The notes below the pieces were generated by a model. It made no database searches. It saw only the letters and a program-made list of their open reading frames with translations, and was not told the origin of the DNA. A DNA stretch of 60,268 nucleotides, counting the filler, from Sphacelaria rigidula (Eukaryota): NCBI GenBank assembly GCA_964200075.2. It is 2 parts of 2 records of this genome, joined end to end, with 100 filler letters (N's around TTAATTAATTAA, not from the genome) between each part and the next. Parts side by side here need not be neighbours in the genome. Positions count along the whole stretch, not along the records: positions 1 to 30,095 come from CAXNAA020000067.1; 1 more part is not named here. One strand, given 5' to 3'. This document shows, one piece after another, positions 1 to 60,268 of this stretch. A program made the position numbers and the translations under genes. The first letter of the stretch is position 1, and each line of letters opens with the position of its first letter.

Positions 1-4
1 GCTT

Positions 5-438
5 CACGGGATCTTACAAATTGGGGATGGATCATTTTTTGGGGATGAGAAACCCAGAGAATTAAAATCTTCGTATCCACACGAAATCTTCGAAATATGG
101 TTCCATTTCTTCACCTACTGATAGCTTTTGACAACTGCCACACGCCGTACAAATTTGGTATTCGAAATGTTGGGGTCCTAGGTGAAAAAACAATTTATGG
201 GGAATTGCGGGTGTCCGAACGGACGCCAAAATGGTTCCGAATTTCTTTTTTCACCTGGGACCCCAACATTTTCATGATAGAAATCCAAATATCTATGGCG
301 TGTAGCAGGTGTCAGTAGCCATCAGTAGGTGAAGAAATGGAACCGCATTTCGAAGATTTCGTGTGGATACGAAGATTTTAATCCTCCGGGTTTCTCATCC
401 CCAATAAATGATCCATCCCCAATTTGTAAGATCCCGTG
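5..438. mobile_element. Non-autonomous DNA transposon (MITE) with ~120-bp terminal inverted repeats and CACGGG...CCCGTG ends
   Basis: 5-~125 is the near-perfect reverse complement of ~317-438. TT flanks both ends (possible 2-bp TSD). CAC...GTG termini are typical of the CMC/EnSpm group. Confidence 0.8.
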
Positions 439-2196
439 TTGAACGGCTGTATCTCAATCAGAAGCTACACTCTCCATCTAGCGAATATCTTCTCGGTTCT
501 CACTTGTCGGGATTCGGACCCTCAATCTTCCGCCTCGGCATACTTCGCGATGAATAAATGAGTGACAAAACACGCTGTCAACTAGATGGAAGAGAAGAGA
601 AAGGGAAGACGCAGGTTTTCACTGTGCACGTTTCACCAATTGCGCAGTTTTTGTACGTGAGATTTCGACGACAAACGCATGGCTATACCCGCTGTGCTGT
701 TGGCAGTGTTGTACTGTTGCTGTGCCGAACAATGCGTATGTTGTCTGAAGCTATCAACTATTTGCTGGAGCGGGCTTGGTGCATTTTCGGTGAGCTCCGT
801 TCCGACGATCACCGCCCCCCCCAGATAGTCTATTTTTTTCCCGACGATATAAAGAATGGGCGGAAAAAGCACCCCCCTTTGGAGAAAACTCCCGATCTCG
901 GACAGTGCTTCCGCCGAAAGGAGGAGCCTTAAAGATTGCTTCAGAAAATACTCGTGAAAGACACCCGGAGTTTACACAGACTGGATTCTTTCCGAACACA
1001 TGGGCCTGTTATGACTACATAGATAGCACGACTGACTGGCTAAGATGTATGAACTCGAAGAAATAGCCTTATTTACCAGGTGTACGTTAAAAGGTCGCAC
1101 AAACGAAACTATATCCCTCAATCAACCTCGTAGTGGGTGTGCATGCATCGACACACCCATTCCATCAAAATGAAGCGACCGCTAGAATGATTCCATGTAG
1201 ATAGCCTTGTACCATCACAACAAGAGCACGAGTACCTCAAACATACCGCCTCATACCGCCCTACACAAACCACCAACAGCAAGCCACTACCCAAAGTGGT
1301 CCTTACCGCGATTCTCCGATTCCGTCTCGTACATGAACCCGACTACTACCCCACAGCACAGCACTCACCAGCAGCCACAAAGACCAGCAAGAACCTGCAC
1401 AAGAAAACGACTGGATCATGGTCGACTTCACATAATCCTTGTGCTGTTCTCACCACCATGGGCCTGCTGCCAGTGTGTTCATTGCAAAATAAGTAACCCG
1501 CCCCCAAATGAAGCAAGAGCAGTCGCAATAATCGCCGGACATGGGCAATTCAATACAAGGCGCTTCCTGTTTCTTCGCTTAGCGCCAGTACTCCTTTCAT
1601 GGGGACTGCACAATTGAGCAATGCAGGAGATGGCGCTCCTCACCGCAATAGAACATGATATCCCCCCACCCCTGCCCCCCGGGCACGCACCCTATATATG
1701 TATTTCCAGAGGAAATAGATCCAACATGATCCGAGACTCATCGGATCTCAACCCACCGAACCTTCAAGACCCACGCCCCTCACCCTCCATCCCTCCGCCT
1801 CGCCAAAGTACAGAATCGAAGAAAAATTCATAAAGGAAAACAGTATATAGTACTTCAGGTTAAAAAAAGTTCATCCATCGTCAATGCTTCCTTGCCGGAC
1901 GTATACCACTTTCTCGCACCATCCGCGCAAGCAACGAGTCATCATCCATACGACAGAAAAAAAGCACACGTGTTGATTGTCGAAATAAGATCGATGCAGT
2001 CAACTTTCATTCTTCAAAGGAAAACAAAAACCCTGCCCGCAAATATAGAAAACTACTGCCCAAAAACGTGCAACATTGTCTTGTTCTCCCCTCCCCCCTC
2101 CACACACACAGAGCTACGGCCCAATTAATGAATTGCAGTCGATAACATAAATATAAGCAGCATGTGGGCAAAAAACATATTACATTATACGTCATC

Positions 2197-2232
<36 letters not shown>

Positions 2233-4071
2233 CCGCCGCACCCACCACCGCCACCACCACACACAGCAAAAACCGCNNNNNNNNNNATTGATGCCGATAA
2301 AAAAAAAACAAACACCAGGTGGGCAAAAAACACTTTACATTATACGCGATCCCCCCCCCCCCCCCCCCCCCTCCCGCCCGCGTGGAAAATCAGCGAATCC
2401 CATATCATTACCATCAGGGAAAACCACGTACTCAAACACAAGGAATAAGGCACGGCTGAACGTGATTAGTACATCTCACCGCTCGTAGTTTTTTTGCTAC
2501 TTGAAAAAAAATGATAAAAAAAGACTTGTACGTCTGATGACATTTTGTCAACTTCACAATAATCGCCTCATCCTGTACAACGTTCAGTACAAGGAAAATA
2601 TGACAGGTAGAAAACGAACCAAGGAAAAAAATTAACAGTAAACGATATATATATAGGCAAACCGCCGAGTAGTGAACGAAACGATTTCCTGTCGTGGTAA
2701 CATCACGTCAATCATCGGGGCGAGTCTAACAAAATTCACCGAACGACGCCCGCGTGAAAGACGGAAGCAATGCCAGAGAAAAAAACACACACACATTTTA
2801 CAATACAAACCATCAGTGCGGACGAGCTCAAAACGCTTGAACGTAAGTACCGCACCACGTGGGAGAGCAGCCCCCCTCCCTCCCCCCCAAAGCTCACGCA
2901 CACTACTCTTGAAAGCGCAGCGACGACCCTCTGCCATCATACACCGGGAACACACTGAGTTCAGTGCGATACGGTGACGCATTTTTTCCGTGCTTCCTTG
3001 CAACAGCACCAGTATCATACCACTATCGCGCTGTCACCCACCAATTCCGCCCCTGGGCGGCGAGACAGGCAACTTCTGAGGCTTGGCGGTTGACAACACC
3101 CGCTACATGTGTAAAGAAGCACGGAAACAAAAAGTGCATGGAATGGAAACTTGCGGCCACAGCAGAGAGTACTCGCCAGTATCGTCATCTACGATACACA
3201 TGCACAAAATACGTGCCAGCAGCAACAGCAGCGGGGAGCCAAAAGACGGAACGTGCCAAACTCTTCTGGCTTGCCGAGTGGGCAAGTTGAGAAAAAAAAA
3301 ACGTTTTTCTGCCGCCAGTATTCAACTTGCTACTCACCCCGGAAAGAACCACGACAGTCCAGAGCAAACAGCAGACAGAACTCTCGACCGAAGTCAAAAC
3401 TTGCGCGGGGGGGAAAGGGGGGAGGGGGTGGGCAGCGACAGCGACAGCGACAGCGACATGATAAACAACCTCCCGGGTCATGCAGCACGTACCAGTTATC
3501 CATCTAGTCCTCATGTACTTCAAACGAAAAACACAACAAGAGGTGAAAGAGCGACGAACCCATACCGCGCACCGCTCTAGGAAACGGCGGAACTTACTCA
3601 GACACATGCGGACCTCTGACTTACCCAGAAAAAAATGAGCGACCTTCAGTCCGCCGTGTCCGTTTGCGAGCTCTCGCCATAATTGCGTGTGACAACAAAG
3701 ACAAGAAGCGGCAACGACAGCCCCACGTACCACATTCTCCCTCGCCGCCCCTGTACTCATCCGGCCTCGACCAAGGTATACAAGGTAAAATGAAATATAT
3801 AAATAAACGTAAGACTGGATGGGCAAAAAAGATGACGACATGCGTCCGCCTCCACAGGTAACCGAGCAGCCTTGAAAACATTGAATCCAGCCAAGAGAAC
3901 CAATAAAACCATCAAGATGGAAGCTTCATCAGAACTTCGAGAGCAAACAACAGCACTCAAGAAAAAAAAAAAGCACAACGACGAATGAAAAAGGCATATC
4001 TTCTCCCTGTCCGAGTCAAGATCGTTCCCCACCGTCTACAGAAAAATAATTACAGGTGCTCGTGTTTCCCT

Positions 4072-4305
4072 CTACTCCGTCTCAGCCTCATCCTCAGACG
4101 ATCTCAATCCCAGGCCCACGGCGACCCTCTCAAAGATATTGCGCCCCCTGCCTCCCTTGCCTCCTTCGGTCGATACTTCCTCCGTGGGGGCGTCCTTTAC
4201 CGCGACCCCCACCGCGCCGCCCTCAACATCGCTACTGACTTCTCCAGCGCTAGTCATTCCAGCCGCCGCCTGATTTTTCGCCATCTCCGCTGTGCCGGCG
4301 CTAGT
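4072..4305 (-). CDS. Terminal exon of giant repeat gene (TSAGTAEMAKNQ...RNIFERVAVGLGLRSSEDEAETE*)
   Basis: Acceptor gcagcag (NAGNAG, alternative start 4308), phase 0; TAG stop at 4072-4074. Confidence 0.7.
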   Translation of the reverse strand, partial: TSAGTAEMAKNQAAAGMTSAGEVSSDVEGGAVGVAVKDAPTEEVSTEGGKGGRGRNIFERVAVGLGLRSSEDEAETE

Positions 4306-7300
4306 CTGCTGCGAGCGAGGCGTGGGGATCGTCCCGCGATCGCGGTGGGCGAGTGGACGCGCATGAACTAAACAGGTTTACTGTGTAACGTCGGAACGAA
4401 GCGACCGAACGCGTGCGCGAGATAGAGATAGAGCGAGTACACAAGAGAGCAGGTTACAGGTGCTGCGGTGAAGATAAAGCGGGGGATGGGAGTAGGCATG
4501 CACGGTACATCAGTGTGCAGCCGAACCCGTCGCAGCTCTCGAATAGCACAGCTCAACAACGGTGGAAATTCGCAAACGAACACACAGTCTAGTTTGTAAG
4601 GAACACTGGATTTTTTTAAGCGGTTGCGAAGACAAAAAAAACAAAAAAACAGTGATGACAAGATCCACGCTATCCTCATGCCGGAAAGCAGCATCTATAC
4701 ACAGGCCTGCGTGGGGAAGTCTTTAACCTTACAGCTTGCATACGATTCGAGTTCATCGATCCTGTAAGCATTACCGCACCAAACGAAAAAAAGAGAGTGT
4801 GCTTTTCTTCAAGATGAGTGATGGCGACTGCTGTAAACCTCCCCGCGCAAGATCTGCATCGAGCCCAAAATTTTCGCCTCATGTAACAAAGTCACCTGTT
4901 CACCGGAGCCCGTCAAGTTCGCGTTTACACGCGCGCCCGAAACATTTACGGACCCCTCGGTAGGTGCCGCCGCCGTGTCGACCCCGGAAGCCACATCAGC
5001 GGCACCCGCGGTATCAGCAGCGGTTTCGTCGTCAGAGCCAGTGCCTGTCACATACTCGACTGCGTCCGTCACAGTCTCCGCCACATCTTCCACGGCGTCG
5101 ATAATGCGTTCGAAGAATCCCGGACCACGCTCTGGTGCAGCTTCTTCGGTGGTTACTGCCGCGGCCGGTGCCGGTGCGGCTGTACAAGGATTGAAGGGTG
5201 GGGTCACGGGTTGAGCTTTTGGGGCTTGCATCACATATGTGCGTTGGGGAGGGGGGGTACTCATTTGCTGCTTGCCTTACAGCAGTCGTCTCACAATTAA
5301 CAACGCATCTCTCTCGAGACGGTGCGTTGGGGAAGAGAGGGGGAAGGAGAAGGGATGCTGCCTGGTGAAACCCTGCGGAAAATGCGGTAGAGTGGCGCTG
5401 TAATTGTATGACAGCACACAGAATCAACGAGTCAAAACAAACACGGGTTGTAATATTAGTTTTGCACCAGTTTCTCCGGATGCCAACAGACGAGTTCCTC
5501 GGACCATGACGGCAGTAGTACGACTGGTACTCCCACGAACCCTATATCCTTATTTTCTCCAGGGAACAACAAACTACCTTGTACAGTGACGCAGACCAGT
5601 AACTGCACTCTCATCGAACTTGTCAACACTGACCTTCCTCCTGCTCTTCTTCCTCGTGCTCGTCTTCCTCCCGCTCTTCTAGTGGATCCCTATCCCTGGC
5701 TCCGCCGGCGCCAAACAAGAACTTGAGATTGAACCTCGAGCCACCCGAGGTCCGCCTCCCACCTTCCGGCGACACCGAATCCTCATCGGCGACATCGGCC
5801 TCAGCCTTGGGAATCGCGGCAGGAGACTCAGTCATGTCCACCGTGGGTGTCGTAAAGGGCCCAGCTCCTGCCGTCTGCACGCCGGCAGATTCCAGGGCGG
5901 CTGCTACTTGGCCGGAGAATCCAGCACCATCTTCCTGCCCAGAGGAACCATCCCCGGCGGCCATACCATCAGTGATTGACTCTTCAGAAACATTCACTTC
6001 GGGGCCCTTTACGTCCACCGTCGAGATGTTGAGCGCGTCCCCGCTCGTCGCGCCGTCAGCGCCGCCATCACCATCACCTTCCTGAGAGCCTATTGCAGCG
6101 CCTAGGGCGGCGGAGAGTGAAGACGTCAGATCTTGCGTTCCGTCAGCAGTCCCGCTACCTCCACCTTCACCGGTCTCGGAAGATGCGGCCGCGTCGGTGC
6201 TGAGAGTGGGGGCACCTCCACTCGTATCGGGAACGGCCGCCGAAATTTCAGCGCCGGCGACCGAAGGCGTTGCTGCCACTTCGCCCTCCTCATCCTTCGG
6301 CAGGATGCTGCCGAACGCCGCTCCGAGCGCGGTCGTGAAGTCGCCACCACTGGCCTCGCCTTCCGCCTTGGAAGCACCTGATTTGTTGGGGGAGAGTGGT
6401 GAGTAGGTTAAACTCATGATATTTCCGCAGCGGGGATGTTTATGAACGATATACTTCGACTACAGCGCGGGGGTGTCCACAGGAAACACGTGAGGTGAGC
6501 GGAGAGTGCACCGGTGGAGCATGGCAGCACAGGTGACAGTGTGCACACCATAACAACTGGATCCAGCTACTGTTTTGACGGAACTGAAACGTCAACCCAT
6601 CTTCCCATCACCCACGCAAAACACACAGGCGTCCTCGCCAAGGCCGGAAAGCGTGGGAAGTCACTTTCCTTCATAGAGAGGTATTTGGGGTCATCATCGC
6701 GGGTGTCCCTTCCCTTCAAAGATACTGTACACGACGCAGATCCTACCCTACATGCTGAAACTGCCGCCACTGCTCCGGTATATAGGTCACGGACGTCCAA
6801 TCACGAAAAGAGTACAGTGTACTGTGCCCCTCAGTGTACTCTGTCCCCACTCGCTCGTGCGTGTGATTCCGTCACATTTACCAAACGGTCCCGGGGTGAC
6901 AAACTCACTTCCGGCGCCTTCCTTGCCTGAGTCAGGAGCACCTACACCGGTCGCTTCCGCACCGGATTTCTGGGCATCCTCAGGATCGGAGCTCTGATGT
7001 AGAAAAGGCGGCAGAAGATGACAAGACACGAAAACAATACCAAAAAGAATGAAGACAGGGCGGCCAAGGCTGAAGAGACAGGATGTAAGACTCCACTGTA
7101 TCCTCCTACGAATGTATGCCGCCCCGCGGCGGTAGTCTCACGGTACACCTTACACCATAAGGGCAAAAAAAAAACGGGTTCGATTCCAGCCTGGCTTTTT
7201 CTTCCTCTCCCAAATTTTTTATTTCCATCGTTGAAAACGTGAGTGGTGAGCAGCGAAAAGGGTGTATTTTGCTGTGTGTCAGACGAAAATCATCACATTG

Positions 7301-10300
7301 TGGGAGTGATGATCCAATCCGCGATTCCAAAAGGTGAGGCATGTACCGGGGGAGATACGGGTTAATCCCTCGTTGAGACCACGGGCTCTCCTCCCCCGTA
7401 CGAAGGGAAGGTGTTACAAATGAGACAAGGAAAAGAAAAGGAAGGAAAGAACGAGCAAAGTATATGGAGCGATCATACAAAACACAAAGACGGCCGCACA
7501 ACCAGCCTGTGCAATAAAAATATACTAAATTGTGAAACAACAGCTATTTTTTGCACCACAACTCAAAGCACGATACACGCCGCTCGAACACCGGAAACCC
7601 ACTGAATCCGGTCACACGCGTGCAACTACTCCCTGACGTTTACCTTGCGCTTGGCACCACCACCGGACAGCCTCCCGAAACCAAATCCAATACCGCTACT
7701 GCCGCCGGAGCCACCGTCTCCTGACGAAGAGACGGTCGCGGCAGGTGCTCCCGTGTCACCCGAGAAGCCTTCAGCGTCGGCACTGCCGCCGGTAGGGGCA
7801 GCACCGGGTGAGGTGGACTGTTTGATGGTAGCAAGCGGTGAGAAAAGGAAAGAAGATGGGGGGTCAGCAACAGATGGATCACCTCATACACAGGGTGGCT
7901 AACGGCTGACGTCTTGTTGTCCAGTCACCTAGGGGTCCGAAACTGTTCGACACCTGAGATTACCGGGTTGATGCTTGTAAATGTTCATGTCATGCCCACC
8001 TGCCTGAGGCTACGCCACATACTTTACTAACCAACGTTGAAGGGGGGCAGACAACTCCCGTGCTGAAGGTCCATGATCCCTAGGGTACGCTTTGCCTACT
8101 GAGGGGCAGGGCGACGTCTTGGTTTCTCCACTGCACGTTTCGGGCTCAAGCACCAATCTTGATATGCAAGAGTCGAGAGATAATTGCTCGCCACTGCCTC
8201 ATCACGGAGGACATACAATGGCTGTATGTAGCGCCCCCGTGAGACAACTCTCTGGGACCTGGTTCCTTTTACACCATGCAAGATCTCTTCATCCTATCCC
8301 GTCAAGGTGATGAATGAACGTTGCTTTCCGCAGAGAGTCGTCTAAAAATCATGCTACGACGGGCAAAGGAAAAATGTGCATAAAAGCTACGGACTGACCG
8401 ACCGACTCACGATCAGCCGATTAATCAACCTACCAAGAAGTACTCTCACTTTTTTTTTGCGGCCGATGAGACGTGAGAAGAACCGGCCCGAACTCTTGCG
8501 GCCGACCGAACTGGAGCCGGACCCGGGACTCATCCCATCCTTTCCTGAAGACAACGGGGCGACCACCACGTCATCTTCCGTCGTGGTGCTGAGCTGAAGA
8601 GGCAAGTTCCCTGTAGAAACCGCGACACTGGGTGCTGTCGCGCTCATGTCTGTCACGAAGCGGTGGCCAATGGCGGAGTAGAATGGAAGTTAACGACGAG
8701 AGTTGGGCAAAACTTCCAAACCTTCGAAGGTCGACACACAAGCTAAGGCCCAGTCTATTAGAAAGACGGGGGAAGAGACACAGATTGCATCGTGATGATG
8801 AGAATGTGTAACAGACAACCGGTGACAACCAACCACTTCACGTCCTCTTCTGTTTTGCTTTATTGCCTTCTTGCGAAAATTAGCCCAAGAAGATCCATTC
8901 GAGAGTGAAAATAAGAGTGAAATGGAGATTGAAAATGTCATGAGGAAACACAAAATGGTTGTGCCACACGCGGGCTGCTCGCTACAGTCATCCTCATTTT
9001 CACGATACCATCATCATTTTTTTGTTTTGATCAGAGGGAGCCAAAAAACGTGCGGCGAAGAAACGCAGACTCGGGAGGAATGATGAGGACGTGAGACGCT
9101 CGCGCACAGACGCATCCGCATGCAACAATTCCAACACTTTGTCTTCTCCGATCACACGAGGCCACATAGTTCATGATCATAATGCGATCGTGTTGAAAAC
9201 CGTGAGAAATTTCCCGGGTACTGCAACTTACCACCCTCCACGGTTGGCGCGTCGCCCGTTTCCACCGCGGCGGCGAGAGCACTAGCAGCGCCCTGGCTAT
9301 CAGTGCCTACCGACCCGTACTCCCCGAGACCGGAACTGGGTCTGCTGCCGACATCAAAGGAGCCAGAGACAGCTTTCGCAGACGGCGCCGAACTGTCATC
9401 CGAATGGCCTGATGAAGGGAGGAGTTTGACCAAACATGGTGTTGGGGTTCAACTAGAGGCAACCAGAAAAAAAAAAAAGGTTTCCGCATTGCAAGTGACG
9501 GACAGAGCGTACGATAGATCGCATGATCGTGGTACCGTGCAGTACTCAGCAATTAGCATGCCGCGCGCAAGCCGGGAGATGTTTTCCAAGGGAGGCACGA
9601 AGCGGCCCACTTAAAGCGTCACATAGTATCCACTCCTATAAGTAATGGCACCAGTGTCGAGAGGCAGAAAAACGGGAGGGACAGACTCACCTGCTGTAGA
9701 TACCGCTCCTCCCTCCAGGGACACCCCGAGGCCATCGCCAGCGGACGGCAACGGTCCGGCAATGTCGATACCTTCCACAGTGGTGTTTGCTTGCGGTGCG
9801 GCAGTGCCCGAGACGAACGGTGCGGCGGGAGTCTTGCCTTCCAGCGCGCTGATCCTGGCGGCTACACCTCCGGGCAAGGTCATCACACCCCCACCGCCCA
9901 TCTCCGGCGATTCGGCGTCGGGTTCCTCGGGAGTCTGTGCCTCGATAGCGCCCTGTAGCGCGGCTGCTCAACAAATGTCAACGTATACGATACAAGCTTC
10001 GGTTGGAATGTAGCTTGAAAGCCAAACATCACATTCGTCGAAACTACACCAGTACGCCGGGAGAGAAATGGCTCGATCCCTTGACACGACCGACTCTTCC
10101 CGAGGACAAAGGGCGGACAAGAAGTCAGAGGAGAGGAAGGAATGAACACGGAGTAACACTCTCGAGGACAATGAGGGAAACGACTTCAAAACGCTATGAC
10201 AGAAGAGGGTACAGGCCGGTGCCTGGCATCTTTTCGTCGAACGCGAAAAACATTTTTTTTTTTACGACAAATGAGCAAGAATCGTACCAACGCATAACGA

Positions 10301-13300
10301 CGTTCTGTCGAATCAAGCAGTCAGCACGAGGACCAGGGCCGATGTGACAACATGAATCACGGGTGCTACGACCGGTCGCCCCGGTGGTTCAGCTCGTGAA
10401 CCTCGAAACCTTTTGACGGTTGGGTCGTGGGTTCGAATCTCGGTGCAGTAACACGATTTGAGATTTTTTCCACACACGAAGCCCAACAGTGGACAGCGAC
10501 CACGTCGTGGGCACACAAAGTTCGAATCCACGGTCGACGAGGGAAAGGAATTGCCGAACCCCTTTCGCGATGAAAAACAACGCAAGCACCGCAGAAGGTG
10601 GAGTACTGAAACAAAATGAACAACGCGAAAAAAACTCCTGAGTTGGCCTTCCCCCTGTGTGACCCACCCCGACTGATACATGCTGCGCCCACGTATACCG
10701 AAACTGCGCCCACATATACCGAAAGGTGTAGACCGGCGTCCGTAGTAAATGGGATAATAACTGAACGACAACCCGTGACTGCTTCGTGAGGAGCGCGAAC
10801 ATGTGCCGACCCATCATCGTGGAAACTTACCTCCGAGATCCACCACGCCGGGTAGGGTCGCATCTCCCGAAGCTTCCGGTACAGCTACGGTGGCGCTGAC
10901 GCCCGGCATAGACGCTTCTCCAGATACTTCCGGCACAGTCACATCAGCGCTCACGCCTGGAACAGACGCATCTCCGGAAACTTTCGGTACGGCGACATCA
11001 GCGCTCACGTCTTGCACTGGATTGTCAACGGAAACTCCCGGTAGAGGCACATCGCCGCTCACATCGGAACCCGTCACGTCAGCGTCCGGCATCTGCATCG
11101 TGTCGAGTCACAGGGGTCAGGAGAGGACGGAAAAGGTTACAAAAAAAAACACGACGCCCATCCGCGCCATGCGCAACGTTGACTTTGTTGTACGGAATTG
11201 AATATCATCTGTAAGCCGCAACCTGTTCCGGTCGTGTACCCCCGAAACGCACATGACACCATCGACTCAGCATAGAGAGCGGCTGCCGGGACACAAAACT
11301 GCACACTTACCTTCAACCCAGCCTTGACGGAGGGCTTCTTGAAGATTCCGCCGAACCCGAAGCCCTTCTTCCGCTTCTTCTCATCTACCGATGGGGCCTC
11401 GACGGAAATACTGGTGCCGGGCACCTGCTTCGGCACGCAACACACACAAAAGTACTCAAACTCGATGTCGGTACGTCGGACGGGTCTCACCGTCACTCAA
11501 TGCCGAACAATGTTCGCAATACGGCCTGACCGCGTCTGGTATTGGGGTCCGTCACCAATCACGTGCAAGGACGGAACCACGCAAGTTCCCACCTCGGGTT
11601 TGTCGCCCTTGCCCGCCAGGCTGCCCAGCCCAGCACCGACTGCGCCGACAGTCGCCGCACCCGCTGCCGCCAGACCCGCGGTCAAAGAGCTGTCTCCGGT
11701 CTTGATATCCACATCCGGTGCCTTCACATCTACATCACCCGATGGCAACGACACATCCGCATCTGCGGATACTCCCGTCGTGGGCACTTCTCCAGAGGGT
11801 AGGGAAACGTCACCCGATACTCCCGGAAGGGACACGCCGCCAGACGGCAGATCCACCTTGCCTGTGACTGACGGGACGTCGGCATCCACACCGCCCGAAG
11901 GCAGCGTGACATCAGCGCCAACACCCGGTACAGACGCATCTCCCGAAACATCTGGCAACGACACATCGCCGCTCACGCTCGGCACGGACACATCTGCCGA
12001 GACTTCCGGTAAAGCCACATTGGCGCCCACATCGGGAACCGCTACATCAGCGTCCGGCATCTGTATAGCAACGTCATGGGGACCAAGGGGAAAAGAAGAC
12101 ATCACCTCCTGACATGTCGCATCTCACGAACGCACGCCATGCACATCGCTGACACTTTTTCTCAAGCCATGAACCTCCTTCGGTGGTGTACGTCATTGCA
12201 CAACGGCGGAATACCATTGCATCACGTGAGTGAGGTACAGTAGTAGCAAAAAAAGACCCCTCATGATTGACCTCACTTCTTGTGTTTTTTCAAGACTTTC
12301 AGGGTTTCACGGGACCGGTAGACGAACAGCAGAAACGTTGTTTTTGACTGCAAGTGATCAGAGTATTTTTTTCAGGCGATAATCCCACGACGACAATTGT
12401 GCAGCGTTAATTACCTGAGCATCAAGCTTCCATCAAAAATATTTTTTCGGGCTGACAATCTCGCCGAACGAAATCGGGTACTGTTACGGGGGGTACTTGA
12501 ATGATGCCGACAGTATACACTGAAGGGAAGATTATCACAGATGAAATACCCGCCTTCCATCAAGGTAGACCCGGTAAGTTTTTGGCGCCGAAGCCGAAAT
12601 TGATGGAACATCAATGCGTGCGTTCAGCATCATTTCCAAGTAGCCTCCGCTACCTAGTGCGGTGCAGCCGCGGGCTTGTGTGCGAATGCATGAACTCCGT
12701 CTACACGACACACACAGTACTTGAGTTCAAAGCATGGTATGTTGACTTATGGGCCAATTGAGGGTGCGATGCAGTTAATGAAAAGCACTTGCCGCAGCAG
12801 TAGCTGCTTGCGGCCAACTACGTGACAGCTTGTACCTGCCCGTCTCGGCTCACCGAGCGAAGAATTGTGTTCAATTGTTCAGTTGTTCAAGCACAGAGGT
12901 TATCTGAATTGGAAACAACATGGCAGCGCCATCACCTCGAGAGAGCAACCACCAATGCCTGCACATGCATGTGGCAACATTGAAATGCAATGTCGTGCGC
13001 CGTTTTTCTGCCAAACCCATCCTGACAGCACGCCCACAATGATGAACCAGCTGCAGCTGAAGTAACACGCGAATCTCCAAAATCCCTACGCTTCCCAACA
13101 TTCGAGTTTCCCGGATGACTCGAGGCAGGCGTTAATACAAGAAAAAAAAACATACATTCGGCCTCGAGGCCAACATTTCTCCCATTACAACCCGGTGCAC
13201 GACGGCCGTGGCGACACGACCCAAACACTGACCTTCAACCCAGCCTTGACGGAGGGCTTCTTGAATATCCCGCCAAATCCGAAGCCCTTCTTCGGCTTTC

Positions 13301-16300
13301 TCTCATCGACCGCTGGCGTCTCAACGGAGATGCCGGCGTCGGGCGTCTGCTTCAGCAACATCACAAAAGCATTAAACTTGAATTAGGGCAAGTTGGGCCT
13401 GTCTCATATACAGCTCCGTACCCCGTAATGCCGATCACAGCGCTGGAAACGTCCCTGGCACTGTGTGCGGCAACACCGTGTCTCTACGAGCTACATCTGT
13501 GTTGACACACAAGGTGGACAGTGGCGCGCAACAAATAAAAATATCCGAACGACCCTACCCGCGTCAGCTCCCAGTCTCCACAAAACCACGTATCACCCAG
13601 CGTCTTACGTTTCTTGTGCCCAGCCCTGTAGGCCTGGCAACGGCCCGACAAAAGAAGTCTTTGCGTGTACGCTTGCTGGCCTCCACACGCTCAACACAAA
13701 AGAGATGAGCACAACTCGAACAGTAAGCACCGCAGGCACATTCGTCTATCGGTTCGCGACAGATGCCACACGTTGGCGAAAGGCTTCATGACCACCCCTT
13801 CACCGGTAACGATAACACCTCGCATAGCCCTACCTCAGGCTTGTCGCCCTTGCCCGCCAGGCTACCCAGCCCGGCACCGATCGCGCCCACAGTCGCCGCT
13901 CCCGCTGCGGTCAGACCCGCGGTCAACGAACTATCCCCGGTCGTGTTGTCCACATCTGGTGCCGTCACCTCCACGCCGCCCGACGGCAACGACACATCAG
14001 CGGTAATGCCTGGTACAGCTGCATCTGCCGACACGCCCGGCATGGACACCTCTCCAGACGGAACGGAAACGTCGCCAGATGGCAGATCTACCTTGCCTGT
14101 CATCAATGGAGCGTCCACGTCCACACCACTCGAAGGCAGCGTGACGTCAGCGCCCACACCCGGCATCGACGCATTTCCCGAGACTTCCGGTACGGACACA
14201 TCACCGCTCACAGCAGGCAAGGATGCATCTACCGAGGCTTCGGGGACAGACACATCCCCGCTCACATCGGAAACCGTCACGTCAGCGTCCGGGATCTGAA
14301 TGATATCGAGCGGCGGGAGTCGAATAACAGATAAGGTAAACTACGGGCATCACGCGAGAGTGTGCCACGCAAAACGCCCATCTTCTCGTGAGGGACGTAG
14401 CTCATCTTCAGCGGAGGCTTGCTCCGGCCCTGCACACGATCGCGGAACGCACAACAAAATCATCATGTCGACGCCACGGGGTATTCACGACGGCCATTGC
14501 GACACAAATCATACACTGACCTTCAACCCAGCCTTGACAGAGGGCTTCTTGAACATCCCGCCAAACCCGAAGCCCTTCTTGGGCTTGTTCACGTCTACCG
14601 ATGGGGTCTCGACGGAGACGCTGGCATCGGGAACCTGCTCCAGCGACGGCACGCAGAAGAGCAGTCAATTTTAATGACGCTCAGTCGGAGGGGGGATTCT
14701 GATGGACAGATCGGTACCTAGCAATGCTCTTGACAACGCTGTCCGGCAGCCTCCAGGACTGAATTTGGTTAATCAGCGACACACTGAATGAGAAACGATT
14801 TGCATTCCCGTGAGTAGCTCGCTCGCAGATAAAATTACATCCACCCCCATGTGCCCATGTCAGTTCCCACTCAACACGATCCGGCTAGCTTGAATCAAAT
14901 ATTGCCTGTGCTAACCATCTTTTTTCAGCACCCGGCCGATATCACAGTCCCTGCCAGCAATGAGTAGACCCACACATGCCCAACACATGCCCAACACATG
15001 GTATTTCTGAGATACCACCGCATACAGGAGAGCAGCAACAGCCCGAACAACAATCACCACAACCACAATCTGTTCCACAGCTTCACAAAGCTGCCAGAAA
15101 TGCATCCAACCAGTCACGTGAAACAACATCACCACATACAGCCTTACCTCAGGCTTGTCGCCCTCGCCCGCCAGGCTGCCCAGCCCGGCGCCGACCGCAC
15201 CCACAGTCGCCGCTCCCGCTGCGGCCAGACCCGCAGTCAACGAACTACCCTCCGTCTTCATATCCACATCCGGTGCCGTCACCTCCACGCCACCCGACGG
15301 CAACGACACATCCGCCGCCATGTCCGGTACAGCCGCGTCGCTGGACACGTCCGGGACGGCAACGTCCACCAAACTAGACGGCATGGCCGCATCTGTCGAC
15401 ACACCCGGCATGGACACCTCTCCAGACGGAAGAGAAACGTCACCCGATGCCGAGGGGAGGGAAACGTCACCAGACGGCAGATCCACCCCGCCTGTCATCG
15501 AAGGGACATCAACGTTCACACCGCCCGAAGGCAGCGTGACATCAGCGCCCACGTCCGGAACCGACGCAACTGCCGATACTCCCGGCGCAGACAGATCACC
15601 GCTCACACCCGGCAAGGACGCATCTGCCGAGACGTCCGGTAGAGACACATCGCCGCTCACATCGGGAACCGTCGCGTCAGCCTCCGGGCTCTAGATTGTA
15701 TCGAGGGATGGGGGTCGAAGAGGGACGGATAAGGTCAACACCGGACATTACGCGACGCATGCCACGCAAAACGATGATCCTGTTGTGAGGGATACCGCTC
15801 ACCTCCAGCGGCGACCATCGCGGAACGCACAACAATATCATCATGTCGACACGAAACACTGACCTTCAACCCCGCTCTGCCGGGGGACTTCTTGAATATT
15901 CCGCTTAACCCGAAGCTGCTTTTTTTGGGCTTCTTCACGTCCACAGATGGGGTCTCGACGGAGACGCTGGCATCAGGCACCTGCTCGAGCGACAGCCCAC
16001 AAATCAAATTAACTCAATTTCGAGTTAATTTGGTCGGGTGAGTCTCGTATAACTCGGTATTGACCAAAACTCTTCGCAACGCTGCCAAGTCGGCTACAGC
16101 ACTGACGTCGGTAAACAAGTAACTCCGAGTTATTTGTGTTTGGACACATCAAGAGGACATGTTGCACTCTTTGGCGACGGTGCTCCTGCCAGCTCATACT
16201 AGACGCTCCCGCTAGCAAGCGTCAGTTCTGGTGTCACGTGCCAAGCCCAGCAGACACGGCAACGGCCCGAAACAACAAGCATCCATCGGTACGCCAGTTT

Positions 16301-19300
16301 GCCCACACGCCAATACACACGGGGATTCCCGAATATACTGGCCACGGGACAGCGACAACAGCTCGACCAACTACATAAACAATCTGCTCACGGTTGATAT
16401 AACGGTTACACCTGCGCGACAAGACCTCTCACCACTACTACACCAAGCCAGTAACCGGTAACGACAACACCACATACAGCCCTACCTCAGGCTTGCCGCC
16501 CTTGCCCGCCAGGCTACCCAGCCCGGCGCCGACCGCGCCTGCAGTCGCCGCTCCCGCTGCGGCCAGACCCGCACTCAAAGAGCTGCCCTCCGTCTTCATG
16601 TCCGCATCCGGTGCCGTCACCTCCACGCCGCCCGACGGCAAAGACACATCTGCCGACACTCCTGGCATGGACACCTCTCCAGACGGGAGAGAAACGTCAC
16701 CCGATACCGAGGGGAGGGTAACGTCGCCAGACGGCAGATCCACATTGCCCGTCATCGACGGAGTGCCTGCGTCTACACCGCCCAGAGGCAGCGCAACGTC
16801 AGCACCCATGGCTGGCACCGATGCATCTGCCGAGACTTCCGGTACGGAAACATCGCCGCTCACATCGGGAACCGTCACGTCAGCCTCCGGACTCTGGATC
16901 GTATCGAGCGACGGGAGTCGAAGAGAGACGGATAAGGTCAACACCGGACATCACGCAACGCGTGCCACGCGAATCGCCAACGCTGTTGTTCAGGATACGG
17001 CTCACCATCAGCGAAACGCACAAAAAAATCGTCATGTCGACATGAATCAGTAATCATGACGGGTATGGCGACATAAAACAGACACTGACCTTCAACCCAG
17101 GTCTGCCGGGGGACTTCTTGAATATCCCGCTGAACCCGAAGCTGCTTTTTTTGGGCTTCTTCACGTCCACCGATGGGGTCTCGACGGAGACGCTGGCGTC
17201 GGGTGCCTGCTTCAGCAACAGTCCAAAGAAAAAAAATAATCGGTCCCAATGACGCTGGGTCGAGTGGGTCTCCTGTATTTCAGGATATCTACTAATGTCG
17301 GTACTCTACCGGCAAAACATCGACAAAATAGATGCTGCACTAGCATCTTCGAGACAGGAGTGGGGCTGAGTGTTGGGTCAGGATCCCTCCTTCAAGGAAA
17401 AGTATATGTATATATATATTATATATTGTCGTTCGCAATGGGCTTCTCAAATGTCACGGGTGGGCATCAGGCACCTCCTGTACGTTGTTGCTTCCGCTGC
17501 AAGAATTCTTATTTCGGAAAAGCATAATCTCATGATCTCTCACACCTGCCACACCGGCGACAAGACTTCCCAACACAGCTACACCGGGCCATTAAACGGT
17601 AACGACACCACAGACGTCTGTACCTCGATCTTGTCGCCCTTGCCCGCCAAGCCGCCCAGTCCGGCCGCGCCCACAGTCGCCGCTCCCGCTGCGGCCAGAC
17701 CTGTAGACAACGGACTGCCCTCCGTCTTGATGTCTACATCCGGTGCTGTTACCTCCACGCCGCCCGACGGCAACGTCACATCCGCCGCCACTCCTGGCAC
17801 AGGCGCACCGCCGAACACATCAGGCACAGCAGCATCCACCTCTCCAGACGGGAGAGAGACGTCACCCGATACCGAGGGGATGGAAACACCACCAGACGGC
17901 AGATCCACCCCCCCTGCCATAGGAGCGACATCCACGTCGACGCCACTCGAAGGCAGCTTGACATCTGCGCCAATGGCTGGCACCGACACATCTCCCGAGG
18001 CTTCTGGTAATGACACATCGCTGCTAACACCGGGAACCGTCATATCAGCGTCCGGCATCTGTACACCATAAAGCCAAGAGGTCCCGCGGAGACAGAAACA
18101 GTCAATACAGGAAGTGATGCGTTTGCGAGGAATGCGAAATGATCATGGTTTCATCTCCGATGTAGTTCTAGTCAACTGTAGCGTTCGCATACGTCATGGC
18201 ACAGCGTGCGTGCTACCCTCGTATCGAGTCCATGCGGTGTGCAAAAACACGAGGACACGAGCCACACTAACCTTCGACCCAGCCTTGAAAGAGGGCTTCT
18301 TGAACATCCCCCCGAAACCAAAGCCCTTCTTCGGCTTCTTCACGTCTAGCGATGGCGACTCGACGGAGATACTGGCATCGGGCACCTGCTTCAGCATCGA
18401 CGTGACAACATCATGCAGCCAGAAGAAATAGTGGCTCAGCGGTCGGCAATGATATCGCAACGGTGGCCAGTTTCCGCCATAACTGAGGGCGGCAACACCG
18501 TGCCTCTCTCCGAACTCTCCATCATCGACATACCAAGAAGGGAATCATCTTGCCCTCTTCAGAATAGATCCAATATGGAAATATGGCCAACACGTCATAT
18601 TAGCTTTGGCGCGCACACATGTCGCATTACAGTTGTCCGTCGAGTTCACCCACATTCAGCCATCTCTCCAATGCCAAGTCATCTTCACCCGACATCAACC
18701 CGGGACAACAATAGCCTCCACCAATACTTGGGGATCATCAGGTAAACGTTCAACACACGAGCTTTGCGACAAATACCATCAGCGGGACAACAACCAGTTC
18801 AGCCGAAGCACAAGCGTGAAGTGCTCTTGATTCTCACAACCTGCGCGACACTGCCAAGAGACCTCCCTGCATTCAACAGAACGGGTCAGTTACCGATAAC
18901 GACAACACCACACATATCCTCACCTCAGGCTTGTCACCCTTGCCCGCCAGACTGCCCAGCCCGGCGCCGACCGCGCCCACAGTCGCCGCTCCCGCTGCAG
19001 CCAGACCTGTAGACAACGAACTACCCTCCGTCTTGATATCCACATCCGGTGCCGTCACCTCTACACCGCCCGACGGCAATGACACATCTGCCGCCATGCC
19101 CGGCACAGCCGCATCGCCGGACACAGCAACGTCAACAGAAGCAGACGGCATAGAAACATCTGCAGACACGGCAGGCACGGGTACCTCTTCAGAGGGAAGA
19201 GAAACGTCGCCAGGGGGCACATCTACATTGCCTGCCATCGGAGGAACGCCCACGTCCACACCGCCCGAAGGCATTGTGACATCACCGCTCACACCCGGCA

Positions 19301-22300
19301 AGGACGCATCTGCTGAGACTTCCGGCAAAGAAACATCACCGCTCACACTAGGAACGGTTACATCAGCGTCCGGCACCTGAGTGAAATCGAGTCGCAGCGG
19401 CAACCAGAGACGGGAGAGGTCAAACACGGTTATCCCGCATACGCGTGATGAGCGCACCGCTGAATCCTTTGAAACTACTCCGTCATCTCCAGCAACAATT
19501 TGAACAACTCGAATAATGAGTAGTCTCTATACTACCTACTTTTAGTGTAATCGAATCATGCGGTACGAATCAATCCTTGATCTTTGATTTCAGCATTGCA
19601 TCCCAGGTGCATGCACCTCAGGTACGTGAAATAGAGCAAAGTTTGCCCAGAGACTTTCCCGACCCGCAGCCAACTGTTCCCCTCTTTCGAGCACTCAGGC
19701 CCTAAAAATCGTACATCAGGTGATTCGATCCAGCTATGATTCATCCGACCCTTGAACTTGTTCCAGCCAACAACTTTGCGTCACAAGTAAAACATATATG
19801 TTGAGTCGTTGCAGTATGAAGAGCGGCAGTTGGTGGGCAAACTACAAACTGACCTTAAACGCAGCCTTGCCGGAGGGCTTCTTGAACATGCCGCCAAATC
19901 CGAAGCTCTTCTTCGGCTTCTTCACCTCCAGCGATGGCGACTCGACGGAGACACTGGCATCTGGCATCTGCTTCGAAACACAAACGGGTCATAGCAGCCA
20001 GCTTGAATAAGGATGAGTTAAATGAGCCTCGTGAACAGCTCAGGACCTGCCATTGCTATTTGGAACTCTACCCGGCTGCCTCAAGCACTGGAAGGGGCCC
20101 GACAGATTGTCTTCAAACCCACGGTGTATAGCAGGTCAAGACGATAACATTCCATGTACGGAGTAGGTCGGAATGATTTTTACAGCACAACAGATGTGCT
20201 AACGTCTACCACTATTCCTACGGTCCAGTCGCCATCTCGCTAGAGCCTAGTCTCTCCAATGAGCAGTAGGTTGAAGCTGACTTAATCATCACACAGCGAC
20301 AGCCCTCACGAGGACGCAAGTTCAGTCACACATCCTGAGCTCCGAGGTTTCCACAAAACAAGGAAACTTGGTACAGGAATGACAGCTCGAACGAGAGGGT
20401 ACCGAACGCAACCTCCTACCGGTTCGTTACACCCCCTCTCTCCCTGCTTGAAGCCCTTACGACCAACACTACACCGAGCCACCAACCGGCAACGACAACA
20501 CCACATACAGCCCTACCTCAGCTTTGTCGCTCTTGCCCGCCAGGCTGCCCAGCCCGGCGCCGACCGCGCCCACAGTCGCCGCCCCCGCCGCGGCCAGACC
20601 TGTAGACAACGAACTGTCCCCAGTCTTGATGTCCACATCCGGTGCCGTCACCTCCACGCCGCCCGACGGCAACGACACATCCACCGCCACGTCGGGCACA
20701 GCAACATCGGCGGAACCCGACGGCGCACCCACATCTGCCGACACTCCTGGCATGGACACCTCTCCAGATGGGAGAGAAACATCACCTGATACCGAGGGAA
20801 GGGAAACGTCGCCAGACGGCGGGTCCACCTTGCCTACCATCGACGGAGCATCCATGCCCACACCGCCCGACGGCAGCATGACATCAGCGTCTACACCTGG
20901 CACCGATCCATCCGCCGAAACTTCCGGCACGGACATATCACCGGTCACAGCCGGCAAGGACACATCTACAGACGCTTCTGGGACAGACACATCGCCGCTG
21001 ACATCGGGAACCGTCACGTCAGCCTCCGGGCTCTGGATTGCATCGGGCGACGGGGGGCGAGGGGGGAATGAATGAAGGCGACTACAGATTTGACGCATAC
21101 GCGCGCCATGTATTGCGCTGAGACTATGTTTGAGGAATACGGCCCGTCTACAACCGCGACCGGTCTTGGTTTTTGATATCATGGTAGAACGCGTGAAGTA
21201 CATGCTGCCGAGTTGACGTGATGAGGTCGTATAGAGATAAACTAGACACTGACCTTTAACCCAGCTTTGGCGGAGGGCTTCTTGAAGATTCCACCAAACC
21301 CGAAGCCCTTCTTCGGTTTCTTCACGTCTACCGATGGCGACCCAACGGAGATACTGGCATCGGGAACCTGCTTCAGCACGACATACATATATTGCAATAG
21401 CGGCGAACTCAAAGAATGACAAAAAAAGTACGGCTCACGCACGATCATGTACTGAGCAGTGCTGTTCGTGATACGTCTGGACTGTCTCCTGAAACTGAGG
21501 TCGGCCATACAGTTAGATACATGCCCGCTTTACGATGCGGAGGTGCATAGGCACTAGAGGGGGGTGGGGGGGGGGTCCTTTCTTGATGGCCAACGTGGAA
21601 TTCCTCTCCCCTTGATAGCCTGAAGCTCCCCAGCCGTTTCATCCGGCATTCAACAGCCTCACCAGCCGGTTCCGCATAGCACAGGGGAGAACAAACGCTG
21701 CTAACACGACGTCGTGTCAATTCTGTCTTTGCATCGACAACTCAAGTTATTGGTGCAACGGAGGGTACCACAAAAGTACAGAGGGTGAAATGGGGATCCT
21801 GAAAGCCGAGGCCTGAACCTCACGGTTTGAAACGTGTGATGGGCCGATTGTGCCCCTGCGACTCGGTTCGATTCTTGACGTATTTCTCCACCCATTCGTC
21901 TCCAACCAAACGGAGCAGATCTATAGGACAGCTAGTCATGGAACTGACGTGATGACACATCTCTCTACGGTATTGTTTGTCCAGTGCACTCCTGTTTACT
22001 GATCTGGCTTAACTATAGTGTGCCGGCTGCTACGCCGATCGCAGGATACGGTGCTCGCCGACGAAGACGCACCGAACCCAAGCAAAACATCCGAAATTTT
22101 GTACCTACAATGATTAGCCGCAGTCTTCACCTTGTTAGGCGGGGACCGGTTAATTAATTGCCTCTGATCGCACCGACTACGGAAAATACTGTGAGCTCTG
22201 TTTGCTGCGCAAATATCGCGGCAGAAAGACTTACTGGGATACCACCCATCTCTTGGCGCGCTGTCACACAGGAGAAAATGTTGTTGTTTTTGACTTTGAA

Positions 22301-25300
22301 ACAGCTCAGTATAACCCGATACTGAACCTCACAACTCGGTGTGTGCACAGAGACCTTATCCAAGTTCCAATCCAAACCACTTTAGAGCTACTGCAACTGA
22401 TGGAAGGCTGCGGAAATTATTCGAGACCCGCGGCGTGTTGAAATAAACCTGCGCTCAAGACCCGCGGTGTTCAACTCGTCTTTGCACGAAACGGTATTAA
22501 GCTAGGCTACTAAACTCTCTAGTGAGTTTGACATGGAAAAAATCAGCCAAAGCCGAAACAAGGTATTTACAAGACACCGACAACGGAACAATGACTACAG
22601 CTCGGCAACACGCACGACAAAACCAATCTGCTTATGGTTCGTGATTCACCACTACAAACCGCCAAGAGGCTTTATAACCACTGCTAGACCGGACCAGTAA
22701 CTGGTAACGACAACACCACATACAGCCCTACCTCAGGCTTGTCGCCCTTGCCCGCCAGGCTGCCCAGCCCGGCGCCGACCGCGCCCACAGTCGCCGCTCC
22801 TGCTGCGGCCAGACCCGCGCTCAAAGAGCTGCCCTTCGTCTTCATGTCTACATCCGGTGCCGTCACCTCCACGCCGCCCGACGGCAACGATACATCTCCC
22901 GGTATGTCCGGCACGGTTGCATCACCGGACACGTCCGGGACAGCAGCGTCCACCGAACCAGACGGCAACGACACATTTGCATCTGCCGACACTCCTGGTA
23001 TGGAAACCTCTTCGGCGGGAAGAGAAACGTCACCAGATGGCAGATCCACCTTGCCTGTCATGGAAGGTATATCTACTTCCACACCGCCCGAGGGCAGCGT
23101 GACATCGGCGCTCACGTCTGGCACCGACGCATCTGCCGAGACTTCTGGTAAAGACACATCGCCGCTCACATCGGGAACCGTCACATCAGCGTCCGGCATC
23201 TGGGTCGCATGAAGTCATGGAAGCCGAGAGGGACGAGGTGCGAAAGAAATAGTCACCAACGGAAGACGAACACCATCGTTCCGCGTGCAACATTGACCTT
23301 GTCGTACATGACACAAGAATTTTACAGCGGAGAAATGTTGCGGTTGTTCACACCCTTACTTCAGGCGTCGAGCGCCATCGTATCGACTCGATTCGGTATA
23401 CACCAAACACCACGACAACAAAAATGATGCCCTCACCTTCAACCCAGCCTTGACGGAGGGCTTTTTGAAAATACCACCGAACCCGAAGCCCTTCTTCGGC
23501 CTTTTGACGTCCAGCGATGGCGACTCGACAGAGACGCTGGCGTCAGGCAGCTGCAACAGCAACGTACACACACGACAGCAGCCGAAGACGGCGAGCGACC
23601 GGTTGATTTTCGATGTACAACTCAATACCCAGCGTTCATGTTGGCATTGCTACCCGGCTGCCTTCTGCGCTACAAGCGGCAACACCCTGCCTATTTACAA
23701 GCTCTCCTCTGTCCGACACAGCACGATCACATCCGCTCGCGCGATTCAAATTAGCTCGCAAAAAAAATATTAAAAAAAAAGTCCAGCGCATCTGTCCGAA
23801 CAAAACGACTACGAGTCAAATACACGGTGTTCTGAGCACCCTGACAAGACCAGTCTACAGGAGTACCCGAGTTCACCCTCAAACGCGAAGTGTACTTGGT
23901 TTTCCAGAATTCCATCTATGGAACAGCAACCGCAGCTCGGAGAGCAAAGTTACTACCGAATCCTAAAACCCTGCTGCACAGTCAAAAGGCTTGGCCATGT
24001 GTAACAGCACTACATACAGCCCTACCTCAGGCTTGTCGCCCTTGCCCGCTAGGCTACCCAGTCCGGCACCAACTGCACCCAGAGTCGCAGCTCCCGCTGC
24101 GGCCAGACCCGCACTCGAAGAACTGTCCTCCGTCTTCATGTCTACATCCGGTGCCGTCACCTCCACGCCGCCCGACGGCAACGACACATCCGCTGCCACG
24201 TCGGGCACAGTAACGTCACCCGATACTGACGGAAGAGAAACGCTGTCAGAGGGCACATCTACCTCACCCGTCATCGAAGGAACGTCCACATCCATACCCC
24301 CCGAAGGCAGTGAGACATCAGCGCCCATGCTCGGCAGGGACACATCTGCGGAGGCTTCCGGTAAAGACACATCTCCACTCACGGTCGGCAGGGATGCATC
24401 TGCCGAGACATCCGGTACAGACGCATCGCCGCTGACATTGGGCACCGTCACATCAGCATCCGGCATCTGAAATTGTATCAAACGACGGGGGGCAGCGAGT
24501 GATGGGGTTGTCAATTATGGACACCACGCACACGAGCACCGCGCGCAGCGCAAAACGTTTTGTACGTCTAGCTTTTTGCACCAACGTGTTCGGTTGTTCA
24601 CACTTGTGCCTCAAGCGTCTCTCGAGAGCCGTTGTGCCGAGTCCACGCAGTATGCAGATGGCTCTCGGGACACAAACCACAGACTGACCTTCAACCCGGC
24701 TTCGACAGTGGGCTTTTTGAACATCCCACTGAATCCGAAGCTCTTCTTCGGCTTGTTCACGTCGAGCGACGGCGCCTCGACGGAGATGCTAGCATCGGGC
24801 ACCTGTTTCAGCAGTAACATACACAAATCCAAAACCACTCAAATCAACAAGGGATATCCGGTTCCGATTTGTGGCACTCGTTATACACCGCCGCTGCGGG
24901 TAAAATTACCCGACAACCCCTACAGCTAGGGGCGGCCAAACTATGATCTACAAACTTCGTCACGCTGGACACACCACGATGACATCACTTGTCACCAGTT
25001 TCTCTCGAAATAGGATTACAGCCAAGCGGTCACTTTGTCACTTGACAGTCACAAATAAACAGTCGACAGTCAGATACACTCCCGAGATGTCGGTACCCAC
25101 CCGGGAAGACTCGGCAGTAGGGCGAGACAATCAACAGTCCGAACGCGAACGCAAGTTCACCCCCACACACCGAACCCACGGGATTTCCGATACAAGATAT
25201 CCGTGAAACAGTGCAGACAGTTCAAACAAGCACAACTAGCGCCACAAGATCAATCCTCTACCGGTACGGAAGACCCTGTTACACACCGCCAAGGATCATC

Positions 25301-28300
25301 ACGACCAATACCACACAGTGTCAGTCACGCGAAACGACAACACCACATACAGCCTTACCTCAGGCTTGTCGCCCTTGCCCGCTAGGCTGCCCAGCCCGGC
25401 GCCGACCGCGCCCATAGTCGCCGCCCCTGCTGCGGCCAGGCCTGCAGTCGACGAACTGTCCCCGGTCTTCATGTCCACATCCGGAGCCGTCACCTCCACG
25501 CCGCCCGATGGCAACGACACATCCGCCGCCACGTCGGGCACAGCCGCATCTCCGGACACGTCCGGGACAGCAACGTCCACCGAACCAGACGGCAAAGCCA
25601 CATCTGCCGACACTCCCGGCACTGATACCTCTCCAGAGGGGAGAGACGCATCGCCAGATGGCAGATCCACCTTGCCCGTCATTGAAGGGACGTCTACGTC
25701 CACACCGCCTGAGGGCAGCGTGACATCAGTGCCCACGCCTGGCATGGACGTATCTCCCGAGACTTCGGGTACGGTAAAGTCAGCGCCCAGGCCCGGCACG
25801 GAAGCATCCACCGAAACATCTGGTAAAGACACATCGCCGCTCACGCTCGGCAAGGATGCGTCCGCCGAGACTTCCGGTAAAGACACGTCGCCGCTCACAT
25901 CGGGGACCGTAACATCAGCATCTGGCATCTGTAAAGCGAAGACGGCCGTCGGAGTTGGGAGAGTGATCAACTACGAATATTACGTACACGTGGACCACGC
26001 GCAGGGCTTGCACTGTTCACGGGAGTGTTCGCTCCACATTGTGACTGTTTCGATTGTGAACACCATGTATACTTGCACGAAATATCACAACAGCCGTGCG
26101 GAGACAACCGTGCTGACCTTCAACCCAGCCTTGCCGGAGGGCTTCTTGAACATCCCGCCAAATCCGAGACCCTTCTTCGGCTTTTTCACCTCTAGCGATG
26201 GCGACTCGACGGAGATGCTGGCATCGGGCACCTGCTCCGGCAAGCACACGAACACGCGGAAGTCCATTTCAGTAAGAGTGATCCGGGTGAGCCTCATGCA
26301 TAAACTCAGTACCGAGCCATGCTGTTCACAATGCTGCTTGGACGCCTCGTGGACTGGGGTAGGTCACACAGTTCAATGCGAGCTCGATTTACAATCGGGG
26401 GTGCGTGGGTAATGTTGGGATGGAGAGGGGGGGAGGGGGGTGCATGAGCTTTCCATGACGTGAACTCGCTTGTGTCCTTCTCTGACTGCTTTGCGCCTCA
26501 CTTGCTGGGTAAGGCCACACCGGACAGTTGTGCAACCAACAGGCGTGAAGGACAAACTGCCAGCAATACCTTTCATTCTTTTCCTCGTATCAACAATAAA
26601 ATGACATTCACAGCCGTCTAGATAATCAGTTGGAATCACGCCAGCACCGAAGCACCCACATGAAACAGGAGTATCGACTGTCGAGGTCTGGTTGCATACT
26701 GCGAAGGCTAGCGCATTGGTTTCGAAAGGGTCACAATATGACCCTACCTTACGGCCGCCGCCAATTCGGAATTCCTGTGCTGCGGATGTTGGAGAGCTAA
26801 TTTATGTTTGCGTGTCTACGTATGACTCCTCGTAAAAACTGCAATGGAATATTCGCAAAATCATCTCGTAGCGCCCAAGAACCTTGCGTAGGTTGCGGGT
26901 ATCTCCGGCGTGCGAACATATTCCTACAAGACAGTCACGATGTGACCCCCGTAGCAAGTGATTTCACGTGGAAGCCGCCTTATAAACTTGCGGGTAGACG
27001 CCCACTCCATGAGGCACTACGCTTATGAACGTGGATTCATGGAGTGAACTTTGAGGTCGCTGTTCAATACTGATCAATATCCCCTGCTTCCACCGGTGTC
27101 TTGGGGTTGCCGGGCTATATGGGAATACAGGAACGTTCAAAATACGGTAGAACCGATAGAAATTTCGTTGTACTGGACACTGATGATCTCAACTTCGAAT
27201 CTCTCAAGTAGGACGGGGAAAAGTGTGAACATGGAACTGATTGATATGATTGAGTCATTGTCGTACTTCAACTGATCCCCCAAGGGTCCAGTCGTGGTAA
27301 CACGTATTGTAGACAAAACTAGAAATGTAGCAAGAATATTCTCCACGATGGTCCACGAGGTCTTACTTCTTTCCTTTGCACGAGTAAGGCCAACTTTCAT
27401 TAGGTTACAGATTTTCGCTGAATTAATTTTTGTGTCAAACAATCCAATCGACCCTCATGTCGAGGTGCCGAACCCAACCTTGCAACAACCCATATCCTCC
27501 AACACACAGCAACGATCGGAGTCGGCACGTTTACATGACGTTCAGATAAACCTACCGAAGCAGCACGTGATGGCTTGAGGTACACTTGTAACGACACTAC
27601 ACACAGGCCTACCTCAGGCTTGTCACCCTTGCCCGCCAGACTGCCTAATCCGACCCCGACTGCGCCGACAGCCGCCGCTCCTGCTGCGGCCAGACCCGCA
27701 GTCAACGAGCTGTCCTTCGTCTCGATGTCTACATCCGGTGGCGTCACCTCCACACCGCCCGACGGCAACGACGCATCCGCCGCAATACTGTGCACAGTCG
27801 CATCTGACGACACTCCTGGCACATCTACATCAACCGAACCGGACGGCAGATCCATCTGCCCTGCCATCGAAGGGACCTCCACATCCACACCACCCGAGGG
27901 CAGGTTAACATCAGCGCCAACGCTCATTTCCGGCACGGATGCGGCGGCTGGGCCTTCCGGCAAAGAAACATCACCGCTCACATCGGGAACTGTTAGCTCA
28001 GCGTCCGGCATCTGCATCGTATCAGGTTATGAGGGCAAGCGAGGACATGAAAAACTCAGGATGGGAAATAGCGCATTTGACAGCCATGCCCAATGCTGGC
28101 AATTCCGTACAAGGTGGACGTTGTCTCAAACCGCGACCTGTTGCGATCGTGTGTACGTCAATGGAGCTCCCACCGCCGTGTCAACTCGACGGAGTATGCA
28201 CAAAAGCTATCGGAACAATCGACGCACTCTGACCTTCAAACCCGCCTTCACGGAGGGCTTCTTGAAGATCCCGCCGAACCCGAAGCCCTTCTTCGGCTTC

Positions 28301-29964
28301 TTCACGTCTACCGATGGCGACTCGACGGAGACGCTGGCATCTGGTACCTGCATTAACGGCGACACAGACATGATACCTAACTTTAACGAAGGTAACCCGG
28401 TTGAGATCCAAATACAGCTCCGAACCGAGCAAAGCTGTGCGGTACACCACGCAGCTGCCTCCAGCACTAGAAGCGGCCACACACTGACCCTCTCCAAGCA
28501 TCGTCTTAGTAACACCAAAAATAAGATCGACTTGCATGCGGACGGGTAGCTCGACTACAACGAAATACTCAAGCATCCGCTCATAGGTTCTTGAAACGGT
28601 GGTCGGTGAGCTACACTCGTGCGTATTCGTGTTGAACCATGTATACCAATCTTTGTGCCGACCAAAAAGCGTCACCGAGTAGGCAACTTTACCTGCCCAC
28701 ACGCAGCCCATCGAGTTCCCGGGAAGCACCGCTTGCGATACAAATCAACAATTTGAACACCCACGACAATTACAGTCTCTTCTTCAATTGTGAGACCCAA
28801 TCAAAGTCTTACCACAGGCTTCAAAGACTGATACTACACAAAGCCGGTCACGTGTGACGGTATCACACACATCCTCACCTCAGGCTTGTCGCCCTTGCCC
28901 GCCAGACTGCCCAGCCCGACGCCGATCGCGCCCACAGTCGCCGCACCCGCTGCTGCCAGACCCGCGGTCAGAGAACTGTCTCCGGTCTTGATATCTACAT
29001 CCGGTGCCTTCACATCTACGTCGCCCGACGGCATCGACACATCCGCATCTGCCGACACCCCCGGCATCGACACATCACCAGACGGCAGATCCACCCCTCC
29101 GGTCATCGAAGGGGCGTCTACGTCCACGCTACCTGAAGGTAGCGTGACGTCAGCGTCCACGCCCGGCAGGTTTGCCCCTCCCGAAACATCTGGCACTGAC
29201 ACACCGCCGCTCACGCTCGGCAAGGACGCATCGGCCGAGACTTCCGGTGAGGAAGCATCGATACTCACGCCAGGCGAGAACGCTTTTGAGCCCGGAGCCT
29301 GTCGGTTCAAGCGGAGAACATCGAAGATTGAATTCAAGGGCACAGCGGTGACTTTACAACATCATCGAGGATCGTGCTCAGATGGACGATGAGTTCAGTG
29401 GATCATGCACGGCAAAAGCTCCCAGGAGAATGTGCAGAAATCCTGCGTGGGGTTGGGAGGGCGCCATGCTTGCGCAAGTTTTTTTCACATTCAAGTCGCG
29501 GTATGAAGGGTGTTGCCCCGAAATATGCCACATCTCAAACTAACGGTGACGACAAAACGAATTGCCCCGAAAACGCTCCTCCCGCAAGTGTTGTGAACGG
29601 CCCCAGGTTTGTCACGTTCGGTGATCGGTTGTTCGAGCAAGCGGGTATAGACTTGCATCCCCTGCTGGTTCGTCTTCCTCATCCACTATGTATCTCTCGC
29701 AGTCTGTCAAAACTGGTGTAGCCCACAGCACCTACAAACCTCCAGCGGGAAGCTTTCTTACCTGTGTGTCCCCCTTGCTACCCAGCTTTAGCATCCCGCC
29801 GACTGCGGCGGCTCCCGCCGCAGCTCCCGCCGCTATACCGCTCGCAAGACCAAGCTTCCCGCTGTCCCCTTCTGCGGAAACACCCGGGGCAGTTACGTCC
29901 AGATCGGCGGAGGGCAGCTGACCCTCAATGTTCACAGACGGACCCTGGGGGGCTTTCACCTCGT
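4072..29964 (-). CDS. Giant multi-exon gene (34 exons visible, 5'-incomplete, at least 3196 aa): acidic Pro/Val/Asp/Ser/Gly repeat protein with 12 A/B modules, compositionally AHNAK/periaxin-like, function unknown
   Basis: Hand-built GT-AG model, 5' to 3': 29762-29964, 28879-29298, 28234-28347, 27613-28011, 26118-26231, 25359-25928, 24689-24802, 24026-24466, 23437-23550, 22732-23199, 21254-21367, 20517-21032, 19854-19967, 18924-19376, 18272-18385, 17624-18058, 17090-17206, 16486-16893, 15864-15980, 15148-15690, 14521-14634, 13834-14295, 13233-13346, 11593-12060, 11311-11424, 10831-11092, 9691-9963, 9232-9408, 8450-8649, 7644-7817, 6909-6993, 5634-6377, 4896-5179, 4072-4305. Total 9593 nt = 2 + 3x3197. 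All phases join and there are no internal stops. Confidence 0.85.
4896..5179 (-). CDS. Exon of giant repeat gene (APAPAAAVTTEEAAPERGPGFFERIIDAVEDVAE...GSGEQ)
   Basis: Acceptor ttgtacag phase 1, donor CAG/gtgact phase 0; donor choice less certain. Confidence 0.7.
5634..6377 (-). CDS. Exon of giant repeat gene (ASKAEGEASGG...RFNLKFLFG...EEEQEE)
   Basis: Acceptor aaatcag, donor G/gtcagt, phase 1-1, 744 nt, acidic low-complexity ORF. Confidence 0.8.
6909..6993 (-). CDS. Exon of giant repeat gene (SSDPEDAQKSGAEATGVGAPDSGKEGAG)
   Basis: Acceptor acatcag, donor A/gtgagt, phase 0-1. Confidence 0.75.
7644..7817 (-). CDS. Exon of giant repeat gene (STSPGAAPTGG...GIGFGFGRLSGGGAKRK)
   Basis: Acceptor caaacag, donor AAG/gtaaac, phase 0-0; this frame is not shown in the ORF track. 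Confidence 0.75.
8450..8649 (-). CDS. Exon of giant repeat gene (MSATAPSV...GRFFSRLIGRKKK)
   Basis: Acceptor gtgacag phase 1, donor AAA/gtgaga phase 0. Confidence 0.75.
9232..9408 (-). CDS. Exon of giant repeat gene (HSDDSSAPSAKAVSG...APTVEG)
   Basis: Acceptor tcatcag, donor G/gtaagt, phase 1-1. Confidence 0.75.
9691..9963 (-). CDS. Exon of giant repeat gene (ALQGAIEAQTPEEPDAESPEMGG...GAVSTA)
   Basis: Acceptor tgagcag, donor G/gtgagt, phase 1-1. Confidence 0.75.
10378..10770 (+). mobile_element. tRNA-derived SINE, near full length, in an intron of the giant gene
   Basis: Head with A box TGGTTCAGCTC (10385) and GGGTCGTGGGTTCGAATC B-box region (~10422-10439). The body recurs inverted at 46956-47191, 48021-48338 and 52656-52716. 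Confidence 0.75.
10831..11092 (-). CDS. Truncated 13th A-type repeat exon (MPDADVTGSDVSGD...VVDLG), lacking the hydrophobic segment
   Basis: Acceptor gatgcag phase 0, donor G/gtaagt phase 1. Confidence 0.85.
11311..11424 (-). CDS. B exon, module 12 (VPGTSISVEAPSVDEKKRKKGFGFGGIFKKPSVKAGLK)
   Basis: 114 nt, phase 0-0, AG/GT boundaries. Confidence 0.9.
11593..12060 (-). CDS. A exon, module 12
   Basis: 468 nt, phase 0-0, MPDADV...GKGDKPE. Confidence 0.9.
13233..13346 (-). CDS. B exon, module 11
   Basis: 114 nt, phase 0-0, TPDAGISVETPAVDERKPKKGFGFGGIFKKPSVKAGLK. Confidence 0.9.
13834..14295 (-). CDS. A exon, module 11
   Basis: 462 nt, phase 0-0. Confidence 0.9.
14521..14634 (-). CDS. B exon, module 10
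   Basis: 114 nt, phase 0-0. Confidence 0.9.
15148..15690 (-). CDS. A exon, module 10
   Basis: 543 nt, phase 0-0, TAG acceptor. Confidence 0.9.
15864..15980 (-). CDS. B exon, module 9 (117-nt KKSSFGLSGIFKKSPGR variant)
   Basis: 117 nt, phase 0-0. Confidence 0.9.
16486..16893 (-). CDS. A exon, module 9
   Basis: 408 nt, phase 0-0. Confidence 0.9.
17090..17206 (-). CDS. B exon, module 8 (117-nt KKSSFGFSGIFKKSPGR variant)
   Basis: 117 nt, phase 0-0. Confidence 0.9.
17624..18058 (-). CDS. A exon, module 8
   Basis: 435 nt, phase 0-0. Confidence 0.9.
18272..18385 (-). CDS. B exon, module 7
   Basis: 114 nt, phase 0-0. Confidence 0.9.
18924..19376 (-). CDS. A exon, module 7
   Basis: 453 nt, phase 0-0. 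Confidence 0.9.
19854..19967 (-). CDS. B exon, module 6
   Basis: 114 nt, phase 0-0, MPDASVSVESPSLEVKKPKKSFGFGGMFKKPSGKAAFK. Confidence 0.9.
20517..21032 (-). CDS. A exon, module 6
   Basis: 516 nt, phase 0-0. Confidence 0.9.
21254..21367 (-). CDS. B exon, module 5
   Basis: 114 nt, phase 0-0. Confidence 0.9.
22732..23199 (-). CDS. A exon, module 5
   Basis: 468 nt, phase 0-0. Confidence 0.9.
23437..23550 (-). CDS. B exon, module 4
   Basis: 114 nt, phase 0-0. Confidence 0.9.
24026..24466 (-). CDS. A exon, module 4
   Basis: 441 nt, phase 0-0. Confidence 0.9.
24689..24802 (-). CDS. B exon, module 3
   Basis: 114 nt, phase 0-0. Confidence 0.9.
25359..25928 (-). CDS. A exon, module 3
   Basis: 570 nt, phase 0-0; the longest A exon. 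Confidence 0.9.
26118..26231 (-). CDS. B exon, module 2
   Basis: 114 nt, phase 0-0. Confidence 0.9.
27613..28011 (-). CDS. A exon, module 2
   Basis: 399 nt, phase 0-0. Confidence 0.9.
28234..28347 (-). CDS. B exon, module 1
   Basis: 114 nt, phase 0-0. Confidence 0.9.
28879..29298 (-). CDS. A exon, module 1 (divergent start APGSKAFSPG)
   Basis: 420 nt, phase 0-0, acceptor ccgacag. Confidence 0.85.
29762..29964 (-). CDS. Most 5' visible exon (EVKAPQGPSVNIEGQLPSADLDV...GIAAGAAAGAAAVGGMLKLGSKGDTQ), a divergent A-like unit
   Basis: Acceptor aacacag phase 1 (so an upstream exon must exist), donor CAG/gtaaga phase 0. Confidence 0.75.
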
Positions 29965-30095
29965 CTGTGTTTGGGTCAACAGCATAGAGAGGCAGGCTAT
30001 TTTTCAAACTTCGGATATCTCATCATACCACGGTTAGGACAAATAATGAGTCGTCACGAAATTACTTGGTTTTAGTATAGTAAGTTGACTCGTGA

Positions 30096-30195
30096 NNNNN
30101 NNNNNNNNNNNNNNNNNNNNNNNNNNNNNNNNNNNNNNNTTAATTAATTAANNNNNNNNNNNNNNNNNNNNNNNNNNNNNNNNNNNNNNNNNNNN
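30096..30195. other. Assembly gap with artificial TTAATTAATTAA linker
   Basis: N runs flanking TTAATTAATTAA at 30140-30151. Confidence 0.9.
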
Positions 30196-30304
30196 CCCCT
30201 CCAGTCCCCCCCCCCTCTCTCCCGCCGCCGCCGCCCGGTCCCTCGTTCCGGCCGGCGGGCCGGGGGGGGGGGGGGGGGGGGGGGTGTTAGCTTCGTTATA
30301 TCAC

Positions 30305-30700
30305 ATTTCATGTCTTTGTCCGGGTTGTATTCTAGTTAGTGCAAAGAAACAAATGGCAGTTGTTTTTTTTCACGACTATATCCGGTCTGCGTTCTGGTGC
30401 TGCAAAGAAAAGTTCAGACAACTTATTTTTTTCATGTCTACATCCGTGCTGTGTTTTGGTAATGCGAAGAAAAATCGGCTAGCTTCTTTATCTCATGTCC
30501 ATGTCCGGGCTGTGTCGTAATTAAAAAAAAAAAAAAAAAAATAGCTTTGCTATCTCATGCCCATGTCCGGGCTGTGTTCTGGTGACGCAAAAAAATGTAT
30601 GGTTTCGTTACGTCATGTCTTATTCGGTCTCTATTTTTACATGGGAGCACAAATTGTTTATTTTTGTAATTTCATGTCTACTGCGTCTGTTGGTCTGGGG
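30305..30700. repeat. Degenerate ~60-bp minisatellite, about 7 units
   Basis: Recurring TCATGTC..TGTCCGGGCTGTGTT core followed by an A-rich tract. Confidence 0.6.
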
Positions 30701-33700
30701 CATTGTTCGTTGTCTGTTGCAGGCCTCTAGTACATTTTTAGTGACAGGCTGTATATTTCATGTGTAGATTCTAGTGGCTTCTTCTAACGGAGTTGTTGCC
30801 ACTCGACGCCAACCCAGGAGTCTAAAGAGAAGTAGGGGGGGGGGGGTGAGGGGAGGCTTCAGAATTGCAGCAGTATGCTCAAGAGTCGAATGGTTGCCGG
30901 TCCCTGCGTGACCTGACAGCAAAAGCATCTATGTTCGAAGAAGGGGAACATCGCGCAGGGAGTACGCGCACGATACTGCTGGTACCTTCAGTAGGATCCA
31001 CGATAGACGTGCGGAGATAAGTAGGTTCGAATATATAACGAAGAAGTCTCACGTGAACACGGCTGTACACTTCTGGTGCCGACATCCACTTGGAAGATAT
31101 TATGCGTGACTTCACTGCTCACGAGACTGCGATTTGAATCCTGGTCCGATTGTCTACTTGCATCGATCCTTCCTCTGGCACGGGGTGGGGAGTGGGGGGG
31201 GTGGTTCGGAGGGAGTGTGTGATTCAGAGGGGAGCGAAGCGGAGGAGGGGGGTATCCGGCAGAGCGAGAGCACAATATACACGAATTATTGTTAGTACTT
31301 CACAGCAGTCAGTTTGATATCTTGACTGAGGACTAAGGTAGGTAAGGGGCAGCCATGCTGATCTCCTCGCCCTCTCACGCCTCGGCATAAGCTTCCTCTC
31401 TCTTGAGTACTGTGAACAAGCGTACGAGTGGGGAGCGTAGGTATTAACCAAGACTAATACAAGGTGCGCTATTCACCCAGTGGGACTTGATAGACACCTA
31501 CACGTTTCAGATAAACTTTCGCTTCTGATTTTATCACACTATTCCGGGTATTTACGTGCTGTTTCTCAATCGTAATTTGCTATACGAGCTATATGCTGTT
31601 CTTGTCTTCTCCCAGAACAAAACATGAGGTCCAAATATCGCACCTGCGACGTTTACTTCATCCAATACACCCGCGGGAAAATACACACTTTTCTGCTGTT
31701 TAATGAACCGCTCTCTTGAGTCGTTACCCGCTCAATCCAATAAATTGTGCCTCTTTGTCTTTCCACCTACACGTCGCACTCGGTGGAGTGATGAAAGGAT
31801 ATCCAAATAATGCTCGCGCCTCGAGAAACAATTGCTGAACCCCATTCGGGAAAAAGCTGGAGCTCGAACTAGAATATCGAGGTCGTCCTGCCCCCCCTCC
31901 TACGCACCGTTGACTTCGCCTCTGTTCAACTGACGACAACATAAGATTTTTTGTAAAAAGATTACAACTGTGACGCAGGTTAAGCTCAACCACCTTTTTC
32001 CGTCGCTTCGCCCGAGCTAGTGCCCTCGCGATCTCCTCAGATGTCAAATCCCGGTCCACATCAAACAGTTCATCTTCTGTGTCATCATCAGAGTCCGTCG
32101 CTTGGTCATCCCCCCCTTCCCCACCATCCCAATCGATCTGCTGCGCCTCTTCGCTCCAAACGGTGGTTCCCTGCGTGGCAGCCATGGGCAGGCTGCTCGA
32201 ACCAACCCCGTTGCCCTGTGATTCCCGCGAAGCCATTTCAATCACGGGCCAGGAATGAAGCAAGCAGAAACAATGTAGGGGGGTGGACGGGTACCCGGGT
32301 GAAGAGTACTGTCAGCCGGAGCGTCCCTCGTACGTTACCCAGAAGCTGGCGGTCTCCGTCGCCGAGAGGTCTTCTGAGAAGAGTAGCACTACATCAGCGG
32401 TGCACCACAACCCCCCGTATCGCAGTGGTGCGTGACCGACGGTATTGCTACCCGATATTGCTGGCCTCCGCCTTTCCTATATCGCTCCGTGGACCCACCA
32501 CCCTCACGGTTTTCTGAAAAATGACATGATGCCCCGAGAGATCTTGAACCACAGTATGCAGCAGAGCCTGTGGAGCAGCACAATCCCGTACAGAAGAAAC
32601 GCGGAAGGAAGGGCGTCGAGCTTCAAGTCAGCCAGAGATAGTGTGGCATGTCTAACTGCACAAATAGGATATTTGTGAAGCAGGCAGATCGATCCAAGCA
32701 CAAGCATGGGAACCACGTCACGTGGTTGTTTCTGTTTGTGCGGTGGGTGGGTGGGGAGGGTCCATAACCTAGAACTACGGATACCTCTGCACCCCTCCTC
32801 TTCCCCTTCTTTCGGTGGGAACTATTCCGAGTTTTTAGCGTAAGTCATGCTGCTGTAATTATATTAACTCTCTCCCAACGGGCGGTGAGTTGAACGCTGT
32901 TTCTTCACACCAAAAAAGCGACCCGCTGTGTACGCTTTTAAGCGCCAGGGGGGGGTCACCTGGGTCTGAGTCACTTCTCGAGCGAAAATGATGCCGACTC
33001 AATAGATTGCCCACCCTCGCGGTCAGAGGGCTATTGAACACGTGCCAAGAAAAGATAAGCATCACGTTTGTTTCAAGAAGAAATTCGCCTTCAAGAGAAA
33101 CGGTGCGCGGAATTTTTCACAAGACAACGAGCAGCCGGTGGGAAACCACCAAAATCGTGTTCACAAGCAGAGAAGAAACGCAGCAGTGCAGCACCACCAG
33201 CCTCAGATAGGCCTCGGGAGTTTTATACACTTTTCAAGTCGCCCTTCTCTTCGGGACGGACCAACGAAAACAAAAACTTGCACCTTAAAGAGGGATCGGT
33301 TAAGTGAGGCAGCACAGGAGGTCTCCCAAAATCGGCTGTTAAACATTCTTGGGGACAGGGAGGGTATTGTCCAGCGGATGTTTCGCGGCTCCAATGTGCA
33401 TAGAGTTATCAGAGTAGCACCCACCTAGCACAACGTCGATGAGAATACCCTTGCCCCATCCTATAAGTACCCCTCAATCCATTACAGGTTAAAGGTTAAG
33501 CACGAAAATTGGTTACACGAATTAGGGTTTCAAAGCACAGTCTCGTGAAGGAGAGGTTGGTGAAGTCACGGTAGAGTTTGTGCTAGAAAATAACGCATGT
33601 GTTTAAAGATGCCAATGTATTGTGCACTGGACTATTGAACTATCTCTTCATGTCTTGGCCGTGAAGGACACGCCGCCACTGATGGGGATGACGGCGCCTC

Positions 33701-35101
33701 ATACTGGCGTCAAGGATTTCGTTGCTCTTGCAGCTGTATCTTGCAGCATTCTATCGCTCAGTACAAAATAAAAAAATACTAGGCGTTAGGAGAGCGACGA
33801 GCGCGCTCGAGCGGGCCACTGAAACGAGGTAGGTGATCATTAATACCTACAATATTCATGTCGATGACCCTGAGCTAAAATTAAATAGTGGCTACATCAC
33901 ATGTCATGCACAGTGTACACTTGTTTTGCAAATGATCATTCGGATTTGCCCTCCAAATATGCTTCGTGGCCCTAGCAGCAGCTTCGGTGCTTGCGTTTGC
34001 CCTCCAATGATGCCCCGCAGTCGTTCAACGGCAGAGATAGAGAGTTGTACTCATGATTTCGCATGCCGTAATCATATGGCCAGTGACCTCGCATCCCCAT
34101 AAAGCCGGGACGGACAACGCCAGGTTTTAGCCGAACCAGGCTCGCAATCACCAAGCGCCAAGCGCCGTGATGTGGTCGGCGAGTCGCATGAAGGGTGAGC
34201 TACGTTACGCGAAAATTGTTCGGCCCGAGGCGCACCGGTTATCTTGCACATGGATGACAGCCTACAATGAATTGCTTCGTTTATCTGGTATCGCCACTTC
34301 CAGAGACAGCCACGGGCTACACACTGCCTCATGGGCGTCCCACCATATAAACACTGTGTAGGATGATCGTCTCCTTTGCGCGGGGTTGGGATTCTCCACC
34401 GCCCCCAATATGACCTAGCTGGACAATCATGATTCCCGCAAAACAGGACGCAAGCGAAAAAGCTCCGGTAACCTGGTTGCCTAGCTTACGCAGTGATTGG
34501 CGTGTTTTACAGTGTCGTTGCCAACCGATGCCAACCCTCACGAGGAGGGGGGAGGTTACGGCATCATTCCAGCCACGCCGTTTTCTCCTATCGTACTGTC
34601 CCAAGTAGGGTCGTGGCTGTTCCGTGGAACAAGCGCGCACAAGGTCATAGATATGTGTTCAGTCGGACGAACCAGGAAGAAATGTTGTCTCATATAACAT
34701 ATTGCGTGTTTTTTGCTGTCCACAACGGACCCTGGTGTAAACGCCCCTTTCCCCACTTTGTAAAAAAGTGGCGATTTTGATTATCCTCTATCATTGAACA
34801 ACTACCCGGTCGATCGAGGAAAGTCAAGGTACGCAGATCCATCCTTGTGGCACCCGCAGAAGCGAGAGAAGACAGTACAGTACAAATATCGCACCAAAAT
34901 AAACACGAGTACCTGTGTATGCTTGCCTAGCCTACAATCTAGCTGCACAGCGGATACATGGGCGCTCTTGTCCTCCTTGCTTTCATTGCTAAAGACGGTA
35001 CTGTACACCTACCGCGAGCAGTATGTCTACCGGAAGGGAGAGTTTCGCCAGGCTACTGCCTCCTGTATGTCCTTTGACAGCGTCGTTTGAAACACATCTA
35101 T

Positions 35102-35567
35102 TGTAGGTATAACCATATAGAAGGGGAAATTCCCACCAAGATCCATCGAGGAATCACCTTTTCACATTGGCGACACCATGAGATTACTCGTACGCTTTGT
35201 GAACTGAAGGTCCCAGGTTCAGATCCCGGCTCCCACCAAAAAGGGACTGAAAGCCAAGTGGGGACAAAGAGGGTAGTGAAAATGGTGGGGAGCTACACAA
35301 CTGGCGGTAGGTGACTTCGAACCAGTGCTCACAGCAAAATCTTCTGTAGAGATTGTTGGCTTGGGGTCCCAACACACGTAGAGGACATGTGAAAATAAAG
35401 TATACATCCTCACCGCTAGCCGGTGAAAAAGGTTACTCCTACAAGTCTCTGCTCGTTAGAGGAAACGAAAATCCGAAGAGACTCATAGAGGAGGGGGGAT
35501 GATGTGGGTACCCCCACGTGGAAGGGGAAAGTTCTCACAAGTGTCCCTCGAGTAGTCACCTTTTCAA
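35102..35567 (+). mobile_element. Miniature LTR element (TRIM-like) with ~65-bp terminal direct repeats, PBS and PPT
   Basis: Repeats 35102-35166 (TG...CA) and 35503-35567; TGGCGACAC at 35168; purine tract AGAGGAGGGGGGA just before the second repeat. Confidence 0.6.
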
Positions 35568-37924
35568 CTAAGGCGAATTACACAAAGAGTAGTTCTCTTC
35601 ACCACATATAAATATCGAGTTGTTACTTGCTGAACATTATACCATCCACGTTGTGTGACCCGCGGTCGAAAGGAAGAAGATTTCCATGCAACCACAAATA
35701 TACGTCTGGCGCCTTCAGTTGGAGGTACATCACTGCAACGGCGAGCTGCAGATGGTGCTCTCCTACGTCGAAAGATGTACACTACTGGATCAACATAAAA
35801 ACCTCGAATGGGAAAATGGAAATTAATTTCGTGGGGATAGCAAACATCGGAGAACACCCGCACACAGTGAAGGGGGAACGAAATCGCCGGATGGCACCAC
35901 CACTTGCAACTCCCCAACCCTCCAATCACCCCAAGCAACGCCGAAAAAAAATGCCAACTTCAGGGAGCAAGATTTGTCTGGTGTTGTTTCAAATGTACGG
36001 ACATCGCTTTGTACAGTCTTGAGTAATGTTGTTCGCAACCTAGCCACATGTTTTCGCGTCCCCTGGATACGTAGAATACGAACGTGCTTAAGGTAGAATA
36101 CGTACCCTGAAATACCCGGTATTTTCAGGGTATTCAGCGCACACGACAATCCACACGACAATGTAGTACGCAGGGTATTAACTGTCGGTATTACCCCGCA
36201 TGACAGGGTACCAAGAGAATCAACTGCCGAAAATATCAAATATGTCAGGGTATCCAGGGCACAGACCGCAAAACTCACCAAGTGTTGAAGAGTCCCGAGG
36301 GTACCGGCAGCCAAAAGCACCGAGTACCACCGGGTACCTCAGGTACTCACCCCTCCCGAATATCTGATGTGGTACCCAGAGTACTGAGTACACGTACAGT
36401 ACTACGTACGCCAGTTACCTAGGGTATCGCATGTAAACAAAAGTCAGCATTCCAGGGTACCCAGGGAATGGACTGCTGAAAATAGCGGAGTGCCAAGCGT
36501 ATCGGAGGCGACCGAAGGATTTGGTCATAAATCTATGGTTGATTTTTTCGAACAAACTAACAGTAACGCTAACGCTAACCCTAACCCCGACTCAAGGCGT
36601 ACGAGACCCTCGGGCAAGGGGGGTGCATAGGTTCCCCCAGGGAAAGTGTGCTTTGGCAGACCTCAAATTGACGCCACATGCGCCGATTTCGAAAAAGACA
36701 CGTTCTGGACTAGCTGGGTCAACTGCTCACCTGCCCCAAAGCGTATTTTTTCTTAGAACTTTCTCAATTCTGAAATCAAGTAGTCATGTTATCAACCATA
36801 GATTGACGACCAAAGCTGTGCACCTACTGGCGTGTGGATACCCTCATATATTCGGCATTCCACGATACGTAATTCTGGACGAATGGTTATACTGGATAGC
36901 GAGGTAACGCTACTGTGGTTGTTGTTAGCGTGTATGGCGTAGTTGTAAGTTATCCAAATGAATTTGTCTTCGTCAGACGTAAAGAGCGGTAACCGAAACT
37001 TATTTGTTCAACTGCTTTTTGTTTAACTGCTTCGGCGTTCCAAAGGTGCCTGGGGCGGGAAGGTTCGTGGGACGGGGAATAACCTCAGGCATCCTGGATC
37101 GTCAGGATATTCGTATTATAGTACTCAGTACTGTAGGGTACTCAGGGTGGCAACTGCCTTGGATACTGCATTTTTTGGGGTACCTCGAATATCGGGTCGC
37201 CGAAGTACCCAGGACTGGTAAGCGGGGTACTTAGCGGGGTACTTAGTATATGTATGTACCGAGTATCCCGCGAACATCGGGTGTCGGCAGCCAAAAATAC
37301 CAAGTTTTCATAGTATGAAACAGCCGAGAGCTGAGTATTAGGATCCTTTGACTATCCACCCCTCAAAATGCCCAATGTGGACCCCGGAATATTGTGCTGA
37401 GGACAAATGTTTCACTGACTACTCCAAGTACCCAGGGCAACGACTACCGAAATCAATTGATATTTTGAATCATGAGGATGACCTGTGGCAGAGCATCTGA
37501 GAAGTGGAATCGGACACATACTGATGAAGAAGGACTAGAAAAATATCTCAAACTTGAGGTTCCCGGTGTAATTGACAATAAACTACTGTTGAATATACCT
37601 TGTGCCCTAGGCAGGACATGCATGCATGCATTCCCTGTATAATAAGCGGAACTTATTTCCGAGACGAAACAGGACCCGGGCTGGTAAGTCTGCATATGTT
37701 GCATGTGCATAAGTTGCCGTATCGTACTTCGTTCTGGGCAGGCCCCAAAACTGAAATTCCTTCCACTAGACATTTCTCAAAACCGCGGCGACATGTGGCA
37801 AAGAAAACACATCCCTGTGATCGGGAGATCGCCGCGCGTGTGCTCCGGCAGCTCTTTATGTACTTGATGGCGTTGATACAAAGCAAAACGTCGTGTGCCA
37901 AAAATATACTGAGTTAAGTAGAGG

Positions 37925-39058
37925 GCGAAACGGTGGTCTAATGATCAGACTGTCGCCGTCAGGGCGCAGAGAACATGGGTTCGATTCCCACCCGATGCAT
38001 TTGTTTTTTCCTCTTCGGAAAAAACTATCTTCATCGTCGAAAACGTGAGGGCGTGGGGAGAGATGGGTTGATCTCTGGAGTCCGCGAGCTCGTCCCGAGG
38101 AGGGGGAGGGGGATTCGGGTGTAAAATAAAAAAACGTGTGCCGATAGGGTGGGAAGAAAAAAGAGATCATGTGCCGAAATATACCAGATTAAGTACATCA
38201 GCACGTGCCCAAGTATTCGCCAAGAGGAATGTGCCGGCGATAGTGCCACGCACGAAAGCTATGATGGGACGTCGAAACATGTTGACGTCTGCGCAGCGTG
38301 AGGTTACGCGCTGGGTCGGCGGTGTCCGCATGCACGAGTCCCACACTCCCACCAGGTGCGCTGTACTTTCTGTACCATACGTCTCCCTTGGCTGCCACGA
38401 CTCACTTCCGAACAATATTATTGTTGGAACCCCATCGTCACATAAAAGTTGCCGTAGTACATGGGAAAATGGTCCGTACCATCCTCTGCAGTATTCACGT
38501 TGTTGTTTTCCACTCACGTAAGTATTTTGCGCCGGGTTCGTCATCAGAAAGGTCACGCATGTAAGGTTTTCTCGAAAGAGGGCGTGGCAACCAAGGGAGT
38601 GCTTCGTGTAGTACAGAAACTGCAACGCAGCTGGTGAGAGTGTGGGACTCGCGCACGCGGATACCACCGACCCAGCGGGTAAACTCACGCTGCGCAGACG
38701 TTAATATATTTCATTGTCCCACTAAAGCTATCATACGTGGCAGAATCGCCCCCACTCACTTTCTCCCTGCCGAATATTTGGGCACGTGCTGTACTTAGCC
38801 TGGTATATAGTTGGCACCTGGCTTGTTTCTTTGTCACTCTCTATCGGCACACGAGTTTTTTTTTGTCACACTGTAAACCCCTCAACTTCCTCGGGACGAG
38901 TCCGTGGTCTCGGGGGATCAACTGCTCTCTCCTGAAGTCGTCACGCTTTCGATGGTAACAATAATATTTATCGAAGAAAAAGAAGCGCGTCTGGCGGAAA
39001 TCGAACCTACGATATCTTCACCCTGACGGTGACAGCCCGGTCATTGGACTACGGGGGC
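37925..39058. mobile_element. Inverted pair of ~490-bp tRNA-headed (SINE-like) elements
   Basis: 37925-38415 is the diverged reverse complement of 38566-39058, and both outer ends carry Pol III A/B boxes. Confidence 0.7.
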
Positions 39059-39454
39059 ACTTTTTCCACGCGAAAACTCTAAAACGACGATGCGCCACTC
39101 ATTTTCTCAGGGCTTAGAGTGGAACCTCGGCACCAGAGAAACCGCACTCAGACCTACCTTGTCCCGAATCTAGCCCCTTCTTTTTCTCTCTCTCGCTTGA
39201 GGGATTTGAAAATAGTCCAACAAATCGAATCGCCCAATAAAGTTCGGGTGATTTTTTTTTAGAAGGCCGAGGTCGTAACACGATAGGCCCAAGTGATGGT
39301 GCATAGATTTGCTGCACGCCAATACTATGCTACCAGCCCACTACGGTAATAATTAATGCATTCGATACCCTACTCAGCGCAACACCGTGGTACAGTGGTG
39401 AACGGACACTATGGTAGACGAAGAGACCGGAGCTCAGTACACTTGACAGCCACG

Positions 39455-39926
39455 CAAACAAAACACACGCCAGGCACGACGGCACGGGATCTCCGCTGAG
39501 GGAATGAGGAAGACATTTGTTTCGAAAACTCAATAATACAGTATTTTAATCCCAGGTATCCACGCCTGAGAGGATACCGTATCATGGATCGTCTACCCAT
39601 CGCACTCTGTTCGCTTCAGCTCGAATACATCCCGAAATGTGGCGAGTAGGGTGGGAGGTTCAACGCACGGGATAATGCGGCTGCAGCCTGCAAACAAAAC
39701 ACACGCCAGGCACGACGGCACGGGATCTCCCCTGAGGGAATGAGGAAGACATTAGTTTCGAAAACTCAACAATACAGTATTTTAATCCCAGGTATCTACG
39801 CCTGATAGGATACCGTATCATAGATCATCTACCCATCGCACTCTGTTCGCTTCAGCTCGAATACATCCCGAAATGTGGCGAGTTGGGTGGGAGGTTCAAC
39901 GCACGGGATAATGCGGCTGCAGCCTG
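39455..39926. repeat. Tandem duplication, 2 x 236 bp
   Basis: 39455-39690 and 39691-39926 differ by only a few substitutions. Confidence 0.9.
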
Positions 39927-42900
39927 TAGACTGTTATATGCCTTCTGGACCCCTGACAGCAGAGGGTACAGCAGGGTGAGTAGAGTAGTTCGAGTCCCAC
40001 CTGTGCGTGGTACATGTACACAACAAAGTACAGACAACACTTGTGCAATATCGCAGTACAACACCTTTGCAACCTGCACAGTAGAATACATATAATACAG
40101 AGTAGGCTCCACGGCATGAGTGTACTGTGGACAGTGGTGCAATGTACTACAGCACGATGGAAAACAGTCAACACAGACTGTTGTACAGTACAGTAGTCAC
40201 TACAGCAACAGTATCCCACATGCGCACCACACGAAACGGGTTCGAACGCAACACCAGATATCGAAGGTTATCACCTTATTGCTTGATGATGGTGCCTATC
40301 ACGTGTAGTTGCTTCTGGTTGTGTGCTAGATCAGGATGTCGTGGGTTTGTGAGATACAGAGAGATATTATGACTCTAGACTAGATCCAAGTCGCTTCGAA
40401 CACAACGCCCAGTCAGTTTGCTGTAACCAAGTTCAACTCCTAATGAGATGTTTTCAAAACGCCGAAAACAAATGCGGCGTAATATGTGCTGTATGCGGGT
40501 TGTTCTCAAACTCAGTCAAAACTGAAAAATCGGGTTATTCCCCAATCACACCGTGAACATCACCTGAACTCCACAAGGCACGGCACACTCCACCCCAAGA
40601 ATCATCGCGTCAACCCTCGTGCTCTTCATAATCTAAGCTGTAGCCGGCGCGGGAAGGTGCACGGTGTGAAGCTCGCAGCGAAGCTAGGCCGTCTTTGTCT
40701 CCAGTTCTGTTTTATTCTTAGTGCACCACAGCTCAATGGAAATAGAGACCTCACCACCCCCACCACCACGACGCGCAGATACACCGTGCCCGTCGGCGTC
40801 TCTAGACCTTCATTGTCAACCCAATCGCCACCAGATCCAGATGGTCAACTCTTCAGTGGTATCAGGCCAGGGGCAGTTCCGTAGGCGAGGTACACACGGT
40901 AGTAGTGGTGGAAGCGGCAGCGGGAGCGCTACTGCGGCTTTCGTTCTGCTACCTGATGGAGGTGGGGGTTCCGGCTGTGGTATGGCGAACCGCCGGTTTA
41001 TCGAGCTCGCTGCGGGAACAACAGTGGTGAGTTTTCTGTGACCCGTTTAGGCTAGGGTAGCGGGCGGGGGGCACAGAGGGTGGATAGCAGAAGGATTCAG
41101 CGACGGCAAGATTCGCAAGGAACATACGATGCGCTAAAGTCATGAGTGGTATGCTATAGGTTTGTGGTTGTCTGGGTCACTGCCGCTAATGTCTGCAAGG
41201 TGTGGGTGGCACGTAGTCTTCGCTACGACTTGTTTAGCTCCCTGTATTTGTGCATCAGTATTTCCTCGAACACTCCGAAAGTCCTGTGTTCAGTCACGTA
41301 CAGACTGTAGTCCTGTGTCCCTCGCTTGCTCCCCAGCGACGATTTGTTGCGTCTGTCGGGTCTCCGTACTTGGAGCACCGTTCACCCCTTCTTCGCGACG
41401 TAGGATGTTTGACGATACCGTACATTCATGCTAGAGTTGCACAAGCCATGTCTTCTTCATCTTGCTACCTGTAGATGACAGCCCAACCCCTGGATTGAGT
41501 GAAAAATATGCTTCGCTGGTGTTGTTTTTCGCTGACAGCATGGAGCCCCTCCTTACACACTCAGCAGTGCAAACGGTGCAGTCGGCGTAGACACTGCATG
41601 AGCCATCCAGCTTTAACGCAGCAGCGAAGCCGATATCCAGCTTCCCCCCACGTTATTCGCTAAAATCAGGAGGGCCCCGAGCTGACTAGAAATGAATCAC
41701 GCGAAAGCTCCATGTAGTCATGAATCATACTGCAGATGGGCAGCAGTCAAATGGTTGGTCTCCTAGAGCATCTCATACCGAGATCGAGAATCGAAAATTG
41801 CTCGCGTTTTTTAAAAAGCAGTTTCTGTTACACCCTATGATTGATCGGTGCGATACCACCCCCCTCTCCCTCACCCCCGCCCCGTCCGCTCCTCTCCAAT
41901 CTCCCCACAACATATGTTTTGCATGAGCGATCCAAGAAACGTTATTCTGAATGTCTCGAAAGTAGCTTGCGCAAGCGTTAAATAGTTGCTCAAATGTGAG
42001 CGTCAACATCAAAACCGTGGATGTAAAGCTGTGTTGGCGTCACTACCCCCCCGCTGAACCAGAACTGATAGCTCGAGCCTTGCGTGGCTGTCGATCTGTC
42101 GAGTATTTTGCGCTTGGCCGTGACTAAATCTGTTGGATTTGAAATAGGCACCATGACAGAAGCGACAAATTTGTCCCGGGCGCATGCTGGAAAATACCCA
42201 CACGACAGTTCAGCAACATGATATTTTTGGTTTAGAAATGATCCGCACGTGCCGCCTTGGATGCTCGAGAGATTCGTGTCAAACAACGGCGGAAGATCAA
42301 CGACAGCTAGTGCTGGAGGTGATGCGCGTATGTGACGGGTGCCCTCTTCTTTGGGCTCTGTGTCTTTCCGTTTGCCCTGCTGTACTACTGTACTGTTGTT
42401 GTTCCGTTTCCTCGTCGCGTGATCTTTGTACTAGTTCTGTACGGAGATGTTCCACGAACGACCACTGCAAGAACGACGAATCTTTGCAGTTGCTCGTAAT
42501 CCTAACTGGCGAAATCGTGTACTCAATACAACTACTGTAGTCTGTTGTAAAGTGGTGTTGTGTGCATTGATATGTGTGCGAAGTGACCCTGAAAAGCGTT
42601 TTTTCTGTCCCGATGAGACACGGGCCTTCGTCGTCTGTTTTGCTTCCCCCGGTTTTGTGCGCTTTTCTTCGAAAGCGGAAGCGGCGCCGTGAGGCTTCCT
42701 GACACCGTATTTTTCGAGTCATCTCTCTGACACTCATCTGTGGAATCGATATCATTTTCACTTGAGAAACAAGTTTATGGACCAGATGATGACCCCTGAC
42801 CCACGAAAGACTGCGAGCTTCGCCTCGAAACAATTGCGCCGGGTGGCATTTCGGAGATATTCAGAAGTGTCCAGCGGGCGGGAGGGAGGGGGGAAGGGGG

Positions 42901-45900
42901 GTTGAGAGGGGGTGAGTGACTGTTCGCATATCAACCTCCAAGCCCACGACTTTACCACGTGTGTGTTGGAGGTTTGTCGCCGAAAAATTTCAGCTTGAAA
43001 TGCGCCTACAGAAGAGGGGCGTGGCCAATTGTGCAACGACGGGGTAAGGAAAGTAAACATGGGCGAGCGAAGGGCGTACTTTCTGCCCTGTTCATAGTTT
43101 CTGTCCCCCGTTTGGCGCCTCATATGCCATCAACACGATTAACACGGTATATAGTGTTGGTGTTGGGAAACATGACGAGATATCAACAGCCTGTAGTAAC
43201 TGTGTTCCAGCGGAGAAAGATGACCTTCCTCTTCATACCGTTGTATTCAGCCACTGTGGAAGAAAAGTTCACATTTATGGCAGAGAGCAGTAGCAGCTGC
43301 AGCAAAATATCGAGACCGTCAAGAGGGAAGAACAGTTGAGACGATGTGGCATGCGTGCAAGATCACAACATTCTTGAAGTGTGTCAGCCCTGCCCCGAAA
43401 GGAGAAGACAACAGGACTGTTGGGATAGCATACAGGTACTGTACTGCAATTTACAGCGAAAGGTTTACCCCTGTCGATTTGACACGTTCATTTTCCAGTA
43501 AAAATGGTGACAAACGACTGTTTGGACCCTCTGACCGCTGCGGATGGTCAAATGGGTCGTGGTGTGTACTCCATACACTCATTTCTCGAATGAAGAAATC
43601 ATGTTGAATCAACAGACCAGTGCTTGGAGGGTAGACCTTTTGACCCTGAACCCATTTGAATCTTGTATGAAGGAGCAACCGAACACCATGAACGATACAC
43701 ACAACAGTGACGCATTGGCATTATTTTCTTCACATTACATCGATTTGGTTGAACGACCACGTACCACACCGTACGTACTACACCATACCCACTGTGACCC
43801 AACACTACAGTACACTACGTACACACCACTTCGAGTGTCGTGATGCAATGGTGATATCGTCTGTGTCGTTGCGTCGTTAGTGTCAAAGTATCTCATTCGA
43901 TTGGAAATATATCACGTGATGTTGTACAGTGTGTACTACCTCGGTACCTCGTACGATTCATCTTCGTCCTCAAATGTTTGTACTGGCAAGTGAGGTTCCG
44001 AGGATCACTGTGTCTCATACGGTCGATCTTTTCTACTTTACTGTAGTGTTCAATCCCTATAGTGCGCTGTCGTCTTGTGTACTGGCTCCACCCAAGTACT
44101 GCTGTATTGCAGTAGGCCGCTTCACTGATACGGAGCACAGTTGCACCGTACGAGTACAAGTGCTGACCTGTATTTTTCTTGTAAATTCTTCATATCCTGT
44201 ACGACTATACGACATGCGATCGCCCAGACGAAACACTTGTTGACAGTACACGAGAAAACCACATATTCGCGGGTACTGGGGGGACAAATAGCGCTCGAAA
44301 TCATCGAGCTCCCGCTTTGGTACAGTCATGATAGGGAACTGTGCGCTGACCAAGGACGCGGAAACGCGTGCTGCACACCGTTGGAGCCATCGAGAATGTT
44401 GGCGCCGACTGGCCCGACTCGGAATCTTTCGCCACCACTCCGAAATCAAGAACGTTTCAACCATGAAAAAGTGATGAGCTGCAGTGAGCTGCATCATCTC
44501 ATCTAGGCCGGTTACTGTCCGCGTCGGTCGTTCTGATTCCCCTCATCCATGCTCCATATCATACCTCCTCCCTTTCAGATATTGTTCGTGCAGTGCAGCA
44601 GTGTAGTGGATTGTCGTGTGGCACGCATATACTCGAGTCCGGTCTGAACATAACTACATGATGTAACCTCTACCGTCCGGATTTTCCGTTTCGTACCCCC
44701 CGGCCTGAACTTGATGAGTAGGTCTTAGCTGTACGGTTGTGTGACTACATCTGCTGCATGTACTAACAATGCTGTGATAACTATACAGCGACGGCGGAAG
44801 TATCTGAAATTCGAGACTCCCGCTACGTTCAACAGTAATTTTACTGTTGAATTATACTAGAAACCTCGAGTTCAAGATGCCTTCTCTGTACTGTGGTGGA
44901 AGTCGGAGACTCTACGTTTACAGTATTCAAAAGTGCCTGCTCGCCTTGTGAATGCCGACACGGCATGATGGCTTTCAAAAAGTCGCTTCAGTCTTTCGAG
45001 TCGGAAGTATCGTTGACTATCGTTGTTAATCCTTGTGCGGTACTAACTGCCACATCACACGCACTTGAGCAGATGGAACACACGTGCAGTTTTTCGCTCA
45101 CGCTCGACACCACGAGACAAATCAATGACTTGGTGAACCACAGAAGGAATGAAAGCAACGGCGCAACTCACGCACCGGAAGTGACTCGCAACTTGTACCG
45201 TGCTTCCCATAAAACATCAAATTGTAGTAAAGAACAAAACCTTTTTCGTGTGTTCCCGCTATTTTTCTGTTTTATATGCACAGTGTGGTGTTGCAAGCGC
45301 ACTGTGTTCAACATCCTCCACCATGTACATACAAGTTTCAGCACGACACAACGGCTCCATTTCTCCCCCTTCTCCCCTCCTCAAGAGCAATGATTTCAAC
45401 ATTCTCTACAAGAGCCCTCTAAGTGCCAGAGTTCTTCCCAGTTCGGAACCATTCTGGGTCAGCTCAAACTCCATTTGTGGTGTAATTCACAACAAAATTA
45501 CGGTGAATTATATCGGTAACCTCGAGTTTGAGATACCTCTAATCTCCAATCATCTTTGATGTCACCCGGGGTGAAGCAAAAAATCGAGATTCGGATCTTG
45601 GGCATGGTCGATCGTCCCAAGTGCTACGTAACAGCGAGCGCAAGAAATATTAAAATAGCGTGCGCACAACGTTTTTTTCTCCAGATGGATGAACCCCAGG
45701 AAGGATCCTGTTTGTAAAAGAGTTGCTGTTTTTTTGGTCTGTAAACTCACACGTCTTCCTCCGAAAGAAAAAAGCTCACACATTAGTCGTCAGAATGTCG
45801 ATTGCTTGATTTCAACGAATGTTTTTGTCCATGTCGACGCCGCAGGCACCAATTTGAGATTTGCCAACAGACACCTTGCGTAGATCAATCCCTCCACCCT

Positions 45901-46955
45901 CGTTGCGCAAGGGTTTTCGTCTGCCGTGGTCGGGCTTGGGTGGCTTCTCATCAAGGATGACAATCACTGTTCATATAATCACTTTTCACAAATGATTGTT
46001 TCCAAATGACCAGTTCTGGGGCTTGTCGAGAAGCAGTTTTGTCCAGATCGAAGCTCAGATCTGCACACCGTACAGTTTCAGAAATGCGGAAATTAGAAAT
46101 TATGGAAGAGTTCGTGAACGCAGCATCTCTGTACTGCTAGAGGCAAGGCAACAAGGCAACGCAAGACCTACACGCCGAGTCTCGAAAAAGCACATACAAA
46201 CATCCACCACTCACGCGTATTTGCTCTAGCGCTAGATGTTGCTCATCTACACACGACAGCCCTTATCTGGCGGAAATCCGGCCGGAATTGGAGGAAACGC
46301 GGCCGCGTACGTGTCAAATTACACCCGAAAACATGCCGTTGCTTGGGCCATATCTTACCGAGACCAGAAGAAAAAAAAGCATAAAATGGAACGAGCGCTC
46401 GGAAGTCGCACGTTGATTGGTCGCCGCAACCATCAACCCGTCCGGCGATCAATCATGCTGCTTCAGACGCTTGTTCCCTTTCACGCTTTTTTTTTTGTCT
46501 CGGATGAGACACGGCGTGACCGTCACCGTGTGTGCGTGTACTGTGCGCGCGTCTCACACAAATAATCGTTCCTCACCAGGTTCTCCACAGATTTGAGCCA
46601 GGTCACGGACAAATATTTGACTGATGAGCAGCTGTGACTCCAGCTGTTCTTGGTTTTCGGGGGCAATACAATCTTCAATCCTCCAGTAAAAGTTTGCAGG
46701 TGTTGGATTGTGAAACCTTCCCACGTGCCCGCGTCAACGGTCTATTTTTGTTCGCGCCCGAGCTACGAGTATCACAGAATCACTTTTCCAAAAGTGAATC
46801 GGGTTTCATGAACTGTTTCGTCACACCATCTGTAATGGAAGCGAATCCTGAATTTTAGAGATGACGAACTTTACAGAATCGAGGTCACTCATGTTGGCAG
46901 AAGTCAGATTTGCAGGGATCCCATCGTTTCTCACAGATTTGGTGAAGAAATCCCA

Positions 46956-47191
46956 TGTGTGTGTGTGTGTGTGTGCGTTGTCCCATCTGTTCTGGACGCC
47001 GATCTACACCTTTCGGTATATGTGGGCGCACCAGCCGAGGTCACAGAGGAGGAAGGTCAACACGTTTTTGTTTCTTTTTTATTTGTTTTCAGTACCCGAC
47101 CTTCCTTCTGCGGTGCTCGCCTTCTTTTTTTATTGCGAGAGGGGTCCAGCAGTCCCTTTTCGTCGTCGACCGTTGAGTCGAATTTCGTACC
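46956..47191 (-). mobile_element. 5'-truncated SINE copy with (CA)n tail
   Basis: Matches the 3' part of 10378-10770; (TG)n on the plus strand at 46956. Confidence 0.75.
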
Positions 47192-48020
47192 GAGGGTTAT
47201 TTCCCGCGGGGGTGTCGTGAGGCATAATACTGAAACCGGACAGGCAGGCAGTGAATCATCAATCAACCTTGAAGAGTAGTGTCGTACCGTGGCACCCTTA
47301 GGTGAAACACGTTCAGCGAGTGCAGTACACTCCGTCACAGGACACCACCTTGCCGTGCGATAACACATGATTTTCACGGTAGTATTGCAACAACAGTGCA
47401 GCACGAGGTGCGGTACCTTATGTCTTTCCCCGAGTACAGCAGCAGACACGCTGCAGAACAGCCAGTGCAGCGCAGTATTTTACCATCGCCGCAGCGTAGC
47501 GTGTCAACACGTCTTCTCCGCTTTGCCAAACCCCGTGCGCGCTATCTGTGCTACGAAGCTGCTCCAGCAGCTAGTTATAGCGCGGGCAGGCACGGCCTGT
47601 GCTGGCACGAGACAGCTGCTGAGGTTTTGAAATTATCAAATGCCTCTTGCTCTATCAGTGCACTTGACTGTACGTACCTCATTTTCTACAGGTGAGAGGG
47701 ATCTCAACGTTACCCCGATCTGGAGCGTACATCGGGGAAAATAGCACGAAAATGAATGATCTCGATATGCTGTGAGCTCCCTCTATCTGAGTGAAATTTG
47801 GGGCCACAAAAGGCGTTGCCTGATCTGAGGTCCCTGATCTGCGGACAGATGGAGATTTGTGACAGCCATAGAACCGGTCTCGGTTGGGGCGTATCTTTGC
47901 ACCTTTTTTTCGATCGAAAAAGTGCGGTCAATGTTTTTTTCGCCGATCTGATAGACCCACCGCATTGATGTTCCTATGAGACATCATCTCAAGATTATGT
48001 TTTGCGCCGTGCGCGCGCGC

Positions 48021-48338
48021 GTGTGTGTGTGTTGTCGTCCCATCCATTCTGGACGCCGGTCTACACCTTTCGGTATATGTGGGCTCATCAGCCGGGGTCA
48101 CACAGGAGGAGGGTCAACACAGGGGCTTTTATTTTTATTTTTTTTAGTACCCCACCTTCATTCTGCGGTGCTTGCCTTTATTTTTTTTCGCGAGAGGGGT
48201 TCAGCAGTCCCTTTCCCTCGTCGACCGTCAAGTCGAATTTGTGTACCCACGACATAGTCGCTCTCCACTGCTAAGTATGGTGTGAGAAAAAATCCCAGAT
48301 CGCTCTGAGAATGGGATCCACGACCCAACCGTCAAAAG
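48021..48338 (-). mobile_element. SINE copy truncated inside the tRNA head, (CA)n tail
   Basis: Matches ~10410-10770; possible TSD GCGCGTG at ~48017 and ~48338. Confidence 0.8.
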
Positions 48339-48860
48339 CGCGTGGAAAAAAGATATTCGAGACAAAAAATGCCTATGTTCGATCGAAATCGTGCGGTGGA
48401 AAACGAAAAGTTCGATCCGATAAATCGCAGTTTCAACTATCGCAGTTTATTTTGAAGATGGTTGAAATCACGATCAATCAGATTGGAATTTTTGTCTTCC
48501 ACCCCACTTTTTCGTCATAAAAGCACTTCCTGGAATTATTCTACGAAAGTGATACGGGGGGACTTTCGGGGAGGATGGTGTCGCAGCGACTACTGGTCAT
48601 TTTTTCCTCACGTGACCTTTTGTAAAGCGATGACCATCTTCGATAAAAGAAAAACCGCTTCAGGTTTTGTGTTGTTGTTGTGGAAACGCTCATGAACGAT
48701 TCTCACGACTTGAAAGTAAGCCCTCCTTTTTCCTGAGAATTTTCTACACCGCCCTTGCCCAAGAGCTCTGGGTGCGCCTCGGGTTGGGGCTAGGGGGAGG
48801 GTTGGGGTTGTATTTGTCCTGGTTCGGAGCCATTTATTTTTCACTGTTGACACGTTATAA

Positions 48861-49050
48861 GGCCGTGTCTTATCAGATTGTTTTCGACTCGAAAACGTAC
48901 GGTGGAATCGAATTCGCTCTTACTTGATACGTCCACGGCACCCATGTTCTCAACCATCGGAGAATATAAAGAGCGTGGGCAAATCAGAAACGAGGGAATT
49001 CGATTCGACCGCACGTTTTCGAGACGAAAACAATTCGATAAGACACGGCC
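48861..49050. mobile_element. PIF/Harbinger-like (Tourist-type) MITE, 190 bp
   Basis: ~60-bp imperfect TIRs GGCCGTGTCTTATC...GATAAGACACGGCC flanked by TAA / TGA. Confidence 0.7.
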
Positions 49051-49061
49051 TGACCACTAGA

Positions 49062-49207
49062 CCCTAGACCGCGAAGAGGCTAGTCCACAGTTGAGGTCTC
49101 GCAATAATCCTCCCGCGAGGATGGGGGTCACCTGCGGAATCGGTATCAATTTCGATTGGAAAAAGTACGTGTGATCCAGATGGACTACCCGTATCGCGGT
49201 CCAAGGG
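49062..49207. mobile_element. piggyBac-like MITE copy
   Basis: CCCTAGACCGCGA...TCGCGGTCCAAGGG ends; same internal core as 50288-50388 and the 52.3-53.0 kb array. Confidence 0.6.
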
Positions 49208-50178
49208 TTGACAATTACCATATGATGAGTCAGGTGCTGGATTGAGGAATTGTGTTAGAATCGTCACACGTTCAAATGAAACTTTTGGCACTAGACGTCA
49301 AGGTGCAGGAGTGAAGCGAACTGAGATGCTCCCGCCTCGTGTTTTCATGTTTCCAGTCTTCATTTTTCGCATGGAGGCTTTCACATTGTAATGTAGTGGG
49401 CAGAAGGTCCAGTAAAGGGAACAAACGACACATTTTCGAAGTTGATACGTTCTTGAATGACCCAGTTTCAAGTGTGTAATCTACGTTCGAGAATTGATGA
49501 TCTGAGGCAATGTCCTTGGAAGGACTGTAAACGCAGATTGCTCATCAAGACCGCCTGGTGAAATATGATCATAACGTGTTTGGCCGTGTCACTGTTCAAA
49601 TGAGACATGCAACAGGCGCAGCGGGAAACTGTATTGTACTACGAGCGGGCCAGCCTAAAATCGGATATAAGCTCTTAAAGCAGTATCTCATCGACACAGA
49701 CGAGTTGGGCCTTGATCCGCATATCTTATTCATCGTATAATCAAGGGGAAGGTGCCCATCTGCTCAAGAGTTTGGGCTCATATTTTCTCGATGATTGAAC
49801 CCCATGTCTAGTAATTCCTATACCTAAGGGAGATAGCGCCAATACTAGAATGTCTATGAAACTCCCGATCTACGCATTTAGCGAATGGCGACGAATTTTG
49901 GTGTGGAAAACCACAAAAGAGTGCCGAATGAAAAAAAATAAGGGCCTTCATTTTTTTTTTCCTAGAGGTTAGGGTGTTCTCGTGGAGAAATGGTCTTAAC
50001 CATAGTAGAACGCCCTAAACCAGTGAAAAAAAAAAAATCAACCTGACCCACTTTTTTTTTAGTAATTATGCCTTAGAGAGCGCCCACACAAAAATTCAAT
50101 ACACGAAAACCAAACGTGGGCCGGTGAGTGGCCTGCGAAATACTGTTCCGAGTTTCTACCGACCCGGTTTTTAGGCTT

Positions 50179-50538
50179 ATGCTCTTTCATACATGTAGAG
50201 TTGGACCCTGAAATTTGGTATGGACAATGAATAGAGCATGAAAACAAACTACCTCGGTACCAAAAGTTTTTTTTTTTAATGAGTTAACCCTTAGACCGCG
50301 AGGTTAGTCTTGTGTTGAATCGGCATCAACTTCAAGTGAAAAAAAGTATGCATGATTCACCAGGAGGACCAATCTCGCGGTCTAAGGGTTGAGGGCAATA
50401 ATCAGTTTTCAGGTATCAGTAAAATGCGTTCAACTCATGGAGAAAAAAAAAAAATGGTACCAAGGTAATTTTTTTTCATGCCCTATACATTGTCCATACC
50501 AAATTTCAGGTTCCAACTCTGAATGTATAAAAGAGCAT
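50179..50538. mobile_element. Foldback element (~110-bp inverted arms) enclosing a piggyBac-like MITE
   Basis: 50179-50287 is inverted at ~50430-50538. Confidence 0.65.
50288..50388. mobile_element. piggyBac-like MITE, 101 bp
   Basis: TTAA-CCCTTAGACCGCGAG...CTCGCGGTCTAAGGG-TTGA, 15-bp perfect TIR. Confidence 0.75.
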
Positions 50539-52315
50539 GGACCTGCAAACTTCAAATCCACCTCTAGGCTGGCCCAGCTCGTACTGTGGTTGTGTTTTGG
50601 TAAACCTTGCTCACAAGGGACACTCTCACCACTGTACCGTGCTGTGTTGCAGTTGATTCCTTGTGAGCATCATACGCAGGACGGTGCTCTGGCTAACGTC
50701 AGGAGGGCTGGAACGGCCTATTCCCTACCCAAACGTCGACACCATACGCTCTCTTGAAATCCCAGCATGGACTGAGTAAGACATATCTTTTATGGCAGAG
50801 AAAAAATCGGGCGCGGACCACAACCCGGAACACGTTGTCCACACTCATTAANNNNNNNNNNGGGGGGGTGCACGATCTCGGAGTGGTTTCCCCCGTTTTT
50901 TTAAAAAGCTGGGGGGAAAGTGTCCCGAGTTTGGTCCCCCCCCCCCCCCCCCCGATTTTTTTGAGGTGACGTACGTGCATTGTCGTACAAAGGTGGGGTA
51001 CAAGGCGTTCGATACTTTTGCAACCCCAGCAGAAGACAGTCTAAATTCGTGAGACGGCAGTGCAGCTCACTCTGCCTCGAGCACGAATTACCACAGACTA
51101 TCAGCAACAGCAACTATGATATCCGAAGAATCGACCATTCACTGGTTCCTTTCCCGTTCACGAAGACACGATGAGAAAGGAGTGCTATTTTGGAAATATA
51201 ATCCTGAGCCTCTACCGAAAAACAGCTCCCTGCACCCCCCGCCGAGACTCCGACGACGATTTCACCGCACTCCCAACATTCCGAACCAAGATTTCCCGCC
51301 CACCGAAATCCGAGCAGAATTGTCGAACGTGGACACACGAATTCCCCGCGTTACGTGTTACTGACGGTTGTGGTTCTCGGTTCATCGACCTCTTCGTCTT
51401 GAGGCGAGAACCAACCCACCCGCACACCACATATCGTTGTGTGACCACCCAACACTCTCTGGCCACCAAGCCCCTCTCTAGAGACAGGTGGAGGGCATAC
51501 GCAAGATCGTGGTCGTAAGACCATAGTACGCACATTCCCGGTGCTTCACCGTTTCGTTGGGCCCACGCATTCCAATCGGTGGGCGGGCTCTCCCACTCCT
51601 GCATCGAATATACCCGAGCAATGCTCTTTATGATTATGCTTTCGTTCTGTTGATATTTTCGTGGCTGTTCTGATATCCCTCGAGCATGTGTTATCCGCGC
51701 ACTTTACTACTAATGTCTGTACCTTTGCAGCGTCTCGTCTTCACTATTTCTACCGCGTGCAATTCCGGTACTGCAGTTGCAGATGGTGAAAAGGCGGCTT
51801 CCATCCCTATTTACTGTGCTTCCATCAGTTGCTTGAGGGACTCAACCATGTTGTGATGTTTTACCGTCCTGCATACTTCACGAAGCAATGTCAGAGGTGT
51901 GTTGAGTGCGCCGTCATTTCATCCCGAGATCCGAACAGGGAGTCTCGGCATCGCTACAACCGTGCATGTCGGGCTGTTACCTGTGGTCACCGATGTCGAG
52001 GTTGTGTCACGTCCTTCGAAGTGCAAATGGATATTCACGGATATGCGACGCATCCCCATGTACTTCCATTACGACATACGGCGATTTCTTCTTTTCCACG
52101 CTGATGTTGTCGCGATGCAATGATTGTCTCTTCAGGTGGGAAGGTGTAAAAGCTCAGGAATCAGAGATCACCACGTGTCGAGACGGCACGTTGAGGTCAC
52201 GGTGCCCGAGGAAGGGCAGGAAGGATCAAAAGAAGGTGCGCCGGGCAAGAGAAGGAACAAGCTTGAGCTTGAAACACGATGGCCGAGGCAAATGTGTATG
52301 ATCTGTTGTGTTGTC

Positions 52316-52316
52316 A

Positions 52317-52344
<28 letters not shown>
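52316..52344. repeat. (CA)n microsatellite
   Basis: Seen directly. Confidence 0.9.
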
Positions 52345-52347
<3 letters not shown>

Positions 52348-52351
52348 TTAA

Positions 52352-53017
52352 CCGTTGGACAGCGAGAGTAGGTCATCTGTTGAAAAAAGTATGATTAGTC
52401 CAGATGGACTGCCTTCGCAGTCCAAGGTTCAACCCTTGGACCGTGGTGCGGGTAGTTCATGTGGATCATGCAACATTTTTTCAAGTGAAGATTGATGCCA
52501 ATTTGTCTACCCTCGCGGTCACAGGGTTAACCCTTAGACCGCGAAGGTAGTTTATCTTGATCATGCATACTTTTTTCAAGAGAAGATTGATGCCGATTCA
52601 ACAGATCACCTACCTTGGCTGTGTACTGGTCAACCCTTGGACGGCGAGAGTAGGTGTATGTTGTGTGTTGTCGTCCCATCTATTCTGGACGCCGGTCTCT
52701 ACACCTTTCGGTCTATTAGGTCATCTATCGAGTTGGCATCAGTTTCACTTGGGAAAAAAGTATCCATAATCCAGATGGACCACCCTCGCAGTTGAAGGGT
52801 TAACCCTTCGACCGCAAGGGCAGGTCACCTGGTAAATCGGCATCAATTTCACTTGAAAAAAGTATGTGATCCAGATGGACTATGCGCATCGCGGTCACAG
52901 GGTTAATTAACCCTTACACCGCGGTGCGGGTAGTCCATCTGGATCATTCATACTTTTTCGAGTGAATATTGATGCCGATTCAGCAGGTGACCTACCCTTA
53001 CCCTTACGATCAAAGGG
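52352..53017. mobile_element. Array of six piggyBac-like MITEs joined by TTAA-type sites
   Basis: Copies start at 52352, 52433, 52531, 52634, 52804 and 52911, in mixed orientation. Confidence 0.75.
52656..52716 (-). mobile_element. 61-nt 3' fragment of the SINE inserted in a MITE, TSD TAGGT
   Basis: TAGGT at 52651-52655 and 52717-52721; the uninterrupted copy at 52352 has a single TAGGT. Confidence 0.75.
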
Positions 53018-53430
53018 CCAAGCTGACACTCATCGGATAAACCTAGATGCTACTAAATTGTGTGCAGTAAAACTTCGCCGGTCAACATGTACCACCTGTG
53101 CACGGACGGAGCAACCTTTGATTTCTTTTCATATTTTTTTTCTTGTGTCCTCCTTTCCTCCCTCATCTGGACGAACTCCTAGCCTCAAGAGAACATCCAT
53201 GATCTCTTGCACGGCACACGCCTTGCACTACTGTACTGTATTTGTCGAGCTAGGACCAGTACTAGCGCAGGCCGCCGTGTTTCGTCCATTGACGTTTTTT
53301 CTTCGCCATTTCAAGTTGTAGCCTTCTGGAAGGACCGCGGCCGGAAAGTATACACTTGGATTCTGTCGAAACTTGGGCTGATCTGGCTCATGGCTGTGCG
53401 TGCGTGCCCCTCTTGTTGTCCTTACATCAG

Positions 53431-53558
53431 GCTATTGCCGCATCAAATACATCGGGCGTAATTGCCGAGTTGTTTTGGTGGGGGGTGTGCTGTTGAAGGC
53501 GGAGCAGGAGGTGACGGCGCTGCCAGGAACGAAGGTTATTCTCAATTTCAACAACAAG
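53431..53558 (+). CDS. Internal exon encoding the C-terminal half of a probable FHA domain (aprataxin/PNKP/APLF type)
   Basis: Acceptor cttacatcag, donor AAG/gtgaat; (G)YCRIKYIGRNCRVVLVGGVLLKAEQEVTALPGTKVILNFNNK. Confidence 0.55.
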
Positions 53559-54035
53559 GTGAATGATCTCCCACCCCTAGTTGTACATTATATATTTATG
53601 GATATCCTCCAAACTCGTGGGACTCGCAACAGTTTTCGGACTAAAAACCATGAGCGTTCACAAGTTTAGACAACGCTTTGCCCTCTACGCGCTCCTCACT
53701 TCCTTTACTCCGAGGAGATGCATCTGTTGTCAGATATCCAAGCTCAAATACAAGAAATAATCGAACATCTGAAACACCGCACCTTGACAGCACCCCTCTC
53801 CCCCCCCCGCGCCCTCCTCCCCCTCCAGTTTGTTCCGTCTCAAAATGGATGCGTGGTCATTGGTCAAACCACTAAGGCTACCCATAGATGAGCACTCCCC
53901 CCCCCATCCATGTTCTTCAAGCAGTATAAAATGTCTTTGTCAGTAATCCAGAAGTTCAAGATTGTTTGACGGAATGTTTATTCCTGAATTCTCACCATCC
54001 CGCACTCCCCCCTTCCCTTCTGCTGTTTTTTACAG

Positions 54036-54212
54036 GGCCTTCCACGATACTCGTACACCCTTTTACCCGCGAACCACCTCTCCGCGCTTTCTGCCAGCAT
54101 GGCGGGGGTCAGGGCGGCGGCCGGGACGGCTGGTCGGTGGCGAGGATCAGGTCCTCAGCAGTGCGCGATCAACAAGCGACCAGCAAGATTTCGGAAAGAG
54201 GCGCAGGATAAG
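54036..54212 (+). CDS. Next exon of probable FHA-domain gene (GLPRYSYTLLPANH...RFRKEAQDK)
   Basis: Strong pyrimidine tract and tacag acceptor, donor AAG/gtgggt, phase 0-0 compatible with the previous exon. Confidence 0.55.
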
Positions 54213-54848
54213 GTGGGTGTTCGGGGCTCTCGGGGGAAAAGGGGGAATGATCGGAACCATCAACACTCATTGCATGAGCCGTATGTGTGACTTCATTCAC
54301 CGCTACACTCCCTCTAGACTCGTGATTTTGTTTTCATCATGTCATCTGGACAGCCCCCACGCCCCGGTGGTATCGGTGGTACACCTGACACCATTGGGCG
54401 CGGGAAAAATGCGAATTCGAATCCCGCCAAATGTGTCTAGTTTGATGTTTATTTCCTGGATATATCTGATTCCGGTCGTCGTAAGCGTCAGGATGTGAGT
54501 GGCAATTAGTCTGCTCGGCTGACTTTGTTCGACGACAGTCGACGCGGTGCGGCAGTACAGATCCAGTCCGCGATCCCAAAATGTAAGGCATGCACGGGGG
54601 GAGAGTTGGGTTGATCCCTGGAAACTATGGAATGGTCCCGAAGAAGGTGAGGAGTTGGAATTGACGATGGCTGAAAAAAAAAAATCCCTCGAATCTACTT
54701 GCCACGTTATATTTCCTTTGAAGGCGTAGTACACTTTTGCGGCGGACGTCATATACCCATCATTGCCCCCCTCATCCATGGGTGGTACTGCTCGTACGTG
54801 TGTGTTTTCCCGTCGTGTCCGCCGACCGTGTGTGCCGCTGAACATCAG

Positions 54849-54901
54849 CTTCAAAAGGAGCGGGAAGAGATTTTCAGCCGGTTTGCGGATCTCAAGTTCG
54901 C
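54849..54901 (+). CDS. Possible further exon (LQKEREEIFSRFADLKFA)
   Basis: Acceptor acatcag phase 0, donor gtgagg; continues a charged helix. Confidence 0.4.
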
Positions 54902-57900
54902 GTGAGGACAACGCTCTCTAGAGAGAGCGCCGTACTGTTAGTTTTGTTTCCCCCGGAAAAGGCTCGGGGGGGGGGGGGGGGGGGGGGGGGGCGTAGCCGA
55001 TCGGGAAGGGGAGAGCGGAGTCCGGGATTTGCTCAATTTCAGGAATCGCTCATGTTTGTTGTTTCCGTGACTGGACGACAAAGCAACCGAAGTCGGAAGA
55101 GGGGACGGAGAGGGAGGGGCGGGGGGGGGGGGGGGGGGGAAGGTGTGGTGGAGGGGCAGAGGGGGACCAGGGTTGGGCGGGGTTTCGCATTTTGGGCATC
55201 AAAAAAGNNNNNNNNNNGGTGGGGGGGGAGCGACAGCGGAGGAGAGGGGGGGGGAGGGGGGCGGGGGGGGGGGGGGGGGGGGGGGGGGGTGGGGGGGGTA
55301 TAGCTTGTGTTGCAAGTGCGAAGTGGCACCACGTTGGGCCGTGTTGTCCAATTTGTGCAGACAGTAAGTAGTGTACAGTCGGAACAAGCGTCTGTGCATG
55401 TCACGCTTGCAACACCATCGTCTGCAGCGTCAGTGTATTGTAGTGGCCAAGACACCTCACAGGGGTACGTGGTACTGTATGACGAACATGATGAAAATAT
55501 GTCGGAAAGTTCTGTGCTTTGCCTGTTCTTCACCCCCCCCACCCCCCCTCTTTTTTTGTCACAACATGCCTACTGGGATGGGTCAGCCATAGGTTGAATT
55601 TTATCACCCCTTCGAAACGTCGGTGTTGAAGGAGAACATCCTCCATGCAGTTGGCGTTCTCGGAAGTATGTTGTTCCAAGTGTGAATTATTACAGCAGTT
55701 GGACAAAAAGTAGACGACTGTGGGCTCCATTAGCAGCGGTGAACTACATGTTCGACCAGGAGTGTATGATAGTGCCATCACAGTACTTGGGTAGGACCAT
55801 ATAGTTGTTGTCCCGTCGTAATCGATTTTGTTCAATCACGCCCCTTTTGTCCCGCGCGACACTGAATACAAGAGGCACGCCTCCCATAGCCCCTTGACCG
55901 CCAGCGTAGGTCATGTGTTGAATCTGCATAATTTTTACGTTGAATGGTGAACGTGAGACCCAAATCGCCCCCCCTTGCTGGCGATCGAAGGATTTAACTA
56001 CTCGAAAATGATTTTATTTATTTTGTTTAGTTTTTGAGTTGTCGCGTACGTACAGGTGGGGAATGGCCATCTTGTTGTTTCCACTCGTAGGATCATGTGT
56101 CTGCTGTGGTATGTTGTTGGAGAACTATGTTCAATCATATTGAAGGTAGAAGACTTCAAGAACAGTTTTTTTTTTTTACAATTCTGATGATTAGTTGGGC
56201 AAAATAGGCGAAAACATCTTGAGTAGCCGGGCGGAGGCGATTTGACCCTTTACTTTTGTGGACTGTGACCCATGGAACAAAAACAGTGGTTTCCCCCTTT
56301 TTCTCGCTTTCCTTTCGAGTCTGTGCGAAGATTGAAATGATCCTGTATGTAGTTGTGATGAGTGTATCTTGACTTTTGATGGTGTTTGAAACCATTATGA
56401 AAAGGCGGGAGAAGTGGCTGAGAGGAAGGAAAGAAAGAACGTTGAAGGTTGGATTCGGGCCAACTGGTGAAGCACTGCGCGCTCGTCACGAATTATAAAA
56501 GTTGTCGAGTTATGGGCAGGGGGGAAGTCGCGGGGGACCTCGTCGGGAAACGGGTACTGTATCTCTTGGAGAAAAGCAGCGTATATAAATATATGTACAC
56601 GTATTCTCTCGCCCTCCCCTTTTCTTCCTTGCGCTCTTTGGGGTCCGGAGGAGGGAAGGGAGGGAGGCGGGTGAACAGTTATAACGATGAGCGTGTCTTC
56701 GGTATGAGCGTTCTTGATTGTGCTGGGGTTGGCGGTGGATTTACGGGTGGGTAATGTATGAGTATAGTGCATGGTACACATGAACATGTATGTACGGTGT
56801 ATTAATCTGAACATGGTCCCCGTGCAAGAACAAAGTACCGTGCCATACTGTTCTGTACTGTACTATTCTTGAAATGATCAAAACTACCTGGCGTCGATTG
56901 CATGGCAACGGTAGTGCATCGGTTCGTTCGTTGCGTTCCTTTACAGCCGTTCTTCGAAGTATCTAGTTCTTTCTGTTCTCCCCCCCCTGATCAGTGTTAT
57001 AATAGAGCTATAATATGTGAATTTCTATTCTTTGTTGTACTTGGGGAAGGGCAGGGCGTGGTGGAGCAAAGAGAAAGAGCACAAAGGTGACCAAATACAT
57101 TTTCTGTCTTGTGTAGTTTGTTGCAACTTGCTCAACGATGCACCGAAAAAAAAAAGAAGGGAGTACGTCTGCCATCTAGCCGTGCAGTGTGTTCTCCCGA
57201 TGGGATAGCACAAGACCTGGTGCCACAAACATCCTTTCTCATTCATATGATATGCGCTTCAATGTGAGGATGTCCATACTGCCATGAAGTGTTTGAGGAT
57301 GTGCCGCTCTTGAACAAGTCGACATTTGTATGTTTTCCCTCATGTTCGACCAGGTGCAGACGCGACGTGTCTCTCGTCTTTTTGAGGCGGGAGCGGGCGG
57401 ACTGGGCACTGTTCCACAACGCTTCTAGTGTACTATTTTTCACACACATGCGCGTCCGTATGTGCGTTTTATTTTTCGTTCACTATTTTATCAACCGCTA
57501 GATTGTTGAATCGGCACCACTTGCCACCAGGTATGTCCACCTGAAGACTCGTTAAGACCCAGTGGATGATCAACAGTGCGAGCCCGCTCATTAGAAACAG
57601 CTGTTTTTGAGCAAGGCTCAAAACCTTACTTTGCCAGTCATTATTACGTAGCGTTATTCCATATGTCACCGTTTCTCATGCTTGAAGAAAAAGATGCATA
57701 AATTTATCATTTCGGTCATTTCGTTTTCCCAGCCCAGCAACTTCATGTATTTTTACGCCAGTTTTTCTTCACAGGTACGGACTTTTGTTTCACGATATTG
57801 ATCAATTTCCTGCCGCTCCATTTCCTGATATATCCGATCTGTTGAGGTCAAATTCTTTCGACAAGTTTCTCTGTTTTTTTCAAACCTGAGGTGTAATTTC

Positions 57901-60268
57901 TTGTAAAGACATTTCTTGTCAGCGGACCAGCTCTGTCTGTATATACTATCCTGTGGGTTAAACTGTCGATCTTCTAACAGCCCAGGTGTGTGCGTATTTA
58001 TCACTTGTGTTGGCGTCATGCTCATTTTCTGAAGGATGTCGAACTCAGATGTATTTATTGGTGGAATGCACGGAGGGTCAGTCATTGATTCGCCTTCGCA
58101 TATCAGTGGCCACTGCTGACACTCATCCATTCATCGCAGTATCATTCGTTGGCCTAGCAAAAACTGGTGCGTCCAACAGATGAACGAGAGCCATCAGGGA
58201 GTGCTCTATCAGGGAATGAACGCTGTGACCACAAGGAGAGCGCGGGGTATCTCTGGGGCCTCACTCTCATCTTCAAGTGAAGATAATTATATTAATTTAA
58301 TAATGCCGACTCAACAGATGACAGATGACCCACCCTGACGGCCAAAGGGGTGACCCTACCTGCCGAACCCGCGGGCCTTTTCCACGAGATTTGAAATCTA
58401 TTTTTGGAAGGGCGGTCGTCAGGGTTCACGAGCATAATATGGCCATGAATCCCACAACATATATTTGAGAACGGAGTCCGCAAATGCCTAAACGTACAAA
58501 CTTATCGAGAATCCGGTAACTCCAATCAGGACCTTTGCGCTTCCCCCCTCACTGATGACGGTGAAACTAACGAGTGCTCAATTATTATCACGATCGCCCG
58601 CGCTCTTTGAACTAGTTTATCACTGATGGATGGGTGCGCTGATGCTACTGCATAGCCTATGAGCACGCTTCCAAAGATTGTGCCCGAACGAGTTATGCAT
58701 GATGGCACCTTGTGCCTATAATGTGCCATGGCCTCCTGCTATACCAGCACGTCGGCGAAAGCATCACCGGGACACAGAAGCGCACTCAACCAAGCAAGCA
58801 AATCACGGATTCTTTGTCGTTGCACGGCATCTTTCATCATCTCCCTAGGCTCAAGGCCGCCTTTGGGAGCAAGCATATTGCTTCACTACCGGCAAAGCCC
58901 GACTGTGTATCACTGGGGAGAACCTACTCTCTGGTGCAAGGACTAAACCCAATAAATGGCAAAAAACATACCGCGTATTCCGCGATCTCCAACGGCCTGT
59001 CTTACCGATAATACAGTAAATAAGTGGGAATCGAAACAAGGGCCTCAAAGCATTACGCTGAGTTGTCGACCACGCTGAGTTGTCGACGGGCGGGTCTATG
59101 AATTCGCCGACTGTTGGTCAATATTGTCGTGCTGTCGGACGCTTGTTTCACTTCTCGCTTTTTGTTTGGCTCGACAAGACAGGGCCTTATCCCTGCCAAA
59201 TTCCGGGAAGCTATTAACTGCTCCTAATTAATGTACAATACAGCTTTCCGCTGTGCATGCAAATATAAAGAACATCCCGACCAACAAGAATACCGTTTAG
59301 ATTTACGGCGGCGCCTTTCCTCGATCTTGTTCAGTATGCCACAGATGATGGGACCTCGTACGTAGTGACGCTCCCATCGAGAGCACTTGAGAAGTGATGA
59401 ATGCTTGTTAGGTCTGCCACCTTCACCGCGCTACCGCTGGCTTTGCCCTGCGTGTGGTAATGATTTGTCATGATTCAGGTGATATTCATCACTGAGTGCT
59501 CGCGCAAAAAGGAGGACACACACATCATGAGGTGAATCAACCGATAATATACATTCTGCGAAGCGACGGAGTTACTGGATTAAGTAATAAGTTCTTTCAC
59601 ATGAGCTGATCCGCTACTACTGAAATGAATTGTACCCAGTCGTGGCCACAAGATGGACATCGCGAGTGACCCCCGTACCTCGAAATGCTTCACCACAAAA
59701 TTATTAATTATAGATTGCTCTGCTTCGCATCGGACCTCCAATTTTCCTATCCTTTCTTACATTGGAATGAAATGGAAAAGGGATAAACCAGACAGACGCC
59801 CTTACAGTAATAATGTTCCTTTTCGAGAATATGAAAGCTTCAATCACAAGGTGTACGTTCTATACTAGGTGAAATCATGTTCCGCGGTTTCAATTATCTC
59901 GAGCTCAGACAGGAGGTCATCGCGGGAATACGGTTGGGCACTGTTAGCTTCAACAGCTCGCTTCACGGGCGATGCCGCACATGGGAGAAAGCTGCATGAC
60001 GCACGACATTCGTCACAGGACACGTTACAAGCGTTTTTTGCTAAATAGATTAATGTATCAACAAGAACAGGGCGAGTTAGTGCAGATTTCTCTAGATACG
60101 GGTAGCACTCTGTGCGCATCGCTCTTGAAACACACATTCTCGTCTGTTATACACGAAATATGCTGTTTGCTGCTATGGGTTCGACACTGCGTACCAACCG
60201 CGACGTTACGCCTTCGGTGGTACTACCTGCTCACTGCACAGCGGCAGGGTGCAGGGTGACAAAGCTCA

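What the first reader, a model, noticed from the sequence alone, without database searches (positions are those of the whole stretch)
4072..29964. Uncharacterised giant (>3000 aa) modular acidic/hydrophobic/basic repeat protein built from 12 tandem two-exon cassettes
Seen: 34 exons splice in frame with no stop or frameshift over 9.6 kb, while the introns diverge and gain insertions, so the gene looks functional. Each ~170-230 aa module has three parts: acidic P/V/D/S/G repeats with almost no aromatics or Cys, a ~25-aa Gly/Ala hydrophobic stretch, and a Lys/Phe/Gly basic patch. I recognise no globular domain. Known: metazoan AHNAK and periaxin are giant membrane scaffolds with similar V/D/P alternating repeats and K/F patches, but they carry the repeats in one huge exon. 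Inference: a convergent, non-animal AHNAK-like cortical or membrane scaffold, or a charge-blocked condensate former, with exon-level modularity. This is the best candidate for an undescribed system in the window.
Basis: partly seen in the sequence, partly recalled or inferred. Interest (0 to 1): 0.9.

Follow-up and report, generated by a model that had tools for sequence, protein, structure and literature searches.

The report
Giant AHNAK-like modular repeat protein gene
This is a real, spliced and selectively maintained gene for a very large, very acidic repeat protein of an uncharacterised seaweed family whose repeats resemble those of the animal scaffold AHNAK but carry an extra greasy segment and a basic patch in every module; its function is still unknown.

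Summary
On the minus strand, 34 exons (29964 down to 4072) join through 33 GT..AG introns into one open frame of 3196 codons. Twelve two-exon cassettes, all phase 0-0, give modules of 171-228 aa. Contigs of three runs guessed to be RNA carry 13 of the 25 model introns in the laid stretch as GT..AG joints; a DNA-like run shows none. Cassette exons align to each other over 95-98% of their length, introns over 3-5%. dN/dS among cassettes is 0.15-0.27. The 5' end is missing because a contig join lies about 130 nt upstream.

No Pfam domain was found, and AlphaFold2 gives no fold (pLDDT 52). Vertebrate AHNAK proteins are the top database hits. That similarity survives random permutation of the proline-delimited 7-9 aa blocks and vanishes on residue shuffling, so it lies only in the short block. 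The full three-part module recurs only in unnamed Ectocarpus proteins (one model ending in TPR repeats) and in one Ulva model behind a diacylglycerol-kinase domain.

Best reading (about 0.4): a cytosolic, multivalent membrane or cortex scaffold. This is a new variant of the AHNAK kind, not a member of the family. The function is untested.

The parts
29762..29964 (-). Exon N1: first exon present in the window. It enters in mid-codon and is a degenerate A-type exon with a Gly/Ala stretch.
   Evidence: Weak tblastn hit; AG acceptor and GT donor, frame; splicing inferred, no reads laid here.
28879..29298 (-). Exon A1 (140 aa)
28234..28347 (-). Exon B1 (38 aa)
27613..28011 (-). Exon A2 (133 aa)
26118..26231 (-). 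Exon B2
25359..25928 (-). Exon A3 (190 aa, the longest; folded)
24689..24802 (-). Exon B3
24026..24466 (-). Exon A4 (147 aa; query P0001)
23437..23550 (-). Exon B4 (query P0002)
22732..23199 (-). Exon A5
21254..21367 (-). Exon B5
20517..21032 (-). Exon A6
19854..19967 (-). Exon B6
   Evidence: joint to A7
18924..19376 (-). Exon A7
   Evidence: joint 19374->19852 (cut +2)
18272..18385 (-). Exon B7
   Evidence: joint 18058->18272
17624..18058 (-). Exon A8
   Evidence: joints
17090..17206 (-). Exon B8 (39 aa)
   Evidence: joint 17205->17623 (cut +1)
16486..16893 (-). Exon A9
15864..15980 (-). Exon B9 (39 aa). B8-A9 and B9-A10 look like a recent duplicate pair, introns included.
   Evidence: (families D11, D12)
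15148..15690 (-). Exon A10
14521..14634 (-). Exon B10
   Evidence: joint 14295->14521
13834..14295 (-). Exon A11
13233..13346 (-). Exon B11
   Evidence: loose end at 13233
11593..12060 (-). Exon A12
   Evidence: joint 11421->11590 (cut +3)
11311..11424 (-). Exon B12
10831..11092 (-). Exon T1: acidic nonapeptide repeats without a Gly/Ala stretch
   Evidence: joint 9963->10831 and loose end at 11094
9691..9963 (-). Exon T2
   Evidence: joints; frame
9232..9408 (-). Exon T3
8450..8649 (-). Exon T4 (ends in a small basic/aromatic patch)
7644..7817 (-). Exon T5 (ends in a GFGFG-type basic patch)
6909..6993 (-). Exon T6
5634..6377 (-). Exon T7 (247 aa, net -39, no Pfam family)
4896..5179 (-). Exon T8
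4072..4305 (-). Exon T9 with the stop codon at 4074-4072
4378..4380 (-). Alternative acceptor at 4380. It places a TAA directly after exon T8, giving an isoform 77 aa shorter at the C-terminus.
   Evidence: joint 4380->4896 in X1-X3; sequence context
30096..30195 (.). Two N runs around a six-frame stop linker: a contig join that cuts off the 5' end of the gene

Best explanation
The locus is a transcribed, correctly spliced gene under purifying selection. It encodes at least 3196 aa (about 304 kDa, pI about 4, net charge about -267) of a modular, largely unstructured repeat protein. The protein belongs to an uncharacterised family seen so far in brown algae (Ectocarpus) and, in one gene model, in the green seaweed Ulva.

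Each of the 12 modules has four parts in order:
1. 12-18 proline-delimited blocks, mostly 9 aa, with strictly alternating apolar (V, A/G, V, L) and polar/acidic (S/D, S, D, S/T) positions. This is the pattern of an amphipathic beta-strand with one acidic face, the same grammar as the AHNAK repeat.
2. A near-invariant Gly/Ala-rich apolar stretch of about 24 aa, rich in small-xxx-small spacings.
3. A short acidic linker.
4. A polybasic patch with Phe and Gly.

Inferred mechanism: the protein is cytosolic. It attaches to a membrane or cortex at many points, through the basic/aromatic patches (electrostatic binding to acidic lipids plus Phe insertion) helped by the Gly/Ala segments (shallow insertion or tight helix packing). 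The polyanionic repeat arms act as extended spacers or as a brush.

The phase 0-0 two-exon cassette lets the array grow by unequal crossing-over without breaking the frame.

Shown: gene structure, expression-type splicing, selection, module anatomy, family distribution, and the limits of the AHNAK likeness. Inferred: location, membrane binding and scaffold role.
For: Gene model:
- 34 exons, 33 of 33 introns GT..AG, one open frame of 3196 codons.
- 13 of the 25 model introns inside 4001-24000 are among the 15 joints listed for X1-X3. None appears in the DNA-like run X5. 28 further joints were not shown.

Selection:
- dN/dS is 0.18 for the B exon (45 pairs), 0.18 for the A tail and 0.15 for the Gly/Ala stretch (55 pairs each), and 0.27 for the acidic repeats (66 pairs).
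- Exons align over 95-98% of their length at 76-83% identity; introns align over 3-5%.

Block grammar:
- 56% of Pro-Pro spacings are 9 and 17% are 7, with alternating positions.

AHNAK likeness:
- 558 hits at E<=1e-3. The top ones are giant PDZ-bearing proteins, named AHNAK.

Full module elsewhere:
- It is present in Ectocarpus sp. (P0157, followed by TPR_10/TPR_12), in E. fasciculatus (P0160, whose annotated N-terminus has no evident signal peptide) and in Ulva mutabilis (P0164, behind a DAGK accessory domain).
- The module core of P0130 scores 27.6 bits against the Ulva protein. The best of 30 shuffles scores -5.6 and the reverse -13.5. It matches 0 of 9 animal AHNAK-like proteins.

The fusion partners are cytosolic domain types, and one of them acts on a membrane lipid. 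Identical modules cannot alternate sides of a membrane, which argues for peripheral rather than spanning attachment (inference).
Against: - There is no experimental or structural evidence for membrane binding or for location.
- The N-terminus of this gene is missing, so a signal peptide or targeting domain cannot be excluded.
- AlphaFold2 gives no structure (pLDDT 52, pTM 0.14). The ESM Atlas model of a relative has pLDDT 0.29.
- The Gly/Ala stretches are only marginally hydrophobic: Kyte-Doolittle 1.4-1.8, and a summed Hessa scale of +2.7 to +4.0 kcal/mol. The scale values were recalled, not taken from a tool.
- The Ulva and Ectocarpus fusions come from automatic gene models, two of which contain obvious retained introns.
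- A net charge of -267 would repel acidic membranes unless it is screened by cations.
- dN/dS among repeats of one gene can be distorted by gene conversion and by codon bias (GC3 0.65).
Confidence: 0.4

Rival explanations
1. A self-assembling fibrous or elastomeric protein, or a condensate scaffold. The Gly/Ala blocks zip molecules together, as in silk or in the prion hydrophobic core. The long acidic proline-punctuated arms act as entropic springs or, with cations or basic partners, drive phase separation. The exon-per-unit layout would parallel titin PEVK and tropoelastin.
For: - Composition: G 14.6, V 13.4, S 13.3, A 13.0, D 9.4, P 8.9%, with no Cys.
- Blocky charge: A exons -14 to -26, B exons +2 to +6.
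- No predicted fold.
- The Gly/Ala stretch is near-invariant, with dN/dS 0.15.
- All cassettes are phase 0-0.
- The comparisons with silk, prion protein, PEVK and elastin are recalled, not tested.
Against: - A strong net negative charge (-267) disfavours self-coacervation without counter-ions.
- The conserved polybasic/Phe patch and the DAG-kinase and TPR fusion partners point more to attachment than to a bulk material.
- No assembly evidence was obtained.
Confidence: 0.25
2. A secreted cell-wall, matrix or adhesive protein of seaweeds, whose acidic Asp/Ser repeats bind Ca2+ together with alginate or ulvan.
For: - The whole module is so far seen only in macroalgae (Ectocarpus, Ulva).
- The Asp/Ser-rich periodic repeats have Asp fixed at block positions 2 and 6.
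- The N-terminus of this gene is unknown.
Against: - No Cys at all.
- The annotated N-terminus of P0160 shows no evident signal peptide (read by eye).
- Relatives are fused to cytosolic domain types: TPR_10/12 and DAG kinase.
- No hit to the RTX calcium-binding repeat or to any wall-protein family in Pfam.
Confidence: 0.15
3. A polytopic membrane protein in which the 13 Gly/Ala stretches are transmembrane helices.
For: 13 apolar stretches of 19 aa or more, flanked by charged residues. Gly/Ala-rich transmembrane helices do exist (ATP synthase subunit c, recalled).
Against: - Marginal hydrophobicity, with a positive summed insertion energy for all 13.
- All modules have identical flanks, yet a spanning topology would need alternating orientation.
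- Acidic loops of about 150 aa would have to be translocated at every second module.
Confidence: 0.05
4. A non-functional repeat array or an over-read gene model.
For: Low-complexity, repetitive sequence. The kind of runs X1-X4 is only guessed to be RNA.
Against: - 33 of 33 canonical introns and one open frame of 3196 codons.
- GT..AG joints in X1-X3 but not in X5, and zero depth in some intron bins.
- dN/dS 0.15-0.27.
- Introns have diverged beyond alignment while exons are kept.
Confidence: 0.02

Closest known systems
AHNAK / AHNAK2 / periaxin (vertebrate giant scaffold proteins)
   Same: - Giant size, and no fold predicted for the repeats.
- Repeats are built from proline-delimited blocks of odd length with alternating apolar and polar residues. 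Odd spacings (5, 7, 9) dominate in both, and the literature describes this as a beta-strand 'polyionic rod' (PMC2196192, introduction passage).
- Vertebrate AHNAKs are the best HMMER hits of an A exon: E down to 3e-133 summed over 35-70 stretches, 30-35% identity.
- Both have recurrent basic/aromatic patches between the acidic blocks.
   Different: - The preferred block is 9 aa here, against 5-7 aa in AHNAK.
- The repeats are purely acidic: K is 2% in the A exon, against 9-15% in the hits shown.
- The module is 171-228 aa with a Gly/Ala apolar stretch, which none of the AHNAK-type hits (K above 8%) has, instead of the 128-aa unit.
- Permuting the blocks leaves the scores unchanged (461-589 bits against 588.5), so no higher-order unit is shared.
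- The module core hits 0 of 9 animal proteins.
- There are 34 exons, whereas AHNAK is an intronless gene.
- A PDZ domain was not seen in relatives and cannot be tested here.
Unnamed Ectocarpus proteins (P0157 Ectocarpus sp.; P0160 E. fasciculatus, partial) and Logan-derived fragments (P0034, P0077, P0097, P0119, P0130 and others)
   Same: - The whole three-part module in the same order. P0034 is 71% identical to A4; the others are about 45-65% identical.
- Genomic ORF fragments run into an intron at the same place, directly after the ...KPE end of the A unit.
   Different: P0157 and P0085 end in TPR_10/TPR_12 repeats. The window protein instead has a tail of about 810 aa that is low in complexity and acidic. 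None of these relatives is characterised.
Ulva mutabilis gene model UM007_0150.1 (P0164)
   Same: Co-linear modules: acidic Pro/Val/Asp/Ser blocks, then a Gly/Ala stretch, an acidic linker and a KPKKGF..G..F..KK patch. The core scores 27.6 bits, against at most -5.6 for 30 shuffles.
   Different: It comes from a green alga. It has an N-terminal diacylglycerol-kinase accessory domain. Similarity is low (about 24 bits per module). It is a single automatic gene model, so a merged model, gene transfer or contamination cannot be excluded.
Schistosoma AHNAK-like proteins (P0175, P0184, P0188; P0009 and P0042 carry the same motif)
   Same: Acidic proline-delimited blocks with up to 41% identity to the A exon, and a recurrent PKFGFGLGKKK patch that resembles the B exon patch.
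   Different: They are Lys-rich, have no Gly/Ala stretch, and are not hit by the module core.

Membership tests
AHNAK/periaxin family | N-terminal AHNAK/periaxin-type PDZ domain | tested here: inconclusive
   The 5' end of the gene lies beyond a contig join. The relatives P0160 and P0164, which have annotated N-termini, show no PDZ in Pfam. PDZ as a shared feature: PMC7072810 passages.
AHNAK/periaxin family | Central domain made of about 128-aa repeat units | tested here: not met
   Modules are 171-228 aa. Block permutation does not lower the scores. The module core hits 0 of 9 animal proteins. The 128-aa unit: PMC2196192 introduction.
AHNAK/periaxin family | Short proline-marked motif with alternating hydrophobic and hydrophilic residues | tested here: met
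   Pro-Pro spacings of 9 (56%) and 7 (17%), with alternating positional composition. HMMER similarity is lost on residue shuffling (0 bits in 10 of 10) and on reversal (13 bits).
AHNAK/periaxin family | Polyampholyte, Lys-rich repeats ('polyionic') | tested here: not met
   The A exon has K 2.0% and D+E 16.3%. 130 of the 159 proteins then held have K above 8%.
AHNAK/periaxin family | Repeats encoded without introns, in one giant exon | tested here: not met
   34 exons and 33 introns. AHNAK is intronless: PMC2196192.
AHNAK/periaxin family | S100A10/annexin A2 binding motif | not tested
   The motif is known only from a passage in PMC7072810. No alignment was attempted.
Algal three-part module family (unnamed) | Co-linear acidic P-blocks, a Gly/Ala stretch of about 24 aa ending ...G-D-K-P, an acidic linker and a KKPKK-G-F/L..GG..F-KK patch | tested here: met
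   Present in 12 of 12 cassettes and in P0157, P0160, P0130, P0119, P0077, P0097 and P0164.
RTX calcium-binding nonapeptide repeat (beta-roll) | GGxGxDxUx nonapeptide consensus (recalled) | tested here: not met
   The Pfam scan at E<=1 lists only DUF4097 and one other family. The block consensus is P-[S/D]-V-S-x-D-V-[S/T]-[L/V]. Only the 9-aa period and the Asp at position 6 coincide.
Toastrack DUF4097 (PF13349) | Score at or above Pfam's gathering threshold | tested here: not met
   22.0 bits against a cut-off of 22.9. The same family is precomputed on many vertebrate AHNAK entries, so it reflects the shared repeat grammar. AlphaFold2 predicts no such fold.
Polytopic membrane protein | Segments hydrophobic enough for transmembrane insertion | tested here: inconclusive
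   13 stretches have Kyte-Doolittle means of 1.4-1.8 and a positive summed Hessa scale of +2.7 to +4.0 (scale values recalled; no dedicated predictor available).
FG nucleoporins | Many FG motifs separated by short spacers (recalled) | tested here: not met
   There is one GFGFG-type patch per module of 171-228 aa.

The most novel reading that the evidence does not exclude
The algal proteins are true, ancient homologues of animal AHNAK. The proline-punctuated beta-strand 'polyionic rod' with interspersed basic/aromatic patches would then be a pre-metazoan scaffold module kept in flatworms, vertebrates, brown algae and a green seaweed. The algae would have added a conserved glycine-zipper-like membrane segment to each module, turning the rod into a multi-point membrane tether that carries different heads (TPR, DAG kinase).
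Probability: 0.15. Interest if true: 0.8.

Novelty: new variant of a known kind. Interest (0 to 1): 0.55.

Why it matters
In the papers I read, AHNAK and periaxin are treated as vertebrate proteins with no relatives outside their own small family. One paper reports no land-plant counterpart beyond a low-complexity match (PMC2196192, PMC7072810 and PMC3817587, passages only).

Here the same repeat grammar appears in a spliced gene under selection that encodes more than 3000 aa in a brown-alga-like organism. It comes with two extra conserved elements per module and a two-exon cassette layout that shows how such arrays grow.

If the membrane-tether reading is right, this would be a new type of cortical scaffold in macroalgae. 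It would also be a natural comparison for asking what the AHNAK repeat does physically.

If the likeness is convergent, it is a clear case of independent invention of one sequence solution.

Either way, the family is unannotated in the Ectocarpus and Ulva gene sets seen here.

Tried and rejected
- **Whole genome:** not held.
- **RNA holders:** no listed holder is on record as RNA. X1-X4 are only guessed to be RNA.
- **Possible exon skipping:** the joint 13346->22732, which skips 9385 nt, looked like in-frame skipping of seven cassettes. It is rejected. The last 30 nt of A5 and A11 are identical and the joint has only 30 letters on its short side, so it equals the ordinary A11->B11 junction.
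- **Intron identity by end-free global alignment:** uninformative, 0.72-0.77 against 0.76 for random windows. It was replaced by blastn coverage.
- **Structure prediction:** AlphaFold2 on exon A3 with a 23-row alignment gave pLDDT 52 and no secondary structure. No fold search was made on it.
- **ESM Atlas:** no usable feature hit for P0130, and all structure rows had TM at or below 0.32.
- **Solved structures:** a PDB sequence profile search gave 0 hits at E<=1.
- **Self-association:** four copies of the module core (P0130 residues 150-231) gave no support (score 0.02, mark 0.32). This is no evidence either way.
- **RNA genes:** no tRNA genes and no Rfam families in the window.
- **A 7-residue identity** between the Ectocarpus and Schistosoma units, seen by eye. 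phmmer with the module core finds no Schistosoma or vertebrate protein, so it is not used.
- **Supplementary files** of papers were not consulted. None bears on a claim made here.

Full report
**Observation**

The repeats reported at 4072-29964 are real and lie on the minus strand.
- Repeat finding gives 9-15-copy families with a spacing of about 1.2-2.3 kb. Read on the minus strand, the copies are coding.
- tblastn with one A exon and one B exon finds 12 of each in strict alternation.
- All 24 exons are phase 0-0. Acceptors are cag|. Donors are GAG|gt(a/g)(g/a)g after A and AAG|gt(c/a/g/t)ag after B.
- Adding one upstream exon and nine downstream exons gives 34 exons and 33 introns. All 33 are GT..AG, and 32 of 33 acceptors are CAG. 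The spliced length is 9593 nt, read as 3196 codons with one stop at 4074-4072.
- The first exon begins in mid-codon. About 130 nt upstream, two N runs enclose a six-frame stop linker (30096-30195), which marks a join between contigs. The true 5' end and N-terminus are therefore not in the window.

**Expression and splicing**

No run is on record as RNA. Four runs of one study hold 36-41% of the sampled words of 4001-14000, and runs of a second study hold 84-94%.

I laid contigs of X1-X3 and of the DNA-like run X5 on 4001-24000.
- X1-X3 carry joints whose skipped parts begin CT and end AC on the plus strand, which is GT..AG on the minus strand. X5 has none.
- Of the 15 joints listed, 13 coincide with 13 of the 25 model introns inside that stretch: all eight tail introns and five cassette introns.
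- One listed joint is an alternative acceptor at 4380. It puts a TAA directly after exon T8 and gives a C-terminally shorter isoform.
- One listed joint (13346->22732) is a mapping ambiguity, because A5 and A11 share their last 30 nt.
- 28 further joints were not displayed.
- Splicing between 24001 and 29964 was not tested with reads.

**Selection**

| Region | Pairs | dN/dS |
|---|---|---|
| B exon (10 copies) | 45 | 0.18 (dN 0.10, dS 0.57) |
| Last 45 codons of A (11 copies; A8 left out for an indel) | 55 | 0.18 |
| 24-codon Gly/Ala stretch | 55 | 0.15 |
| Acidic repeats | 66 | 0.27 |

Exons align to each other over 95-98% of their length at 76-83% identity. The introns between them align over only 3-5%. 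Intron lengths range from 168 to 1381 nt.

The cassettes are therefore old and individually maintained. One pair (B8-A9 and B9-A10) still shares its intron at 82-89% identity, so the array has also grown recently (families D11 and D12).

Caveats: gene conversion and codon bias (GC3 0.65) can distort these ratios.

**Anatomy of the protein**
- About 304 kDa, pI about 4.05, net charge -267. Composition is G 14.6, V 13.4, S 13.3, A 13.0, D 9.4, P 8.9%. There is no Cys, no Trp, 2 Tyr and 3 His.
- Each A exon (133-190 aa, net -14 to -26) is a run of proline-delimited blocks. 56% of Pro-Pro spacings are 9 and 17% are 7.
- The block consensus is P-[S/D]-V-S-[A/G/V]-D-V-[S/T]-[L/V]. Odd positions are apolar and even positions polar or acidic, which is the pattern of an amphipathic beta-strand.
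- Each A exon ends with ...APDVD.KT..SS, then a near-invariant Gly/Ala-rich stretch of 24 aa, then KGDKPE.
- Each B exon (38-39 aa, net +2 to +6) has a short acidic part followed by a KKPKKGFGFGG.FKKP-type patch.
- With the degenerate first exon there are 13 Gly/Ala stretches. Their Kyte-Doolittle means are 1.4-1.8, and the summed Hessa-scale values are +2.7 to +4.0 (scale values recalled). They are apolar but marginal for a transmembrane helix.
- The nine tail exons (about 810 aa) are acidic and of low complexity. Several end in smaller basic/aromatic patches.

**No known domain or fold**
- Pfam gives only a sub-threshold DUF4097 match for the A exon (22.0 bits against 22.9). It gives nothing for the B exon or for the largest tail exon.
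- A PDB profile search finds nothing at E<=1.
- AlphaFold2 on exon A3 with 23 aligned sequences gives pLDDT 52, pTM 0.14 and no secondary structure.
- The ESM Atlas model of a relative has pLDDT 0.29.

**Relation to AHNAK**

An exhaustive HMMER search with exon A4 finds 558 proteins at E<=1e-3.
- The top ones are proteins of 4000-7500 aa with 30-70 matched stretches at 30-35% identity. They carry the AHNAK-type PDZ region and Lys-rich repeats, and names them AHNAK.
- The matches cover only the acidic blocks (query positions about 1-115).

I ran a control against 124 such proteins with the repeat part of A3.

| Query | Score |
|---|---|
| Real sequence | 588.5 bits (best single stretch 54.0) |
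| Ten residue shuffles | 0 bits each |
| Reversed sequence | 13 bits |
| Ten random permutations of the Pro-delimited blocks | 461-589 bits (best stretch 46-61) |

The likeness is therefore not compositional. It lies wholly in the short block, and no higher-order unit is shared.

Other differences:
- AHNAK-type hits prefer spacings of 5 and 7.
- They are Lys-rich: 130 of the 159 proteins held at that point have K above 8%.
- None of the AHNAK-type hits has a Gly/Ala stretch.
- Human AHNAK is intronless, with 128-aa units (PMC2196192, introduction passage).

This locus fails most defining features of the family while sharing its repeat grammar. Homology and convergence cannot be separated with these data.

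**The real family**

Short database proteins cover the whole A exon including the Gly/Ala stretch, and several run on into a B-type patch (P0034 at 71% identity; P0077, P0085, P0097, P0119, P0130 and others).

Three relatives are named.
- **An Ectocarpus sp. protein (P0157)** has one module followed by TPR_10/TPR_12 repeats.
- **A partial 1202-aa E. fasciculatus protein (P0160)** has serial modules. Its annotated N-terminus shows no evident signal peptide and has no Pfam family.
- **An Ulva mutabilis model (P0164)** has a diacylglycerol-kinase accessory domain followed by co-linear modules with their own Gly/Ala stretch and KPKKGF..G..F..KK patch.

The 82-aa module core of P0130 scores 27.6 bits against the Ulva protein. 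The best of 30 shuffles scores -5.6 and the reverse -13.5. It finds none of 9 vertebrate or Schistosoma AHNAK-like proteins.

Genomic ORF fragments of relatives run into an intron directly after the ...KPE end of the A unit, so the exon boundary is conserved.

The nearest named relatives place the window's organism near the brown algae.

**Mechanism**

I commit, at about 0.4, to a cytosolic multi-point membrane or cortex tether.
- The basic/Phe patches would bind acidic lipids.
- The Gly/Ala segments would add shallow insertion or tight packing.
- The polyanionic strand-prone arms would act as spacers.

Three arguments support this. All are inference.
1. The two best-conserved elements of each module are the apolar stretch and the basic patch.
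2. Identical modules cannot alternate across a membrane, which favours peripheral attachment.
3. Relatives attach the same modules to cytosolic heads, one of which acts on a membrane lipid.

The rivals are a self-assembling or elastomeric or condensate-forming protein (0.25), a secreted wall or adhesive protein (0.15), a polytopic membrane protein (0.05) and a non-functional array (0.02). A four-copy complex prediction of the module core gave no verdict.

**Literature**
- 'AHNAK' with 'brown alga' gave 1 paper, judged unrelated from its title.
- 'AHNAK' with 'Ectocarpus' gave 0 papers.
- 'AHNAK-like' gave 12 papers, all on animals (listing only).
- 'AHNAK' with 'algae' gave 11 papers, 10 of them listed, none on an algal protein judging by titles and abstract starts.
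- One of these (PMC3817587, passages) reports that the best land-plant BLAST hit to human AHNAK matches only a low-complexity region.

As far as these searches reach, I found no description of this family.

**Verdict**

This is a new variant of the AHNAK kind of giant repeat scaffold, in an uncharacterised algal family, with function unknown but testable. Interest 0.55.

Noticed in passing
window 30096-30195 (also 10-N gaps at 2277-2286, 50852-50861, 55208-55217): Two 44-N runs enclose a short six-frame stop linker, so the window is a concatenation of at least two contigs. Everything above 30195 is not necessarily linked to the gene.
   Followed up: partly
window 10399-10741, inside the intron 9964-10830; copies at 47011-47188 and 48068-48338: A high-copy interspersed repeat. 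Word depth in the DNA-like run X5 is 31,000-56,000 here against about 26 elsewhere. blastn finds 72-74% identical copies on the other side of the window. ARAGORN and Rfam find nothing.
   Followed up: partly
window 4378-4380: An alternative acceptor used in X1-X3 places a TAA right after exon T8 and would remove the last 77 aa.
   Followed up: yes
window 15596-16008 and 16799-17234: B8-A9 and B9-A10, with the intron between them, are 82-89% identical. This is a recent one-cassette duplication inside an otherwise old array (D11 and D12).
   Followed up: partly
window 39454-39926: A tandem repeat of a 236-nt unit, 2.0 copies, 96% matches.
   Followed up: no
window 30406-30590: Three tandem copies of a unit of about 62 nt, next to poly-A and poly-C tracts, just beyond the contig join.
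   Followed up: no
window 4668-5334: A depth spike in X5 (about 5559 against about 26) and a break between X5 contigs near 5250-5278 suggest a short high-copy sequence in the intron next to exon T8.
   Followed up: no
P0009, P0042, P0175, P0184, P0188 (Schistosoma-type proteins): Flatworm giant proteins with AHNAK-like blocks carry a recurrent PKFGFGLGKKK patch that resembles the B-exon patch of the algal module.
   Followed up: partly

Follow-up and report, generated by a model that had tools for sequence, protein, structure and literature searches.

The question raised by this locus is why so many of its exons begin and end in the same reading phase. The window, as we call the whole stretch of Sphacelaria rigidula DNA that was analysed (60,268 nucleotides), holds an array in which two kinds of exon, A and B, alternate on the minus strand. 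The first-pass annotation had read this symmetry as a platform for combinatorial splicing or exon shuffling. Our preferred answer, with a probability of about 0.7, is that the array belongs to an expressed, brown-alga-type gene whose phase symmetry comes from a duplicated A-B pair and is a by-product of array growth, not a splicing device.

Exon borders were set from conserved AG and GT sites together with the reading frame on the gene strand. Twelve A exons (399-570 nt) alternate with 12 B exons (ten of 114 nt, two of 117 nt). Each of these 24 module exons has AG before it, GT after it, a length divisible by three and no stop codon, in agreement with the number, sizes and 0-0 phases first described. 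The limits given then, 10831 and 29298, also coincide with real borders, namely the donor of a last, truncated A-like exon (A13) and the acceptor of A1. An A and a B exon together encode a module of 171-228 residues. Spliced with A13, the module exons make 7219 nt, or 2406 codons, open throughout. These 25 exons are separated by 24 introns of 168-1381 nt, at least 13 of which are confirmed by RNA joints among the joints listed.

The A13 donor is confirmed by 255-letter loose ends in two sequencing runs, X6 and X7; the 30 letters listed match 9934-9963. A further statement, that the non-repeat exons are mostly phase 1, holds at the two borders checked and has those two as its scope: the 3' end of A13, which is RNA-supported, and the start of a predicted upstream A-like exon (A0), placed by eye. 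Predicted A0 contains a Gly/Ala hydrophobic segment and lacks a following B exon, and the head of A1 is atypical (APGSKAFSPGVSID...). A tblastn search with the N-terminal 520 residues of one Ectocarpus protein (P0151) and the C-terminal part of another (P0102) gave repeat exons in 14 of 14 rows and no upstream non-repeat exon. All features are collected in Table 1.

Table 1. Exons of the array in gene order, by window position; x/y marks the two positions brought together by an RNA joint.
Feature	Position	Strand	Length and evidence
A0, predicted divergent upstream A-like exon	29762..29964	-	ORF and splice sites by eye; phase 1 to 0
A1	28879..29298	-	420 nt; phase 0-0; AG..GT, no stop; acceptor predicted
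B1	28234..28347	-	114 nt; B1-to-A2 joint 28011/28234 in X6 and X7, anchor 66 nt
A2	27613..28011	-	399 nt; RNA contigs span 27616-28011; joint to B1
B2	26118..26231	-	114 nt; B2-to-A3 joint 25928/26118, anchor 116 nt
A3	25359..25928	-	570 nt, longest A; RNA contigs span 25385-25928
B3	24689..24802	-	114 nt; AG..GT, no stop; no specific RNA joint among joints listed
A4	24026..24466	-	441 nt; A4-to-B4 joint 23550/24026 in X6, anchor 114 nt
B4	23437..23550	-	114 nt; joint to A4
A5	22732..23199	-	468 nt; X6 contig spans 22861-23181
B5	21254..21367	-	114 nt; B5-to-A6 joint 21032/21254, anchor 116 nt
A6	20517..21032	-	516 nt; joints to B5 and B6
B6	19854..19967	-	114 nt; joints 19967/20517 (to A6) and 19376/19854 (to A7)
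A7	18924..19376	-	453 nt; B6-to-A7 joint, anchor 91 nt
B7	18272..18385	-	114 nt; B7-to-A8 joint 18058/18272, anchor 86 nt
A8	17624..18058	-	435 nt; joints to B7 and B8
B8	17090..17206	-	117 nt; joints 17206/17624 (to A8) and 16893/17090 (to A9)
A9	16486..16893	-	408 nt; joints to B8 and B9
B9	15864..15980	-	117 nt; joints 15980/16486 (to A9) and 15690/15864 (to A10)
A10	15148..15690	-	543 nt; acceptor TAG; B9-to-A10 joint, anchor 47 nt
B10	14521..14634	-	114 nt; B10-to-A11 joint 14295/14521, anchor 116 nt
A11	13834..14295	-	462 nt; RNA contigs span 13969-14295
B11	13233..13346	-	114 nt; upstream joint placed on A5, yet last 30 nt of A5 equal those of A11
A12	11593..12060	-	468 nt; A12-to-B12 joint 11424/11593 in X7, anchor 80 nt
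B12	11311..11424	-	114 nt; joint to A12; 14-letter overhangs to A13
A13, truncated A-like exon without hydrophobic segment	10831..11092	-	262 nt; phase 0 to 1
Next non-repeat exon, start	9614..9963	-	enters in phase 1; lower end is open-frame limit, not a donor

Runs X6 and X7 are unlabelled as RNA and were treated as RNA-derived because their contigs carry spliced joints. Of the 24 junctions between successive exons, A-to-B or B-to-A, at least 13 are found at the exact predicted coordinates in contigs of X6, X7 or both, with anchors of 43-116 nt. Three further junctions have short overhangs or ambiguous placement only. The stretches skipped by the joints end in CT..AC on the plus strand, which reads GT..AG along the gene. 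None of these joints has any depth in X3 or X5, two DNA-like runs. Bins 12456-13107, 21584-22235 and 26800-27451 have zero depth in X6 and X7, which was not counted as evidence.

Among the joints listed, all 13 with anchors of at least 43 nt link neighbouring exons, and just two pass over exons. These are 13346/22732, joining A5 to B11 with a 30-nt anchor, and 26231/28879, joining A1 to B2 with 24 nt. A5 and A11 share their final 30 nt exactly, and the final 24 nt of A1 recur unchanged at the ends of A3, A4, A5 and A11 and with one mismatch in A2. Because the anchors fall in exon ends that are letter-identical between modules, the two joints prove nothing about skipping and were rejected as evidence for it. 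The A1-to-B2 joint also has a GGC variant absent from the window's A2: either A2 differs between strains, or the skip is real. Contigs lose rare variants and break at 31-mers common to modules, and none spans two complete junctions in phase, so skipping that is rare or regulated could escape them. In the RNA contigs the exons follow one another as they do in the genome, and nothing reliable points to mix-and-match splicing.

The modules are old copies, and purifying selection maintains every one of them. Between modules, dN/dS is 0.18 in the A tail (55 pairs, dS 0.41), 0.23 in the A head (55 pairs, dS 0.62) and 0.18 in B (45 pairs, dS 0.57). DNA identity among B exons is 75-92%, the highest value being that of B8 and B9. 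A-to-B introns are 38-60% identical and B-to-A introns 42-64%, with the exception of the three after B8-B10, at 75-83%. Silent sites have diverged under a conserved protein, between introns that have mostly diverged as well, so every module has been kept as coding sequence.

A single ancestral A-B pair, with all three introns in phase 0, gave rise to the array by tandem duplication, and A-exon length has since drifted in frame via a 9-residue sub-repeat. Self-identity of the A protein is 0.40 at lag 9, 0.38 at lag 18 and 0.36 at lag 27; TRF finds 27- and 54-nt periods inside the A exons, and 6 of the 12 A lengths leave the same remainder on division by 27. Length changes in any translated exon must be multiples of three. 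With a phase 0 pair as ancestor, all copies inherit 0-0 symmetry. The 24 exon phases are not 24 independent events, because all were copied from that pair, and the phases that count are those of the unit borders and the inner intron only.

Growth from this pair would have proceeded by tandem copying to 12 modules and one truncated one, with unequal crossing-over as the probable route and changes in the 9-residue sub-repeat giving the in-frame drift of A. The tails of A1 and A12 have a variant in common (SGDVDVKAPDVDIKTGDSS); their identity to each other is 90% and to the inner copies 79-87%, the kind of edge effect that is typical where an array evolves through unequal exchange. The distances of neighbouring A and B exons do not co-vary significantly in Mantel tests (r -0.05 and -0.12), so the history of unit duplication is not readable from those tests. 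We infer that symmetry followed from growth of the array by unequal crossing-over and is not a device for splicing.

The arithmetic of the skipping proposal is right: with all module exons in phase 0-0, any subset could be left out in frame. Regulated combinatorial skipping would then determine how long the protein is and how many hydrophobic segments and basic patches it carries, as a device for isoform diversity or a length ruler. The precedent cited for it also exists: PMC11378527 describes brown-algal ROCO genes with symmetric 72-bp, phase 2 LRR exons and up to nine splice variants. In the Sphacelaria array, every A-to-B intron opens with 30 conserved nt (identity 0.75 and 0.58, against about 0.27 further in), and the A1-to-B2 joint does not agree letter for letter with the window's A2. 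Conserved intron flanks are a frequent mark of regulated splicing. Against these points stand the consecutive order of all 13 well-anchored joints listed, the multi-module sequence in which both skip joints are anchored, and purifying selection on every module, which is unexpected if exons are often left out. Symmetry inherited from a single duplication unit is, for that reason, no sign of selection for skipping. The isoform-diversity use is not borne out and we consider it unlikely; the annotation's own hedge, that symmetry is simply a precondition for tandem duplication, together with symmetry as its by-product, is the better-supported reading.

What varies might instead be the DNA, with unequal crossing-over altering module number and A length between strains or species, selection acting on length polymorphism, and splicing constitutive. 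The closeness of the edge copies A1 and A12 fits this, as do the younger block around B8-B10 and the variation of A lengths by multiples of the 9-residue unit. In one X5 contig an A6-type head is joined to an A1-type body and the length rises by a net 48 letters, the kind of hybrid left by unequal exchange; a paralogue or a different strain may have its modules in another order or number. However, a lone hybrid contig may represent a paralogue or a graph error, and dS of 0.4-0.6 with diverged introns makes most copies old. Run X3, from another sample, has no joints among those listed, and the indels listed between samples are intronic in three of three cases, with none in exons; its contigs, at most 1375 nt, would collapse repeats and are not firm on module number. 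We regard such variation as possible, at clearly less than even odds. Quite different is the idea that the array is no real gene at all, only a decaying repeat, or low-complexity sequence derived from a transposon, whose frames stay open by chance. Its low-complexity composition and the want of a Pfam family would suit such an origin, yet 2406 open codons over 25 exons, spliced RNA contigs, dN/dS near 0.2 and relatives in Ectocarpus refute it, leaving it a negligible probability. Duplication of a phase 0 pair in a functioning gene is the reading we retain.

All 12 modules have the same order: acidic PDVS repeats, a TAGLAA(A/G)G hydrophobic segment, GDKP and a KKPKKG-F-G basic patch. Exon A is an acidic run of 9-residue sub-repeats resembling VSGDVSLPD, which ends in LPSGGVEVTAPDVD and then a 25-residue Gly/Ala hydrophobic segment (TAGLAAAGAATVGAVGAGLGSLAG). 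Exon B is a basic-aromatic patch of 38 or 39 residues (..DVKKPKKGFGFGGMFKKPSVKAGLK). The array has 12 hydrophobic peaks (KD19 1.4-1.8) and a net charge of -188; lysine is confined to B and makes up 5.6% overall. An AlphaFold2 model of A (pLDDT 49, without secondary structure) was too poor for a fold search. Pfam gave nothing above threshold for A, B, the flanking ORFs or 149 other ORFs, the weak scores of Toastrack/DUF4097 and T2SSN lying under their cut-offs, and a PDB sequence search gave 0 matches.

Tentatively, the likeliest product is a long, largely disordered, multivalent scaffold whose modules bind a membrane or acidic surface, a picture that may well prove wrong. In each module one weakly hydrophobic segment and one polybasic/Phe patch would make contact with that surface, and the acidic spacer would hold successive binding segments apart. 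Peptides that adhere to acidic membranes, such as the MARCKS-type effector segment, combine clustered Lys with Phe. B resembles that polybasic/aromatic segment (KKPKKGFGFGGMFKKPSVK) in composition only, with no sequence relationship.

Nearest to the array stand unnamed Ectocarpus proteins that keep its module order, with vertebrate AHNAK next. P0151 (E. fasciculatus, 1202 aa, partial) and P0102 (Ectocarpus sp. 12) repeat the same acidic PDVS-type repeats, ..VTAPDVKVEGGDTSLTAGLAAGG.. hydrophobic segment, GDKP and ..SVDVKKPKKGLFGG.. basic patch. The unnamed fragments P0041, P0110, P0119 and P0148 were grouped with them, and acidic repeats, a TAGLAAGG-type segment and a KKPKKG patch occur in that order in P0102, P0110, P0119, P0148 and P0151. 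P0151 is 47% identical to an A exon, and P0041 68%. The Ectocarpus proteins differ in being diverged, in having a B part a few residues longer and in being partial models with read-through intron pieces. Six unnamed fragments came from a further protein search limited to sequences about as long as the query.

The likeness to AHNAK is significant in the repeat. An A exon matches Callorhinchus AHNAK with E 5e-27 and 34% identity over 76% of its length; BLASTP against AHNAK gives E 7e-11, and hhalign gives 96.6% (E 6e-10) and, for a colinear alignment, 95.8% (E 7e-9). The motif DV.LPS..V.V.APDVD followed by a basic/Phe patch is common to both. Residue order matters, the best AHNAK stretch scoring 36.7 bits against a mean of 0.3 and a maximum of 11.4 in 60 shuffles. 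A profile of the 12 A exons matched 641 proteins; the top ones, of 4-7.5 thousand residues with 20-70 matched stretches, were classed as AHNAK-type from composition, motifs and named matches only. Repeat similarity alone is no proof of common descent, as periodic low-complexity sequence can converge.

Several features set the two apart. The AHNAK repeat is built on a 7-residue period, and three AHNAK-type matches peak at lag 7, against 9 residues here. Lysine makes up 9-14% throughout the AHNAK matches and is confined to B in the array. The Gly/Ala hydrophobic segment is absent from the 11 AHNAK-type matches listed and present in 5 of 161 proteins examined, all of brown-alga type. According to PMC10682155, AHNAK repeats have units of about 128 residues (165 in AHNAK2) and lie in one giant exon after an N-terminal PDZ domain, in contrast to two exons per module of 171-228 residues. 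The AHNAK match P0154 scores PDZ; among 149 stop-to-stop ORFs of at least 85 aa outside the array, a size that short exons would escape, no PDZ or other Pfam family appears at E <= 0.001. Full-text searching for AHNAK in brown algae or Ectocarpus returned nothing relevant. We consider it unlikely that the array is the valency and length ruler of a brown-algal AHNAK counterpart sharing ancestry with the vertebrate repeat, its anchor and patch numbers set by regulated skipping (perhaps via the conserved 30 nt), by unequal crossing-over between strains, or by both.

Other repeat-exon arrays offer structural parallels. Titin PEVK- and nebulin-type genes likewise have a long in-frame array of repeat exons encoding a giant extended protein, in which skipping would change length. 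Differential exon use is documented there, but not here. Brown-algal ROCO-LRR and NB-ARC-TPR genes likewise carry tandem symmetric repeat exons expanded by exon duplication (PMC11378527; see also PMC3341825). In ROCO-LRR genes each repeat has one exon and a known fold, selection is diversifying and splice variants are documented; the Sphacelaria array instead has two phase 0 exons per module, purifying selection and no reliable splice variants among the joints listed.

As an exon structure, then, the finding is ordinary: duplication of a phase 0 pair makes symmetric copies automatically, and better-documented brown-algal arrays exist already. The gene itself is of some interest, as an expressed, conserved, very acidic giant brown-algal repeat protein without a Pfam family. 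If the AHNAK ancestry were true, the repeat family would extend far outside animals. If the likeness reflects descent, or if exon use is regulated, the array would offer a tractable system for studying how a scaffold protein is tuned by its number of repeats.

The minus strand carries a coding signal across 10831-29298, where two kinds of open segment, A and B, take turns along the array. A segments end in ..LPSGGVEVTAPDVDMKTEGSSLTAGLAAAGAATVGAVGAGLGSLAGKGDKPE, with a ..cag acceptor immediately before them and GAG followed by gt at the end. B segments translate as VPDASISVESPSLDVKKPKKGFGFGGMFKKPSVKAGLK, are preceded by ..gaagcag and end in AAG followed by gtcagt. The full exon table agrees with the coordinates and exon sizes of the first-pass annotation. 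It also bears out the observation made there that all 24 module exons (one A and one B per module) have lengths divisible by three; every one is, in addition, flanked by AG and GT and free of stops. Joined with the truncated A-like exon that ends the array (A13), they make 25 exons of 2406 codons, open throughout. Introns in the array are 168-1381 nt long.

Features of the array gene and its surroundings
Feature	Position	Strand	Length	Remarks
A1-A12		minus	420, 399, 570, 441, 468, 516, 453, 435, 408, 543, 462, 468 nt
B1-B12		minus	114 nt each; B8 and B9, 117 nt
A13, truncated A-like exon	11092-10831	minus	262 nt	array end; ends in phase 1
B-to-A joints seen		minus		B1-A2, B2-A3, B5-A6, B6-A7, B7-A8, B8-A9, B9-A10, B10-A11 (X6/X7 contigs)
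A-to-B joints seen		minus		A4-B4, A6-B6, A8-B8, A9-B9, A12-B12 (X6/X7 contigs)
Conserved A-to-B intron starts, examples	22731-22687, 20516-20472, 16485-16441	minus	first ~45 nt
Dispersed repeat	10410-10760			intron after A13; includes 21-nt tandem 10683-10724
Acidic Gly/Ala/Ser-rich open frames, long	9614-9963, 5626-6459, 4812-5276	minus		downstream
Open frame	31727-32311	minus	195 codons	ATG, then acidic stretch and KRRKK

The symmetric 0-0 phase of the 24 exons is not beyond chance expectation. Being copies, the exons owe their phases to inheritance and not to independent events. A tandemly duplicated unit keeps the frame only if it starts and ends in the same phase, and in any translated exon, skipped or never skipped, length changes have to stay in frame. 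What can vary freely is only the phase of the intron inside the unit, between A and B, one event with odds of roughly 1/3. Symmetry as a precondition for tandem duplication, which the annotation had offered as a hedge, is therefore the best explanation, and the exon pattern as such is ordinary.

Splicing was read from contigs of two sequencing runs, X6 and X7, which are not annotated as RNA, aligned on 10500-30050. The parts skipped at their joints read CT..AC on the plus strand, corresponding to GT..AG on the gene strand, and two DNA-like runs, X3 and X5, have zero depth for these joints. Among the joints listed, 13 match predicted consecutive junctions to the base, with anchors of 43-116 nt; A7-B7 and B12-A13 have compatible short overhangs. 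Loose ends of 255 letters at 10831 occur in both X6 and X7, and their printed 30 letters continue into 9934-9963. The gene thus extends downstream, and its next exon is entered in phase 1.

The annotation's headline was that symmetric exons serve combinatorial splicing or exon shuffling. With 31 letters required on both sides, each of the 13 countable joints among those listed links neighbouring exons, with no skip among them, which leaves this reading unsupported. The contigs show that the in-order form is present; absence of other forms does not follow, because rare variants are dropped from contigs. Two joints look like skips if taken literally. The joint 13346 to 22732 would link A5 to B11, and its 30-nt anchor lies in the last 30 nt that A5 and A11 share identically; it was rejected as an ordinary A11-B11 junction misplaced on the wrong copy. 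The joint 26231 to 28879 would link A1 to B2, and its 24-nt anchor, common to A1, A3, A4, A5 and A11 and one letter different in A2, falls below the 31-letter rule, so it was excluded as skip evidence. Three sources are conceivable for it: an A2-B2 junction in a strain that carries a silent difference, a k-mer path running through shared words, and genuine skipping.

Three observations leave some room for combinatorial splicing. Symmetric repeat exons of brown-algal ROCO genes can undergo alternative splicing, according to PMC11378527, which makes it possible in this lineage. In one X5 contig, an A6-type intron and head are fused to an A1-type body, with a net gain of 48 letters. Every A-to-B intron opens with a conserved 30-nt stretch, whose ungapped identity between modules is 0.75 at nt 1-15 and 0.58 at nt 16-30, compared with ~0.27 further in. 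Translated in frame, this start, gtagggctgtatgtggtgttgtcgttacc.., gives a hydrophobic tail, V(G/R)LYVVLSLPVTG.., and 9 of the 13 copies then run into a stop. The stretch could act as a splicing signal, or it could form the end of a truncated intron-retention product.

Between modules, B exons share 75-92% DNA identity and A tails 79-93%. Identity falls to 42-64% in B-to-A introns and 38-60% in A-to-B introns, close to what alignments of this kind yield for unrelated sequence. Only the three introns that follow B8, B9 and B10 depart from this (75-83%); they mark a younger duplication, also the source of both 117-nt B exons (92% identical). Nei-Gojobori comparisons give dS 0.41-0.62 and dN/dS 0.18-0.23 for A tails, A heads and B exons, leaving out A8, A1, and B8 and B9, respectively, for indels or atypical sequence. 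The module copies are old and each is retained as protein. A tail variant is common to the first and last full modules and missing from inner copies; such edge likeness is the usual pattern in arrays shaped by unequal exchange. Length differences among A exons fall, by alignment, in 9-residue sub-repeat blocks (lag-9 identity 0.40; TRF periods 27 and 54 nt). The X5 hybrid contig (588 nt) aligns at 28875-29254 and from 20994 onward, the A6-type part comprising upstream intron and head; 36 extra letters plus a 12-nt overlap keep it in frame. Candidate origins are a paralogue, another allele of the array, an array that differs in another sample, and an assembly or graph error.

The dispersed repeat after A13 has copies at 46978-47188 and 48038-48338 (72-89% identity, opposite strand). 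All four runs show very high contig depth across the bin 10500-11151, and numerous loose ends fall at 10705 and 10741, so the repeat is a high-copy element. RNA contigs link the nearest downstream open frame to the array; the two further ones may be later exons. Upstream, the 195-codon frame (MASRESQGNG...DSDDDTEDELFDVDRD...RAKRRKK) could be this gene's first coding exon or belong to another gene. Pfam found no family in any of these four frames. The gaps within 30096-30195 lie directly upstream of A0, a predicted divergent A-like exon (29762-29964, minus), and conceal part of the 5' region. N runs (2277-2286, 30096-30139, 30152-30195, 50852-50861, 55208-55217) adjoin long homopolymer G or C tracts (2199-2234, 54966-54991, 55246-55298). 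A 236-nt unit forms two tandem copies at 39454-39926 (96% identity).

Pfam likewise gave no family at threshold in A, B or flanking ORFs, and a PDB sequence search gave no match. A profile built from all 12 A exons matches 641 proteins, the best with 4-7.5 thousand residues and 20-70 matched stretches. Among relatives with a named source, unnamed proteins from Ectocarpus fasciculatus and from Ectocarpus sp. 12 come closest, which is why we call the window brown-alga-type; vertebrate AHNAK and AHNAK2 follow. The Ectocarpus proteins and several unnamed fragments have the entire module order in common with the array, Gly/Ala segment and KKPKKG patch included; TAGLAA(A/G)G occurs in only 5 of 161 proteins compared. 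The AHNAK resemblance is real in residue order. Its best-matching stretch reaches 36.7 bits, where 60 shuffles gave no more than 11.4, and both sequences share a DV.LPS..V.V.APDVD motif, then a basic/Phe patch. hhalign gives 96.6% (colinear, 95.8%), on HH-suite probabilities that run generous for periodic low-complexity sequence. The array differs in its period (9 residues versus 7), lysine restricted to B and an additional hydrophobic segment per module. A module here takes two exons, whereas AHNAK, according to PMC10682155, encodes its repeats in a single giant exon and has a PDZ domain at its N-terminus. A Pfam search of 149 window ORFs of 85 aa or more outside the array found no PDZ domain. 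Convergence and descent would explain the resemblance with equal odds.

With a net charge of -188 over its 2406 residues, the array is very acidic, and V, G, S, A, D and P are abundant in it. An AlphaFold2 model of A predicts disorder (pLDDT 49, without secondary structure). The 12 Gly/Ala segments score 1.4-1.8 in a 19-residue Kyte-Doolittle window, which is borderline for a membrane helix. If all spanned a membrane, identical modules would alternate sides and the basic patch would be wrong-sided every second time, so we consider 12 passes less likely than contact of a peripheral or re-entrant kind. The protein could alternatively act in the cell wall or in Ca binding. Our main reading, tentative at a probability of about 0.3, casts it as a multivalent scaffold. 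Every module would supply one hydrophobic segment together with one polybasic/Phe patch to contact an acidic membrane or surface, and an acidic linker of adjustable length would space these contacts. The gene family is an undescribed, AHNAK-like family of brown algae and a putative scaffold.
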